Shown: positions 1-64,000 of the stretch, one piece after another
Numbering within the stretch: position 1 is the stretch's first letter
Layout of the letters: every line of letters starts with the position of its first letter
DNA from: Paramoeba atlantica
Lineage: Eukaryota; Protista; Discosea
Length of the DNA stretch: 64,000 nt
Direction: 5' to 3'
Assembly (NCBI GenBank): GCA_977017575.1
Contig: CDRNVI010000047.1
Location: 299,952-363,951 of the forward strand
The notes under the pieces: generated by a model
The model's input: only the letters and a program-made list of their open reading frames with translations
What the model was told of the DNA's origin: nothing
The model's database searches: none
Position numbers and translations under genes: made by a program

Positions 1-229
1 TGCTTTGCAACGTATGGTCTTGTGTTGATAGTTCCTGGGCAGAGATTTCACACATTTTTTTCAAAATGTCGCCCTATTTTATCAAAAGAGAAAAAATCAG
101 AAGCGAGTTCCCTCAAGAACTTCCCGTGGCGTTTTGAGCGTGCGGTCCTACTCGTCACCAGGGAAGACGAAGGAAATCCACAGGATGCTTTTTGTGGCGG
201 ACTACGAGAAAACTAACTCATATTCTAGC

Positions 230-345
230 ACAGCCCAAAATTTTGGGGTCCACGAGGGAACTGTTAAGCTCTAGGTGGAGCGCTACAAGGCCACTGGTGA
301 CGTGATCAGTCCGTCTCCTAAGCGTTTGCCTAGGGTTGACACCCT
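230..345 (+). pseudogene. Degenerate N-terminal HTH fragment of an IS630/Tc1/mariner-like transposase
   Basis: Manual translation TAQNFGVHEGTVKL*VERYKATGDVISPSPKRLPR fits the Tc1/IS630 HTH pattern, with the usual Trp codon changed to TAG. No DDE domain is visible. Confidence 0.45.
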
Positions 346-1060
346 TGTATGTCATGGGAATCCCATAATTATGGGCGACAAAGAATCATACTCAGATATT
401 ACAAGTGACCTGAATAAGTAGCGCCAAGCAGTTTCGGAGGTACTTAAAAAAATGTCGTGTCTGATATTGGAGCTCATGCAAGTGTGACTGGCACTGGCTG
501 GCACAGATTGACACTGGCTGGCACAGAATTTTTTATTTTATCACCCCATGTTGAGTCACAGGCCACAAAAAAAACACGTTCCGCCAGTCAACCATTTCCG
601 GTCCCCTAGAAAAATGGCCGTTGTGGCTTGCACTGGCTGGCACAAGTTGGCACTGGCTTGCTGTGGCGGTGTGCATGAGGTCCATTGCATCACCAGACCA
701 CGCGAAAGCATGGACCGCTGGATTCCATTTGTAGTCCTTGCACGAGGTGTATTCCAAATAGTGATTGCGAAAAGCGGACCAGAGCACCGAAGAGATTATT
801 CGCCTCTTAAACAATTCTGATTCGTTCGCCTTCCTCAGGGTGTCATCGGGTAAAGTGAACATAGAGAGGAGAAATTCACGACAAACTGAACACTGATTTA
901 TTTCTATTTTTTGACGTTACAGCAATTCTCCGTCGCAGAATGACAATTTTCGGCATTGAAAAGCGTCTACGCTTAATCATAAAAAATCCTGCTCCCCTCT
1001 ACGAAACTATTTTTTACCATCGAATCCCATACTTATTTCCCCCCTCTCTCTCCCCTCTTC

Positions 1061-2494
1061 ATGTGGCGTCTCCTCTCCCCCTTCCTTTCCCGCTCCTCCA
1101 ATGCCCACAAATCGAACGCCCGTCCTCGAGATCCCTGGCATGTCCGCTTACGTTTTCCCGTCTACCTGTGCTCTACTGCGGTCATGAGCTTTGGTACTCT
1201 CTACGCTGTGCGACAAGCCCATATTCACCTGTTTGATACCACTGGGCACGTGAGCCCAGGAAACCTTCACCGCGCGGTAACCACTCAGCTACAACAGAGA
1301 GTGATGCAACAAGGAGGAAAAGAGAAAGGAGAAGAAATAGAAAAAGGAGAAGAAAATAAAAAACAAGCTGCTGTTTCGTATGCCGATCTTTGGGAACTTC
1401 TTCTTTGGCATGCTCTCACGACACCTTCTGGAAAATTTGACAACACTTTGTTTTCTCGGAGTGATGTTCCGTGTAGGTGGGAGGAAGCTCGGCGAGTGCT
1501 ACGTAAGGTTGTGGAAAATGCGGATCAACGCTCTTCGTGGGCACGTCTGTATCGTTTCTCTAAGCCTGTCTCAGAATCGGATTTGTTGGCGCTGGCCGCG
1601 TGTGTGGTTCTGGAGGAGCTCGGCGGTCCCTCCCTGAAGCCACTGTTTGGGAGAAAAGATTGCAATAGCACGGAAATGACGGCATCATTTGAAGAATCGT
1701 GGCAAGATCATAGTTGCCGTTTTTATCGTTCCATATGTAGTTATTTGCCCACTCGCTCTTCTGGGCGCTTGTCGGAAGAGGCTCGAGAACATGTATTGGT
1801 GAATCAGAATCCTTTTTTACGTGATATGACTTTTGTTTGGAAGGTAATTGCGGTAGTTACCGATTCTAGACGTTACGTTTCGAGATCTCCTCCGCTCACC
1901 GTTGAAGAATTCCGGGTTCTTGTATTGAGACTACTCTTTCCAAAGTTTCATAACATTGCAGAAAAGTCGGTCACTACCTCACACGTGCCTTTGCCCCGCG
2001 TACTTCGTTCAGACACTTTATCCGTGCGTGATCTCGTCGCTCTTCTCGGGGGTTGTCGTATAATCAACTTTGCTCATACTTCTTCTTACGTCCCGAAGCT
2101 AATCGAGGAGAAGCGAAAGAATAAAACTGGAGAACTCCATGGTGCTTTTAGCAATCACTATTTTATGTGGCTCTGGAAAAAATCACGTCTTCTCGAAGAG
2201 TTTATTGGCCAGAGAACTCAACAGAATAGTACGAGCGAGTCCAAAATTTGGTCTGTCTGGCACGATAAACCTGGAAACCCTGAGTTCTTTTCGTTTTTGA
2301 AGAGTCAATCCCTTCAGTCGTCGCCTTACGGTGCTGAGCTTTTATTGCTCTCCTACGCCCTTCCACGTTCGTGGGTAGAAAAGTTTTCCAGAGATGAGGT
2401 GTCTTTTTTCGAATCTTTTGCTGCCGTGTTCGCTTCCCTACTGGCTCGGGGCATAGCCTCGGACTCCTTGGTTGAAGGATACATGAAGTACTAA
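1061..2494 (+). CDS. Hypothetical protein (477 aa), possible mitochondrial presequence
   Basis: Long uninterrupted ORF directly preceded by a polypyrimidine tract (1020-1060). The N-terminus MWRLLSPFLSRSS is Arg/Ser/Leu-rich with no acidic residues. No domain recognised. Confidence 0.75.
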   Translation: MWRLLSPFLSRSSNAHKSNARPRDPWHVRLRFPVYLCSTAVMSFGTLYAVRQAHIHLFDTTGHVSPGNLHRAVTTQLQQRVMQQGGKEKGEEIEKGEENKKQAAVSYADLWELLLWHALTTPSGKFDNTLFSRSDVPCRWEEARRVLRKVVENADQRSSWARLYRFSKPVSESDLLALAACVVLEELGGPSLKPLFGRKDCNSTEMTASFEESWQDHSCRFYRSICSYLPTRSSGRLSEEAREHVLVNQNPFLRDMTFVWKVIAVVTDSRRYVSRSPPLTVEEFRVLVLRLLFPKFHNIAEKSVTTSHVPLPRVLRSDTLSVRDLVALLGGCRIINFAHTSSYVPKLIEEKRKNKTGELHGAFSNHYFMWLWKKSRLLEEFIGQRTQQNSTSESKIWSVWHDKPGNPEFFSFLKSQSLQSSPYGAELLLLSYALPRSWVEKFSRDEVSFFESFAAVFASLLARGIASDSLVEGYMKY

Positions 2495-2831
2495 AGCTAA
2501 AACACCGTTTGTTGGAGTTCTATCCGTTGAGACGACAACAAAAAGAGTGGGACGTCAATTTTTTTGCCTTTCATTTTTCGGAGCTCTTTTTTAGCCAACA
2601 AGCCCTTTTGATAGTCCAGTGAAGGGATGTGGGTGACCCTCGCGAAACCTCGGTGAAACATAGTGAAACCTCGCTACCCGTAGCCCCTCATGTAGCCAAT
2701 GGTACATTTTTAGTTTCACGAATTTCATACTCTTTCTTGTAGACAAGGGTAGGGGTTAACATGGCTGTAGCACTATAACATGCCCCGCGGGCATGTTAGT
2801 CCCCCCTCCATAAGTAATTATGGAGTAATTA

Positions 2832-3737
2832 TTGCGGTGGTTGTAAAACTACCGCTCTACACTCGATTATTGAAAAAAAAGTGAACAAAAACAGTGAAAA
2901 TATAAAGGGGAACACAGTAATATAATAGAAGAAAAAAATATAAAAGGGGGCTCCGGTGGTCCAAAACTGAAAAAAAAATTTGAAAAAAATGGGGGGTCCA
3001 TGGGGGGGGTCCAGGGGGGGGGTCCAGGGGGGGGGGTATGGTCGAGCAAATTTTTTCGAAAAAATTAGTTTTCGAAAAAAAACCGCAGAAAGGGTAGCCG
3101 GGGTCTTGGCGCGCATTTTCCACCCCCCTACCCGGGGGTGACCCCCCCGCGTATCCGCAGGACGGGTCCGCCAAGTTCGGATTTTTTCGGAAAAAAAATT
3201 TTGAAAAAAATTTCAACTTGGCGAAAAAAATGACAAAAAAAATATTTTTCCAAAATCGTTTCCCCTATTGTATTTTGATAGTTTGGGACCTACACTAGCT
3301 TTCTACGCAGTTGTTTTCGCAAGGTATCACTTCTTCGAACTGTGGTGCGCCCCCCAAAATGACCCATTTTTGACTAAAAAAGGTGAAAAAGTATTTTTCG
3401 GACCTAAAGGGGCATTTTTGTGTCGAAAGAATGGTATGGTTGGAGTCGCATTCTCTACCCAATACGTTCGGTAGGCTTCCATTCATGCCTGCGAGTGATT
3501 TCCCACGCGCAAATGTCGGATTTAGTGTTCTGAGAGCAAAAATATGCGAAAATGACCCCATTTGTACCCGAAATTCGGCTATTTTTGGCTATAATCTTTC
3601 CGTTTTCCAGGCTAAATTTTCTTTTTTAGGCTCTTCGTTAAACGCGGCGGTAGTTTTCAACGCGAAGCGCGCAGCATGAGTGACTTCTAAGTTGAAAGCA
3701 ACCACCGCGTTTAACGAAGAGCCTAAAAAAGAAAATT
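2832..3737 (+). mobile_element. ~0.9-kb dispersed non-coding element, copy 1 (5' short stem-loop, internal G-tracts, 3' cruciform)
   Basis: Near-identical to 11167-12081 and 36857-37685. Starts TTGCGGTGGTTGTAAAACTACCGC and ends in 47-bp inverted arms (3615-3661 / 3691-3737) around a 29-nt spacer. Confidence 0.8.
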
Positions 3738-3833
3738 GTGTCTGTAATCTAATACTTTGTCAGTATGCACTCGCATAACACCGTTTTTCTCGCTCCATAA
3801 AAAATCATTTTTGTCTCTCACGCAATATATCAG

Positions 3834-4409
3834 ATGCCCTTCTCCGCCCTCTGCTCGGACCGCCCCCGTGGTTCGAAAGTTCGCGGTGCACCCATCCCAT
3901 CGGAATACAAACTTTTGGGATTCATTGCCAATATTTCAGATCCCCACCCCTCATGGTCGGACCACAACAAGGCGTTTCGGTGGCATGGAGTGTATTGCAC
4001 CTCTGGTGACATTACTACTGTAAATTGGGCCGGGATGCAAAAACAAGGCACACTCGGATGGCAGCATATTCCCCAAACTTTACTCTCTCTTACACTTAAC
4101 AACAACGCGTTCTACGGAACCGTCGATTGGGGATTTCTTCCTCCGAAATTGAGCGTGCTTGATTTGGCCAGCAATCGGTTCTCAGGCAGTGTGGACTGTG
4201 ACCTGCTGCCGAAAACGCTTGAGTATCTTTATTTGCCTCGAAATCTATTCAGTGGGGAGGTCGATTTCGTGGCGCTTTTTCGAGAACGATCTTTGATGTG
4301 TTTTGATCTCAGTGGGAATGCTGGTTTACGAGGGGAAATCGCCGTACATAGCATTCCATCAACGCTACGGTATTGGTTTACCACTGAAACAGAAATTAAA
4401 AGGGTCTAA
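3834..4409 (+). CDS. Leucine-rich repeat protein (191 aa)
   Basis: LRR N-cap (HPSWS..FRWHGVYC) followed by LxxLxLxxNxF(Y/S)GxVD repeats. Confidence 0.85.
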   Translation: MPFSALCSDRPRGSKVRGAPIPSEYKLLGFIANISDPHPSWSDHNKAFRWHGVYCTSGDITTVNWAGMQKQGTLGWQHIPQTLLSLTLNNNAFYGTVDWGFLPPKLSVLDLASNRFSGSVDCDLLPKTLEYLYLPRNLFSGEVDFVALFRERSLMCFDLSGNAGLRGEIAVHSIPSTLRYWFTTETEIKRV

Positions 4410-4623
4410 AGTGAAATGCTTTAAATACATAAATAGAGTAAGACGAAGTCTGTTTTCCTTTGATTGGGTTCCTTTTTTTCAGTTTTTTAATGTTGCTTTT
4501 TTTGCTTTCAAATAATTGCTTTTTCTTCTATCTTCAAGACCTACCGGTCGGAGTTTTTCATTCTTGAAAGCATAGTTGTTCTATTCCCATGCTTTTGAAT
4601 TTCTTTAAGATAGGCCCAATAGA

Positions 4624-4977
4624 ATGCCTCTTCCTCTGGTGTTTGCCTTCGTAGGTGTAGGGGTGGCGTTCTACCAGCTGCGTCGTGCGTTTCCCCATCT
4701 AGTTCACTCTTTGGGGAATTCGCCCAAATCGTTGCTTTCTCACCCGAGTGCAGTTGGATACAAAAGGTATTTCGGTCCCGGTTTTTTACCTACCATGAGT
4801 TTATCAGAGGCAAAACTCATTTTAGGTTTTTCTTCTGACGACTGCCCAACTACTGAGGAGATACGAAAAGCGCACCGTTCACTTGTTGCAATACATCACA
4901 CCGACTTGGGCGGTTCGGTATACCTAAACAAAAAGATGAATGAGGCCAGGGATAAATTACTACAGTCACAGAGGTGA
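4624..4977 (+). CDS. Small membrane-anchored J-domain protein, Pam18/Tim14-like (HPD changed to HTD)
   Basis: N-terminal hydrophobic segment, then F.PTMSLSEAKLILG..EIRKAHR.L..HHTDLGGS.YL..KMNEARD.L, matching the Pam18/DNAJC19 pattern. Confidence 0.8.
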   Translation: MPLPLVFAFVGVGVAFYQLRRAFPHLVHSLGNSPKSLLSHPSAVGYKRYFGPGFLPTMSLSEAKLILGFSSDDCPTTEEIRKAHRSLVAIHHTDLGGSVYLNKKMNEARDKLLQSQR

Positions 4978-5364
4978 CTTGTTTTGGAACTTAATTGAAC
5001 ACGGTCCCTAGGTAGGATTTGTTTTTTTATGCTCTCTTTTCTTGCCTTTAGGTGATCAGAGAGCGAGCAACTGTCACGTACTGTGATAGAAGCTCGTTGG
5101 GTGAGCTGATGTTTGTGCTCCCTACTTCGTATTCAAATGCACTATTGGTTCCACACGATGTAAAATACTTTCACGAAAGCGTTTATCATTTATCACGAAA
5201 GCGTTTTTGTCCCCCGAGCCCCTAGTTCGGCTGGGTACAGTCTACATGTGCTAGGTACTGCCCACATACTTTCCGATATGAATCAACTCATTTTTTGTCA
5301 CTCTGCATCATAGATTTATCTTTACCGATGCAAATAGCGTGTCGTCTACGCCACTAAAATATCT

Positions 5365-5997
5365 ATGAATACCTTTGATCCAGATGAGGTCTCCACGCTA
5401 GGGGGTGCCAGCACTGCCTCTCTCCCCCCGGAGTATCAACTCTCACAGTTGACGCAACACATCGAAAGCCCTCATCCCAGTTGGGAAACAAACACTCCCG
5501 CATGTGAGTGGAATGGAATCCTGTGTCACACGGGGGCGGAGAGACGTCGCATGTTACGATCCCTTCAGGATCTTTTTTATGAAGTCGATATTATTTCATG
5601 GCAACACCGCAATCTTCGCGGTGTGTTGAAATGGGAGCACCTCCCCGATACGCTTCGCGAAATTTTTCTAGCGGAAAATCGACTGACAGGGGAGTTGTCT
5701 CTGCGGCAGCTACCGGCGAATTTAGAAGTATTTGACGTGGCAGATAATCTTTTTTATGGAACGTTGCACTTTGCCGATATACCCACTACGGTGCGCTATT
5801 TTAGTGTAAAAAACAATGCATTTAGAGGTCCTGTTGTGTTGTCACAGCTTCTGGGGAGTGTAGAGTATTTTAGTGTAGACGGAAATCCAGCTCTAAGGTT
5901 CGTGGACTCTGACCAAAGGCCACAATGCAAAACAGAACTTGCTTTTGACCGTGACTGTTTCCGACGCTGTGAATCAAAGGAGTGTTCAGTCATGTGA
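5365..5997 (+). CDS. Leucine-rich repeat protein (210 aa)
   Basis: Same N-cap (HPSWE..CEWNGILC) and LRR units (LREIFLAENRLTG, LEVFDVADNLFYG) as the neighbouring LRR genes. Confidence 0.85.
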   Translation: MNTFDPDEVSTLGGASTASLPPEYQLSQLTQHIESPHPSWETNTPACEWNGILCHTGAERRRMLRSLQDLFYEVDIISWQHRNLRGVLKWEHLPDTLREIFLAENRLTGELSLRQLPANLEVFDVADNLFYGTLHFADIPTTVRYFSVKNNAFRGPVVLSQLLGSVEYFSVDGNPALRFVDSDQRPQCKTELAFDRDCFRRCESKECSVM

Positions 5998-6470
5998 TCG
6001 CGTAGTTCGTTTTGTCGTCAAACATAAAAAAATGGCACTGCTTCGAAAGTACCTTTCGGGATAGCATGGTGCGTTCCCAGTCCTGAACTGTTCTCACTGC
6101 TTTCTTTTTTACGTCCTTTGAGTTCCTGTGAAACTTTACGCGATCGACAAAAACTTTGAATCCTACTAAAGGTTGTTGAAATGAAGTGTACCCTCTACAA
6201 AATCTCACCGCATCTCACATCCTCTTCCTTGTCCCCATTTTCCTCCTTCTCTTTGCAAAAATCAACCTTTCAAAAAATAACTTTAAAGTTATGTTTTATT
6301 TTAGTAAAAGTTTCACAAAAAGGATAGAAACAAAAGGATTAAATTCTACAACCCATTTCAAATCAACACAAACCCTACAACACCTAAACCCAAAAAACTC
6401 AACTTTATATCATAAAAAAACCATTTTCTTCACCACCCTTCCCTTCCCTCATCCCTCTCCCCCCCATCCC

Positions 6471-8525
6471 ATGTTCCACCCTCTCCGGCGTCTCCTCCAC
6501 ACCCTCTCCCCCACCCCCACCCCCTCCTCCTTCCTCAAGTCCCCCCCGCGTCCCCTTCTCACCGCCCCCGCCCCCGCCCCCTCCCCCCTTCTCTCGCGCC
6601 CCCACTTCCGCAACCTCGCGGTCATCGCCCACGTCGACCACGGCAAGACGACCCTGGTGGACGCCATGCTGCGCCACAGCGGTACCCTCCGGGAGGCCCG
6701 CAACCGCGTGATGGACAGCAAGGACCAGGAGAGGGAGCGCGGGATCACGATCCTGGCGAAACACACCAGTTTGTTGCTGCCCGCACTCCCGGGGGGGAGG
6801 GGGGAGGGGGGGAGGGGTGTGACGTCGGTTTCGTCGATTTCTTCTTCTTCTTGTTCTTCCGTGAGTCATGTTGAAAATCGAATTAATCTTGTGGATACGC
6901 CTGGACATTTAGATTTTGGTGGGGAAGTTGAACGTGCGCTTCAAATGGTTGAGGGGTTTCTTCTTCTTGTGGATGCTCATGAGGGGGTGAAGCCCGGGAC
7001 ACGGTATGTGTTACGCAAGGCCCTGGACTTGAGGTTAAAGCCGATTGTGGTGTTTAATAAAATGGATATGGAGGACTGTGACATTGCCAAGGCCGAGAAC
7101 CAGGTTCAGGATCTGATTCTGGATTTAGCGACGGATGCGGACCAGCTGGATCTCACCATGCTGTACGGCTCCGGACGTGCAGGGTACATGAATACGACAC
7201 CGGAGGAGAACGGGGGGAAGGGAACTCTCCAACCGCTTTTTGACGCGATTTATGACGTGATCCCACCCCCGACGGACACTGCCAAGGACGCCCCGCTTCG
7301 TATGCTGGTTGGAAATGTGGACGTGCTTCCTGATGGGACACGTCTGGCGATTGGTCGTGTGTTCGCTGGAAGTTTAGTTGTGAAACAAATCATCACCGTT
7401 GTGCTTGGCGACCTTCAAGAAAAAGCCCAAGTCAAGAAAATTGAGGTGTATCGTGGAGTAGAGCGCATTGAGGTCCCGAATGTGGGTTTTGGTGACATCG
7501 CAATCGTCCATCTCACGGAGCCGAAAGGGAAGTCACTCCCTCTTGAAATTGGCGCCACGCTGTGTCACGAGGAACACATCGTACCCTGGCCTTATGTCAA
7601 ACCCGAGGACCCTACCTACACCCTTATTCTCCGCGAGATGGGGGCCTCCTGGAAGGAAACCGAGATTAAGGATAAGGATAAATCACGATTTATGAATCTA
7701 CGCAAATACCTCCAGCGGGAGGCCATGAACAACACCGCACTGCGTCTCGCAGAGCTCCCCGGTACTTCGAATGCGATCCAACTCCAAGGTCGGGGACTTC
7801 TCCATATTGGTGTCCTGCTCGAGGACATGCGCCGTGCCGGGTATGAGTTTGAACTACAGGCCCCGGACACGGTTACAAAGGTAATCAATGGGACCACCCA
7901 TGAACCTTTTGAGCGTCTTTCCCTAGAGTTTAAAGTCGAGCACTTGGCAGCTATCACCCAGCTGCTTACCTCACGACATGCAGAACTCGGGGAAACAGAG
8001 GTGATTCGTGGGGATCGTGTCGTGCAACACTGTGAGATTGCCACACGACTTTTGGGAGATTTAAACCTCCGGGTGCTACGGCTCACGGCGGGGGATGCGG
8101 TTGTGCAAACTGAAGTTGCGGAGTACCGTCCGTGTTTAAAAAACGCCACCACGAGACGAGCCACCCATGCGTTGGTCTCGGTCGATCACGGAACGACCAC
8201 AAACTACGCTTTGAGTTTAAATAAAGAACATGGGGTGTTTTTTGTTGGGTCCGGGACGGCCGTGTTTTATGGTCAAGTGATTGGGGAGACCACAGCGAAA
8301 CAAACCACCGATCTGCCGTTAAATGTTACCAAGGAAAAAGAGCTGACGAATTTCCGTGCGAATGCTATGGATGCTGCGAGACGTACGCAAGTGGGGTTTC
8401 GGTACGAGGAGAAGAGTCTGGAGGAGGCGTTGAGTTGGATTACACCAGAGGAGCTCGTGGTGGTTACCCCGAAGAGCGTACGGATTCGAAAGTGTGTGTT
8501 TGATGGGAAAACGAGGAAAAGGTAA
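6471..8525 (+). CDS. typA: TypA/BipA translational GTPase with organellar-type presequence
   Basis: [39 protein letters not shown] and NKMD motifs, plus the BipA C-terminal [13 protein letters not shown]. Start placed at ATG 6471 ([10 protein letters not shown]) after a polypyrimidine tract; the ORF-track start at 6186 is an AT-rich non-coding extension. Confidence 0.92.
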
Positions 8526-8859
8526 GAAAAGGGGCAGGGAGGCGTGTGTGAGAAAAGGATAGAATATGTAGAGCTTTTTCTTGCATGTTTTCCTTTCTTA
8601 CACACGCGTACAACGTGTGAAGAGTGTTCAAGATGTCGATCTGCAATTACAGATCTGGAATACATCGTTGCGCGTCAAGTTCTGTCTCCATCATGCGTTT
8701 CTCTTTCCTTCTTCCACACACAAAAAGTTTAATCTGTTTCCCCCTTCTACTGCTTTCCTTTCATCTTTTTATTTCTTCATTTTCTCCCTTTCCAACCCTT
8801 CCCGTCCTATCCCTTTTCTTCCTTCCCTACCTTCCCTCCACTCCCCCTCCCATGGTTCC

Positions 8860-9882
8860 ATGATCCCCCTTTTCCTCCTCATCCTCCTCATCTCATTTCC
8901 CACCCTTTCCCCTTCCACACCCACCCCCTTACACGCTCATGACCCCTTGTCGAGCTCCAAACCTCTCTCCAAGACATCCCCTCTCCCAACCCCAACCCCC
9001 CTCCTCGCTTCCTCCCACCCCCTTGAGTCGATGCTCTCCTTGATTGCCCCGATCAAAGCCCCCCACCCTAGCTGGAACGCCTCCCATCCCCTCTCCCACT
9101 GGTACGGTGTGAAATGCAATGAGCTCGGACACCCTCTAGAGCTTCGCTGGGCTGGGCTTTCGGTTTTAGGAGAGCTGAACTGGCGATTCCTGCCCCTATC
9201 GGTGGTGCGAATTAATTTACACCGCACCCACCTTCGGGGGGAGGTCGTGCTCGACCCCTCCCACCTCGCTTTGGAGGCCATAAAGATTGGGGGGAATGAG
9301 TTTACCGGTTCGTTTCCGTTTCAGACACTCCCCCCAGGGCTACGGCATTTAGATATTGGGTTAAATCGTTTTCAAGGCGTTGTGGATCTTAGTGCGCTCC
9401 CTATGGGGTTGGAGTTTTTATATTGTCACCAGAATACTTTTTCCGGAGGAGTGTACTTGAGTTTGCTTCCCGTGTGTCTAAAACGGTTGTTGTTGAACGG
9501 AAATTTGTTTATCGGGCCTGTGGATCTTCAAAGTCTCCCTCCGGCACTTCTCTCTCTTCATTTGCAGTCGAATAGTTTTACGGGAAAGGTAAATCTTCGA
9601 CACCTCCCCTCATGCATAATAGAGATTTTTCTACAGATGAATGCATTTTACGGGCGTCTAGATTTGTCGCTTCTGCCGTCTCGTCTGGAGGTTTTGCGAT
9701 TGGATCATAACCACTTTCGGGGAAGTATTAAGTTAGATTCTCTTCCTCGAAGTCTGAAAAAACTACATGTAGAAGGAAATCGACTTCATGGAAACGTACG
9801 TTTTTCTCAATTTCACTCCAGCCTCATAATTTCTATCTCTTCAAAGGAGAGGTCAAAAACAATGAATTCTAGTTCTTCATAA
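8860..9882 (+). CDS. Secreted/surface LRR protein (340 aa), copy 1
   Basis: Signal peptide MIPLFLLILLISFPTLS, Pro/Ser/Thr linker, N-cap, then about 9 LRRs. Near-identical to 17195-18217. Confidence 0.9.
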   Translation: MIPLFLLILLISFPTLSPSTPTPLHAHDPLSSSKPLSKTSPLPTPTPLLASSHPLESMLSLIAPIKAPHPSWNASHPLSHWYGVKCNELGHPLELRWAGLSVLGELNWRFLPLSVVRINLHRTHLRGEVVLDPSHLALEAIKIGGNEFTGSFPFQTLPPGLRHLDIGLNRFQGVVDLSALPMGLEFLYCHQNTFSGGVYLSLLPVCLKRLLLNGNLFIGPVDLQSLPPALLSLHLQSNSFTGKVNLRHLPSCIIEIFLQMNAFYGRLDLSLLPSRLEVLRLDHNHFRGSIKLDSLPRSLKKLHVEGNRLHGNVRFSQFHSSLIISISSKERSKTMNSSSS

Positions 9883-9892
9883 ACAAATGTTG

Positions 9893-10000
9893 TTTAGGCG
9901 CTTCGTTAAACGCGGTGGATGTTTTCAACTTAGAGGTCACCACTGCTGCGCGCTTCGCGTTGAAAACTACCGCCGCGTTTAGCGAAGGGACTAAAAAGAA
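9893..10000 (-). repeat. Cruciform repeat copy (reverse orientation)
   Basis: Inverted arms cttcgttaaacgcggtgg..ttttcaac / gttgaaaactaccgccgcgtttagcgaag around the reverse-complemented 29-nt spacer. Confidence 0.8.
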
Positions 10001-10190
10001 TCTCTGCAAAAGATCATGAATAGTTCATTTTTTGGGGGTGCAAATATCATTTTTACCGACTCTATAAACACGCTTGTCACCGGTCCCAAGCACGGAAGGT
10101 TAAGCATCATACAATGCTTAATCAGTGTGAGGGAAGAGCAATAACTCCTAAACCACTGTCCGGGTTAATATTACTATACCTTCGCATTAC

Positions 10191-10378
10191 AAAGGGCACC
10201 TTTGGAAAACCACCACAAAACTGGAACGGTATCTCCCGTTAGAGATCCTTTTGTCACATCAGAATGCTCTACAAATCGAGAGATACCGTTCCAGTTTCGA
10301 GGTGGTTTTCCAAAGGTGCCTTTAGTATCTCCCTCGTCCACTTTAGCCTGGATTACATAGCCATCAAAACATGCTCCC
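10191..10378. mobile_element. Long-TIR MITE family, copy 1 (one end truncated)
   Basis: Internal inverted repeat aaagggcacctttggaaaaccac..actggaacggtatctc / gagataccgttccagt..gtggttttccaaaggtgccttt. Homologous to 13551-13768 and 46208-46413. Confidence 0.65.
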
Positions 10379-10669
10379 TAGGACTCCTTACAGCTGCTCC
10401 TCCTTCCTCTACGGCCTCGCGTGTCACACACTTCCAGTTGAATGTTGACCAGCACAGGGTGAAGACGCATCGAATGAAACCAAAGCGTATACAGGTATAT
10501 CAGGCTCCAAACGCTCAAAACATAATTCTGTTCTCCGGGGGCCAAAACTATTTTTTTCCCAAGAACATCAGATTTCCCTGTGTTTTGACCTGGGATTTTG
10601 AATTCTTTAACAGTACGGGTTGTTTAGGTATCTTATCGAAAAAACGTCGCATTTTTAGTCTCTTCGCTA

Positions 10670-10765
10670 TACGCGGTGGTTGTTTCAACTTAGAAGTCAC
10701 TCATGCTGCGCGCTTCGCGTTGAAAACTACCACCGCGTATAACGAAGAGCCTAAAAAAGAAAAAT
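10670..10765 (-). repeat. Cruciform repeat copy
   Basis: acgcggtggttgtttcaac-ttagaagtcactcatgctgcgcgcttcgc-gttgaaaactaccaccgcgtataacgaagagcctaaaaaag. Confidence 0.8.
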
Positions 10766-11166
10766 TGCCAAAATATCATGAATAATCTAGTTTTTTGGGT
10801 GAAAAACCTCGATTTTTCGCCAAAAATTGCGAAATTTTAACCCGAATTTGGGCCGTTTTGGATGCCTTACCAGTAGGCAGGATTGTGTCGGACACATCCT
10901 GCGAGCACAACGCAGAGTTAAACCCTGTTGTGTCGGTGAAAAATAATCTCCTACGCGTGTGCTATCACTTCCCCTAGCTCAATTTTGAAAATTTAATATA
11001 CTGTGCCCCCCCCACTTATAGTGCCGCGGGGTACCCCCCACTTACACTGTATAGTGCCGTTTTGAAAAAAACCGTCCAAGAAAAAATGACCAATTTTTTT
11101 TGACCAAAAAGTAGAGCAAATATGGTGTAAATTTCTAATGTATTCGTGTATGGAAATAATTGAAAT

Positions 11167-12081
11167 TTGCGGTGGTTGTAAAACTACCGCTCTACACTCG
11201 ATTATTGAAAAAAAAGTGAACAAAAACAGTGAAAATATAAAGGGGAACACAGTAATATAATAGAAGAAAAAATATAAAAGGGGTCCGGTGGACCAAAACT
11301 GAAAAAAAAATTTGAAAAAAATGGGGGGTCCAGGGGGGCGGGTCCAGGGGGGGGGCTCCATGGGGAGGGGTCCAGGAGGGGGGGTCATGGTCGAGCAATT
11401 TTTTTCGAAAAAATTAGTTTTCGAAAGAAAACCGCAGAAAGGGTAGCCGGGGTCTTGGCGCGCATTTTCCACCCCCCTACCCGGGGGTGACCCCCGCGCA
11501 TATCCGCAGGACGGATCCGCCCGTCGTAGAGTTCGGATTTTTTCGGAAAAAAAATTTTGAAAAAAATTTCAACTTAGCGAAAAAAATGACAAAAAAAATA
11601 TTTTTCCAAAATCGTTTCCCCTATTGTATTTTGATAGTTTGGGACCTACACTAGCTTTCTCCGCAGTTGTTTTCGCAAGGTATCACTTCTTCGAACCGTG
11701 GTGCGCCCCTCAAAATGACCCATTTTTGACTAAAAAAGGTGAAAAAGTATTTTTCGGACCCAAAGGGCCCTTTTTGTGTCGAAAGAATGGTATGGTTGGA
11801 GTCGTATTCTCTACCCAATACGTTCGGTAGGCTTTCATTCATGCCTACGAGTGATTTCCCACGCGCAAATGTCGGATTTAGTGCTCGGAGAGCAAAAATA
11901 CGCGAAAATCACCCCATTTTTACCCGAAATTCGGCTATTTTTGGCTATAATCTTTTCATTTTCCAGGCTAAATTTTCTTTTTTAGGCTCTTCGTTAAACG
12001 CGGTGGTGGTTTTCAACTCGGAGAGCGTAGCATGAGTGACTTCTAAGTTGAAAACAACCACCGCGTTTAACGAAGAGCCTA
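11167..12081 (+). mobile_element. ~0.9-kb dispersed element, copy 2
   Basis: Colinear with 2832-3737, including both terminal structures. Confidence 0.8.
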
Positions 12082-12371
12082 TATTATTCGTTCCCTTCAT
12101 CAGTTGGACACTATGAAGATTTGGATGGCAGTACACGGCCCTAAAATTTCCGGAATAATAAGTGTTCGTCAAAACAACGGGCCACGTCCTGGCCAAATTT
12201 GGGGAAAAAGTGAACAAAACTGCTATCTCGCTGATGGAGGGGACAAAAGTTGTGGCAACATAAGTTGTGTCAGCAAAAGTCGTGTTAATCCCAGAAATTA
12301 ACACGACTTTTGTTGACACAACATAATTTCCCCCCTGTAATCTATTTAAGATTAAACCCCGTTCCGGGTTA

Positions 12372-12718
12372 CAGTACGGGGCTTTATTACGGGACGGGTT
12401 AATTAAGGGACACCCCCCATCAGGGCCAAAGTCCTTAACCAAAGTACCAACCGTCCCTTAATTCTTCATTTTGTTTTCTAAGGATCTCCTATACCTTTTT
12501 CTTTCAATTATCTTCCTTTATTTATGTTCTTTTCGTTCAGTTATCTTACAAATACACTTTTATGTGTGCCTGATAACTTGCGCGCTCTGTTACTTGGGCG
12601 CTACATTCGTAGTTCTTTTTCCAAAGGTATGACCCCACCCCTATATTGTCCCTTAAATACCCGTCCCGTAATTAAGCCGTCCCGTAATTCCCCCGTCCCG
12701 TAATAACACCACGCACTG
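12372..12718. mobile_element. Tc1/mariner-type MITE (CAGT...ACTG, TA TSD)
   Basis: TA at 12370-71 and 12719-20. Imperfect ~34-bp TIRs (cagtacggggctttattacgggacggg vs cagtgcgtggtgttattacgggacggg) and repeated subterminal ccgtcccgtaat motifs. Confidence 0.65.
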
Positions 12719-13550
12719 TAATGTACCTGTAGCTCGCTATTGTACCGGTGGGGTACAATAAGTGGAAACGCTTGGTTTTATTGTACTCCCCCTGTGCAAA
12801 AGAGGGCGCCGCGAAGCGGCGCCAATTTTTTTTCGCCTTTTTACAGATTTTTTTTTAATTGATTACAATTTTACCATTTCTACCAGCGAAGACATAAAAA
12901 TAGAAAAGCCCCGGAATTTTTTTTTCCGGGGCTTTTTTTTTGCACTAATTTTTTTTTTGCACTATTTTGATTATTTTTTGGAATTTTTATTGTACCTGTA
13001 GCTACGTATTGTACTTGTAGCTAGTTATTGAGGGAGATACTACTCCCTCGCTACCGTAGGTTAATTCGCCGTGCCCGATTTGTGGCCCGATTTCGTGCCC
13101 GACTCATGCCCGATATCGTTTCAGGTGAGTTTTCGAAAAAAATGTTTACAAAGACGTATGAATCGAATTGAGTAACAAGATCACTCGTTTTTCCCAAATC
13201 CGATGGGTGCCCCCTCCCCCCCCCCTCCCCACCAGGGTCATCATAGCAATTTCTGAAATTTTGAAAAAAAACTGAAAAGTTATGGGTGAAAGTGAAAAAA
13301 TATATTTTTCCCAAATCCTAGACCGTTTTTTGAGAGTTTGGAGCCTGATATACCTGTATAAGCTTTGGTTTAATTCGATATTTCTTCCCCATGTGCTGTT
13401 AGTACACCTACCGAAGCCAAAATTTACCTCGAAGTTTGTGACACGCAAGGCCGTAGAGGAAGGAGGAGGCGCAAGGCAAAAGTCAGAAGGCGGAGCCTTC
13501 TGTCTTTTTGCCGCGGCGACGACGACTTCCTCGCGTGGGAAGCTGTAAGA

Positions 13551-13768
13551 GGGAGCATGTTTACATGGCTATGTAACCCAGGCTAAAGTGGACGAAGGAG
13601 ATACTAAGGGCACCTTTAGCAATCTACCACAAAACTGGGACAGTATCTCCCATTAAAGATTCTTGGGCCACATCAGAATGCTTTACAAACCTGGAGATAC
13701 CGTTCCAGTTTTGTGGTAGATTGCTAAAGGTGCCCTTAGTATCTCCCTCGTCCACTTTAGCCTGGGTT
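13551..13768. mobile_element. Long-TIR MITE family, copy 2
   Basis: About 75-bp near-perfect inverted repeat (acccaggctaaagtggacga..gtatctcc / ggagatac..tcgtccactttagcctgggt). Confidence 0.75.
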
Positions 13769-14158
13769 GTACCGGGGTGGGGTACACTAACCCGGACGGG
13801 GGTTTAAAACTGACATTTTTATTTTCCAAGCAAAATATTTTTATGCGTCCTGTGACTGGAATATCAGGAATCTGCAGAAAGCCGCCTGGGCGAGGAATAG
13901 AGCGACTGGCATTCCTCGTGCAATGTGGAATGCGCCACCATGTTGCTACATATTATCAGATAATTGCATTACGAGGGGCTTGGAAGCATTATAGCTTGGA
14001 TTTGGCTACGGGGAACGCAACGATGATGCGGATACCACTAGAAGAAAGATAAAACGCACTTTCGAATCTAGTGGGTATAAGATGCACGATATTGACGATT
14101 GATTGTTATCGTTTCATTGATGTTGAAATTCGTTGCGGTCAATGCATAACCCATTTTA

Positions 14159-14799
14159 CAGTGCACACAATTATTAGTGTAACAATAATTCGTAAAACAA
14201 AAATTAGTAAATTTTTAATTAGTAAAACATTTTGCAAAATTCTGGTTTTACACCTTACATTTTTTTCTTTTCTTCACCTTACATCTTTTTGTTTCGGAAT
14301 TCTATTTTTTTTTTGCGAAAAGTTTTCAAATTACTATGTCGCACGAAAGCGAGCAAGATTTCTGTGAGCAAGATTTTTATTAATCTTATTTTTTTGGGGT
14401 GTTTCTCTCTCTTGTATTTAAGAGATTTTTTTCATATTTAAGAAAATGCTCATGTAGGGACATTGTATGGGAGGGGGTAAAAGTCAATCCCTTTTTGGGG
14501 GATATTCTTTCTAAGGATTTTCTTTGTAATACGCTTCACTGAAGCCTGACACACTCAGCATGGGGAAGCATGGTCGGGACCTCCTCGCGGTCTTCCCTAG
14601 CGTTACCATTTTGCAGATGGTACTAACGCCGACCTTAGAGGAGACAACCTACTCAAACGACAGAAATACCTTTTCTGTAAAAATTGATTTTATCAAGTTG
14701 GCAAATTTTTGGGGGCAGTGCAAAAATTAGTGAATTTTTAATTAGTAAAACTTTTTTATTATTTTACAATAAAAGTTTTACTAATTTTTGCGAGCACTG
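14159..14799. mobile_element. Probable Tc1/mariner-type non-autonomous element
   Basis: TA|CAGTGC...GCACTG|TA ends with about 19/25 TIR identity and repeated attagtaaaac subterminal motifs. Confidence 0.45.
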
Positions 14800-14884
14800 T
14801 ACCTATTTACGGAATTTCTTAATTACGGTTACTCCCTAATTACGGTTAACCGATTTAAGGTTAAAATCGACGAAATTTTAACCG

Positions 14885-15430
14885 TTAACCGTAATTAAGA
14901 AATTCCGTAATTAAGTAACGCCCGGTTAGCTGGCTAAGCTTTACAACTTGATAGTTTCGTCCGGGATAGGCTTCTTCCAAAAATTTGGTTACGCGTGTCG
15001 TGACTCCATAGGATTCTCGATCCGTTTCAGATAGGTTTTTCCAAAAAGAGTACGCTTTGGCTTTCACGCGCTGCGGAATGCCCACTCTTGTGCGCTTCCG
15101 TTGCGTTCCACCAAACGTTCGCTTTGTGCGTTCACCCGCGCAACGTCGCTTAAAGTTTTCCGCACCGTTTTGGAATTCAGAATCGGAAATATTTTCATCT
15201 TCCGAATCGCTAGAGGTGCTTGACGAAAGTGAGGGATCAGAGTCATCCAAGGGGCCAAAATGATCGCGCTGCTCCACATTATCTCGTTCGGTTGAAGCAT
15301 CGTGTAAAACAGCGGAGTCTAGCCCTGGATCGTCCTCCAGGGTTTCCCATTCATCTTCATCCGGGGGAAGAACAACGCGAGTCCAACTTGCAACTTCCAT
15401 AGCTCTTCGCTCCAAAAATTCGACGGACAT
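14885..15430 (-). CDS. Hypothetical acidic/basic ORF (181 aa), possibly a transposon-derived fragment
   Basis: Open ORF with a D/S-rich tract and a basic segment. It runs into a palindromic AT-rich sequence at 14805-14910. No family recognised. Confidence 0.3.
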   Translation of the reverse strand: MSVEFLERRAMEVASWTRVVLPPDEDEWETLEDDPGLDSAVLHDASTERDNVEQRDHFGPLDDSDPSLSSSTSSDSEDENISDSEFQNGAENFKRRCAGERTKRTFGGTQRKRTRVGIPQRVKAKAYSFWKNLSETDRESYGVTTRVTKFLEEAYPGRNYQVVKLSQLTGRYLITEFLNYG

Positions 15431-15691
15431 TTTTAGAAAAATTTACTAAAACAATAAATTAGGATATTCATCCAATTAGGATATTCATCCACCCCCCGGT
15501 TTAGAATATGTAGAGCTCTTTCTTTCATGTTTTCCTTTCTTACACACGCGTACAACGTGTGAAGAGTGTTCAAGATGTCGATCTGCTATTACAGATCTGG
15601 AATACATCGTTGCGCGTCAAGTTCTGTCTCCATCATGCGTTTTTCTTTCCTTCTTCCACACAAAAAGTTTAATCTGTTTCCCCCTTCTACT

Positions 15692-17082
15692 TGTGGATTG
15701 TCATACTCAGTGCAACACCTTTTTGTCATACTCAGTGCAACAAAAATGAGAAAAATATGGGTGTGTTCCGGATGTCAGGATTTTCGCATACTCAGTGCAA
15801 CACTGTTTTTTCGGTCGGACAGCACCACAAACGGACGCGGGATTGTATGAGCCATGTTAAGAAAGAAACAATGGATTAAGAAAAAAAAAATATGTAAGGA
15901 GAAGAAAAAGGGAGTACCTGGATAATCGATATTGACGGAACAGCATAACGCGTTTCTTTAGTAAAGAGATAAACTTTTTACCTTTACTGTTTTACAACTT
16001 ACGGCTATACAACTTACTGCTTTCATGTATAGTACCGTCTCTTTATAGTAAAATTTGGCCTTCCAAGCTCTTTGGGGAGAACCATTTCAAGCACTTTCGT
16101 GGCCGTTTGTTCAGTTTGTTGGCCGTCTTACTAACTTCGCGCTGTGTCAACTCCTCAAAAGTATCTGACTTGGTGTGATACTGACGGACCAGACCATTCA
16201 TGTTTTCAACGGCCCCCTTTTCCCAGGAATGGTAAGGATGACAAAAGTAAGATTTGCATCCTAACTTCTTGTTGATGGCTTCATGATTGGTGTTTTCAGT
16301 TCCATTGTCATACGTTATGGTATGCGCTTTGTATTTATTTAAGGCTTTCAGCAACTGTGTTTCAACTTCTTTTGACTGCTTGGATTGAAATACACGAAGG
16401 ACAACAAACTTACTCTTTCGTTCACAAAGGGTCAGGATGAAATACCCACTTTTCTTTGCTCCCTCAATTAAATCGGCCTCCCAATCACCATACCGACGTC
16501 GTGTGTTTACTATTTGGGGACGATGATCGATAGAAACCCGGTTTGGAATGGTACTTCGACCATGAATGCGTCGAACATAAGGCCGCCTTCCGCGGATCCG
16601 TAGGCACCTATGAATCTTCCCCCCATTGTCTTTGTCTCGACGAACAAATCGATAGATTGTGGAAGTGGATGGTGAACCTTGTGAGCCGACAACAAGTGTA
16701 TTAGCAACCTGCTCCGGGCTGTGAAGCTTTCGGAGACGGGTCTTTACACTTTTTTCAAGACTGGCTCGAATTAGACGTGGTCTGGTTCCTTTATTAACCA
16801 GTCGTCTCTTGGCAACACGATGGGCACGGCTGGAACGGTATTGCCCACCTCTTTTCCTGTTGCGTGCCAGCTCACGACATACCGTACTTGGGGACTTATC
16901 AATCGATCGGGCAATTTCCCTCTTCGTGGCGCCACTTTCAAACATCGTTTGAATATCTTTGCGATTGTTTTCAGATAATCTTCTGTACTTTGGCATGAAT
17001 GAACTGAATTATGTAGAAATTAGTATATGAAGTGTATTATGTAGAAACTAACCTTTTGTTGCGCTGAGTATGACAATCCACA
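15692..17082 (-). mobile_element. IS30-family insertion sequence, 1391 bp, 26-bp TIRs, 4-bp TSD (TACT)
   Basis: TIRs TGTGGATTGTCATACTCAG(T/C)GCAACA at 15692-15717 and 17057-17082 (25/26 identical). TACT at 15688-91 and 17083-86; the empty site has a single TACT at 8748-51. Confidence 0.95.
16043..16996 (-). CDS. IS30-family DDE transposase (317 aa), intact
   Basis: N-terminal HTH (REIARSIDKSPSTVCRELARN), GDWEADLIEG, TITYDNGTE and YFCHPYHSWEKGAVENMNGLVRQY. All three DDE residues are present. Confidence 0.95.
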   Translation of the reverse strand: MPKYRRLSENNRKDIQTMFESGATKREIARSIDKSPSTVCRELARNRKRGGQYRSSRAHRVAKRRLVNKGTRPRLIRASLEKSVKTRLRKLHSPEQVANTLVVGSQGSPSTSTIYRFVRRDKDNGGKIHRCLRIRGRRPYVRRIHGRSTIPNRVSIDHRPQIVNTRRRYGDWEADLIEGAKKSGYFILTLCERKSKFVVLRVFQSKQSKEVETQLLKALNKYKAHTITYDNGTENTNHEAINKKLGCKSYFCHPYHSWEKGAVENMNGLVRQYHTKSDTFEELTQREVSKTANKLNKRPRKCLKWFSPKSLEGQILL

Positions 17083-17194
17083 TACTGCTTTCCTTTCATT
17101 TTTTTATTTCTTCATTTTCTCCCTTTCCAACCTTTCCCGTCCTATCCCTTTTCTTCCTTCCCTACCTTCCCTCCACTCCCCCTCCCATGGTTCC

Positions 17195-18217
17195 ATGATC
17201 CCCCTTTTCCTCCTCATCCTCCTCATCTCATTTCCCACCCTTTCCCCTTCCACACCCACCCCCTTACACGCTCATGACCCCTTGTCGAGCTCCAAACCTC
17301 TCTCCAAGACATCCCCTCTCCCAACCCCAACCCCCCTCCTCGCTTCCTCCCACCCCCTTGAGTCGATGCTCTCGTTGATTGCCCCGATCAAAGCCCCCCA
17401 CCCTAGCTGGAACGCCTCCCATCCCCTCTCCCACTGGTACGGTGTGAAATGCAATGAGCTCGGACACCCTCTAGAGCTTCGCTGGGCTGGGCTTATGGTT
17501 TTAGGGGAGCTGAACTGGCGATTCCTGCCCCTATCGGTGACGCGAATTAGTTTACAACGCACCCACCTCCGGGGGAAGGTCGTGCTCGACCCCTCCCACC
17601 TCGCTTTGGAGGTCATAAAGATTGGGGGGAATGAGTTTACCGGTTCGTTTCCGTTTCAGACACTCCCCCCAGGGCTACGGCATTTAGATATTGGGTTAAA
17701 TCGTTTTCAAGGCGTTGTGGATCTTAGTGCGCTCCCTATGGGGTTGGAGTTTTTATATTGTCACCAGAATACTTTTTCCGGAGGAGTGTACTTGAGTTTG
17801 CTTCCCGTGTGTCTAAAACGGTTGTTGTTGAACGGAAATTTGTTTATCGGGCCTGTGGATCTTCAAAGTCTCCCTCCGGCACTTCTCTCTCTTCATTTGC
17901 AGTCGAATAGTTTTACGGGAAAGGTAAATCTTCGACACCTCCCCTCATGCATAATAGAGATTTTTCTACAGATGAATGCATTTTACGGGCGTCTAGATTT
18001 GTCGCTTCTGCCGTCTCGTCTGGAGGTTTTGCGATTGGATCATAACCACTTTCGGGGAAGTATTAAGTTAGATTCTCTTCCTCGAAGTCTGAAAAAACTA
18101 CATGTAGAAGGAAATCGACTTCATGGAAACGTGCGTTTCTCTCAGTTTCACTCCAGCCTCATAATTTCTATCTCTTCAAAGGAGAGGTCAAAAACAATGA
18201 ATTCTAGTTCTTCATAA
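17195..18217 (+). CDS. Secreted/surface LRR protein (340 aa), copy 2
   Basis: Six amino-acid differences from 8860-9882, all in the N-cap/first LRR segment. Confidence 0.9.
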   Translation: MIPLFLLILLISFPTLSPSTPTPLHAHDPLSSSKPLSKTSPLPTPTPLLASSHPLESMLSLIAPIKAPHPSWNASHPLSHWYGVKCNELGHPLELRWAGLMVLGELNWRFLPLSVTRISLQRTHLRGKVVLDPSHLALEVIKIGGNEFTGSFPFQTLPPGLRHLDIGLNRFQGVVDLSALPMGLEFLYCHQNTFSGGVYLSLLPVCLKRLLLNGNLFIGPVDLQSLPPALLSLHLQSNSFTGKVNLRHLPSCIIEIFLQMNAFYGRLDLSLLPSRLEVLRLDHNHFRGSIKLDSLPRSLKKLHVEGNRLHGNVRFSQFHSSLIISISSKERSKTMNSSSS

Positions 18218-18691
18218 ACAAATGTTGTTTAGGCGCTTCGTTAAACGCGGTGGATGTTTTCAACTTAGAGGTCACCACTGCTGCGCGCTTCGCGTTGAAA
18301 ACTACCACCGCGTTTAGCGAAGGGACTAAAAAAGAAAATTTGGCCTGGAAAGCTGAAGTGGTAGAGACTCTACCAGGGAAGTGGTAGAGTAGACCGCGGC
18401 GATAATTTTTAACCCCCCTGGGGGTACCCCCCCCTGGTACGCGCGGGAGGGGTCTGACAAGGTCAAAATTTCCGAAATTTTTGGGGTGACCAAAAACAAA
18501 TTGACCCAAAAAAAAGTAAAAAAATTGTTTTTCCAAAATCGACTCCTAAAACGTATTTGGAGACTTTGGGACCTCAGCTACCATTCTACGCCGTTTTTTT
18601 CGACAGATTCGCCTCCTGCACCTACTAGTGAGGCACCCAAAACGGCCCAAAACACGTTACCTTGCACCCCAAGGCCCATCCACATGTCATA

Positions 18692-19432
18692 CAAGGATTT
18701 TTCATTTTTGTGATTCGTACTCGAGAGATGTTCTCGAGTACATTTGATTGTAGGTTTCCCTTGCAACTCCGCAAAGAAGGAACACTCTTTGCAGTGGGAA
18801 TGATCCCCGCGCCCATGTTCGAAAACATGTTTGCGCATGCACTCATACTTAAATATATGATTCTCAGGGTTTTGATCGCCCTGTGTCGTAACACATTTCG
18901 TGCATGTAAAGCCATTGGCAAAGTTGTCTTCAATTTGAAGGTTTCTCCATGCGTCAAAATTTTCTTTTTCACGCTAGTGTTTCACGCAGTTGTCGTGATA
19001 CTGTACGCTCAATACGGAGGGTTTTCCCATGAGCTGTTGAAAAAAGGAACAAGGTTCACAAATGGTGTGCAATCCTTTTGAATGTTCCAGTATGTGCCGC
19101 TTCATCAGGGAAACAGTCAGTTCCACACGGACGTTCGCGTTTGCACATTCTTTGCAGGTGTAAAATGCACCTTCTTCGGCAACGTAATGCTGCCATGGCT
19201 CGTAAATCTGAGCTTCACTTTTGTGCTTCTTGCTAGCGCTGTGCTTTAGGGTCACAAGTACCCCTTTTTTCCCTTTCTTTCTTTGAAAGAAAGTGCAGCA
19301 TTCGCAGTTGCGATATGCTTTGCCCAGAGCTTTGTTAGAGCTCAATTGGCTACTCCCACCCCCACCTCCGGCCCCAGAAAGCGACATCTCGGCGGATCCC
19401 GACGACGCGGACCACGATGAGTCAGACGACAT
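18692..19432 (-). pseudogene. 5' fragment of the tandem zinc-finger gene (diverged, frameshifted)
   Basis: Homologous to 38589-39350 (MSSDSSWS..CECCTFF..YTCKEC..MKRHILEH..CEPCSFF), truncated at about 18692. Confidence 0.8.
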
Positions 19433-19635
19433 AGAAGAACGTAGAAGAACGAAAATTTACTAGAAAGGAATAAATGAATTTTGTAATCAATACTAAATGC
19501 ATATTGTCTTCCGGCGCACAAGAAACGCATTTCTAAAAACGTATTTCTACAGAAAAAGAATTACTTCATAGTTTTGTTAGCAAAACTATTTTCTCATCAT
19601 CTTTCAAAACAATATTAACACCGTGCGCAAATATA

Positions 19636-19915
19636 CAGTATGCAAAAAAACTGTTCACATGTTTGACACTTTTTTGTTGTTGGTGTTTCCCTGTGGCCAT
19701 GTTTTGTGTCCCTGTGGCCACATGTTTTTCTTTACCTGCATACGATCACACTTTTGTTACAAAGCCGATTGAGTCGGAAGCTCTATGGCAACATATACCT
19801 AGTACCCACGCGTACACTACTCTGATATACTACTTCAATGCACACGACACCTGGCCACAGGGAAACACCAACAACAAAAAAGTGTCAAACCTGTGAACAG
19901 TTTTTTTGCATACTG
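19636..19915. mobile_element. Tc1/mariner-type MITE, 280 bp
   Basis: 64-bp TIRs (cagtatgcaaaaaaactgttcaca..ccctgtggcca, 1 mismatch) flanked by TA at 19634-35 and 19916-17. Confidence 0.9.
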
Positions 19916-19944
19916 TAAAACAACCCTCAACTTAGAGCAAAAAA

Positions 19945-22094
19945 TATTTCAACTTAGAAGTCACACATGCTGTGCTCTTCGCGTTGAAAACTACCACCGT
20001 GTTTAACGAAGAAACTAAAAAAGAAAATTTAGCCTGGAAAGCTGAAGAAAATTGAAATATTATAGCCAAAAATAGCCGAATTTCGGGTAAAAATGGGGTC
20101 ATTTTTGGGTATTTTTGCTCTCAAAGCACTAAATCCGACATTTTCTCGTGGGAAATCACTCGTAGGCAGGAATGACAGCCTACCGAACGTATTGGGTAGA
20201 GAATGCGACTCCAACCATACCATTTTTTCGACACAAAAAGGCCCCTTGGGGTCCGAAAAATACTTGTTCACCTTTTTTGGTCAAAAATGGGTCATTTTGG
20301 GAAGTATACCACGGCTACAAAAAAGGGATACCTTGCGAAAACAAGTAGAAAGCTAGTGTAGGTCCCAAACTAACAAAATACAATAGGGAAAGGATTTTGA
20401 AAAAAAATATTTTTTTTACCTTTTTCCGCCAAGTTGATTTTTTTTCAAATTTCTTTTTTCGAAAAAATCCGAACTTGGCGGACCCGTCCTGCGGGTACGC
20501 GGAGCCTACCGAACGTATTGGGTAGAGAATGCGACTCCAACCATACCATTTTTTCGACCCAAAAAGACCCCTTTGGGTCCGAAAAATACTTTTTGGCATT
20601 TTTTAGTCAAACATGGGTCATTTTCACAGGCATATCACGGAGAAAACAACTGCGGAGAAAGCTAGCATAGGTCCCAAACTCTCAAAATACAATTGGGGAA
20701 ATGATTTTGGAAAAATATTTTTTTGCCATTTTTTTCGCCAAGTTGAATTTTTTTTCAATTTTTTTTCCGAAAAAATCCGAACTTGGCGGGCCCGTCCTGC
20801 GGATACGAAGGGGGCTTTCGTGCGGTATGCCCCCCCCATGGACCCCCTCCTAGACCCTCCATTTTTTTCAAATTTTTTTTTCAATTTTGGACCACCGAAG
20901 CCCCCTTTAATTTCTTTTTTAGGCTCCTCGCTAAACACGGTGGTTGTTTTCAACTTAGAAGTCACTCATGCTGCGCGCTTCGCGTCGAAAACTACCACCG
21001 CGTTAAACGAAGAGCCTAAAAAAGAAAAATCTCCAAAAGATCATGAATAATCTGGGGGGTAAATGCTCGATTTTTCGGCAAAAATTGCGAAATTTTACAC
21101 CGAATTTGGGCCCTTTTTGATGCCTTCCCAGTAGGGGCAGGAGGCGGTTCTGTCGAAAAAACGTCCTATAATGGTAGCTGAGGTCCAAAACTCTTAAAAT
21201 ACGTTTTAGGAGTCGATTTTGGAAAAATAATATTTTTACTTTTTTTTGGGTCAAAAAATATTCTTTTTGGTCATCCCAAAAATTTCGGAAATTTTGACCT
21301 TGTCGGACCCCTCCCGCGCGTGCCAGGGGGGGTACCCCCAGGGGGGTGGAAAATTATCGCCGCGGCCTACTCTACCACTTCCCTGCGCTCGATTTTGAAA
21401 AGCAAAAAATTCGAAAAAAAAATTTCGCGACGTATGCCCCCCCCATGGACCGCCCCCCCTGGACCCCCCCTGGACCCCATTTTTTTGAATTTTGTTTTTC
21501 AGTTTTGGACCACCCGGGCCCCCTTTTATATTTTTTCTTCTCTTATATTACTGTGTTCCTCTTTATATTTTCACTGTTTTTGTTCACTTTTTTTGCAATA
21601 ATCGAGGGTAGAGCGGTAGTTGCGGTGGTTGTATAACTACCGCTCTACCCTCGATTATTGCAAAAAAAGTGAACAAAAACAGTGAAAATATAAAGAGGAA
21701 CACAGTAATATAATAGAAGAAAAAATTGCGGTGGTTGTAAAATTTTTGGGAGGACCAAAAAGATTTTTTTTTGACCCAAAAAAAAGCAAAAATATTATTT
21801 TTCCAAAATCGGCTTCTAAACCGTATTTGGAGAGTTTGGGACCTCAGCTACCATTCTACTCCTTTTTTTTCATCAGATTCGCCTCCTGCTCTTCCTGGGA
21901 AGGTATCCAAAACACCCCAAAATTGGGTTGAAATTCCGCAATTTTTGCCAAAAAATCGAGCTTTTTCCCCCAAAACAGTAGATTATTCATGATCTTTTGG
22001 AGATTTTTCTTTTTTAGGCTCTTCGTTAAACGCGGAGGTAGTTTTCAACGCGAAGCGCACATCATGAGCGAACGCGGTGGTTGTTTTCAACTTA
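19945..22094. repeat. Cluster of rearranged copies of the cruciform-bearing repeat families
   Basis: Cruciforms near 19945-20030, 20912-21030 and 22005-22094. Reverse copies of the 0.9-kb element interior, a second subfamily also seen at 10760-10900 and 18340-18690, and a head-to-head junction at about 21620. Confidence 0.8.
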
Positions 22095-22260
22095 GAAAAA
22101 ACTTTGATGCGATGAATCGTAAGAAAAAACGGTGCTGTGGACGAATTTAAGTCGAAAATTTCTCGAAAGAAAAGTGTTTTATTTCCTTCTCCAACCTTCG
22201 AATCATGAATTCAAAATTTTAAACCAACTTTCACTTCCAAACGTCTTCTTACACACTTAT

Positions 22261-22602
22261 TCAGAAATTTAAGTATCTGTTTCTCTTCTTTTTCCCTTTG
22301 AAGTAAACGCTCGATGCGCGCTTCGCTTCTTCCGTAGTGCTAAAACACACGTGCGCCAGTCCTTTTTTTGATACGATTGTTATGCAATCGATTTCACCAT
22401 ACGAAGCGTAATGCTTGGTAAGGTCTTCTTTAGTCGTAGAGGAGGGAAGGTATTCTATTGTGATTGAGCACTCGTCACGCTCTTCGCGCGCAGAGCGCAA
22501 AACGTGTAGAGATTCTAAGTAATCATCTCTTTTGCGCTTTGTATCTCTTTTCTTGTCGGAAATGTCGTTGCCATTGGTTGATTGATTCTCCGCCGAGGCC
22601 AT
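22261..22602 (-). CDS. Small RRM-domain protein (113 aa) carried at the Helitron 3' end, copy A
   Basis: RNP2-like SITIEYLP, helix TTKEDLTKHYASYGEI and RNP1-like KGLAHVCF, with a basic C-terminus. Confidence 0.75.
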   Translation of the reverse strand: MASAENQSTNGNDISDKKRDTKRKRDDYLESLHVLRSAREERDECSITIEYLPSSTTKEDLTKHYASYGEIDCITIVSKKGLAHVCFSTTEEAKRASSVYFKGKKKRNRYLNF

Positions 22603-23094
22603 AGTAACTTCAAAGAAAGTTTTCAAAAAAATCAAGCTGAGTCTAGAAACATTCAACTTAAAAAGCAATACATGAACGTAGAAGTCTTCTTTTTGAAGGG
22701 CCTGCCCGGAGGGCCCTTCGAGAGGGTGCAGACCCGCTGCCGCGGGCGGTGCTTTACCTCGTGACGTGTAATTTTGAAGGAAACAAGCTTCTGATATCTT
22801 TTTTTGAAGGGCCCGCCCGGAGCGCCCTTCGAGAGGGTACAGGCCCGCTGCCGCGGTGGGTGCTTTTGAAGCAAACAAGCTTCTGAAATTTCGATAAAAA
22901 AAATTGAAAGCAATTTTGACGGAGCGTAATTCTGCAGCTATGATGGAGACTTTTTTTTTTGTTAGAGGGCGCGTGAGCGTTGGGGTCACTCGCACTTCTT
23001 CTGCCGAAGCTGAAGACGCCGGGCTTGTGACCGGTATCAAGCGTGCTTCCCCCCTAGAGAGGTCTTCCTAAGAAGATCGTTTCAATCTAATTTC

Positions 23095-25155
23095 TTAGAA
23101 TTGATAAGTCAAATCGGTAAGCCGATTTGCTTTTTCCATGGCCGGAAATTTAGGCCTATGGTAACCTGAAGTCAGGTGTGTTCCTGGGCGATCTGTGCCC
23201 ATGCCAGGGAGCACTCGAATATCATCGAGGCATTGTGCCCTGGATATTGCTACTGTGAGCTTGGCGAGTTCCGGTCTCTTGGACCACGCCTTATCATTCA
23301 AGTCAAGAATAACACCTTTCTTCACGGTGATACCTTGTACTTTTTGATACGTATAGGCAAATCCCAATTCCACTTGAAAGTTTCCTTAGGAAGCCTTATC
23401 ATGGTGCTGCGCCTTTTTGGCGTAAAATTCTACACCTGACCCCTTCTCAATGCATTGCATAAAAGAAGGGGCTTTTCGTAGATAACGAACACCATCAATA
23501 GTGTCGTATGACAAATCGTCTGACACAAGGTCTCTCATTTCAATCACTGTCCCATTCGCAATTTTCATTGTATAAGGAGCAATGTTCTCGGTGATTACAC
23601 CGGGTGCTCCTTTTACAAATACAGAAAATGCTTCAGGGTGTGTGTCAATGAGTTTACCTTGGACGTTATCGCCTGTCCATGCGAACAATGGGCAATTGTG
23701 ACGTCTGGCAAAATTTCTTGCGATTGCGACATTAATCTTGTGCCGTTCAATATTTGTTCCAACAATGACAATTGCATTGCGGAACTTTTCTTGGTCCTCA
23801 GAGGTAAGAGGTTTTACCAATTGGATGAACTTCTTCAACCCCTCATTGGGAGCTTTTCGAAGAAGACGCAAGATATCTGAAAATACAGTATCTTGTCGTG
23901 CTCGCATTTGCTGTTTGAGTTCAAACACATACGAGACTTGAAAAATATTCTCAAAAATGGGATTATTACCAGGAGAGCTATCTTCTATGGTAAGAGACGC
24001 TCCTTGTACTGGTATCAGCTGATAAAAATCTCCAACAAAGAGCATGTTGATGCCTCCATAGGGAAGCTGCTCATTTCCTTTGATTTGCTGCAGTCTAGTG
24101 TTGATACAGGCAAGGAAACACTTGCTGATCATTGACACTTCGTCGACTATGATTAATCGACATTTCTCATACCTTTGTTGGTATGGTAGAAGGCTACTGC
24201 TTGAAAGATGTTTCAAATTTCTTGCAGTAGCCCCTATCGGTATGCAGAGGGAAGCGTGTATTGTGCAACAGTGCAGTACTGATGCGGCGATCCCAGTGGG
24301 CGCCATTGCAATACATTGGCTTCCCAGTTCTTGCATTATGAAACGGGAAACTAGACTTTGCCCGGTTCCGGGGCCACCGAGCAGAAACATACATTTCCGC
24401 TCGGGGTCTAGTTTCCCGTTTAGTAAATCTTCAATTTGATTTACGCACTGTTTCTGTGCTTGGTTCAGTTCAATGGAATTGTTGTCTTCGCGCAATATGT
24501 AGCTGCGATCGAACGTAATCTCTTCGTATTGATTACTGCGAGCCAGTGGACGATCCTCATTAAAATGAGATCTGTCCACTGGTGCACTTGGCTCAGATTG
24601 AGCCGAAGTTACAAATCGTTCGTTTTGGATCATTTCAGCATAGCGCTCTCCCGCATTTATGACTGTCATTGTCGATGCAAGATCAACATTTTCTTCAGAG
24701 GAGTTCTCAGTAGAACCTCCTAACGCGGCCGTTAAAGCTCGCGTTTGTAGTTCGCAGTATGCATTCTGCTGAACCAATCGCTCTTCATTAACCACTGCAG
24801 TGTTCTGCTGTGCTTCAAGAGCATCTTGAAGATGAGGTTCAACCTCTCGCACTTCAAGCTCATTTTCGTACGCAATGTTGCGTGCTAATCTTGCTTCTTC
24901 CAGAGTGCAAGCATCTTTGCGTCGATACAAATTTGCCGCGTTCTCAGTATTCTTCGAAGCATTTTCAAACCCTTCTAGGGTCATTTCATGGCTCGGTGAG
25001 CCTTTCGTCCATGGGGAAAACAATACCACCATGTGTTTCGCTACTCGAAGCTGGCTTCGAGCTCGTGCCCCAGGTTCTTTTGAAGAACTCAATATGGGAA
25101 AACCTGGTATAGCTGGCGCAGTGTGCAAAGAGCGCAACTGTTGTTCAACAATATA
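23095..25155 (-). pseudogene. PIF1-family (SF1B) helicase portion of RepHel, copy A
   Basis: GGPGTGQS (Walker A Lys changed to Gln), IIVDEVSMI, GGINMLFVGDFYQLIPV, ELKQQMRA and AYTYQKVQG. In-frame TAA at 23386-88. Confidence 0.9.
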
Positions 25156-25439
25156 AAGGCTCAAATTCCGGGAGGCCTTCAATGTCCTCAAAGGCGTATC
25201 TCCCATTAGCACGACGTCCGCGACGACGTCTTCGATTTGTCCCGCACTCAAAATCTGAATCATGATCCGGCTCTTCTTGAGCTAGTTCAGCTCTTTACTT
25301 ATTTACGCTGACAATGCCTGCATAGGAGAAGAACTGCACAATCATGTTCGGTGATCATTAGAGGGGCCTCTACGATACCGTTGTCGAACTCAGAGACTTG
25401 TGACGAATCATCGTCACTGATTTCTAGTTCTGTGTGATC

Positions 25440-27711
25440 TGACTTTTTTGAAAAACATCAGCAGCACATTTGGACACATGTTCCCTGAAATAATCATCCT
25501 TTTCATCAAGAATGATATGTAGTCCTCCGCGATACATCTTTGAGTAGTCGAGCGTTGTAGGGCCGTAAAGCTCCTTACTGATCCTTTGCGCCCACTCGGG
25601 CAGATCAGCGCGCATCGTCGTACCCAAAGACTTCGCGAGACCATCGTGCTCCTTCACAATGTGAATTAATTCGGAGACGTAATGTGGACTAAGATTCGTC
25701 CATAGTACACTATGAAAGTGTAGCGCATCTCTTTTTTGGCATTCTACAACACCAAAAAATGCTCGATGGCGACCAAAGAGGCCTTCAAGAACGTCACATT
25801 CTTTCTTTACCTCATCTACGTTCGACATTCCGTACAATTCGGTAAGAAGAGTACGGATTTGCCGTTTGAAAATTCTAGTGGATCTGACAGGATACCATGG
25901 CACAAGCTCAGACCGCTTGAGAAGGTTGGCCCGCATTTCCTGCATTTTCTCGCTCTCATCATTCGTAAAGATTCTTAAATCTAGAACGTTATCGTTCATG
26001 TTTGGACTCACTGTGATCCAGTAAGTTGGCAGTCCGCATCGCCTGTATAAGGCGTAGATCTGACTTTGTGATGCCTTTCGCTTTGCTAGCGAAAAGGGTA
26101 TCGTTTTTGCGCATACTTGCACAAATGGCAGAAACTTTGTTTCCAGAAGTTTCGCTTCGGAACTGTTTGGGTTCCTTATAGCCTGTTGTACAATGTGATG
26201 GAAAGCATCAGCATTGCAAAAATTCACGAACATCTGTGCATATCTTTGTTATACTTCAGATTTTGCACTACTGCTGATGAGGCTTCGCGGCACCGAAGCA
26301 CATCGTAGCAGTAAAATATGAATCCAGCATTCTTTGCAAATCGGGAATCCGATTGCTCTAGAATTTCCTTGATTTCATATAGTTCAAACGTTGAACCCTT
26401 GAAAGGGTACTTTTGCATCAGCGTCGGAAATGCTCCGAGCAAGATGTTTTCCATGTCGGTATACTCATTGAGTAAACCTTCTTTTTGTTTCAGTTGCATC
26501 GCCACGGCATGCGTAATTTGCGCACCCGCCGGCGCATTGCTTACAGGGTTGTGATCAGTTACAAAAGATCGTGTGATCTCACCGCGAGGATCGCGATGTA
26601 ACGTATCGGAAGCCACTGCTTGGGTGACCATGCTGTTTATGGCGTTTTCACCTTCCTGGGAAACAGATCTATCCCAAAGATGTGAGACAACGTCTCTACA
26701 ATGTTGTTCGGTAACAACGTTGATCTTTCCTTCCTCTTTCAGTTGAGCATACACGGTTATGCTCACAGAGGAAGTTTACCCAGGTGTTCGGAGTCCCTGA
26801 TTTCACCCCGAATATGCCACTCAGCTGTGCAGAACATAGTCTTTGACTACGCTTTATTCGCCGTTCGTTGGCTATCCAAACAATTTGGATGCTCTTAATC
26901 GCGCCCTCGAGATCCGGAACTCTTTCGAGTTGCAAGAGCTCAAGGGTTTCGCGTGCTGTAGCCGTCGCATGTCCAGTGAATTTCGTGTCTGGCCTTAAGG
27001 ATGCGGCATATGCGCCACCTTTCCTATGTACACTGATGATTGTGCAGTGTAAAAACCAAACCAACCAAATCATTCCGGATTGCTCCGGATGGTCACTGGC
27101 AAGCCAGACCCTTCACAGACAGATTTGGAAGTTCCGAGGCCGACGTCCTCTACCAGTTTCCGCTTTTCCAAGGCGGCACCAACGTGCTGTTGCCAACACG
27201 CTGCGTCGACGAACTGTACGTCAACACGGCTTACCCAAGAGGTGTAAGCCCGGTTAGGGAGCTGGTTGCCTGAGGGGAGGGTCCGGGACGGTCCTTCGAG
27301 TACTGGGACTAGTCGGTTCTCAGCCCAGCCTCTTGGAGTGAGGAATATTGCGATGAGCGGGTTTGAACTCGCCGTCTGAGCACCATGTGCTTCAAACTTT
27401 GAATTCTTGCCACTCCACCACCTCCGCTCAGTGTTAAAACACCTTTGGAAGAAGAATCTCTTCTACCAGCGTGGGTGCTGGAAGGCGATTTGTAGAAGGT
27501 TGTTCTACTGTACCTCGGGGAATTCTCCCTTTTTTGTCCATTATTCTTTGATCCTTTGCACAAAGTTGCGCTTCGGGATTCGGAATGTCACTTTCGAGAA
27601 GAAGAAGAAGAAGAAGAAGAAGAAGAAGACACTTTCGAGAAGAATAACTTTAGAAGAATCACAACTTGTGATACGTCTTCTTCTTCTTCGTCGTCGTCGT
27701 TCATTCTCTTT
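25440..27711 (-). pseudogene. Helitron Rep (HUH) region, copy A, frameshifted and SINE-interrupted
   Basis: PTYWITVSPN and VVECQKRDALHFHSVLW motifs (25424-26233). The upstream WV.FLCEHN..Y motif is typical of Helitron2 N-terminal regions. Confidence 0.85.
27057..27428 (-). mobile_element. tRNA-derived SINE-like insertion, 372 bp, 12-bp TSD
   Basis: Absent from the homologous sites at about 41445 and 47063. Flanked by cagtgtaaaaac (27045-56) and cagtgttaaaac (27429-40). The minus-strand head has an A box TGGTGGAGTGG and a B box GTTCAAACC; the tail is tttggttggtttg. Confidence 0.8.
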
Positions 27712-30700
27712 TTGTACCTTTTCATGCACTCTTCTTGAGCTTCCGTACTGACTGAAAAATCTTCCAAAGGAAGACGATCAATGTAGGAACTCTCATAGAA
27801 GTATTTGAGTGCGTCTTTTGGATCGCGCTCAATGTCAAAACGTGTTCGACGTGAGCCATCTCCATTGACTTCGTATGTGTCAAAATTGACAATACGTTTC
27901 GCGATGCAACATCGTTCAAGCCAGCACCGAAGTTCATTGGCTGAAGATTCTTTTCATATTTCGTTTGTGTGAAAGATGGTGTTTTCACACATCTGCATGA
28001 TAGCATATGCTGCACTGTCAATAGTGCTAGCATTCGTCAAATTCGTGACAGTTGCTTGATTCAAACTTGAAACAATTTCGTTTTCAAGAGAGGGACTCGA
28101 AGTAAACGTGTAAACGTTCTTTTCACCCTTCTTTTTCAAGGAAGAAGACGTATCACAACTTGTGATATGTTGATCGTCGTTCATTCTCTTTTTGTAGAAG
28201 AGAAGAAGAAGAGAATTCTCTTCTTGTACCTTTTCATGCACTCTTCTTGAGCTTCCGTACTGACTGAAAAATCTTCCAAAGGAAGACGATCAATGTAGGA
28301 ACTCTCATAGAAGTATTTGAGTGCGTCTTTTGGATTGCGCTCAATGTCAAAACGTGTTCGACGTGAGCCATCTCCATTGACTTCGTATGTGTCAAAATTG
28401 ACAATACGTTTCGCGATGCAACATCGTTCAAGCCAGTACCGAAGTTCATTGGCTGAAGATTCTTTGCATATTTCGTTTGTGTGAAAGATGGTATTTTCAC
28501 GCATCTGCATGGTAGCATATGCTGCACTGTCAATAGTGCTAGCATTCGTCAAATTCGTGACAGTTGCTTGATTCAAAATTGAAACAATTTCGTTTTCAAG
28601 AGAGGGACTCGAAGTAAACGTGTAAACGTTCTTTTCACCCTTCTTTTTCAAGGAAGAAGACGTATCACAACTTGTGATATGTTGATCGTCGTTCATTCTC
28701 TTTTTGTAGAAGAGAAGAAGAAGAGAATTCTCTTCTTGTACCTTTTCATGCACTCTTCTTGAGCTTCCGTACTGACTGAGAAATCTTCCAAAGGAAGACG
28801 ATCAATGTAGGAACTCTCATAGAAGTATTTGAGTGCGTCTTTTTGATTGCGCTCAATGTCAAAACATGTTCGACGTGAGCCATCTCCATTGACTTCGTAT
28901 GTGTCAAAATTGACAATACGTTTCGCGATGCAACATCGTTCAAGCCAGTACCGAAGTTCATTGGCTGAAGATTCTTTGCATATTTCGTTTGTGTGAAAGA
29001 TGGTATTTTCACGCATCTGCATGGTAGCATATGCTGCACTGTCAATAGTGCTAGCATTCGTCAAATTCGTGACAGTTGCTTGATTCAAAATTGAAACAAT
29101 TTCGTTTTCAAGAGAGGGACTCGAAGTAAACGTGTAAACGTTCTTTTCACCCTTCTTTTTCAAGGAAGAAGACGTATCACAACTTGTGATATGTTGATCG
29201 TCGTTCATTCTCTTTTTGTAGAAGAGAAGAAGAAGAGAATCCTCTTCTTGTACCTTTTCATGCACTCTTCTTGAGCTTCCGTACTGACTGAGAAATCTTC
29301 CAAAGGAAGACGATCAATGTAGGAACTCTCATAGAAGTATTTGAGTGCGTCTTTTGGATTGCGCTCAATGTCAAAACGTGTTCGACGTGAGCCATCTCCA
29401 TTGACTTCGTATGTGTCAAAATTGACAATACGTTTCGCGATGCAACATCGTTCAAGCCAGTACCGAAGTTCATTGGCTGAAGATTCTTTGCATATTTCGT
29501 TTGTGTGAAAGATGGTATTTTCACGCATCTGCATGGTAGCATATGCTGCACTGTCAATAGTGCTAGCATTCGTCAAATTCGTGACAGTTGCTTGATTCAA
29601 AATTGAAACAATTTCGTTTTCAAGAGAGGGACTCGAAGTAAACGTGTAAACGTTCTTTTCACCCTTCTTTTTCAAGGAAGAAGACGTATCACAACTTGTG
29701 ATATGTTGATCGTCGTTCATTCTCTTTTTGTAGAAGAGAAGAAGAAGAGAATTCTCTTCTTGTACCTTTTCATGCACTCTTCTTGAGCTTCCGTACTGAC
29801 TGAAAAATCTTCCAAAGGAAGACGATCAATGTAGGAACTCTCATAGAAGTATTTGAGTGCGTCTTTTGGATTGCGCTCAATGTCAAAACGTGTTCGACGT
29901 GAGCCATCTCCATTGACTTCGTATGTGTCAAAATTGACAATACGTTTCGCGATGCAACATCGTTCAAGCCAGCACCGAAGTTCATTGGCTGAAGATTCTT
30001 TTCATATTTCGTTTGTGTGAAAGATGGTGTTTTCACACATCTGCATGATAGCATATGCTGCACTGTCAATAGTGCTAGCATTCGTCAAATTCGTGACAGT
30101 TGCTTGATTCAAACTTGAAACAATTTCGTTTTCAAGAGAGGGACTCGAAGTAAACGTGTAAACGTTCTTTTCACCCTTCTTTTTCAAGGAAGAAGACGTA
30201 TCACAACTTGTGATATGTTGATCGTCGTTCATTCTCTTTTTGTAGAAGAGAAGAAGAAGAGAATCCTCTTCTTGTACCTTTTCATGCACTCTTCTTGAGC
30301 TTCCGTACTGACTGAGAAATCTTCCAAAGGAAGACGATCAATGTAGGAACTCTCATAGAAGTATTTGAGTGCGTCTTTTTGATTGCGCTCAATGTCAAAA
30401 CATGTTCGACGTGAGCCATCTCCATTGACTTCGTATGTGTCAAAATTGACAATACGTTTCGCGATGCAACATCGTTCAAGCCAGCACCGAAGTTCATTGG
30501 CTGAAGATTCTTTTCATATTTCGTTTGTGTGAAAGATGGTATTTTCACGCATCTGCATGATAGCATATGTTGCACTGTCAATAGTGCTAGCATTCGTCAA
30601 ATTCGTGACAGTTGCTTGATTCAAAATTGAAACAATTTCGTTTTCAAGAGAGGGACTCGAAGTAAACGTGTAAACGTTCTTTTCACCCTTCTTTTTCAAG

Positions 30701-33700
30701 GAAGAAGACGTATCACAACTTGTGATATGTTGATCGTCGTTCATTCTCTTTTTGTAGAAGAGAAGAAGAAGAGAATTCTCTTCTTGTACCTTTTCATGCA
30801 CTCTTCTTGAGCTTCCGTACTGACTGAGAAATCTTCCAAAGGAAGACGATCAATGGAGGAACTCTCATAGAAGTATTTGAGTGCGTCTTTTGGATTGCGC
30901 TCAATGTCAAAACGTGTTCGACGTGAGCCATCTCCATTGACTTCGTATGTGTCAAAATTGACAATACGTTTCGCGATGCAACATCGTTCAAGCCAGTACC
31001 GAAGTTCATTGGCTGAAGATTCTTTGCATATTTCGTTTGTGTGAAAGATGGTATTTTCACGCATCTGCATGGTAGCATATGCTGCACTGTCAATAGTGCT
31101 AGCATTCGTCAAATTCGTGACAGTTGCTTGATTCAAAATTGAAACAATTTCGTTTTCAAGAGAGGGACTCGAAGTAAACGTGTAAACGTTCTTTTCACCC
31201 TTCTTTTTCAAGGAAGAAGACGTATCACAACTTGTGATATGTTGATCGTCGTTCATTCTCTTTTTGTAGAAGAGAAGAAGAAGAGAATTCTCTTCTTGTA
31301 CCTTTTCATGCACTCTTCTTGAGCTTCCGTACTGACTGAGAAATCTTCCAAAGGAAGACGATCAATGGAGGAACTCTCATAGAAGTATTTGAGTGCGTCT
31401 TTTGGATTGCGCTCAATGTCAAAACATGTTCGACGTGAGCCATCTCCATTGACTTCGTATGTGTCAAAATTGACAATACGTTTCGCGATGCAGCATCGTT
31501 CAAGCCAGCACCGAAGTTCATTGGCTGAAGATTCTTTTCATATTTCGTTTGTGTGAAAGATGGTGTTTTCACACATCTGCATGATAGCATATGCTGCACT
31601 GTCAATAGTGCTAGCATTCGTCAAATTCGTGACAGTTGCTTGATTCAAAATTGAAACAATTTCGTTTTCAAGAGAGGGACTCGAAGTAAACGTGTAAACG
31701 TTCTTTTCACCCTTCTTTTTCAAGGAAGAAGACGTATCACAACTTGTGATATGTTGATCGTCGTTCATTCTCTTTTTGTAGAAGAGAAGAAGAAGAGAAT
31801 TCTCTTCTTGTACCTTTTCATGCACTCTTCTTGAGCTTCCGTACTGACTGAAAAATCTTCCAAAGGAAGACGATCAATGTAGGAACTCTCATAGAAGTAT
31901 TTGAGTGCGTCTTTTGGATCGCGCTCAATGTCAAAACGTGTTCGACGTGAGCCATCTCCATTGACTTCGTATGTGTCAAAATTGACAATACGTTTCGCGA
32001 TGCAACATCGTTCAAGCCAGCACCGAAGTTCATTGGCTGAAGATTCTTTGCATATTTCGTTTGTGTGAAAGATGGTGTTTTCACACATCTGCATGATAGC
32101 ATATGCTGCACTGTCAATAGTGCTAGCATTCGTCAAATTCGTGACAGTTGCTTGATTCAAACTTGAAACAATTTCGTTTTCAAGAGAGGGACTCGAAGTA
32201 AACGTGTAAACGTTCTTTTCACCCTTCTTTTTCAAGGAAGAAGACGTATCACAACTTGTGATATGTTGATCGTCGTTCATTCTCTTTTTGTAGAAGAGAA
32301 GAAGAAGAGAATCCTCTTCTTGTACCTTTTCATGCACTCTTCTTGAGCTTCCGTACTGACTGAGAAATCTTCCAAAGGAAGACGATCAATGTAGGAACTC
32401 TCATAGAAGTATTTGAGTGCGTCTTTTGGATTGCGCTCAATGTCAAAACATGTTCGACGTGAGCCATCTCCATTGACTTCGTATGTGTCAAAATTGACAA
32501 TACGTTTCGCGATGCAACATCGTTCAAGCCAGTACCGAAGTTCATTGGCTGAAGATTCTTTGCATATTTCGTTTGTGTGAAAGATGGTATTTTCACGCAT
32601 CTGCATGGTAGCATATGCTGCACTGTCAATAGTGCTAGCATTCGTCAAATTCGTGACAGTTGCTTGATTCAAAATTGAAACAATTTCGTTTTCAAGAGAG
32701 GGACTCGAAGTAAACGTGTAAACGTTCTTTTCACCCTTCTTTTTCAAGGAAGAAGACGTATCACAACTTGTGATATGTTGATCGTCGTTCATTCTCTTTT
32801 TGTAGAAGAGAAGAAGAAGAGAATCCTCTTCTTGTACCTTTTCATGCACTCTTCTTGAGCTTCCGTACTGACTGAGAAATCTTCCAAAGGAAGACGATCA
32901 ATGTAGGAACTCTCATAGAAGTATTTGAGTGCGTCTTTTTGATTGCGCTCAATGTCAAAACATGTTCGACGTGAGCCATCTCCATTGACTTCGTATGTGT
33001 CAAAATTGACAATACGTTTCGCGATGCAACATCGTTCAAGCCAGCACCGAAGTTCATTGGCTGAAGATTCTTTTCATATTTCGTTTGTGTGAAAGATGGT
33101 ATTTTCACGCATCTGCATGATAGCATATGCTGCACTGTCAATAGTGCTAGCATTCGTCAAATTCGTGACAGTTGCTTGATTCAAAATTGAAACAATTTCG
33201 TTTTCAAGAGAGGGACTCGAAGTAAACGTGTAAACGTTCTTTTCACCCTTCTTTTTCAAGGAAGAAGACGTATCACAACTTGTGATATGTTGATCGTCGT
33301 TCATTCTCTTTTTGTAGAAGAGAAGAAGAAGAGAATTCTCTTCTTGTACCTTTTCATGCACTCTTCTTGAGCTTCCGTACTGACTGAAAAATCTTCCAAA
33401 GGAAGACGATCAATGTAGGAACTCTCATAGAAGTATTTGAGTGCGTCTTTTGGATTGCGCTCAATGTCAAAACGTGTTCGACGTGAGCCATCTCCATTGA
33501 CTTCGTATGTGTCAAAATTGACAATACGTTTCGCGATGCAACATCGTTCAAGCCAGTACCGAAGTTCATTGGCTGAAGATTCTTTGCATATTTCGTTTGT
33601 GTGAAAGATGGTATTTTCACGCATCTGCATGGTAGCATATGCTGCACTGTCAATAGTGCTAGCATTCGTCAAATTCGTGACAGTTGCTTGATTCAAAATT

Positions 33701-34752
33701 GAAACAATTTCGTTTTCAAGAGAGGGACTCGAAGTAAACGTGTAAACGTTCTTTTCACCCTTCTTTTTCAAGGAAGAAGACGTATCACAACTTGTGATAT
33801 GTTGATCGTCGTTCATTCTCTTTTTGTAGAAGAGAAGAAGAAGAGAATTCTCTTCTTGTACCTTTTCATGCACTCTTCTTGAGCTTCCGTACTGACTGAG
33901 AAATCTTCCAAAGGAAGACGATCAATGGAGGAACTCTCATAGAAGTATTTGAGTGCGTCTTTTGGATTGCGCTCAATGTCAAAACATGTTCGACGTGAGC
34001 CATCTCCATTGACTTCGTATGTGTCAAAATTGACAATACGTTTCGCGATGCAGCATCGTTCAAGCCAGCACCGAAGTTCATTGGCTGAAGATTCTTTTCA
34101 TATTTCGTTTGTGTGAAAGATGGTGTTTTCACACATCTGCATGATAGCATATGCTGCACTGTCAATAGTGCTAGCATTCGTCAAATTCGTGACAGTTGCT
34201 TGATTCAAAATTGAAACAATTTCGTTTTCAAGAGAGGGACTCGAAGTAAACGTGTAAACGTTCTTTTCACCCTTCTTTTTCAAGGAAGAAGACGTATCAC
34301 AACTTGTGATATGTTGATCGTCGTTCATTCTCTTTTTGTAGAAGAGAAGAAGAAGAGAATTCTCTTCTTGTACCTTTTCATGCACTCTTCTTGAGCTTCC
34401 GTACTGACTGAAAAATCTTCCAAAGGAAGACGATCAATGTAGGAACTCTCATAGAAGTATTTGAGTGCGTCTTTTGGATTGCGCTCAATGTCAAAACGTG
34501 TTCGACGTGAGCCATCTCCATTGACTTCGTATGTGTCAAAATTGACAATACGTTTCGCGATGCAACATCGTTCAAGCCAGTACCGAAGTTCATTGGCTGA
34601 AGATTCTTTGCATATTTCGTTTGTGTGAAAGATGGTATTTTCACGCATCTGCATGGTAGCATATGCTGCACTGTCAATAGTGCTAGCATTCGTCATATTC
34701 GTGACAGTTGCTTGATTCAAAATTGAAACAATTTCGTTTTCAAGAGAGGGAC
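27712..34752 (-). repeat. Tandem array of a 512-bp unit (13.75 copies) derived from the 5' part of the Helitron RepHel ORF
   Basis: Equivalent ORF boundaries recur exactly every 512 bp (27722, 28234 ... 34378). The unit is homologous to single-copy sequence at 40790-41260 and 46496-46880. Confidence 0.95.
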
Positions 34753-35426
34753 GTAATCGTGGACTTGATCGCAAGGTGGTTCAGGATCTCCTGCACACTC
34801 TTGCTGATGCAGCGCTCCGTAACGAAACAATGTCTGTTTATGAATTCAGTCGAGTGCAGGTCGCTGAGAACTTCATCGGCAAAAGGAAGTATAATCGGGG
34901 CCGTAGACAGCGGAAAAGGGGATGGTAGTTCGCAACTGTCACGGAGTCTCGTGGCACTGGTAAAACGGGGCGGACCCATTGGAAATTGGTGAAGCGTCGT
35001 GATACGCCTACCCTCCATGGCTTCATCATTCCCCATCTTGCCAGTGCGCGATCCGTGGTAGTCAGCGATTGTTGGGGGGCTTACAATGGTTTAGACCAAG
35101 TTTGTCTTCACTACTCCGTGAATCATAGTAAGGAGTTTGTGAACGAGAAGGGATATCATACTAATGGTGCTGAGAGTGTCCACAACACCATTAAGTATTG
35201 GGTAAGACTCCAACACTATAATTTTGGGGCAACAACATTGGAGTTGCAGCGAAACGTCGCGCTCCAGTGTGTAAAGTATGGGGATACCCATAATGGACGC
35301 GAGCAGTCTTGGCAGAATCGCTTTGTTAATATAATGAAGTGTATAAAAGACAACTACGGTTTTCCCGTTCCCGAAGAATTTGAGGAACTCAGTTCCGATA
35401 GTTGCGCATCAGACTACGAGGGATGA
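34753..35426 (+). pseudogene. Merlin / IS1595 (ISXO2)-like transposase, 5'-truncated
   Basis: VQVAENFIGKRKYNRGR..W*F..V..RD..TL..VVSDCWGAYNGL..HYSVNHSKEFV..HTNGAES. The first catalytic Asp is changed to Ala and there is one TAG stop. Confidence 0.85.
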
Positions 35427-35603
35427 TGCTTTTTATAATATTTGTTCATACGCAGTCTTTTTTTTGTGTATTACTTATTTTGCTGGGACTCAGGGCTCAA
35501 CCTGACTGGCTAAAAAAAAACAAGAAAAAATTAAAAAAAATAAAAAAAATGAATGAAAAATTGTTTTGGGCGCAAGAATACCATGCAAGCAAGGTTTAAT
35601 CCT

Positions 35604-36787
35604 TCAAGACATAAAGATGCTGTTTCTGTACGTGTCCTCACGATCCCTATTAGTGCGCGCAAGGACTATAACCTTTTCCAACGGTATTTCAATCTCGCTT
35701 ACAATAAAAAACCAAGCTCCGTTCGTCGAGCATTTTTTTACAAAAAAAATTGCGTTTTCATTCATCGAGTGCCCCCCCTCCCCTGTTTCCAAGTATGTAA
35801 ATAAGTGCAAACCCACACGGTTCCATGAGGTGAACTTGTCACATTCATTGAATGGACATACTTTCACAGGAAGTCGTCGTGTGTTAATGGTTTTACATAA
35901 TACATTTTCCACAAAGTAGAGAATCTCTACTGATTTTAATGGATGATCTAGCCTGGTGAAGGCTTCTTTGGTACGCTTTTCTGGTGGATACAAAGTGAGA
36001 GGTATACCCTCCACTTCGCCCTTTTCCGACGAAGCTTCGAGCCACTTCCAGAGTGATAAAACTTCATCACGTTCTGTGAGTTTCGGCCAATCACGGTCTT
36101 GCGTGATAGTGTAGGCTATAGCTCCAACAGAGAGCTCACCTTCATCGTTTCCTACTAAAGGAACTGGCGTAGTAGCCATGCTTCCAATATTGTAGACTGT
36201 TCGAATTGCCGCTATCTGTGTTTCCATAGAAGATGTGCAATTGTATGTGAACACTCGTCGTTTAGTCAGACATACCATGGCGAGAGTATCGCCATTGCCT
36301 TTGACGTAAACGACGTTATGTCCATCATGATATCTCTGAATAGAGCATCTTTTATCTCCATCGCTTTGGAGGGTTTCATCACAAACAATGTGTGAATTGA
36401 TGAGAATATTCTCAATCAGTTGAAAAGATGTGAGTGTTAGCGTGGAGCATTGCTTCACACGTTCCAGCTCATCATCCTGTGATATTGCATGAACTCTGTT
36501 ACGCTCAGCTTGTGTGATTCGAAGTCGAAAAGCCCGAGCTTCAGTATGCCGCGGATGACGGTAAAAATGCTTTTGAAGCCCCTTAAACGTGAACATTTGT
36601 TCGGTAGCGCACAAAGTGCACTTGAACTTGTTCGGTTGTGTGATTCGTACTCGAGAGGTGATCTCTAGTACGTCTTATGGGAGGTTTCCCTTTCAACTCC
36701 TCGAAGAAGGAGCATTCTTTGCAATGGGAATGATCCCCGCGTCCATGTTCGAAAACATGTTTACGCATGTACTCATACTTGAAAGCA
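35604..36787 (-). pseudogene. 3' part of the zinc-finger gene, including the complete C-terminal domain
   Basis: ORF 35604-36614 matches 39900-40760 and 45640-46200. An internal deletion joins finger module 3 to the last finger. Confidence 0.8.
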
Positions 36788-36856
36788 GGGTTCGCAGAAA
36801 CTATAATATAGTAAAATATAGTTTTTTTCATTGAATATAGTTACTATATAGTACTA

Positions 36857-38460
36857 TTGCGGTGGTTGTAAAACTACCGCTCTACACTCGATTATTGAAA
36901 AAAAAGTGAACAAAAACAGTGAAAATATAAAGAGGAACACAGTAATATAATAGAAGAAAAAAATATAAAAGGGGGCTCCGGTGGTCCAAAACTGAAAAAA
37001 AAATTTGAAAAAAATGGGGGGTCCAGGGGGGGGGTCCAGGGGGGGGGGGCATGGTCGAGCAAATTTTTTCGAAAAAATTAGTTTTCGAAAAAAAACCGCA
37101 GAAAGGGTAGCCGGGGTCTTGGCGCGCATTTTCCACCCCCCTACCCGGGGGTGACCCCCACGCGTATCCGCAGGACGGGTCCGCCAAGTTCGGATTTTTT
37201 CGGAAAAATTTTTTCGAAAAAAAATTCAACTTGGCGAAAAAAATGACAAAAAAAATATTTTTCCAAAATCGTTTCCCCTATTGTATTTTGATAGTTTGGG
37301 ACCTACACTAGCTTTCTCCGCAGTTGTTTTCGCAAGGTATCACTTCTTCGAACTGTGGTGCGCCCCTCAAAATGACCCATTTTTGACTAAAAAAGGTGAA
37401 AAAGTATTTTTCGGACCTAAAGGGGCATTTTTGTGTCGAAAGAATGGTATGGTTGGAGTCGTATTCTCTACCCAATACGTTCGGTAGGCTTTCATTCATG
37501 CCTACGAGTGATTTCCCACGCGCAAATGTCGGATTTAGTGCTCTGAGTGGAAAAATACGCGAAAATGACCCCATTTTTACCCGAAATTCGGCTATTTTTG
37601 GCTATAATCTTTCCGTTTTCTTCAGCTTTCCAGGCCAAATTTTCTTTTTCAGGCTCTTCGTTAAACGCGGCGGTAGTTTTCAACGTTGAAAAAATGTGAA
37701 CAAAAACAGTGAAAATATAAAGAGGAACACAGTAATATAATAAAGGAAAAAAATATAAAAGGGGGCTCCGGTGGTCCAAAATTGAAAAAAAAAATTGAAA
37801 AAAATGGGGGGTCCATGGGGGGGGTCCAGGGGGGGGGGGCATGGTCGAGCAAATTTTCGAAAAAAAAACGCAGAAGGGGTACCGGGGTCTTGGCGCGCAT
37901 TTTCCACCCCCCTACCCGGGGGTGACCCCCCCGCGTATCCGCAGGACAGGTCCGCCAAGTTTGAGAAAATTGAGAAAAAATTCAACTTGGCGGAAAAAAT
38001 GGTAAAAAAAATATTTTTTCAAATTTTTTTTCGCTATTGTATTTTGAGAGTTTGGGACCTATGCTAGCTATCTACACCGTTGTTTTCGCCAGTTACCCCA
38101 TCTTCTAGCCGTGGCACGCCTCCCAAAATGGCCCATTTTTGACCAAAAATTGCGGAAAAGTAATTTTCGGACCCAAAGGGGTCTTTTTATGTCGAAAGAA
38201 TGGTGTGGTTGGAGTCGTATTCTATACCCAATACGTTCAGTAGGCTTACATTCACGTCTACGAGTGATTTCTCACACGCAAATGTCAGATTTAGCGCTCT
38301 GAGAGCAAAAATACCCAAAAATTTTACCCTAAATTCGGCTATTTTTGGCTATAATCTTTGTTTTACTTTAGCTGTCCAGGCCGAAGTTTCTTTTTTGGGC
38401 TCTTCGTTAAACGCGGTGGTAGTTTTGAACGCGAAGCGCGCAGCATGAGTGACTTCTAAG
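36857..38460 (+). mobile_element. ~0.9-kb element copy 3 plus a second tandem partial copy truncated inside the cruciform
   Basis: Colinear with 2832-3737. The second copy stops at gagtgacttctaag (38460), just upstream of the zinc-finger gene. Confidence 0.8.
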
Positions 38461-38588
38461 ATCCTCTAAAAAATGATCCTCTAAAATGAGATGAAAATCA
38501 CATGTTCTTATTTTTGTGCTTCGAATTTTTTTGTTCGTACATTTTTTTCACTATTTAGCGCTTTTTTATTCATACTATTATTCTTCTC

Positions 38589-40760
38589 ATGTCTTCTGAT
38601 TCGTCGTGGTCCGTGTCGTCGGCGTCGTTGGAGGTGTCGCTTGCTGGGGCCGGGGGTGGGGGAAGCCAACTGAGCTCTAACAAAGCTCTGGGCGAAGCAT
38701 ATCGCGACTGCGAATGCTGCACTTTCTTTCAAAGAAAGAAAGGAAAGAAAAGGGTGCGCATGACCCTTAATCACAGTGCTAGCAAAGCACATAAAAGCTC
38801 AGCTCAAATATACGAGCCATGGCAACAGCATGTTGCTGAAGAAGGTGAATTTTACACCTGCCGAGAATGTTCTAACGCGAACATTCGGGTGGAATTGACA
38901 GCTCCCCTGATGAAGCGGCACGTAAACGAACATTTAAAAGGGTTGCATATCATTTGTGAACCTTGTTCGTTCTTCCAAGAGCTCATGGGAAAACCCCCCG
39001 TTTTGAGCGTACAAAAGCACGACGAGCGTGTGAAACACAAGCGTGAAAAAGAGATTTTTAACGCGTGGAAAGTCCTTCAAATTGAAGGAAGCATTGTCAA
39101 TGGCTTTACATGCACGAAATGTGCCACAACACAGGGCGATCAAAACCCTGAACATCGTACTTTCAAGTATGATGACATGCGCAAACATGTTTTCGAACAT
39201 GGGCGCGGGGATCATTCCCATTGCAAAGAGTGCTCCTTCTTCGAGGAGTTGCAAGGGAAACCCCCCATAAGACGTACTCGAGAGCATCTCTCGAGTGCGA
39301 ATCACAAAACTGAGAAGGAGATGTACGACATGTGGATGGACTTTGAGGTGCAAGGTACCATGTCTGCAGGCTTTCGGTGCACAAAATGTGCAGAATCACG
39401 GGGTAAAGCAAACCCTTCGTCGTACACGTTTATGTACTACTACATGCGCAAACATGTTTTCGAACATGGGCGCGGAGATCAAGACATTTGTGAAGCATGC
39501 TCCTTTTTTTCGAGTATGCATGGACAGCGTCCTATCTTGAAAACTCGAGAGCATATTTCGAGTATCAGCCACGAACACGAACAGCAACTGTTCGAACTAT
39601 GGCACGAGCTTCCCATAGCTCACGCAAGCGCAGGGACAGAATCCGGTTACAAGTGTGTTGCGGACGCTTGTTCCGGTGAAGTGATGAGCCTCGGCGCTGC
39701 AAGAAAACACGTCGAAAAAAAGCATATGAAAACAAGTGAACAAAGCTGTGAAGCTTGTTCATTCTTTGATGCGGGGGGTGTGCCCAAGAAGCACAATCCT
39801 GCAGATTCAAGGAACAACGGGTATTATCCCGGCAGATGAATACCATTTGGTATCAAGTGAGCATACACGTTATGTTCAAACAAAAGTCGACTGGATCGAA
39901 TTTGCCCTCCCCTGCGAACAGAACAAGTTCAAATGCACTTTGTGCGCTACCGAACAAATGTTCACGTTTAAGGGGCTTCAAAAGCATTTTTACCGCCATC
40001 CGCGGCATGCTGAAGCTCGGGCTTTTCGACTTCGGATCACACAAGCTGAGCGCAACAGAGCTCATGCAGTATCGCAGGATGATGAGCTGGAACGTGTGAA
40101 GCAATGCTCCACGCTAACACTCACATCTTTTCAACTGATTGAGAATATTCTCATCAATTCACACATTGTTTGTGATGAAACCCTCCAAAGCGATGGAGAT
40201 AAAAGATGCTCTATTCAGAGACATCATGATGGACATAACGTCGTTTACGTTAAAGGCAATGGCGATTCTCTCGCCATGGTATGTCTGACTAAACGACGAG
40301 TGTTCACATACAATTGCACATCTTCTATGGAAACACAGATAGCGGCAATTCGAACAGTCTACAATATTGGAAGCATGGCTACTACGCCAGTTCCTTTAGT
40401 AGGAAACGATGAAGGTGAGCTCTTCCTTCCATAGCCATATGGAACCGTGATTGGCCGAAACTGACAGAACGTGATAAACTTTTATCACTCTGGAAGTGGC
40501 TCGAAGCTTCACTGGAAAAAGGCGAAGTGGGGGTTATACCCCTCACTTTGTATCCACAAGAAAAGCGTACCAAAGAAGCCTTCACCAGGCTAGACCATCC
40601 ACTAAAATCAGTAGAGATTCTCTACTTTGTGGAAAATGTATTATGTAAAACCATTAACACACGACGATTTCCTGTGAAAGTATGTCCATTCAATGAATGT
40701 GACAAGTTCACTTCAAGGAACCGTGTGGGTTTACACATATTTACATACTTGGAAACAGAG
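38589..40760 (+). pseudogene. Tandem double-zinc-finger protein gene (frameshifted after about 39790)
   Basis: About 88-aa modules, each CxxC..MRKHVFEH followed by CxxCSFF..H.SS..H. Continues in ORFs 39736-40434 and 40527 onward. Confidence 0.8.
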
Positions 40761-40789
40761 GAATCATCGGGGCCGATATGGGTCCTTGT

Positions 40790-43700
40790 TTCCTTGAAAA
40801 AGAAGGGTGAAAAGAACGTTTATACGTTTATTACGAGTCCCTCTCTTGAAAATGAAATTGTTTCAATTTTGAATCAAGCAACTGTCACGAATGTGACGAA
40901 TGCTAGCACTATTGACAGTGCAGCATATGCTAGATGTGTGAAAATACCATCTTTCACACAAACGAAATATGAAAAGAATCTTCAGCCAATGAACTTCGGT
41001 GCTGGCTTGAACGATGTTGCATCGCGAAACGTATTGTCAATTTTGACACATACGAAGTCAATGGAGATGGCTCACGTCGAACACGTTTTGACATTGAGCG
41101 CAATCCAAAAGACGCACTCAAATACTTCTATGAGACTTCCTACATTGATCGTCTTCCTTTGGAAGATTTTTCAGTCAGTACGGAAGCTCAAGAAGAGTGC
41201 ATGAAAAGGTACAAAAAGAGAATGAACGACGATCAACGTATCGCAAGTTGTGATACAAGTTGTGATTCTTGTAAAGTTATTCTTCTCGAAAGTGACATTC
41301 CGAATCCCGAAGCGCAACTTTGTGCAAGGGATCAAAGAATAATGGACAAAAAAGGGAGAATTCCCCGCGGTCCAGTAGAACAACCTTCTACAAATCACCT
41401 TCCAGTACCCACGCTGGTAGAAGAGATCCTTCTTCAAAAGGTGTTTTTACACTGCACAATCATCAGTGTATATAGGAAAGGTGGCGCATATGCCGCATCC
41501 TTAAGGCCGGACACGAAATTCACTGGATATGCGACGGCTACAGCACGCGAAACCCTTGAGCTCTTGCAACTCGAAAGAGTTCCTGATCTCGAGGGCGCGA
41601 TTAAGAACATCCAAATTGTTTGGATAGCCAACGAACGGAGAACGAAACGTAGTCAAAGACTATGTTCTGCACAGCTGAGTGGCATATTCGGGGTGAAATC
41701 AGAGACTCCGAACACCTGGGTACACTTCCTCTGTGAGCATAACCACGTGTATGCTCAACTGAAAGAGGAAGGAAAGATCAACGTTGTTACCGAGCAACAT
41801 TGTAGAGACGTTGTCTCACATCTTTGGGATAGATCTGTTTCCCAGGAAGGTGAAAACGCCATAAACAGTATGGTCACCCAAGCAGTGGCTTCCGATACGT
41901 TACATCGCGATCCTCGCGGTGAGATCACATGATCTTTTGTAACTGATCACAGCCCTGTAAGCAATGCGCCGGCGGGTGCGCAAATTACGCATGCCGTGGC
42001 GATGCAACTGAAACAAAAAGAAGGTTTACTCAATGAGTATACCGACATGGAAAACATCTTGCTCGGAGCATTTCCGACGCTGATGCAAAAGTACCCTTTT
42101 AAGGGTTCAACGTTTGAACTATATGAAATCAAGGAAATTCTAGAGCAATCGGATTCCCGATTTGCAAAGAATGCTGGATTCATATTTTACTGCTACGATG
42201 TGCTTCGGTGCCGTGAAGCCTCATCAGCAGTAGTGCAAAATCTGAAGTATAACAAAGATATGCACAGAAGTTCGTGAATTTTTGCAATGCTGATGCTTTC
42301 TATCACATTTTACAACAGGCTATAAGGAACCCAAACAGTTCCGAGGCGAAACTTCTGGAAACAAAGTTTCTGCCATTTGTGCAAGTATGCGCAAAAACGA
42401 TACCCTTTTCGCTAGCAAAGCGAAAGGCATCACAAAGTCAGATCTACGCCTTATACAGGCGATGCGGACTGCCAACTTACTGGATCACAGTGAGTCCAAA
42501 CATGAACGATAACGTTCTAGATTTAAGAATCTTTACGAATGATGAGAGCGAGAAAATGCAGGAAATGCGGGCCAACCTTCTCAAGCGGTCTGAGCTTGTG
42601 CCATGGTATCCTGTCAGATCCACTAGAATTTTCAAACGGCAAATCCGTACTCTTCTTACCGAATTGTACGGAATGTCGAACGTAGATGAGGTAAAGAAAG
42701 AATGTGACGTTCTTGAAGGCCTCTTTGGTCGCCATCGAGCATTTTTTGGTGTTGTAGAATGCCAAAAAAGAGATGCTCTACACTTTCATAGTGTACTATG
42801 GACGAATCTGAGTCCACATTACGTCTCCGAATTAATTCACATTGTGAAGGAGCACGATGGTCTCGCGAAGTCTTTGGGTACGACGATGCTCGCTGATCTG
42901 CCCGAGTGGGCGCAAAGGATCAGTAAGGAGCTTTACGGCCCCGCAACGCTAGACTACTCAAAGATGTATCGCGGAGGACTACATATTATTCCTGATGAAA
43001 AGGATGATTATTTCAGGGAACATGTGTCCAAATGTGCTGCTGATGTTCAGAAGCACGTTGGTCACAGACCCATGTGTTTCAAAATGAATGTAAATATAAA
43101 CAAGAACAAATGCCGATATGGCATTCCATCCGTACTTCATGAAAATGAAACGGAAGTTCGAGAAGTTGAGGTTCAGATGGATGAATCTGGACAACCGGAA
43201 TTCCGGTTCAAGCCTCCAACACGGCCGATTAAAAATGACACCATTTGGCCAGTACTTGATGAACGGTCTCTGATTGTGCTTCTGCGCAATAACCAGGGCC
43301 CGACACAAGACACTAATTGGGGATCCATAAAATTCCGTTCCATAAAATGAAACACTCACTGCTTGCGTAAGATGCAATACATGTGTAGTAGCGAAGGCCC
43401 CGGCGTCGTTAGTGGGAAGCAATTTGCGAAGCCCATGTGTCCAAATGTGCTGCTGATGTTCAGCAGCACGTTGGTCACAGACCCATGTGTTTCAAAATGA
43501 AAGCCGAAGGGGTGGTATGGCGAGGGCCCGCGTGAGCGGGCCTGGGCCATACGCGGCGTCGTTAGTGGGAAGGAATTTGCGAAGCCCCGTTTGACAACAA
43601 CCCCCGCTTTTTAACGAAGCAGCTAGCACACCGACATGAGCAAGGACATTGGTCCACCTGTGTACATTGTACCAGCACTTCGCGTAGCCAATGGCCACCT

Positions 43701-45112
43701 CCAAAGGTGCTCTGAATTCAGAGCACAGAGTGCAAACTGACATTCCGATGGCACGCTTAGTTTTACAGAAATTGTCGAACATGACACATCGAAAGATGGA
43801 AGTTTCAATCGAAATGGCAACTGTCTTTTGTCTCGGCCAACCCTCCGAGTACATGAGCCATAGCTTCACATGGATCAATATGGACCGTGTAATGAAGTTC
43901 CTGGCAAATATCTCAAGTGAGTCAGATCACAGAGATCTAGAAATCAGTGACGATGATTCGTCACAAGACTCTGATATGGAGTTCGACAACGGTATCTTAG
44001 AGGCTCCTCTAATGATCACCGAACATGATTGTGCAGTTATTGCACCACTCCATGTGCGTTACATGCACAGGGGCGAAGATCTTCAAGACCTTGACCTGTA
44101 TTCCTATGCAGGCATTGTCAGCGTAAAGAAGAAAAGAGCTGAACTAGCTCAAGAAGAGCCCGATCATGATTCAGATTTTGAGTCAGGGACAAATCGAAGA
44201 CGTCGTCGCGGACGTCGTGCTAATGGGAGATACGCCTTTGAGGAAATTGAAGGCCTCCCGGAATTTGAGCCTGGAGATATTGTTGAGCAACAGGTGCGCT
44301 CTTTGCACACTGTGCCAGCTATACCAGTTTTTCCCATATTGAGTTCTTCAAAAGAACCTGGGGCACGAGCTCGAAGCCAGCTTCGAGTAGCGAAACACAT
44401 GGTGGTATTGCTTTCCCCATGGAAGGAAGGCTCACCGAGCCATGAAATGACCCTAGAAGGGTTTGAAAATGCTTCGAAGAATACAGAGAACGCGGCAAAT
44501 TTGTTTCGACGCAAAGGTGCTTGCACTCTGGAAGAAACAAGATTAGCACGCAACATTGCGTACGAAAATGAGCTTGAAGTGCGAGAATGAGCTTGAAGAT
44601 GGGGTTGAACCCCATCTTCAAGATGCTCTTGAAGCACAGCAGAACACTGCAGTGGTCAATGAAGAGCGATTGGTTCAGCAGAATGCACACTACGAACTAC
44701 AAATGCGAACTTTAACGGCCGCGTTAGGAGGTTCTACTGAGAACTCCTCTGAAGGAAATGTTGATCTTGCATCGGCAATGACAAGGACGAGGTCCAATAT
44801 TTCAGTCATAAATTCGGGAGAGCGCTATGCTGAAATGATTCAAAACGAACGACTTGCAACTTCGGCTCAATCTGAGCCAAGTGCACCGGTGGACAGAGCT
44901 CATTTTAATGAGGATCGTCCAATGGCTCGCAGTAATCAATACGAAGAGATTACGTTCGATCGCAGCTACGTATTGCGCGAAGACAACAGTTCTATTGAAC
45001 TGAATCAAGCACAGAAACAGTGCGTAAATCAAATTGAAGATTTAACGGAAAACTAGACCCCGAGCGGAAATGTATGTTTCTGCTCGGTGGCCCCGGAACC
45101 GGGAAAAGTCTA
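40790..45112 (+). mobile_element. Helitron2-like RepHel, copy B (frameshifted, truncated just after Walker A)
   Basis: ORFs 41159-41932, 41996-42277, 42274-43350 (HUH motifs), 43691-44590 and 44556-45056. Confidence 0.85.
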
Positions 45113-45149
45113 GCTTTGAAGAAGAAGAAGAAAAAGAAGAAGAAGGAAG

Positions 45150-46207
45150 ACTGCCTGGGTGTTCCGAAACACCTCTTGAAAAAGAGGCTATGACCAAGCA
45201 TGTAACACAACATTGCCAAGGAATGCATTTATGCATTCCTTGTAATTACTTTGCTATCTTGCAAGAATTTCCGCCAGTAATGGTGGATACGACTCACGCG
45301 AATTCTCTGAAACATCGGGAAATGGCGTATCTGCATCCTAAACGGGAGCTTCACGTAAGTTTCTCCATTGGATCGTGCTGAATGTATGTATGTGCACCCC
45401 ACGCCATACGTAAGCAAAGTGTCAAATCTATGATGCGACACATACTCAGTATGGGACACCCTTCACAGGTGCCCCCGACTGATACGAATGTTCCTGTGTG
45501 CGAAGTATGTGCGTATTTCGCACAGATTCGGGGAACAACGGGTATTATCCCAGCAGATGAATACCATTTGTTATCAAGCGAGCATACACGTTATGTTCAA
45601 ACAAAAGTCGACTGGATCGAATTTGCCCTCCCCTGCGAACAGAACAAGTTCAAGTGCACTTTGTGCGCTACCGAACAAATGTTCACGTTTAAGGGGCTTC
45701 AAAAGCATTTTTACCGTCATCCGCGGCATACTGAAGCTCGGGCTTTCCGACTTCGAATCACACAAGCTGAGCGTAACAGAGTTCATGCAATATCACAGGA
45801 TGATGAGCTGGAACGTGTGAAGCAATGCTCCACGCTAACGCTCACATCTTTTCAACTGATTGAGAATATTCTCATCAATTCACACATTGTTTGTGATGAA
45901 ATCCTCCAAAACGATGGAGATAAAAGATGCTCTATTCAGAGATATCATGATGGACATAACGTCGTTTACGTCAAAGGCAATGGCGATACTCTCGCCATGG
46001 TATGTCTGACTAAACGACGAGTGTTCACATACAATTGCACATCTTCTATGGAAACACAGATAGCGGCAATTCGAACAGTCTACAATATTGGAAGCATGGC
46101 TACTACGCCAGTTCCTTTAGTAGGAAACGATGAAGTTGAGCTCACCCTTGGAGCCATAGCCTACACTATCACGCAAGACCGTGATTGGCCGAAACGGACA
46201 GAACGTG
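45150..46207 (+). pseudogene. Internal fragment of the zinc-finger gene (retains modules missing from 38589-40760)
   Basis: KHVTQHCQGMHLCIPCNYF, MMRHILSMGH..CEVCAYF and KCTLC..KHFYRH. Truncated by a MITE. Confidence 0.75.
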
Positions 46208-46413
46208 ACCCAGGTTGAAGGGGACGAGGGAGATACCAATAGTGCAAGTGCGGCAGTTTCCCTCGGGAAAAACGGCATCTCCACCTTTTTCGGAGCCTTG
46301 CCTTCATGCCATAAGGGAGATACCGTATTTCCTGTGGGAAACTGTCGCACCTACACTATTGGTATCGCCCTCGTCCCCTTCGACCTGGGTTACATAGTCA
46401 AAACATGTTCCCT
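46208..46413. mobile_element. Long-TIR MITE family, copy 3
   Basis: acccaggttgaaggggacgagggagataccaatagt ... actattggtatcgccctcgtccccttcgacctgggttacatagtc, related to the 13551-13768 TIRs. Confidence 0.7.
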
Positions 46414-46495
46414 CTGGAAAATTGGGGTTTGCAAATCGCTTTGCAAAAAAAAGAGGGGGCGCTCGAGTGGTCCTAAAGGTGCGTTTTTTTCTCCT

Positions 46496-49400
46496 GCAAC
46501 TGTCACGAATGTGACGAATGCTAGCACTATTGACAGTGCAGCATATGCTAGATGTGTGAAAATACCATCTTTCACACAAACGAAATATGAAAAGAATCTT
46601 CAGCCAATGAACTTCGGTGCTGGCTTGAACGATGTTGCATCGCGAAACGTATTGTCAATTTTGACACATACGAAGTCAATGGAGATGGCTCACGTCGAAC
46701 ACGTTTTGACATTGAGCGCAATCCAAAAGACGCACTCAAATACTTCTATGAGACTTCCTACATTGATCGTCTTCCTTTGGAAGATTTTTCAGTCAGTACG
46801 GAAGCTCAAGAAGAGTGCATGAAAAGGTACAAAAAGAGAATGAACGACGATCAACGTATCGCAAGTTGTGATACAAGTTGTGATTCTTGTAAAGTTATTC
46901 TTCTCGAAAGTGACATTCCGAATCCCGAAGCGCAACTTTGTGCAAGGGATCAAAGAATAATGGACAAAAAAGGGAGAATTCCACGCGGTCCAGTAGAACA
47001 ACCTTCTACAAATCACCTTCCAGTACCCACGCTGGTAGAAGAGATCCTTCTTCAAAAGGTGTTTTTACACTGCACAATCATCAGTGTATATAGGAAAGGT
47101 GGCGCATATGCCGCATCCTTAAGGCCGGACACGAAATTCACTGGATATGCGACGGCTACAGCACGCGAAACCCTTGAGCTCTTGCAACTCGAAAGAGTTC
47201 CTGATCTCGAGGGCGCGATTAAGAACATCCAAATTGTTTGGATAGCCAACGAACGGAGAACGAAACGTAGTCAAAGACTATGTTCTGCACATCTGAGTGG
47301 CATATTCGGGGTGAAATCAGAGACTCCGAACACCTGGGTACACTTCCTCTGTGAGCATAACCACGTGTATGCTCAACTGAAAGAGGAAGGAAAGATCAAC
47401 GTTGTTACCGAGCAACATTGTAGAGACGTTGTCTCACATCTTTGGGATAGATCTGTTTCCCAGGAAGGTGAAAACGCCATAAACAGTATGGTCACCCAAG
47501 CAGTGGCTTCCGATACGTTACATCGCGATCCTCGCGGTGAGATCACATGATCTTTTGTAACTGATCACAGCCCTGTAAGCAATGCGCCGGCGGGTGCGCA
47601 AATTACGCATGCCGTGGCGATGCAACTGAAACAAAAAGAAGGTTTACTCAATGAGTATACCGACATGGAAAACATCTTGCTCGGAGCATTTCCGACGCTG
47701 ATGCAAAAGTACCCTTTTAAGGGTTCAACGTTTGAACTATATGAAATCAAGGAAATTCTAGAGCAATCGGATTCCCGATTTGCAAAGAATGCTGGATTCA
47801 TATTTTACTGCTACGATGTGCTTCGGCGCCGTGCAGTCTCATCAGCAGTAGTGCAAAATCTGAAGTATAACAAAGATACGCACAGATGTTCGTGAATTTT
47901 TGCAATGCTGATGCTTTCCATCACATTGTACAACAGGCTATAAGGAACCCAAACAGTTCCGAGGCGAAACTTCTGGAAACAAAGTTTCTGCCATTTGTGC
48001 AAGTATGCGCAAAAACGATACCCTTTTCGCCAGCAAAGCGAAAGGCATCACAAAGTCAGATCTACGACTTATACAGGCGATGCGGACTGCCAACTTACTG
48101 GATCACAGTGAGTCCAAACATGAACGATAACGTTCTAGATTTAAGAATCTTTACGAATGATGAGAGCGAGAAAATGCAGGAAATGCGGGCCAACCTTCTC
48201 AAGCGGTCTGAGCTTGTGCCATGGTATCCTGTCAGATCCACTAGAATTTTCAAACGGCAAATCCGTACTCTTCTTACCGAATTGTACGGAATGTCGAACG
48301 TAGATGAGGTAAAGAAAGAATGTGACGTTCTTGAAGGCCTCTTTGGTCGCCATCGAGCATTTTTTGGTGTTGTAGAATGCCAAAAAAGAGATGCTCTACA
48401 CTTTCATAGTGTACTATGGACGAATCTGAGTCCACATTACGTCTCCGAATTAATTCACATTGTGAAGGAGCACGATGGTCTCGCGAAGTCTTTGGGTACG
48501 ACGATGCTCGCTGATCTGCCCGAGTGGGCGCAAAGGATCAGTAAGGAGCTTTACGGCCCCGCAACGCTAGACTACTCAAAGATGTATCGCGGAGGACTAC
48601 ATATTATTCCTGATGAAAAGGATGATTATTTCAGGGAACATGTGTCCAAATGTGCTGCTGATGTTCAGAAGCACGTTGGTCACAGACCCATGTGTTTCAA
48701 AATGAATGTAAATATAAACAAGAACAAATGCCGATATGGCATTCCATCCGTACTTCATGAAAATGAAACGGAAGTTCGAGAAGTTGAGGTTCAGATGGAT
48801 GAATCTGGACAACCGGAATTCCGGTTCAAGCCTCCAACACGGCCGATTAAAAATGACACCATTTGGCCAGTACTTGATGAACGGTCTCTGATTGTGCTTC
48901 TGCGCAATAACCAGGGCCCGACACAAGACACTAATTGGGGATCCATAAAATTCCGTTCCATAAAATGAAACACTCACTGCTTGCGTAAGATGCAATACAT
49001 GTGTAGTAGCGAAGGCCCCGGCGTCGTTAGTGGGAAGCAATTTGCGAAGCCCATGTGTCCAAATGTGCTGCTGATGTTCAGCAGCACGTTGGTCACAGAC
49101 CCATGTGTTTCAAAATGAAAGCCGAAGGGGTGGTATGGCGAGGGCCCGCGTGAGCGGGCCTGGGCCATACGCGGCGTCGTTAGTGGGAAGGAATTTGCGA
49201 AGCCCCGTTTGACAACAACCCCCGCTTTTTAACGAAGCAGCTAGCACACCGACATGAGCAAGGACATTGGTCCACCTGTGTACATTGTACCAGCACTTCG
49301 CGTAGCCAATGGCCACCTCCAAAGGTGCTCTGAATTCAGAGCACAGAGTGCAAACTGACATTCCGATGGCACGCTTAGTTTTACAGAAATTGTCGAACAT

Positions 49401-50195
49401 GACACATCGAAAGATGGAAGTTTCAATCGAAATGGCAACTGCCTTTTGTCTCGGCCAACCCTCCGAGTACATGAGCCATAGCTTCACATGGATCAATATG
49501 GACCGTGTAATGAAGTTCCTGGCAAATATCTCAAGTGAGTCAGATCACAGAGATCTAGAAATCAGTGACGATGATTCGTCACAAGACTCTGATATGGAGT
49601 TCGACAACGGTATCTTAGAGGCTCCTCTAATGATCACCGAACATGATTGTGCAGTTATTGCACCACTCCATGTGCGTTACATGCACAGGGGCGAAGATCT
49701 TCAAGACCTTGACCTGTATTCCTATGCAGGCATTGTCAGCGTAAAGAAGAAAAGAGCTGAACTAGCTCAAGAAGAGCCCGATCATGATTCAGATTTTGAG
49801 TCAGGGACAAATCGAAGACGTCGTCGCGGACGTCGTGCTAATGGGAGATACGCCTTTGAGGAAATTGAAGGCCTCCCGGAATTTGAGCCTGGAGATATTG
49901 TTGAGCAACAGGTGCGCTCTTTGCACACTGTGCCAGCTATACCAGTTTTTCCCATATTGAGTTCTTCAAAAGAACCTGGGGCACGAGCTCGAAGCCATCT
50001 TCGAGTAGCGAAACACATGGTGGCATTGTTTTCCCCATGGACGAAAGGCTCACCGAGCCATGAAATGACCCTAGAAGGGTTTGAAAAGCTTCTCAATGAA
50101 GCGAAAATAAATACGCCTGGAAAGTATGACATAATGTGCAACTTTCTTCGGCTTTTACATGCTTCGAAGAATACAGAGAACGTTGTGTACAGAGA
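46496..50195 (+). mobile_element. Helitron2-like Rep region, copy C (direct repeat of 40878-44467, offset 5618 bp)
   Basis: Near-identical ORFs offset by exactly 5618 bp (41159/46777, 43691/49309). Confidence 0.9.
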
Positions 50196-50702
50196 ACATT
50201 GTGAAGGAGCACGATGGTCTCGCGAAGTCTTTGGGTACGACGATGCTCGCTGATCTGCCCGAGTGGGCGCAAAGGATCAGTAAGGAGCTTTACGGCCCTA
50301 CAACGCTCGACTACTCAAAGATGTATCGCGGAGGACTACATATCATTCTTGATGAAAAGGATGATTATTTCAGGGAACATGTGTCCAAATGTGCTGCTGA
50401 TGTTTTTCAAAAAAGTCAGATCACACAGAACTAGAAATCAGTGACGATGATTCGTCACAAGTCTCTGAGTTCGACAACGGTATCGTAGAGGCCCCTCTAA
50501 TGATCACCGAACATGATTGTGCAGTTCTTCTCCTATGCAGGCATTGTCAGCGTAAATAAGTAAAGAGCTGAACTAGCTCAAGAAGAGCCGGATCATGATT
50601 CAGATTTTGAGTGCGGGACAAATCGAAGACGTCGTCGCGGACGTCGTGCTAATGGGAGATACGCCTTTGAGGACATTGAAGGCCTCCCGGAATTTGAGCC
50701 TT

Positions 50703-52763
50703 TATATTGTTGAACAACAGTTGCGCTCTTTGCACACTGCGCCAGCTATACCAGGTTTTCCCATATTGAGTTCTTCAAAAGAACCTGGGGCACGAGCTCG
50801 AAGCCAGCTTCGAGTAGCGAAACACATGGTGGTATTGTTTTCCCCATGGACGAAAGGCTCACCGAGCCATGAAATGACCCTAGAAGGGTTTGAAAATGCT
50901 TCGAAGAATACTGAGAACGCGGCAAATTTGTATCGACGCAAAGATGCTTGCACTCTGGAAGAAGCAAGATTAGCACGCAACATTGCGTACGAAAATGAGC
51001 TTGAAGTGCGAGAGGTTGAACCTCATCTTCAAGATGCTCTTGAAGCACAGCAGAACACTGCAGTGGTTAATGAAGAGCGATTGGTTCAGCAGAATGCATA
51101 CTGCGAACTACAAACGCGAGCTTTAACGGCCGCGTTAGGAGGTTCTACTGAGAACTCCTCTGAAGAAAATGTTGATCTTGCATCGACAATGACAGTCATA
51201 AATGCGGGAGAGCGCTATGCTGAAATGATCCAAAACGAACGATTTGTAACTTCGGCTCAATCTGAGCCAAGTGCACCGGTGGACAGAGCTCATTTTAATG
51301 AGGATCGTCCACTGGCTCGCAGTAATCAATACGAAGAGATTACGTTCGATCGCAGCTACATATTGCGCGAAGACAACAATTCCATTGAACTGAACCAAGC
51401 ACAGAAACAGTGCGTAAATCAAATTGAAGATTTACTAAACGGGAAACTAGACCCCGAGCGGAAATGTATGTTTCTGCTCGGTGGCCCCGGAACCGGGAAA
51501 AGTCTAGTTTCCCGTTTCATAATGCAAGAACTGGGAAGCCAATGTATTGCAATGGCGCCCACTGGGATCGCCGCATCAGTACTGCACTGTTGCACAATAC
51601 ACGCTTCCCTCTGCATACCGATAGGGGCTACTGCAAGAAATTTGAAACATCTTTCAAGCAGTAGCCTTCTACCATACCAACAAAGGTATGAGAAATGTCG
51701 ATTAATCATAGTCGACGAAGTGTCAATGATCAGCAAGTGTTTCCTTGCCTGTATCAACACTAGACTGCAGCAAATCAAAGGAAATGAGCAGCTTCCCTAT
51801 GGAGGCATCAACATGCTCTTTGTTGGAGATTTTTATCAGCTGATACCAGTACAAGGAGCGTCTCTTACCATAGAAGATAGCTCTCCTGGTAATAATCCCA
51901 TTTTTGAGAATATTTTTCAAGTCTCGTATGTGTTTGAACTCAAACAGCAAATGCGAGCACGACAAGATACTGTATTTTCAGATATCTTGCGTCTTCTTCG
52001 AAAAGCTCCCAATGAGGGGTTGAAGAAGTTCATCCAATTGGTAAAACCTCTTACCTCTGAGGACCAAGAAAAGTTCCGCAATGCAATTGTCATTGTTGGA
52101 ACAAATATTGAACGGCACAAGATTAATGTCGCAATCGCAAGAAATTTTGCCAGACGTCACAATTGCCCATTGTTCGCATGGACAGGCGATAACGTCCAAG
52201 GTAAACTCATTGACACACACCCTGAAGCATTTTCTGTATTTGTAAAAGGAGCACCCGGTGTAATCACCGAGAACATTGCTCCTTATACAATGAAAATTGC
52301 GAATGGGACAGTGATTGAAATGAGAGACCTTGTGTCAGACGATTTGTCATACGACACTATTGATGGTGTTCGTTATCTACGAAAAGCCCCTTCTTTTATG
52401 CAATGCATTGAGAAGGGGTCAGGTGTAGAATTTTACGCCAAAAAGGCGCAGCACCATGATAAGGCTTCCTAAGGAAACTTTCAAGTGGAATTGGGATTTG
52501 CCTATACGTATCACAAAGTACAAGGTATCACCGTGAAGAAAGGTGTTATTCTTGACTTGAATGATAAGGCGTGGTCCAAGAGACCGGAACTCGCCAAGCT
52601 CACAGTAGCAATATCCAGGGCACAATGCCTCGATGATATTCGAGTGCTCCCTGGCATGGGCACAGATCGCCCAGGAACACACCTGACTTCAGGTTACCAT
52701 AGGCCTAAATTTCCGGCCATGGAAAAAGCAAATCGGCTTACCGATTTGACTTATCAATTCTAA
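50703..52763 (+). pseudogene. PIF1-family helicase portion of RepHel, copy D
   Basis: GGPGTGKS, IIVDEVSMI, GDFYQLIPV, AYTYHKVQG and VAISRA motifs. Single in-frame TAA at 52470-72. Confidence 0.9.
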
Positions 52764-53255
52764 GAAATTAGATTGAAACGATCTTCTTAGGAAGACCTCT
52801 CTAGGGGGGAAGCACGCTTGATACCGGTCACAAGCCCGGCGTCTTCAGCTTCGGCAGAAGAAGTGCGAGTGACCCCAACGCTCACGCGCCCTCTACCAAA
52901 AAAAAATGTCCCCATCATGGCTGCAGAATTACGCTCCGTCAAAATTGCTTTCAATTTTTTTTATCGAAATTTCAGAAGCTTGTTTGCTTCAAAAGCACCC
53001 ACCGCGGCAGCGGGCCTGTACCCTCTCGAAGGGCGCTCCGGGCGGGCCCTTCAAAAAAAGATATCAGAAGCTTGTTTCCTTCAAAATTACATGTCACGAG
53101 GTAAAGCACCCCCCGCGGCAGCGGGTCTGCACCCTCTCGAAGGGCCCTCCGGGCAGGCCCTTCAAAAACAAGACTTCTACGTTCATGTATTGCTTTTTAA
53201 GTTGAATGTTTCTAGACTCAGCTTGATTTTTTTAAAAACTTTCTTTGAAGTTACT

Positions 53256-53597
53256 ATGGCCTCGGCGGAGAATCAATCAACCAATGGCAACGACATTTCC
53301 GACAAGAAAAGAGATACAAAGCGCAAAAGAGATGATTACTTAGAATCTCTACACGTTTTGCGCTCTGCGCGCGAAGAGCGTGACGAGTGCTCAATCACAA
53401 TAGAATACCTTCCCTCCTCTACGACTAAAGAAGACCTTACCAAGCATTACGCTTCGTATGGTGAAATCGATTGCATAACAATCGTATCAAAAAAAGGACT
53501 GGCGCACGTGTGTTTTAGCACTACGGAAGAAGCGAAGCGCGCATCGAGCGTTTACTTCAAAGGGAAAAAGAAGAGAAACAGATACTTAAATTTCTGA
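53256..53597 (+). CDS. Small RRM-domain protein (113 aa), copy D
   Basis: Same protein sequence as 22261-22602. Confidence 0.75.
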   Translation: MASAENQSTNGNDISDKKRDTKRKRDDYLESLHVLRSAREERDECSITIEYLPSSTTKEDLTKHYASYGEIDCITIVSKKGLAHVCFSTTEEAKRASSVYFKGKKKRNRYLNF

Positions 53598-54269
53598 ATA
53601 AGTGTGTAAGAAGACGTTTGGAAGTGAAAGTTGGTTTAAAATTTTGAATTCATGATTCGAAGGTTGGAGAAGGAAATAAAACACTTTTCTTTCGAGAAAT
53701 TTTCGGCTTAAATTCGTCCACAGCACCGTTTTTTCTTACGATTCATCGCATCAAAGTTTTTCTGTGGTTTTACTTTGTGTCTCGGAAACCCTCTGTAAGT
53801 ATTTGTAACTTCGCATTTTCTAAAATCAAATAAATACAATTGAAACTAAATTTGTTAAAAAAATGTTTACATTTACATAGCAGATCTACATTTGCAGTCA
53901 TCACTTCTTCTATTTTTAGCCTGATCATTCAACAAATATGCTTTTGATGACTGAATTAGTGCATATCCAACGTACTGTCAGAAAAGCGTTCCGACATGGC
54001 ATTAACTGCACCCCTGGCGTAAACCAAATGAATCAAAACGAAGAAGTAAACCCACGAGGTAAATCCCCCCCCCTTCAAAAGCCGGGGTGAATTCAAGGGC
54101 CTTTCAAAAAAAGAGGTCTCCACCCTGCTTCGTTCAAAATCGTGCGAACCGAAGGAAAACACATGTGAGCGGAAATATGCAAAAACAACCCTATTTTTGC
54201 CCAACTATCGGCTCTTTTTGGACCAAATCCAGAATTATCCCTCTGGTCTTTTACTCTCCTGTCAAATAT

Positions 54270-54712
54270 TTCTTTTCTAAGCTCTTCGTTAAACGCGGTA
54301 AAGGAAAAAAATATAAAAGGGGGATCCGGTGGTCCAAAATTGAAAACAAAAATTGAAAAAACTGGGGGGTCTATAGGGGGGGGGGTACGCCTCCCAAAAT
54401 GTCCCATTTTTGATCAAAAAATGCGAAAAAGTAATTTTTGGACACCAAGAGGTCTTTTTGAGTCGTACGAATCGTGTGGGTGGAGTCGCATTCTCGACTT
54501 TAGTGCTCTATATACAAAAATCACCCCATTTTTACCAAAACATCGGCTATTTTTGGCTACAATCCTTCCGTTTTCTTCCGCGTCCCTGGCCAATTTTCTT
54601 TTTTAGGCTCTTCGTTAAACGCGGCGGTAGTTTTCAACGCGAAGAGCGCAGCATGAGTGACTTCTAAGTTGAAAGCAACCACCGCGTTTAACGAAGAGCC
54701 TAAAAAAGAAAT
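54270..54712 (+). repeat. Diverged partial 0.9-kb element ending in a complete cruciform
   Basis: Cruciform 54592-54712 with the conserved spacer gcgaagagcgcagcatgagtgacttctaa. Confidence 0.75.
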
Positions 54713-54729
54713 TATTATATTATATTATT

Positions 54730-55859
54730 AAAACTTCCATCTTTCGATGTGTCATGTTCGACAATTTCTGTAAAACTAAGCACTCTGTGCTCTGAATTCA
54801 GATCGCCTTTGAAGGTGGTCATTGGCTGCGCGAAGTGCTGGCACAATGTACACAGGTGGACCAATGTCCTTGCTCATGTCGGTGTGCTAGCTGCTTTGTT
54901 AAAAAGCGGTGGTTGTTGTCAAACGGGGCTTCGCAAATTGCTTCCCACTAACGACGCCGGGGCCTTCGCTACTACACATGTATTGCATCTTACGCAAGCA
55001 GTGAGTGTTTCATTTTATGGAACGGTGATGTATCCCCATTTAGTGTCTTGTGTCGGGCCCTGGTTATTGCGCAGAAGCACAATCAAAGACCGTTCATCAA
55101 ACACTGGCCAAATGGTATCATTTTTAATCGGCCGTGTTGGAGGCTTGAGCCGGATCTGGCTCTTCTTGAGCTAGTTCAGCTCTTTACTTCTTTACGCTGA
55201 CAATTCCTGCATAGGAGAAGAACTGCACAATCATTTTCGGTGATCATTAGATGGGCCTCTACGATACCGTTGTCGAACTCTATATCAGAGTCTTGAGATG
55301 TTTGCCAGGAACTTCATTACACGGTTCATATTGATCCATGTGAAGCTATGGCTCATGTACTCGGAGGGTTGGCCGAGACAAAAGGCAGTTGCCATTTCGA
55401 TTGAAACTTCCATCTTTCGATGTGTCATGTTCGACAATTTCTGTAAAACTAAGCGTGCCATCGGAATGTCAGTTTGCACTCTGTGCTCTGAATTCAGAGC
55501 ACCTTTGGAGGTGGCCATTGGCTGCGCGAAGTGCTGGTACAATGTACACAGGTGGACCAATGTCCTTGCTCATGTCGGTGTGCTAGCTGCTTCGTTAAAA
55601 AGCGGGGGTTGTTGTCAAACGGGGCTTCGCAAATTCCTTCCCACTAACGACGCCGCGTATGGCCCAGGCCCGCTCACGCGGGCCCTCGCCATACCACCCC
55701 TTCGGCTTTCATTTTGAAACACATGGGGCTGTGACCAACGTGCTGCTGAACATCAGCAGCACATTTGGACACATGGGCTTCGCAAATTGCTTCCCACTAA
55801 CGACGCCGGGGCCTTCGCTACTACACATGTATTGCATCTTACGCAAGCAGTGAGTGTTT
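54730..55859 (-). pseudogene. Scrambled fragments of the Helitron Rep region
   Basis: Several blocks reverse-complementary to 43250-44170, joined by deletions. Confidence 0.8.
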
Positions 55860-56158
55860 ACCCCTTTTTTTACGCCAAATGGGACAGTTGAAATGTACTT
55901 ACCTGGCTCTGACTCAATGAAACGGTAAGTTCCTCCTCCGGTATCATCTACCTGAACAACAGCGTTTTCCTCTGGTGGTGGGCCTACATCTTCAAATTTG
56001 TACGATCTAGTCAAGTAAACCTCCTGATACTTACTTTCATCCGTTAAAACCGCTTCAATGACCAAGACGTCATCAAACTCAAGTGTGGAAGGCTCAAATT
56101 GTTCCACACAACCCAATAATAAAAAGGTAAGGATTATGAGGGCGCTAAATTTTCTCAT
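55860..56158 (-). pseudogene. DUF4249-like lipoprotein paralog 5, truncated at the bacterial/eukaryotic junction
   Basis: MRKFSALIILTFLLLGC lipobox and VLVIEAVLTDE..VYLTRSY match the upstream paralogs. The sequence switches to Helitron DNA at 55859. Confidence 0.85.
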
Positions 56159-56318
56159 CTTGTTCAAAATAAGAAAAATAGCTGATTTCACCCGGCTTTA
56201 AACCCAGAATTGACGAATGCTGCTTTTCAACGGACAAAAGTGGCTTTTGAATCTATAGAAACTTAAACCTGAAGCATTTCGTCTTGTCTTAAATTCTGCT
56301 GGAGTATCTATTATTGAA

Positions 56319-58088
56319 TTATTCCACTTTAAACTGACGATTGATTGATACTGGCTTTCCTGTAGCAGAAAACCCCTCTAACACCAACTCATAGGTTCCG
56401 ATCACATCCGAGGTATAAAGAACCAGCTTCTTGGACCCTTCAGATAAATCCAGATTTGGCTCCCAAAGCAATTGATACCTAAAGTCTGGAACACGAGATT
56501 GAGACCTAGCATAATTTTGGGAAAAGTACTGCTTATTCGGCTGTGGCTTAAACAAATCTATATTGACAATATGGGGTGAATAAAAATCGTTGTAAAAACC
56601 TCCATCAATAGTTTCAATGGATAGTACTCCTTGGAATTGCTGTGGCCCTAAAATAATTTTATCTCTTGAAAAACTAATAGTTTTGATTTTCTTGGCGCTA
56701 TAGTCCATAAAATCTTCATGTTTTTTGATAAAAAGACCATCAACAAAAACCATGGGTTGAAGACTTAAATCCGTGAACCCAGCTTCTGGCCTAATCTCAA
56801 AAAAGCGTTCGCCGTCATCCAATCTCCTAACGGATACTTGGTCTACTACCTCCACTATGGTTTCTTGAATACGGTTGAATCTGGTATAGTCATCCAAATC
56901 ATAGGTTGCCGTAAAATTTCTATAAAATGGCAATGCATGGTAAGCCGGAACAAGTGAATCCGACTTTACCTCCCTAAATCCGTTCTCAATTTGATTCTGG
57001 ATGCTTTTTTGTAAGATGAAGTCTTTCATTTCTTCGGAAATTTTAAAGTCCGTGACTTGAATTCCCTGATAGTTCTTTTGTTGCCTATCCAAATTGATTT
57101 CAAGACTATCCCAATTTTTGGCCAATACTTGAAGGGCCCCTGTAACATTATTGTATTCCTTGTCTATTATAAATCTAAACTTTCCGTTGGCGTCTGAAAT
57201 TGCCACATTGAACAAATAGTTCTCGCCAGGTAGTGAAAGTGATACCCTAACATCTGCCACCGGTTGCTTGGTTTCCTTGTTTACTACCGTACCTGAGACC
57301 ACTTCACCCCTTAACTCAGGTAGACTTACAGACCTGGTGTTGGGCTCATTAACTCCTTGGCGTCTCAAACTGCTCATAAAAGCTGCTGAAGACGTATGTG
57401 CCGGAGCTGCCACCGGGTCTATTTTTCTTACTGAAATCGCATAACTTCCTTTAGGTACCGATGAATCCATTGAAGTGATATCAACCGTCAGCTGCTCCCG
57501 TTTTCCCAAATTGGATTTGTCCAAGGAAAGTTGCACCAGTCCACTTTTGTCCAAAGTGCCCTTTTTTGTAGCTGCCGGTATAATAGTCACCGTATTGGCC
57601 CTAGTTTCAGATGAATCCTTGGGTATCTCCAAATAAGCATCCGGGGGTACTTGATATGGATTTATGATATGAATATCTGATTGAAAGAAACTGTCATTAC
57701 CAAAATTTTTCATCCATTGGGAATAAGCTAGCAGTTTATAGCTTCCCGTAGGTATTGAAGTGGGAACAAAAAAGTCACCATAACCGGAACCAGCATCCAA
57801 ACGTATTTTATGTGTGAATATCTCTTTGCCATCCTTGTCCACCAATGATACATAGGCAATTTTACTGATGTGGGTAAGCTCTTTTCTTCTGCTATCCAGA
57901 CAAAATACTTTGTACAATAAATATTCTCCAGAAAACAATAGTGATTCGTTGTAATGGACATAAACATTCTCTTGGGGAATAGTATTTAGCATTCCCGCCT
58001 CAACTCCATTCGAATTTGCTTGCCCAAAGGTTGTCAATGAATACATCATGAACATTCCTAAAATGATAATACAGTTTTTCATAATCAT
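56319..58088 (-). CDS. Large exported Bacteroidota protein (589 aa) of the type found beside TonB receptor/DUF4249 loci
   Basis: Signal peptide, ENVYVHYN..FSGEYLLYKVFC N-terminus and PDFRYQLLWEP..YTSDV.G.YEL.LEG C-terminus; 4-nt gap to the upstream gene. Confidence 0.8.
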   Translation of the reverse strand: MIMKNCIIILGMFMMYSLTTFGQANSNGVEAGMLNTIPQENVYVHYNESLLFSGEYLLYKVFCLDSRRKELTHISKIAYVSLVDKDGKEIFTHKIRLDAGSGYGDFFVPTSIPTGSYKLLAYSQWMKNFGNDSFFQSDIHIINPYQVPPDAYLEIPKDSSETRANTVTIIPAATKKGTLDKSGLVQLSLDKSNLGKREQLTVDITSMDSSVPKGSYAISVRKIDPVAAPAHTSSAAFMSSLRRQGVNEPNTRSVSLPELRGEVVSGTVVNKETKQPVADVRVSLSLPGENYLFNVAISDANGKFRFIIDKEYNNVTGALQVLAKNWDSLEINLDRQQKNYQGIQVTDFKISEEMKDFILQKSIQNQIENGFREVKSDSLVPAYHALPFYRNFTATYDLDDYTRFNRIQETIVEVVDQVSVRRLDDGERFFEIRPEAGFTDLSLQPMVFVDGLFIKKHEDFMDYSAKKIKTISFSRDKIILGPQQFQGVLSIETIDGGFYNDFYSPHIVNIDLFKPQPNKQYFSQNYARSQSRVPDFRYQLLWEPNLDLSEGSKKLVLYTSDVIGTYELVLEGFSATGKPVSINRQFKVE

Positions 58089-58092
58089 ATTT

Positions 58093-59304
58093 TTATTCTA
58101 TCCAAAAATCTGGTATTTCCGAAGTTCCTAAAACACTACAATCTCCACAAACTCTAGAAACTATCAAATAAGGCCCTTCCGTCATTTCCGGTTCCTCGTT
58201 ATCCAAAGTATATACAGCTGCCCCGCTTTCCAGAACAGGTCTTAGTACACATCCGCCAAAGCTGGCTATTGGAGGTGCACTTGGTTGACACGATTCCAAA
58301 TAAGGTGGCAAATCCTCACCTGGGTAGAAGTCATTATAGTTAAAAAAGATACGCTGTTCATCTACCGAAGCCACATCAAAATAGCCCAAAACCCTTTCCT
58401 CCCCACTCTCCGTGGAAAAAACGTTTCCTTGTAAAAAACCCGGTTGGGTCTGGGAAAATAAACTTTCAGATCCAGAGAGTTCATTTAGGGTTTCAAAAAA
58501 AGTAAAGGCCTCGTTGGACTGCACATACTGTCTAACCAGTATGCTATAGCGATGTGAAATGATATAGTTGTCCCGGTTAATAAACCGCACCATAAAATTA
58601 CTAACTCTGTCCTCGTCCAAATCTTCTGTAGAAGTGAGGATAATTGAATTGGAAAAATTGGTTGGGTAACAAATACGCTCATCCGTTTCATTGGCTACCT
58701 TTAAAACTCCGCAGCCACCTTCTGGGTCCCCAATCAACGAAATTGGACTCCATGATGGAGCAATAACCCTATAAGTCTCTTCATATTCATATCTATAGTT
58801 TTTTGCACTGTCCGTGGGGTCAAAACTATCCACCAAAATGGCCATACCTTCTTCTCCCAAATCATTGGTAATTCGTTCTGCCTTTACTTCGTCCAGGGTT
58901 GTAGCTGCGGTTAATTGCGTATTGTCCGAACCATAGTTTCTACCGTCTGAGGTAGTGATTTGCAGATTGTATTCCACACCTTGTTGCGCGGCAAATTGTT
59001 GGTCTGAAAAATAGATGCCGTTATCCCCTTCAATAAAATTATAGGTAGTTCCACCTCCAATAACCATTACTCGGGCGCCGGTTTCAGCCGTTGGTCCATC
59101 CGCATCAAACTCATAGGACCTGGATAAAACCACTTGTTGTGTTTTAAGTTCATTAGTAATTGTTGCTTCAATGACCAAGGCACTTTCAAAATCCACAAAA
59201 GTTGCCTGAAATGGTTCAATACAACTATACAATATGATAGCCAAAAAAGCTAAACTGATTTTGCAATATGTTATGAATCCTTTCCTTTTCATTTGATCAC
59301 TCAA
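58093..59304 (-). CDS. DUF4249-like outer-membrane lipoprotein (paralog 4)
   Basis: Lipobox LYSC, LVIEATIT, HRYSILVRQY, QPGFL.GN..VLGYF and a C-terminal CGDC..P.FW.E. Confidence 0.85.
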   Translation of the reverse strand: MSDQMKRKGFITYCKISLAFLAIILYSCIEPFQATFVDFESALVIEATITNELKTQQVVLSRSYEFDADGPTAETGARVMVIGGGTTYNFIEGDNGIYFSDQQFAAQQGVEYNLQITTSDGRNYGSDNTQLTAATTLDEVKAERITNDLGEEGMAILVDSFDPTDSAKNYRYEYEETYRVIAPSWSPISLIGDPEGGCGVLKVANETDERICYPTNFSNSIILTSTEDLDEDRVSNFMVRFINRDNYIISHRYSILVRQYVQSNEAFTFFETLNELSGSESLFSQTQPGFLQGNVFSTESGEERVLGYFDVASVDEQRIFFNYNDFYPGEDLPPYLESCQPSAPPIASFGGCVLRPVLESGAAVYTLDNEEPEMTEGPYLIVSRVCGDCSVLGTSEIPDFWIE

Positions 59305-60525
59305 TTATTCTTCTATCCAAAACTCTGGGACTTCCACACTTCCAATTTCCTGACAATCTCCACAAATCTTAGGCACAATAATATAAGGGCCAGTGCCAAT
59401 TGCTGAACTTTCATTCACTTCAACATATCCAACTAAATTTTCCTCCACTTGCGTACTTAAGACGCATCTAGGTGGAACACTTGGTGTAACTATTACAGGG
59501 GCACCTAATTGGCATGGGTCTATATAAGGAGGTAATTCCTCGTTCGGGAATAAATCCTCATAATTGAAAAAAATACGCTGCTCCTTAACTGATGAAACGT
59601 CAAAATAGCCTAAAACCTTTTCTTCCCCGTTGGTGTCTGAACTTAGATTCCCTTCTAGAAATCCTGGTTGCGTTTGAGAGAAAAAGCTATCATTCCCTGA
59701 AAATTCGTTAAGCGTTTCATAATAATTGAATGATTCATTGGACTGCACAAATTGACGTACCAAAATACTGTATCGATGAGAGATGATGTAATTGTTTTTA
59801 TTAAGGAAACGAACCATAAAATTGCTCACGCGGTCTTCATCCAAATCACTGGTATTGGTTTGTATAATAGCTTGCGAGAAATCTGTGCGATAACAGATTC
59901 TTTCAGATGTGACGTCAGGTATAACTCGAACCTGACATAATTCCGTTGCTTCATCCGGCGGAACCTTTTCTAAATCTTGGGGTGTCCAAAAAGGGGCAAT
60001 TATTCGATATGATTCTTCATATTGGTAGCGATAATTAACGGAATTTCCAGAAGGATCAAAACTATCAACAAAAATCCCTATTCCTTCTTCACCTAAATCA
60101 TTAGTGATTCTTTCTGCCCTTACTTCGTCTATCTGGGTGACCTGTGTTAACTGCATTTGGTCCGAACTGTAGGATCTGCCATTTTGTGTTTCCACAAGCA
60201 ATTGATAGGTGGTGTTTGGAAGGGCTGCAAACTCTTGTTGAGAAATATAGACTCCTGGAGAACTTTCTTGAAATATATAATCTGTTCCTCCTCCGCTCAC
60301 CGTTACGTTGGCATTGGATTCAGCAGAAGAACCATCTTCCTCAAACTCGTATGAACGGGTCAAAAACACCCGTTGACGTTCCATTTTATCCGTAATGGTT
60401 GCCTCTACAACAATGGCACTCTCAAAATCTTCAAAAGTTGTTTCAAAGGGTTCAATACAGCTGTGCAAACACATGATTATAAGGATTAATCCCAAACTAT
60501 TTTTTATCTTACAAATCTCTGTCAT
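59305..60525 (-). CDS. DUF4249-like outer-membrane lipoprotein (paralog 3)
   Basis: Lipobox LHSC and the same conserved motifs. Confidence 0.85.
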   Translation of the reverse strand: MTEICKIKNSLGLILIIMCLHSCIEPFETTFEDFESAIVVEATITDKMERQRVFLTRSYEFEEDGSSAESNANVTVSGGGTDYIFQESSPGVYISQQEFAALPNTTYQLLVETQNGRSYSSDQMQLTQVTQIDEVRAERITNDLGEEGIGIFVDSFDPSGNSVNYRYQYEESYRIIAPFWTPQDLEKVPPDEATELCQVRVIPDVTSERICYRTDFSQAIIQTNTSDLDEDRVSNFMVRFLNKNNYIISHRYSILVRQFVQSNESFNYYETLNEFSGNDSFFSQTQPGFLEGNLSSDTNGEEKVLGYFDVSSVKEQRIFFNYEDLFPNEELPPYIDPCQLGAPVIVTPSVPPRCVLSTQVEENLVGYVEVNESSAIGTGPYIIVPKICGDCQEIGSVEVPEFWIEE

Positions 60526-60534
60526 AAGTAATAT

Positions 60535-61740
60535 CTATTCTACCCAAAATTCTGGTGCTACATTGGCACCTAGCACTGTACAATCCCCGCATTCCCGTGG
60601 TACTACTAAGTATGGGCCTTGATCAGCCGGGGGGTCTTCATTTATATCCAAATAACTTACTTGATTGGCATCTACCATTGCGCTTAATACACAGCGTGCT
60701 CCGCCTTGGCTGATCAACATAGGCGCAATCTCCCTGCATGGATTGATGTATTCAGGAAGTTCTTCTCCTGGAAACAAATCATCGTAATTGAAGAAAATAC
60801 GTTCCTCGGAAACCGAACTGACATCAAAATAACCAAGCACTTTTTCATTTTGATCTAAATCGGATTGGACATTCCCAGCCAAAAATCCCGGTTGACTTTC
60901 TGAAAACAAACTCTCACTACTGGAAAATTGGTCAAGTGCATTGTAAAAAGCGGCAGAAGCATTAGACTGTGTATATTGTCGAACTTTTATGCTATATCGG
61001 TGAGAAATGATATAATTACTACGATCCATGAACCGAACCATAAACCGTTCCACACGGTTCTCATCCAGGTCAGTCGTACTGGCCAAAATCAAATCGTTTG
61101 AAAAATTAGTTGAAAAACAAACCTGATTTTGTTCTGTTTTCGGGATCACATCAACACCACATTCAATACCTGTACTCTTCAGCTCAAAATTGTTCCAATC
61201 CGGGGCAATGATTTTATAAGTTTCTTCATATTCATATCTAAAATTCCGTGTGTTTTCTGAATCATCCGAACTATCTACAAATATGGCGATGCCTTCTTGG
61301 CCAAGATCCGTTGTAATTCTATCGGCATATACTCGATCTAGTTCTATAGCTGCTGGTAAATTCTCTTCCGCAGAACTATAAGATCTGCCGTCCTGGGTTG
61401 TTATATTTAGTTGGTAGGATATACCGCTTTGTGCTGCAAATTCCTGATTCGAATTATACATACCAGGTGAAACTTCATCAAAAACGTAAACAACACCACC
61501 TCCAATTACGGAAACATTGGCATTGGATTCTGCTGAAGGTCCGTCTGCTTCAAATTCATAGGTACGGGTCAATCTAACTTGTTGAATTTCGTTTATATCA
61601 GTAATTGTTGCTTCGATTACAATTGCGCTTTCAAATTCATCAAAGCTTGCATTAAATTCCTCAATACAGGATTGACCTACTACTATGGTAAGTATCAAAA
61701 ATCCAGCTTTAAGGTAATTATACTTCACTTTGACTATCAT
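60535..61740 (-). CDS. DUF4249-like outer-membrane lipoprotein (paralog 2)
   Basis: Lipobox GQSC and the same conserved motifs. Confidence 0.85.
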   Translation of the reverse strand: MIVKVKYNYLKAGFLILTIVVGQSCIEEFNASFDEFESAIVIEATITDINEIQQVRLTRTYEFEADGPSAESNANVSVIGGGVVYVFDEVSPGMYNSNQEFAAQSGISYQLNITTQDGRSYSSAEENLPAAIELDRVYADRITTDLGQEGIAIFVDSSDDSENTRNFRYEYEETYKIIAPDWNNFELKSTGIECGVDVIPKTEQNQVCFSTNFSNDLILASTTDLDENRVERFMVRFMDRSNYIISHRYSIKVRQYTQSNASAAFYNALDQFSSSESLFSESQPGFLAGNVQSDLDQNEKVLGYFDVSSVSEERIFFNYDDLFPGEELPEYINPCREIAPMLISQGGARCVLSAMVDANQVSYLDINEDPPADQGPYLVVPRECGDCTVLGANVAPEFWVE

Positions 61741-62961
61741 TTATTCAGACCAAAATTCTGGCACCTCTGTGGTACCCAATACCGTACAATCTCCACAAAC
61801 TCTCGGCACCACATGAAATGGTCCACCATCAGACTGTGGCCCTTCCCATTCCTCATTGTCCGCCACAAACCGAATTAAATCCAAATCCACCATCGTTGAA
61901 AGAATACACCTAGGCTCCGGACCGTGCCCTTCGGCTATCTTCGGAGCTGATCTTTGACAAGGGTCTGCATAAGGTGGTAGGGCTTCGCCCGGAAAAAAAT
62001 CGTCATAGTTAAAAAACAATCTTCTCTCGGTTACTGTAGCAACATCGAAGTACCCCAATATTTTTTCACCAGTATTGGAATCTGAACGCACATTACCTTC
62101 CAAAAAACCCGGCTGAGTTTCTGAAAAAATACTCTCTAATCCTGAAAAATCCCTGAGGGTTTCATAAAAAGAAAAAGCTTCGTTGGACTGCACATATTGC
62201 CTCACCAAAATGCTGTAGCGATGTGAAAGAATGTAGTTGTCTCTGTTGACAAACCTCACCTGAAATCGCTCAATTCTGTTTTCATCAAAGTTTCCTGTGC
62301 TTGCTAGAATTATTTCGTTGGAACTTGTCGTTGGATAACAGATTTGTTCTTCCCGCTCTCTTGGCCATTTGATGGTTAGCGGGCAAACCGGTTGCGGTAC
62401 ATTTCTTAGTGCCACCGTATTCCAATCTGGGGCGATGACTTTATAAGTTTCTACGTACTCATACCTGTAATTGTTGAAACCACCTGTGGTACTGATGTTG
62501 TCAACAAAAATTCCCATCCCTTCTTCCCCTAAATCGTTAACAATTCGTTCTGCATATAGGTCATCCATAGTGGAAACAATAGGCAACCGCATCTCTGAAG
62601 AACTAAAAGAATTGCCATTTTGGGTGGAGATATGCAATTGATATGAAGTTCCAGAAACAGCCCTAAAGGGGTTAACAGAGGTGTAAACACCAGCCTCTGA
62701 TTCTTGGAACGTGTAGCTATTACCGTTGCTGTCCTGAACTTCTACCTGTACATTTCTCTCAGCCGTTGGGAGTTCATCTTCAAAGGTATAAGTCCTATTG
62801 ATGTATACTGTTTGGAGTTTGAGTTCATCGGTTATAGTGGCCTCAACCACAAGGGCATCTTCAAAATCGGACAATTTAGGGGTAAACTCCTCTATACAGC
62901 CTGTAAACGGTATGGACGTCAACAGGAGAACCCAAAAACCTTTATGCTCCTTTTGAAACAC
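61741..62961 (-). CDS. DUF4249-like outer-membrane lipoprotein (paralog 1)
   Basis: GTG start, lipobox FTGC and the same conserved motifs. Confidence 0.85.
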   Translation of the reverse strand: MFQKEHKGFWVLLLTSIPFTGCIEEFTPKLSDFEDALVVEATITDELKLQTVYINRTYTFEDELPTAERNVQVEVQDSNGNSYTFQESEAGVYTSVNPFRAVSGTSYQLHISTQNGNSFSSSEMRLPIVSTMDDLYAERIVNDLGEEGMGIFVDNISTTGGFNNYRYEYVETYKVIAPDWNTVALRNVPQPVCPLTIKWPREREEQICYPTTSSNEIILASTGNFDENRIERFQVRFVNRDNYILSHRYSILVRQYVQSNEAFSFYETLRDFSGLESIFSETQPGFLEGNVRSDSNTGEKILGYFDVATVTERRLFFNYDDFFPGEALPPYADPCQRSAPKIAEGHGPEPRCILSTMVDLDLIRFVADNEEWEGPQSDGGPFHVVPRVCGDCTVLGTTEVPEFWSE

Positions 62962-62966
62962 CTATT

Positions 62967-64000
62967 CTAAAATTTAAAATTATACGTTATAGTAGGAACT
63001 GGAATTGAAAATATTGAACTCTGGTATGCCTTGATATCCCCATCCTGAGTCACAAAAAACACAGAGTACGGGTTATTCCTGCCCAGAACATTGTATATGG
63101 AAAAGCTCCAAAAACTGTGCGCAAACTTTTTGATTTTATGGTTCCCTTCCATATTGAAACTTAAATCCAATCGGTAGTAATCCGGTATCCTAAACTTGTT
63201 TCGATCACTGTAAAACACAAATTCGGAGTTGTTGAATGCGAAGCTTCCAATAGGAAAGGTAACAGGTCTTCCGGTTTGGTACACAAAATTTGCAGAGGCG
63301 CTAAATCTCCTTGTGAATTTATAATTGGCCACCACACTTATATCATGGGGCTTGTCAAAATTGGACGGGAAAAATTCTCCATTGTTTACTCTTTCCTCGC
63401 TAAATTCGCTATCCAACTTCACAAAGGAACGAGAGTAAGTGTATCCTATCCACCCGTTCAATTTCCCCTCGTTTTTCTTCAGTAGAAACTCTACCCCATA
63501 TGCTTTTCCATCTCCTTGGATTACCTCAGTTTCGATAGCCTCGTTCAAGAGCAGTTGGGCTCCTACTTTGTAATCCAGAAGGTTCGTTTGCTTCTTGTAG
63601 TAACCTTCTAGACTGAGCTCATAATTATTGCCTTCAAAATTCTTGTATAGTCCCAATGAGGCCTGATATGCCTCTTGAGGTTTAATATTCAAGTCAGACA
63701 GCTTCCAGGTATCTGTTGGCGATACCGTTGTATTACTGGAAAGGGTATGGATGTACTGGTAAGCGTTATTGAGACTGGCTTTGATTGAAAAATCTGGGGT
63801 AAGGAAATACCGGGCCGAAACCCTGGCCTCCGGGCCTCCGTAAGTTTCAATTACCTCGTTTTTATCAAACTCCTGCGTTTCTACGAAGGTGCCACTGTTC
63901 TTTGGGGCATTATCTTGATATATACGTTGTGCAGAGGCGCCAAGTGCAGCATAAAAGGAAAATCTCATTCCAATATCAATCAACAATTTATCATTGATCT
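62967..64000 (-). CDS. TonB-dependent outer-membrane receptor, C-terminal beta-barrel part (runs off the window)
   Basis: PETYGGPE.RVSARY, LSLEGYYK, GWIGYTYSRS, R.PDYYRLDLS, NVLGR.NPYS motifs and a terminal aromatic TYNFKF. Confidence 0.92.
   Translation of the reverse strand, partial: INDKLLIDIGMRFSFYAALGASAQRIYQDNAPKNSGTFVETQEFDKNEVIETYGGPEARVSARYFLTPDFSIKASLNNAYQYIHTLSSNTTVSPTDTWKLSDLNIKPQEAYQASLGLYKNFEGNNYELSLEGYYKKQTNLLDYKVGAQLLLNEAIETEVIQGDGKAYGVEFLLKKNEGKLNGWIGYTYSRSFVKLDSEFSEERVNNGEFFPSNFDKPHDISVVANYKFTRRFSASANFVYQTGRPVTFPIGSFAFNNSEFVFYSDRNKFRIPDYYRLDLSFNMEGNHKIKKFAHSFWSFSIYNVLGRNNPYSVFFVTQDGDIKAYQSSIFSIPVPTITYNFKF

Follow-up and report, generated by a model that had tools for sequence, protein, structure and literature searches.

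How an insertion sequence of a bacterial family came to lie in a eukaryotic-looking locus is the question raised by positions 15688–17086 of the window, the 64,000-nt stretch of DNA analysed here. An earlier note on this DNA had proposed that an IS30-type element was genuinely transposed into the site, and the element that it described was found in each of its parts. The element occupies 15692–17082 (1391 bp), has 26-bp terminal inverted repeats agreeing at 25 of 26 positions (96% complementary), and is flanked on either side by the tetranucleotide TACT, at 15688–15691 and 17083–17086. Relative to the transposase gene, the downstream repeat (15692–15717, forward strand) starts TGTGGATT, while the upstream one lies on the reverse strand (17057–17082). 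In a gapless register, the repeats share 18 of 26 positions with the IRL of IS30A from E. coli K-12 (NC_000913.3), in keeping with the IS30 pattern that had been claimed.

The complete transposase with an intact DDE motif was likewise confirmed as a gene of 317 aa on the reverse strand (16043–16996). Its product matches the Pfam families HTH_38 (1.2e-13, residues 3–46) and rve (1.3e-08, residues 168–257), both above the curated cut-offs. The DDE residues of the E. coli IS30 transposase InsI1 and 24 relatives correspond in alignment to D175, D230 and E264, with 33 residues between the last two. The GC3 of the gene is 0.43, and the host-side genes span 0.41–0.58. The transposase is 98% identical to the product (P0122) of an intact sister copy, L005; dN/dS between the two intact genes is ~0.9, a value from only eight differences that has no power to show selection. 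This transposase had no exact counterpart in the gene collection, and the sister copies were reached through cluster members and fragments; no RNA run containing the element was found among the public runs searched.

The two ends of the element are not alike. A 351-bp non-coding region 3′ of the transposase stop codon (15692–16042, reverse strand) contains three repeat cores, the first within the terminal inverted repeat (15700–15717), the second, of ~18–20 nt and a putative transposase binding site, at 15725–15742 (forward strand, 0 mismatches) and the third at 15785–15802 (forward strand, 2 mismatches), as well as a pyrimidine-rich run on the transposase strand at ~15880–15915. On the other side of the gene, the 86-nt leader upstream of the ATG carries a pair of 24-nt direct repeats (16999–17050, reverse strand), the same pair being present in L005, and the terminal repeat holds the single core remaining at that end. 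The 18-nt core occurs four times in the window, always within the element, against a chance expectation of 0.04. The sister copies have 54 additional bases and three cores at the end upstream of the gene, compared to one core here, and loose ends at 17077 in three runs indicate that the long form continues in other copies. This copy owes its near-perfect 26-bp repeat to a 54-bp deletion at that end, which would have taken two of the three repeats either before or after insertion. In full-length copies such as L005, the inner terminal-repeat sequence is present as three cores of ~20 bp at each end, compared to one in the bacterial relative checked, and the HTH_38 domain would be expected to bind these repeats. 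'Bacterial-type' is too simple a description of the element, as the ends of full-length copies have been rebuilt with three repeats each that resemble transposase sites.

The site without the element survives in the same window, 7 kb away. A paralogous segment comprising an intergenic region and an LRR gene (8560–10000, forward strand) is 98.3% identical to 15502–15691 plus 17087–18336 and holds a single TACT at 8748–8751, as the earlier note had stated for the upstream LRR paralogue. After in silico removal of the element and one TACT, 15502–18336 aligns to 8560–10000 over 1442 bp with no gap at the junction. The insertion itself is 109 bp before the ATG of the other LRR gene (17195–18217, forward strand), in a pyrimidine-rich upstream region. 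The exact ends, the duplication and the empty site show that the element was inserted here by transposition. The simplest reading of the clean duplication and the exact empty paralogue is that transposition came after the segmental duplication, as had been proposed, and the divergence of this copy from its closest sister (~1.0%) compared to that between the paralogues (1.7%) fits this order. The element would have landed upstream of one of two LRR genes that were already duplicated, and repair of a staggered cut would have left the 4-bp TACT duplication; the ~1% divergence between copies further suggests that the insertion is recent. A joint in run X1 that skips 1395 nt was considered as an empty allele and rejected, as its contig has the paralogue's 12 diagnostic differences.

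The flanks of the element are eukaryotic and not bacterial. A peroxidase and a 779-aa TypA/BipA protein of the long, organellar type have eukaryotic nearest clusters, Helitron_like_N and PIF1 genes are nearby in the window, and LRR genes also flank the element, in a region rich in segmental duplications. Neither the window nor ten sister loci gave a match in Rfam and tRNA scans; nor did a kinetoplastid spliced-leader pattern match within the window, although this says little. The right-hand 8 kb of the window (56.3–64 kb) is a tightly packed gene cluster of Bacteroidota type, reflecting either uptake of bacterial DNA by this genome or chimeric assembly joins somewhere.

The junctions were examined in public runs, all of which come from one study and the best-matching of which may be the sample behind the window's assembly. 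A 148-nt contig from another sample (run X2) crosses the left junction with no gap and one difference, and carries the flank variants proper to the filled copy, so that the junction is spanned on this side; at the right junction, no bridging contig was found among the contigs listed. Loose ends found in runs X2 and X1 at 15692/15687 match the flanks of two sister copies, L089 and L091. The depth of Logan contigs is several-fold higher over the element than over its flanks, but such depths are not copy numbers and are given no weight here. No joint of abutted ends was found among the contigs aligned, where rare circles cannot show.

These data bear on whether the assembler attached to this contig an element from a bacterium that lives alongside the protist. 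The bacterial nature of the transposase family and the bacterial-looking DNA at 56.3–64 kb on the same contig would agree with such a chimera, but a false join would not create exact repeat ends and a 4-bp duplication of a site that is single in a 98.3% identical paralogue, nor place eight copies at eight eukaryote-like sites, several with their own duplications. With the left junction spanned in another sample and no bacterial relative above 50% amino acid identity, we regard contamination or a chimera as very improbable. Even less credit can be given to a laboratory-strain insertion sequence that jumped into cloned protist DNA. E. coli IS30-family elements do hop into clones, but the transposase of E. 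coli IS30 reaches only 35% identity to that of the element, megablast of the element against 5,426 complete E. coli genomes and 72,556 PLSDB plasmids gave no match, and multiple copies are present both in independent runs and in a separate ENA assembly; as far as these collections reach, this origin is refuted. The E. coli and plasmid searches, the left-junction contig and the eukaryotic flanks together speak firmly against a cloning-host or assembly artefact. In JGI metagenomes, an exact search with the 23-nt terminal repeat gave 0 matches, and nine single matches to the 18-nt core, on unrelated contigs, were set aside as chance, since real copies would carry several cores.

The copy in the window is one of at least eight of its subfamily (subfamily A), and the seven further copies, all from one ENA assembly, lie at different sites and are 94–99% identical. 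L005 is intact (1445 bp, 317-aa ORF) with a perfect 4-bp duplication, ACGT; L091 is an 829-bp internal-deletion copy that keeps both ends and is flanked by an AGT duplication; and L006 contains a nested 565-bp insert with an 8-bp repeat at its flanks. The sister copies have no flanking sequence in common, and their similarity stops exactly at the repeat ends. Adjoining genes encode RVT_1, zf-RVT, DDE_3, Merlin-type DDE, LRR and Nup84-like proteins. Dispersed copies with terminal repeats and duplications, together with an internally deleted derivative, are traits of eukaryotic class II transposons.

This distribution is difficult to reconcile with a recent bacterial insertion sequence that arrived on transferred DNA and spread by segmental duplication only, never transposing in the eukaryote. 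The abundance of segmental duplications in this region speaks for such a history, which is also how most copies of IS607 in eukaryotes have been explained (Gilbert and Cordaux 2013, PMC3673617). Against it, the sister flanks are unrelated, the copies differ in their 3–4-bp duplications, and the sole segmental duplicate in this region lacks the element. Moreover, the subfamilies are at 56–61% amino acid identity and each has end repeats that have co-evolved to match, which implies that the lineage has been resident for a long time. We consider the chance of duplication-only spread to be slighter still than that of a chimera, and retain transposition within the protist genome.

The duplications vary in length. 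Those of L091, L089 and L001 are 3 bp, and in L002 two of the three positions agree, whereas those of this copy and L005 are 4 bp, and a uniform 3-bp model fails for the latter two unless the element gains an extra base. Variation of 3–4 bp, with 3 bp usual and 4 bp a variant, is the better description of the family; the 2–3-bp duplications that the note gave as usual for IS30 agree with the 3-bp norm but not with these two copies, which are one base longer. In subfamily B (1425 bp), whose ends follow the same multi-repeat design, the duplications CCT and GAT are each 3 bp, and subfamily C has at least two ~20-bp repeats at one end. The three subfamilies are 56–61% identical to one another in amino acid sequence.

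To place the family among its bacterial relatives, a tree of 109 rows, including 103 relatives, was built with E. coli IS30 as the root. In it, all five transposases from the eukaryote side group together (SH-aLRT 100), with no bacterial sequence inside their clade among the 103 relatives. The clade falls inside bacterial IS30 diversity as sister to a 60-row, mostly Verrucomicrobiota clade, with a support of 100 for the pair. Because it is sister to this bacterial clade rather than nested within it, and because its stem is long (0.64), we infer the donor and the direction of transfer from the bacterial distribution of the family and not from the tree. No bacterial protein above 50% identity was found among 5.8 billion proteins, and none above 45% among 1.84 billion cluster representatives. 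The Verrucomicrobial relatives are 1214 bp long with 3-bp duplications at six copies. In the Verrucomicrobial relative compared, the region 3′ of the transposase gene is ~200 bp without repeated cores, compared to 351 bp here; one element (L025) was checked for internal repeats, and it contains just one pair of 25-bp repeats and lacks internal cores.

A single entry into the protist from bacteria is the most likely origin of the lineage, whose nearest present relatives are Verrucomicrobiota IS30 elements; it would then have split into at least three subfamilies and altered its ends. Several independent transfers from related bacteria could also account for subfamilies that are as distant from one another (56–61%) as some bacterial clades, the more so as the donor pool is undersampled. 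This is unlikely, given the single clade without a bacterial member and the multi-repeat ends that A and B share and that were not present in the bacterial relative checked; in C, one end has two or more such repeats. The idea of a horizontally acquired IS30 lineage active in a nucleus is borne out as to a resident lineage, with at least eight copies, two further subfamilies and one clade, while its activity is suggested by the young copies and their duplications.

Taken together, it is highly probable that a protist nuclear genome harbours a resident DNA transposon family with a transposase of the bacterial IS30 family, and that the element is one of its young copies. What is present is a multi-copy, diversified IS30 family without a description in the literature searched. 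The same literature contained no IS30-related eukaryotic superfamily, in agreement with the earlier note, and PMC2836005 names IS30 only as a distant relative of integrases. A broader reading, to which we give even odds, is that the family founds a superfamily, 'IS30EU', a bacterial IS30 lineage in a protist that is still mobile and has three-site ends, and that may bring a copy-out-paste-in route via a circular intermediate into the nucleus. We know of no such DDE route among the cellular cut-and-paste transposons of eukaryotic nuclei. The family is a natural experiment on the adaptation of an insertion sequence to the nucleus, in which changes of end architecture, duplication length and composition are seen, and this copy and L005 supply intact genes that could be assayed for transposition and might yield a compact new transposon tool for kinetoplastid-type organisms.

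With the IS30 family (IS30, ISApl1, IS4351 and uncharacterised Verrucomicrobiota members), the element shares one transposase gene, whose product combines HTH_38 at the N terminus with a DD(33)E core of rve type, 26-bp terminal repeats, short duplications and a size of 1.2–1.45 kb. It differs by its eukaryotic host DNA, by three cores per end compared to one in the relative checked, and by an identity of at most 50% to any bacterial transposase found. IS30 and ISApl1 generate 2-bp duplications (PMC5821093), compared to 3–4 bp here.

IS607-like sequences are also a prokaryotic family that has integrated into the genomes of protists and fungi, where some copies are intact, and have been read as prokaryote-to-eukaryote transfers. 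The survey of all insertion sequences in 430 eukaryote genomes recovered IS607 only, and not IS30 (Gilbert and Cordaux 2013, PMC3673617); in those copies no terminal repeats or duplications were found, and transposition could not be concluded (PMC3673617). IS607 encodes a serine recombinase, whereas the element described here has precise ends, a duplicated target and a paralogous site that is still empty, and this combination is direct sequence evidence that a transposase of a bacterial family has operated on a eukaryotic chromosome. Working transposons are very rarely on record as transferred from bacteria to eukaryotes. If the IS30EU reading is true, this copy and its empty site would be a direct record of movement by such a lineage in a nucleus.

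The multi-repeat ends may be comparable to the IR/DR ends of Sleeping Beauty-type Tc1 elements, which have several binding sites per end. Tc1/mariner–IS630, Merlin–IS1016, MULE–IS256, PIF/Harbinger–IS5, ISL2EU and Ginger/IS3-like elements similarly have a DDE transposase in common with bacterial insertion sequences, along with terminal repeats, short duplications (of fixed length) and both autonomous and internally deleted copies. Those superfamilies are ancient, widespread and far from their bacterial cousins, whereas the present lineage is known so far from one organism or assembly and is still 45–50% identical to bacterial IS30 transposases. Merlin, of which Merlin-type DDE genes lie near the sister copies, has an IS1016/IS1595-like transposase, compared to the IS30 transposase here, and is given as the only DNA transposon group reported so far for kinetoplastids in the statement of Lopes et al. 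(2021) as cited in PMC12278014. If the host is related to kinetoplastids, the family would widen their known repertoire of DNA transposons beyond Merlin, as that statement gives it.

At 15692-17082 of the window lies a genuine, recent insertion (1391 bp) of a transposon family that derives from IS30 and is resident in the protist genome. The element has inverted-repeat ends of 26 nt, which are 25/26 complementary and, aligned in register, share 18 of 26 positions with the IRL of IS30A (E. coli K-12, NC_000913.3); it is flanked by TACT at 15688-15691 and 17083-17086. The transposase ORF (16043-16996, minus strand) encodes 317 aa with the Pfam domains HTH_38 and rve, both above their curated cut-offs. 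Alignment with E. coli IS30 InsI1 and bacterial relatives places the catalytic columns at D175, D230 and E264, the last two separated by 33 residues. Directly upstream of the ATG, the leader carries two 24-nt direct repeats (16999-17050), which are kept in the sister copy L005. The empty site lies in the paralogous LRR upstream region, with a single TACT at 8748-8751. When the element and one TACT were deleted in silico, the remaining sequence aligned with 8560-10000 as one 1442-bp block (98.3%), gapless at the junction. This empty site sets the ends of the window copy and gives a duplication of 4 bp; because it has no counterpart of the A in the terminal CCACA, that base is part of the element. 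These data bear out the earlier note, which had proposed from the sequence a complete transposase with an intact DDE triad, 26-bp repeats of IS30 pattern, and a TACT duplication with an insert-free paralogue.

An insertion from a laboratory-strain IS, picked up in a cloning host, is excluded within the E. coli and plasmid collections searched: with the element as query, megablast gave no match in 5,426 complete E. coli genomes or in 72,556 plasmids. The window transposase shares just 35% identity with that of E. coli IS30. Four public runs, all from one study, contain the stretch, and their contigs were mapped on 14700-18200. The left junction is crossed by a 148-nt contig (15594-15741) of run X2, from a sample other than the best holder; this contig is gapless with one difference and therefore has the flank variants of the filled copy, not those of the paralogue. 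A joint in run X1 that 'skips 1395' could be taken for an empty allele; it is instead the paralogue, because 12 differences separate its contig from the filled copy. Loose contig ends at 15692 and 15687 run into the flanks of the sister copies L089 and L091, and those at 17077 run into a longer form of the element end. Read support for the window insertion is partial: the four runs belong to a single study, and none of their listed contigs spans the right junction.

Both flanks are eukaryotic DNA, not bacterial. On the left side, the closest Atlas clusters of a haem peroxidase (1061-2494) are 100% eukaryotic, and those of a 779-aa TypA/BipA (6186-8525) are eukaryotic organellar TypA of 650-750 aa. 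The right side has a number of genes for Helitron Rep (Helitron_like_N) and PIF1 helicase, together with a 512-bp satellite and numerous dispersed repeats. Coding density in the region is low, and long pyrimidine tracts precede the LRR genes. The satellite forms a tandem array of ~512-bp units (27703-34752, 98-99% identity) related to sequence beside Helitron copies at 40790-41223 and 46496-46841. Units bearing Helitron Rep/PIF1 form large inverted and direct duplications (22097-25662 versus 50196-53761, and 40878-44475 versus 46496-50092) that are 99.5-99.6% identical, which shows that either segments were duplicated or Helitrons were active very recently. Some 39 kb from the element, adjoining a Helitron-related repeat (55292-55859), six ORFs are tightly packed back to back on the minus strand (56319-63986, gaps of 0-9 bp), where GC falls to 0.38-0.41. 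The first has weak CarboxypepD_reg/MG2 matches. The other five comprise 61741-62961 and four that were scanned, of which three (58093-59304, 59305-60525 and 60535-61740, all minus strand) match DUF4249 and one, 62967-63986, has no Pfam match. The Atlas clusters closest to DUF4249 are 100% bacterial, for the most part from Bacteroidota. The cluster of ORFs represents either an island of bacterial DNA acquired by transfer or a chimeric assembly join.

The top protein matches to the window transposase all come from ENA assembly ERZ24900291 (93, 90, 61 and 56% identity), followed by metagenomic IS30 transposases at ≤50%. An exhaustive HMMER search of 1.84 billion cluster representatives returned above 50% only more fragments of the same family, the rest being ≤45%. 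From the fetched contigs, we counted seven more copies of the window subfamily (A), each at a different site. L005 (1445 bp, 99.0% to the window copy, ACGT/ACGT) has an intact 317-aa ORF, and L089 (1447 bp, 96.4% to L005, TCA/TCA) and L001 (~1441 bp, 97.3% to the window copy, ACT/ACT) have broken ones. L002 (94% to the window copy) has an internal deletion and flanks matching at 2/3 bases, and L090 is a 455-bp fragment (97.6% to L005). L091 (2861-3689, 829 bp, AGT/AGT) has an internal deletion of what are positions 298-910 in the full copy and is ~99% identical to the intact L005, which makes it a candidate for a non-autonomous element mobilised in trans. L006 (~98% to the window copy) is truncated at one end and contains a 565-bp insert (L006:5620-6184) bounded by the 8-bp direct repeat TTGACTGC; this looks like a nested insertion of another element, of which no second copy was found among the loci examined. 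Subfamily B (L003 and L007) is 1425 bp long, 98% identical between copies, with 315-aa ORFs and 3-bp duplications (CCT and GAT). Neighbours of the subfamily-A sister copies, all on contigs of 10-197 kb, include RVT_1, zf-RVT, DDE_3, Merlin-type DDE, phage-integrase-type recombinase and LRR genes and a weak Nup84 match.

Of 1386 bases aligned between the window copy and L005, 14 are different (~1.0%), and the LRR paralogues differ by 1.7%, which together with the empty site is consistent with insertion after the segmental duplication, the order that had been proposed. The eight coding differences between the two intact genes (2 synonymous, 6 not) give no sign of selection, in line with drift of the copies once inserted.

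Full-length L005 has three ~20-nt cores per end, in inverted orientation, with a consensus close to TTGTCATACTCAGTGCAACA. In the window copy, the end downstream of the gene still has all three (15700, 15725 and 15785), and the upstream end, 54 bp shorter than in L005, has only one; L006 has two upstream-end cores and L002 one of different origin. Loss of units is therefore a repeated event in these small arrays at subfamily-A ends. Subfamily B has its own core version, several per end, and the divergent subfamily C has at least two at one end. The single bacterial relative analysed, the 1214-bp Verrucomicrobial L025, has one 25-nt repeat pair and no internal cores; thus the multi-site end is common to the protist subfamilies and absent from that relative.

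With each bacterial and archaeal species represented by one genome, a scan yielded 572 relatives; the most similar, at 43-47% identity, are mostly Verrucomicrobiota (Verrucomicrobiales, Akkermansiaceae, Puniceicoccaceae and Opitutales). On a 4.2-Mb contig of a Verrucomicrobiae MAG (CAWCAA010000002.1), four 100%-identical 1214-bp IS30-family copies (L025-L028) have different 3-bp duplications, and a second MAG holds two more at ~90% identity, with 3-bp duplications in all six. This looks like an active bacterial IS and is useful as the nearest comparator. A maximum-likelihood tree with 109 rows was built by a quick search and rooted on E. coli IS30. In it, all five eukaryote-side sequences group together as a single clade (SH-aLRT 100, stem 0.64), sister to a 60-row, mostly Verrucomicrobiota clade (pair support 100), with the caution that long branches meet at this pairing. 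The tree fits one acquisition followed by diversification, its topology leaving the direction unproved. Transposase GC3 (0.43) is inside the range of neighbouring host-side genes (0.41-0.58), and is weak evidence on origin because Verrucomicrobial relatives have 0.71 and 0.41. Of the proposed horizontally acquired lineage in a protist nucleus, the resident, multi-copy family with eukaryotic flanks is supported, but the tree does not prove the direction of transfer.

Homology predicts that the repeated cores are bound by the HTH_38 domain and that cleavage and joining of the element ends fall to the DD(33)E domain. IS30-family elements move by copy-out-paste-in via a circle or abutted ends (PMC5821093 and references therein), which by analogy is the most likely route here. 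The element was not in any RNA run in the public-run search.

In full-text searches that combined IS30 or 'IS30-like' with eukaryotes, eukaryotic transposon terms and kinetoplastids, no paper described an IS30 lineage of eukaryotes, in agreement with the earlier note, and the protist family is undescribed in the literature searched. A survey of 430 eukaryote genomes by Gilbert and Cordaux, with all IS families as queries, found only IS607, which is without terminal repeats or duplications (PMC3673617). The only DNA transposons so far reported from kinetoplastids are of the Merlin group, with none from trypanosomatids (PMC12278014). A 4-bp duplication is needed by L005 as well as the window copy, and 3 bp by L091, L089, L001 and both subfamily-B copies; the protist lineage therefore makes 3-4-bp duplications, whereas those of its nearest bacterial relatives are 3 bp and those of IS30 and ISApl1 are 2 bp (PMC5821093).

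What the first reader, a model, noticed from the sequence alone, without database searches (positions are those of the whole stretch)
22094..53763. Large Helitron2/Helentron-like element with a three-gene layout: multi-zinc-finger gene, RepHel, RRM gene
Seen: Rep HUH motifs (PTYWITVSPN; ECQKRDALHFHSVLW) and a full PIF1 motif set. Piecing copies B, C and D together gives about 5.6 kb of RepHel coding sequence. In three places the zinc-finger gene lies upstream of RepHel on the same strand (35604-36787, 38589-40760, 45150-46207), and in both 3' copies the same RRM gene follows. Both zinc-finger 5' ends follow a 0.9-kb repeat cut inside its cruciform (38460; about 19945). Copy A's RRM end runs straight into the missing cruciform half (ctaagttgaaaacaaccaccgcg, 22070-22095). 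Known: Helitrons capture genes, and some carry RPA-like ssDNA-binding accessory genes. Inference: one ~10-kb autonomous element whose ends are the 0.9-kb family and whose accessory proteins are a ZnF array and an RRM. I have not seen this combination described.
Basis: partly seen in the sequence, partly recalled or inferred. Interest (0 to 1): 0.8.

Follow-up and report, generated by a model that had tools for sequence, protein, structure and literature searches.

The report
Helitron2-type transposon with RRM gene
The window holds three broken copies of a real rolling-circle (Helitron2-type) jumping gene; an intact 12.9-kb copy elsewhere shows that the "zinc-finger gene" is the front of one giant 2965-residue transposase, and that a small RRM protein gene always follows it, a pairing I did not find in the papers I could search.

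Summary
Rep (HUH), DUF6570, PIF1 and RRM_1 are all present, and the order zinc fingers, RepHel, RRM recurs at seven or more other loci with unrelated flanks. The linkage is therefore not a local duplication.

The interpretation needs three corrections:
- **Zinc fingers are not a separate gene.** In the intact copy (G000:C43:151115-163974, 12,860 bp) the zinc-finger array and RepHel form one 2965-aa ORF. The element has two ORFs, not three genes.
- **The element is longer than stated.** Copy D ends at 54713, not 53763. It ends in a 47-bp-stem hairpin.
- **All window copies are dead.** Each lacks the catalytic tyrosine motif.

The ends fit the Helitron2/HLE2 type:
- a 5' mini-hairpin whose first 11 bases are inverted inside the 3' hairpin;
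- insertion between T and T with no duplication, shown by one empty site;
- DUF6570 present and no endonuclease.

The 0.9-kb family is the element's deletion derivative.

The 113-aa RRM gene comes in at least three types about 50% identical. Synonymous sites between them are saturated, so the protein is under purifying selection. Full-length relatives exist only in this organism. Its role (binding single-stranded DNA or RNA) is inferred.

Earlier notes of this scan had already flagged the 0.9-kb family and "giant Helitrons" on other DNA of this genome.

The parts
36859..36880 (+). 5' terminus of copy C: a 22-nt mini-hairpin. Its first 11 nt are the inverted repeat of a stretch inside the right arm of the 3' hairpin (asymmetric terminal inverted repeat).
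   Evidence: The same 22-mer, always preceded by TT, occurs at 30+ junctions. DNA fold -7.9 kcal/mol, z -6.8.
36859..38460 (+). 5' leader of copy C: two 0.9-kb-like units. Unit 1 ends after the left hairpin arm (37685). Unit 2 ends in the hairpin loop (38460). Neither keeps a right arm.
   Evidence: The 50-nt unit1/unit2 junction is identical in C43, C41, C52 and the window, and occurs only there. The loop/ATCCTC junction is identical in the same four loci.
38589..45117 (+). Copy C, remains of ORF1: zinc-finger array 38589-40760, DUF6570 41159-41932, Rep 42274-43350. The copy is cut off just after the Walker A box (45086-45109).
   Evidence: Pfam; comparison with the intact C43 copy; motif scan. 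Broken by frameshifts.
43390..43635 (+). About 235-bp insert that replaces the codons for the catalytic tyrosine motif (QYLIKY in the intact copy). The same lesion is in copy D, in the unaligned stretch 49008-49253.
   Evidence: Alignment to C43. No YLIKY-type motif in any frame of the window.
45150..54713 (+). Copy D: 5'-truncated inside the zinc-finger array and internally rearranged (duplication 49720-50092 / 50531-50902), with an intact 3' end.
   Evidence: Self-BLAST; comparison with C43; 3' end located.
50595..52763 (+). PIF1-type helicase part of ORF1 in copy D, up to the ORF1 stop. One internal stop at 52470-52472.
   Evidence: Pfam PIF1 E 4e-25; ORF list; 99% identical to the C43 protein with 1 TAA.
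53256..53597 (+). ORF2 of copy D: 113-aa RRM protein (long N-terminal helix plus RRM).
   Evidence: Pfam RRM_1 28.1 bits against a cut-off of 20.7. Intact in 9 copies. Model and Foldseek hits are all RRMs.
54592..54713 (+). 3' terminal hairpin of copy D (about 47-bp stem, 29-nt loop) with an A-rich tail.
   Evidence: DNA fold -45.7 kcal/mol, z -10.8. The same structure ends the C43, C41 and C52 copies, followed by unrelated flanks.
22003..36787 (-). It is 5'-truncated, lacks about 1.5 kb between Rep and helicase, and lacks about 0.9 kb before the 3' hairpin.
   Evidence: Self-BLAST; Pfam; junction read; 3' end.
18652..20500 (-). Older 5' fragment of the family (84% identical): a 0.9-kb-like unit cut near the hairpin loop, followed by the start of the zinc-finger region.
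2834..3737 (+). Complete 0.9-kb non-autonomous copy with both termini.
11169..12077 (+). 0.9-kb non-autonomous copy for which paralogous empty sites exist. It sits between ...CTT and TATTATT..., with no target duplication.
   Evidence: L035, L036, L037.

Best explanation
This is a family of Helitron2-type (HLE2, endonuclease-less) rolling-circle transposons. The full unit is 12.86 kb and is intact at G000:C43:151115-163974. It has five parts. (1) A 5' mini-hairpin end. (2) A 1.67-kb leader made of two degenerate 0.9-kb units that have lost the right hairpin arm. (3) ORF1, 2965 aa: about 18 CCHH zinc fingers in 89-aa modules, an orphan middle region, DUF6570, a HUH/two-tyrosine Rep and a PIF1 helicase. 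(4) ORF2, 113 aa, a small RRM protein that starts 495 bp after the ORF1 stop. (5) A 1.3-kb tail ending in a hairpin with a 47-bp stem. By analogy with Helraiser, ORF1 would nick the top strand at the 5' end, unwind 5'-to-3', and use the 3' hairpin as the stop signal. The zinc-finger N-terminus would be the DNA-binding part. The element lands between two Ts without a target duplication. The 0.9-kb repeats are its non-autonomous deletion derivatives. They keep both ends and often sit head to tail. The window holds three dead, rearranged copies (A/B, C, D). The RRM gene is a long-standing gene of the element itself. Its role is inferred (about 35% for this specific role): it binds the single-stranded DNA intermediate or the hairpin ends, as RPA-like and SSB-like genes are thought to do in other Helitrons. 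Binding the element's own RNA is the alternative.
For: Shown:
- Domains.
- One 2975-codon frame in C43.
- HUH, QYLIKY, Walker A and Walker B motifs.
- Three copies 99.6-99.7% identical with unrelated flanks on both sides.
- Identical internal leader junctions in four loci.
- 5' and 3' hairpins fold far better than shuffles.
- TT precedes 30+ 5' ends.
- Empty site with T|T insertion and no duplication.
- DUF6570 is reported as almost exclusive to HLE2, and T|T insertion plus asymmetric terminal inverted repeats as HLE2 traits: PMC11417382, PMC5148889.
- The best foreign hit is an endonuclease-bearing Helentron.
- The RRM ORF is intact in 9 copies.
- It is RRM_1 by Pfam in types 1 and 2.
- It is an RRM by fold.
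- Three RRM types are about 50% identical, with pS 0.78-0.95 against pN 0.34-0.46.
- The type-2 RRM sits between a 92%-identical helicase and spacer on one side and a 91%-identical 3' hairpin on the other in the C62 copy.
- The Helraiser N-terminus with a zinc-finger-like motif is required for ssDNA binding and cleavage: PMC4778049.
Against: - There is no RNA or protein evidence, and no circular junction or polymorphic insertion was examined.
- Only one empty site was recovered. The C43 copy's flanks did not reconstruct a simple empty site.
- Placement in the HLE2 clade was not tested with a reference tree.
- The RRM lacks most canonical aromatic RNP residues (RNP2 reads ITIEHL, RNP1 reads KGLAHVCF). 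The model shows no clear fourth strand. It may therefore bind protein rather than nucleic acid.
- The zinc-finger module has no Pfam match, and its model is of low confidence with no structural match.
- Several RRM-family fragments lie away from any helicase hit (C37, C71, C56, C157). I could not fetch most of them.
Confidence: 0.8

Rival explanations
1. The RRM gene is a passenger: a host gene captured once near the 3' end and carried along, with no part in transposition.
For: Helitrons are known for gene capture, and HELIANO lists 20 recurrent extra domains of unknown use. The RRM sits in the 3' region, where read-through capture occurs. Generic RRM proteins are the only distant relatives.
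Against: At least three types about 50% identical have saturated synonymous sites but pN of only 0.34-0.46. All keep the same extra N-terminal helix and the same place behind the helicase. Full-length relatives occur only in this organism. The nearest RRM ORFs without an adjacent helicase match reach only 30-38% identity.
Confidence: 0.15
2. Three separate genes: the zinc-finger array is its own cistron, cut from a polycistronic RNA by trans-splicing.
For: In every window copy the zinc-finger ORFs are separate from the Rep ORFs. Earlier notes say this genome trans-splices a leader (not tested here). A second family on C88 has its zinc-finger ORF in another frame from RepHel.
Against: The youngest intact copy has no stop in 2975 codons across the supposed gene boundary. 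Its two near-identical sisters each differ by a single frame break, at different places. The window copies and the C88 copy are plainly degenerate.
Confidence: 0.07
3. The 0.9-kb units upstream are not part of the element. Instead the element inserts site-specifically into the hairpin loop of resident 0.9-kb elements.
For: The coding part starts right after a unit cut in its loop in four loci. HUH nucleases of other replicons nick in hairpin loops (general knowledge). Copy A also has a breakpoint in the loop.
Against: The whole upstream composite, including an odd unit1/unit2 junction, is identical in all four loci and absent elsewhere. DNA further upstream is unrelated between loci. The missing right arm does not follow the element. 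The element ends in its own complete hairpin, then unrelated DNA.
Confidence: 0.06
4. The linkage of zinc fingers, RepHel and RRM is only a product of local segmental duplication in this window.
For: Copies C and D share 3.6 kb at 99.5%, and A and D share 3.6 kb at 99.6%. Several contig pairs in the assembly look like duplicates of each other (C34/C82, C21/C32, C109/C20).
Against: The same order and spacing occur on C43, C41, C52, C34/C82, C21/C32 and C109/C20 with different flanking DNA.
Confidence: 0.02

Closest known systems
Helitron2 elements (Chlamydomonas Helitron2; Fusarium FoHeli1/2)
   Same: RepHel without an endonuclease, an asymmetric terminal inverted repeat, hairpins at both ends with the 3' inverted repeat about 30-40 bp from the end, no 5'-TC/CTRR-3', landing next to T, and short non-autonomous partners (PMC5148889).
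   Different: Twice the size (12.9 kb against 5-11 kb). The 3' hairpin stem is about 47 bp rather than short. The transposase is 2965 aa with about 18 N-terminal fingers. There is an extra RRM gene. The leader is built from two disabled copies of the element's own short derivative.
Helentrons and their DINE-1/HINE derivatives
   Same: T|T insertion, a variable 3' tail, internal tandem repeats, abundant short derivatives and tandem arrays (PMC4067079, as listed and cited in the passage read). The nearest foreign protein hit carries DUF6570, Rep, PIF1 and Exo_endo_phos.
   Different: No apurinic/apyrimidinic endonuclease domain in ORF1, so it is not a Helentron in the strict sense.
Plant and animal Helitrons with RPA-like or Ssb-like_OB accessory genes
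   Same: A small single-strand-binding type protein encoded beside RepHel on the same strand (PMC4683698 abstract; PMC11417382).
   Different: The fold here is an RRM, not an OB fold. RRM is not among the extra domains named in the HELIANO text. No paper with both 'Helitron' and 'RRM' describes such a gene.
Helraiser (bat Helitron1) transposase
   Same: An N-terminal domain with a zinc-finger-like motif ahead of HUH Rep and an SF1 helicase. That N-terminus is needed for ssDNA binding and cleavage (PMC4778049).
   Different: Only the helicase aligns by sequence (E 2e-7). Helraiser has one zinc-finger-like motif in 489 aa, whereas this protein has about 18 fingers in about 890 aa. The end structure and target also differ (TC...CTAG between A and T).

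Membership tests
Helitron superfamily (rolling-circle transposons) | One protein with a HUH Rep nuclease, two catalytic tyrosines and a PIF1-type SF1 helicase | tested here: met
   Helitron_like_N 76 bits, PIF1 88 bits. LHFHSVLW, QYLIKYMSK, GGPGTGKS and IIVDEVSM in the C43 ORF. The window copies lack the tyrosine motif.
Helitron superfamily (rolling-circle transposons) | Insertion without target-site duplication | tested here: met
   One filled site against three paralogous empty sites.
Helitron2 / HLE2 | Asymmetric terminal inverted repeat: the 5' end is inverted at a subterminal 3' position | tested here: met
   The 5' GCGGTGGTTGT matches ACAACCACCGC in the right arm, about 30-35 nt from the 3' end.
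Helitron2 / HLE2 | Hairpins at the termini | tested here: met
   5' hairpin z -6.8; 3' hairpin z -9 to -13.
Helitron2 / HLE2 | Insertion at T|T (or T|C) | tested here: met
   The empty site reads ...CTT^TATT.... TT precedes all 30+ 5' ends. Only one empty site was found.
Helitron2 / HLE2 | Rep and Hel fall in the HLE2 clade in a reference phylogeny | not tested
   No HLE1/HLE2 reference set was at hand. Indirect evidence: DUF6570 present, which HELIANO reports as almost exclusive to HLE2; the best foreign hit is a Helentron; Helraiser is matched only weakly.
Helentron (strict sense) | Apurinic/apyrimidinic endonuclease domain in the transposase | tested here: not met
   No Exo_endo_phos hit in the 2975-aa frame at E <= 0.1.
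Helitron1 (canonical) | 5'-TC ... CTRR-3' ends, short hairpin 10-12 nt from the end, A|T target | tested here: not met
   The ends are GCGG... and ...GAGCCTA(A-rich tail), and the target is T|T.
RRM (RNA recognition motif) proteins | RRM_1 profile match and beta-alpha-beta-beta-alpha-beta fold with RNP1/RNP2 | tested here: inconclusive
   Pfam match above cut-off in two types (27.5 and 26.8 bits against 20.7). Foldseek's top 50 hits are all RRMs (E from 3e-4). However, no fourth strand is modelled, and the RNP aromatic residues are mostly replaced (sequence reading).
C2H2-type zinc fingers | Cx2C...Hx3-5H ligand set in a beta-beta-alpha fold | tested here: inconclusive
   18 CCHH motifs. All eight ligands are invariant across modules 32-53% identical. 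There is no Pfam family. The Atlas gives only leads below 0.9. Model pLDDT is 68 with no structural match.

The most novel reading that the evidence does not exclude
The RRM protein is a lineage-specific cofactor encoded by the element. It takes the place of the RPA/SSB-type accessory proteins of other Helitrons by coating or recognising the single-stranded hairpin ends. Its cassette-like divergence (about 50% identity between types, while the neighbouring helicase stays about 92% identical) would then mark subfamily specificity or a conflict with the host.
Probability: 0.25. Interest if true: 0.7.

Novelty: new variant of a known kind. Interest (0 to 1): 0.55.

Why it matters
**A possibly live element.** Very few Helitrons are known as possibly live, complete units. 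Here an uninterrupted 2965-aa transposase gene sits in a copy that has two sisters 99.6-99.7% identical to it. The ends are clear and a matching non-autonomous family exists, so the Helitron2 mechanism could be tested.

**Two unreported features, as far as I could search.** One is a conserved RRM gene behind the helicase. The other is an 18-finger array fused to the transposase. The finger array enlarges the DNA-binding N-terminus that Helraiser needs for cleavage. The RRM offers a non-OB candidate for handling the single-stranded intermediate.

**The host group.** Earlier notes of this scan call the host a kinetoplastid-like, leader-trans-splicing protist. I did not verify this. If it is right, it contrasts with published statements that Helitron transposases are absent from kinetoplastids (PMC8788227) and that trypanosomatids lack DNA transposons (PMC12278014).

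Tried and rejected
- **Empty site for the intact C43 copy.** Both flanks are themselves repeats. Other copies of the 5' flank repeat continue with sequence unlike the C43 3' flank, so no simple empty site could be rebuilt.
- **Allelic copy of the window's left part.** None was found.
- **Tandem Repeats Finder.** At score 200 it missed the 512-bp array because the period is above its limit. Self-BLAST shows the array.
- **Rfam on the C43 locus.** No known RNA family lies inside the element.
- **ARAGORN on 26800-27700.** No tRNA was found where another note sees a tRNA-derived SINE. This is weak evidence either way.
- **Zinc-finger array against PDB sequences.** Only a non-significant resemblance to the second half of GATA fingers (E 0.06). 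I treat it as chance.
- **Zinc-finger module fold.** Confidence was low and there was no structural match.
- **N-terminal 1339 aa.** The word search found no relative. The Atlas gave only weak C2H2-like leads for the fingers and nothing for residues 890-1339.
- **RRM relatives in JGI metagenome contigs.** None.
- **The ENA contigs carrying P0001 and P0004-P0009.** All come from one sample (ERZ24900291) and match copies of this genome, so they are not independent.
- **More divergent RRM loci** (C157, C54, C45, C56, C51, C19).
- **Complex prediction.** Not run, because I do not claim that ORF1 and ORF2 bind each other.
- **Organism.** I did not establish it. 'Kinetoplastid-like' is taken from earlier notes.


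Full report
**1. What is in the window**

- Helitron_like_N is found in ORFs at 25424-26233(-), 42274-43350(+) and 47886-48968(+).
- DUF6570 is at 41159-41932 and 46777-47550.
- PIF1 is at 23386-25263(-) and 50595-52472(+).
- RRM_1 is at 22261-23040(-) and 52818-53597(+).

A self-comparison shows that the region consists of three partial copies, not one element.

It carries several lesions:
  - A 512-bp piece of its own coding region (equivalent to 40790-41300) has been amplified 14 times, at 27703-34752.
  - About 1.5 kb between Rep and helicase is missing.
  - About 0.9 kb before the 3' hairpin is missing.
- **Copy C**, 36859-45117, has a complete 5' end. It stops just after the Walker A box.
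- **Copy D**, 45150-54713, starts inside the zinc-finger region. It carries an internal duplication and has a complete 3' end.
- **An older 5' fragment** (84% identical) lies at 18652-20500(-).

**2. The linkage is genome-wide**

I searched the whole 45.7-Mb assembly with the helicase, the RRM region and the zinc-finger region. The three parts occur in the same order, on the same strand, within 10-13 kb on contigs C43, C41, C52, C34/C82, C21/C32 and C109/C20. C62/C50 carries helicase plus RRM. The slashed pairs share flanks and may be duplicate contigs, so I count each pair once. C43, C41 and C52 are 99.6-99.7% identical over about 10 kb, yet have unrelated DNA on both sides.

**3. An intact copy redefines the gene layout**

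In the C43 copy a single frame of 2975 codons runs from the zinc fingers to the end of the helicase. From its first Met the protein is 2965 aa. By position in the protein it contains:
- 18 CCHH motifs between residues 41 and 885;
- an orphan stretch;
- DUF6570 at about 1350-1475;
- Helitron_like_N at about 1601-1821, with LHFHSVLW at 1815;
- the two-tyrosine motif QYLIKYMSK at 2030;
- PIF1 from about 2509, with GGPGTGKS and IIVDEVSM.

No endonuclease, OTU or RPA domain is found.

The two sister copies each carry one frame break, at different places. The "zinc-finger gene" is thus the N-terminal domain of the transposase.

The fingers come in 89-aa modules that pair a Cx2Cx21Hx3H motif with a Cx2Cx17Hx5H motif. 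All eight ligands are invariant across modules that are only 32-53% identical. They match no Pfam family. A module model is of low confidence and has no structural match. Their finger class therefore stays open.

Helraiser offers a precedent for the design. Its N-terminal 489 aa, which hold a zinc-finger-like motif, are required for ssDNA binding and cleavage (PMC4778049).

**4. The window copies are dead**

In copies C and D an insert of about 235 bp replaces the codons for IKIMQYLIKY, and copy A has the region deleted. No frame of the window encodes the tyrosine motif.

**5. The ends**

*The 3' end.* All complete copies end in a palindrome with a stem of about 47 bp and a 29-nt loop, followed by a short A-rich tail and then unrelated DNA. 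As single-stranded DNA it folds at -39 to -50 kcal/mol, z -9 to -13.

*The 5' end.* It is a 22-nt mini-hairpin (z -6.8). Its first 11 bases are the inverted repeat of a stretch in the right arm of the 3' palindrome, that is, an asymmetric terminal inverted repeat.

*The leader.* Between the 5' end and the ORF1 start lie two 0.9-kb-like units. The first is cut after the left arm and the second is cut in the loop. The 50-nt junction between them is identical in C43, C41, C52 and the window, and is found nowhere else in the fetched DNA. The loop/ATCCTC junction shows the same pattern. The whole 1.67-kb leader therefore moves with the element. Because neither internal unit keeps a right arm, only the true 3' end can fold.

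*Relation to the 0.9-kb family.* That family (for example 2834-3737) has the same 5' end and the same 3' hairpin. It equals the element with everything between the first left arm and the last loop removed. It is the non-autonomous deletion derivative, often found head to tail.

**6. The target**

TT precedes every one of more than 30 5' ends. For the 0.9-kb copy at 11169-12077, three paralogous copies of the flanking repeat provide empty sites. The element sits between ...GAAACTT and TATTATT..., with no duplication.

**7. Classification**

Published traits of Helitron2/HLE2 are:
- asymmetric terminal inverted repeats with hairpins (PMC5148889);
- insertion at T|T (PMC5148889; PMC11417382);
- DUF6570 almost exclusive to HLE2 (PMC11417382).

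All three are met here. The endonuclease that defines Helentrons is absent, and the canonical TC/CTRR ends are absent.

Among 5.8 billion clustered proteins, the only non-self hits are a Helentron (36% identity over 13% of the query) and one more distant RepHel. Helraiser aligns only in the helicase. I did not build a reference tree, so clade membership is inferred rather than shown.

**8. The RRM gene**

ORF2 starts 495 bp after the ORF1 stop. The spacer between them holds two 111-bp repeats. ORF2 encodes 113 aa: a long N-terminal helix followed by an RRM.

*Evidence that it is an RRM.* Pfam RRM_1 scores 27.5 bits against a cut-off of 20.7. The model has pLDDT 73. Every one of the top 50 Foldseek hits is an RRM. 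On the other hand, the RNP aromatic residues are mostly replaced and no fourth strand is modelled.

*Evidence that it is a conserved gene of the element.*
- The ORF is intact in nine copies.
- Two further types, about 50% identical, exist: type 2 at L023:7875 and L025:8124, and type 3 at L025:8748.
- Between types, synonymous sites are saturated (pS 0.78-0.95) while pN is 0.34-0.46, so the protein has been under purifying selection for a long time.
- In the C62 copy the type-2 gene lies between a helicase and spacer 92% identical to C43 on one side and a 3' hairpin 91% identical on the other. The RRM behaves as an exchangeable cassette inside an otherwise conserved element.

*Relatives.* A profile search of 1.84 billion representative proteins finds full-length relatives in five clusters. 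I traced four of them (P0004, P0005, P0006, P0009), and all come from one ENA sample whose contigs match copies of this genome; the fifth (P0016, 88 aa) I did not trace. Every other hit is a generic multi-RRM protein matched only in the RRM core.

*Literature.* "RRM" and "zinc" do not occur in the HELIANO text that lists 20 recurrent Helitron domains. None of the 15 listed of the 19 papers holding both "Helitron" and "RRM" looks, by title and abstract, to describe such a gene.

**9. How it most likely works**

Shown: the parts list, the ends, the target and the conservation.

Inferred by analogy with Helraiser:
- ORF1 nicks the top strand at the 5' end and unwinds toward the 3' hairpin, which signals the second cut.
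- The finger array supplies end recognition.
- Short derivatives are moved in trans.
- Head-to-tail arrays arise from missed termination, or from landing in the terminal TT of a resident copy.

The RRM role is the weakest step. I put about 35% on binding of the single-stranded DNA intermediate or the hairpin ends. The other candidates are binding of the element's own RNA and a protein-contact role.

**10. Limits**

- There are no expression data.
- Only one empty site was recovered.
- There is no reference phylogeny.
- The host's identity is taken from earlier notes, not tested here.
The intact C43 copy made that unnecessary.

Noticed in passing
window 56319-63986 (-): Five tandem ORFs of about 400 aa, each a strong DUF4249 match (checked ORFs: E 1.5e-44 and 2e-41), next to a CarboxypepD_reg/MG2-like ORF. 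This is a bacterial-looking family in tandem on a protist contig.
   Followed up: no
L019:9215-9414 (equivalent to window about 52970-53170); arrays at G000:C99:10826-12775, C56:359270-360213, C83:248982-249478, C38:114308-114804: The 111/112-bp GC-hairpin repeat in the ORF1-ORF2 spacer is the unit of satellite arrays elsewhere. The C99 array lies just 3' of a different 2130-aa Helitron ORF.
   Followed up: partly
L024 (G000:C88:15001-25000): A second, distant Helitron family (DUF6570 plus Helitron_like_N, about 24% identical) has its own upstream ORF with three 50-aa repeats of a Cx2Cx10-12Hx5H finger, with weak AKAP95/matrin-type hits. Finger arrays ahead of RepHel may be a wider habit in this genome.
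   Followed up: partly
window 43350-43917, 48968-49535 and 55292-55859 (-): A 568-bp block recurs inverted 6 kb downstream at 99% identity. It overlaps the insert that destroyed the catalytic tyrosine motif in copies C and D.
   Followed up: partly
G000:C19:299779-300801: A possible fourth RRM type (34% identical, open 122-aa frame) lies 370 bp after a homolog of the ORF1 3' end and spacer. It could not be fetched.
   Followed up: no
L002:7844-8559 (G000:C43:165844-166559): A cluster of five tRNA genes plus a tRNA-Sec match, 1.9 kb beyond the 3' end of the intact C43 copy.
   Followed up: no
L019:9037-9501: The frame upstream of the RRM start codon is open for 155 codons, in frame with ORF1 after two stops, in all type-1 copies (268 aa stop to stop). 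It is not open in type 2 (131 aa). This is either chance in GC-rich repeats or a longer isoform.
   Followed up: partly
window 27045-27440: Another note reads this as a tRNA-derived SINE inside copy A. ARAGORN finds no tRNA in 26800-27700.
   Followed up: partly
contig pairs C34/C82, C21/C32, C109/C20, C62/C50, C39/C40: Many loci occur twice with the same flanks but a few percent divergence. For example, the C32 RRM is 87% identical to type 1 whereas the C21 RRM is 99% identical. The pairs could be haplotigs, old segmental duplications or two subgenomes.
   Followed up: no
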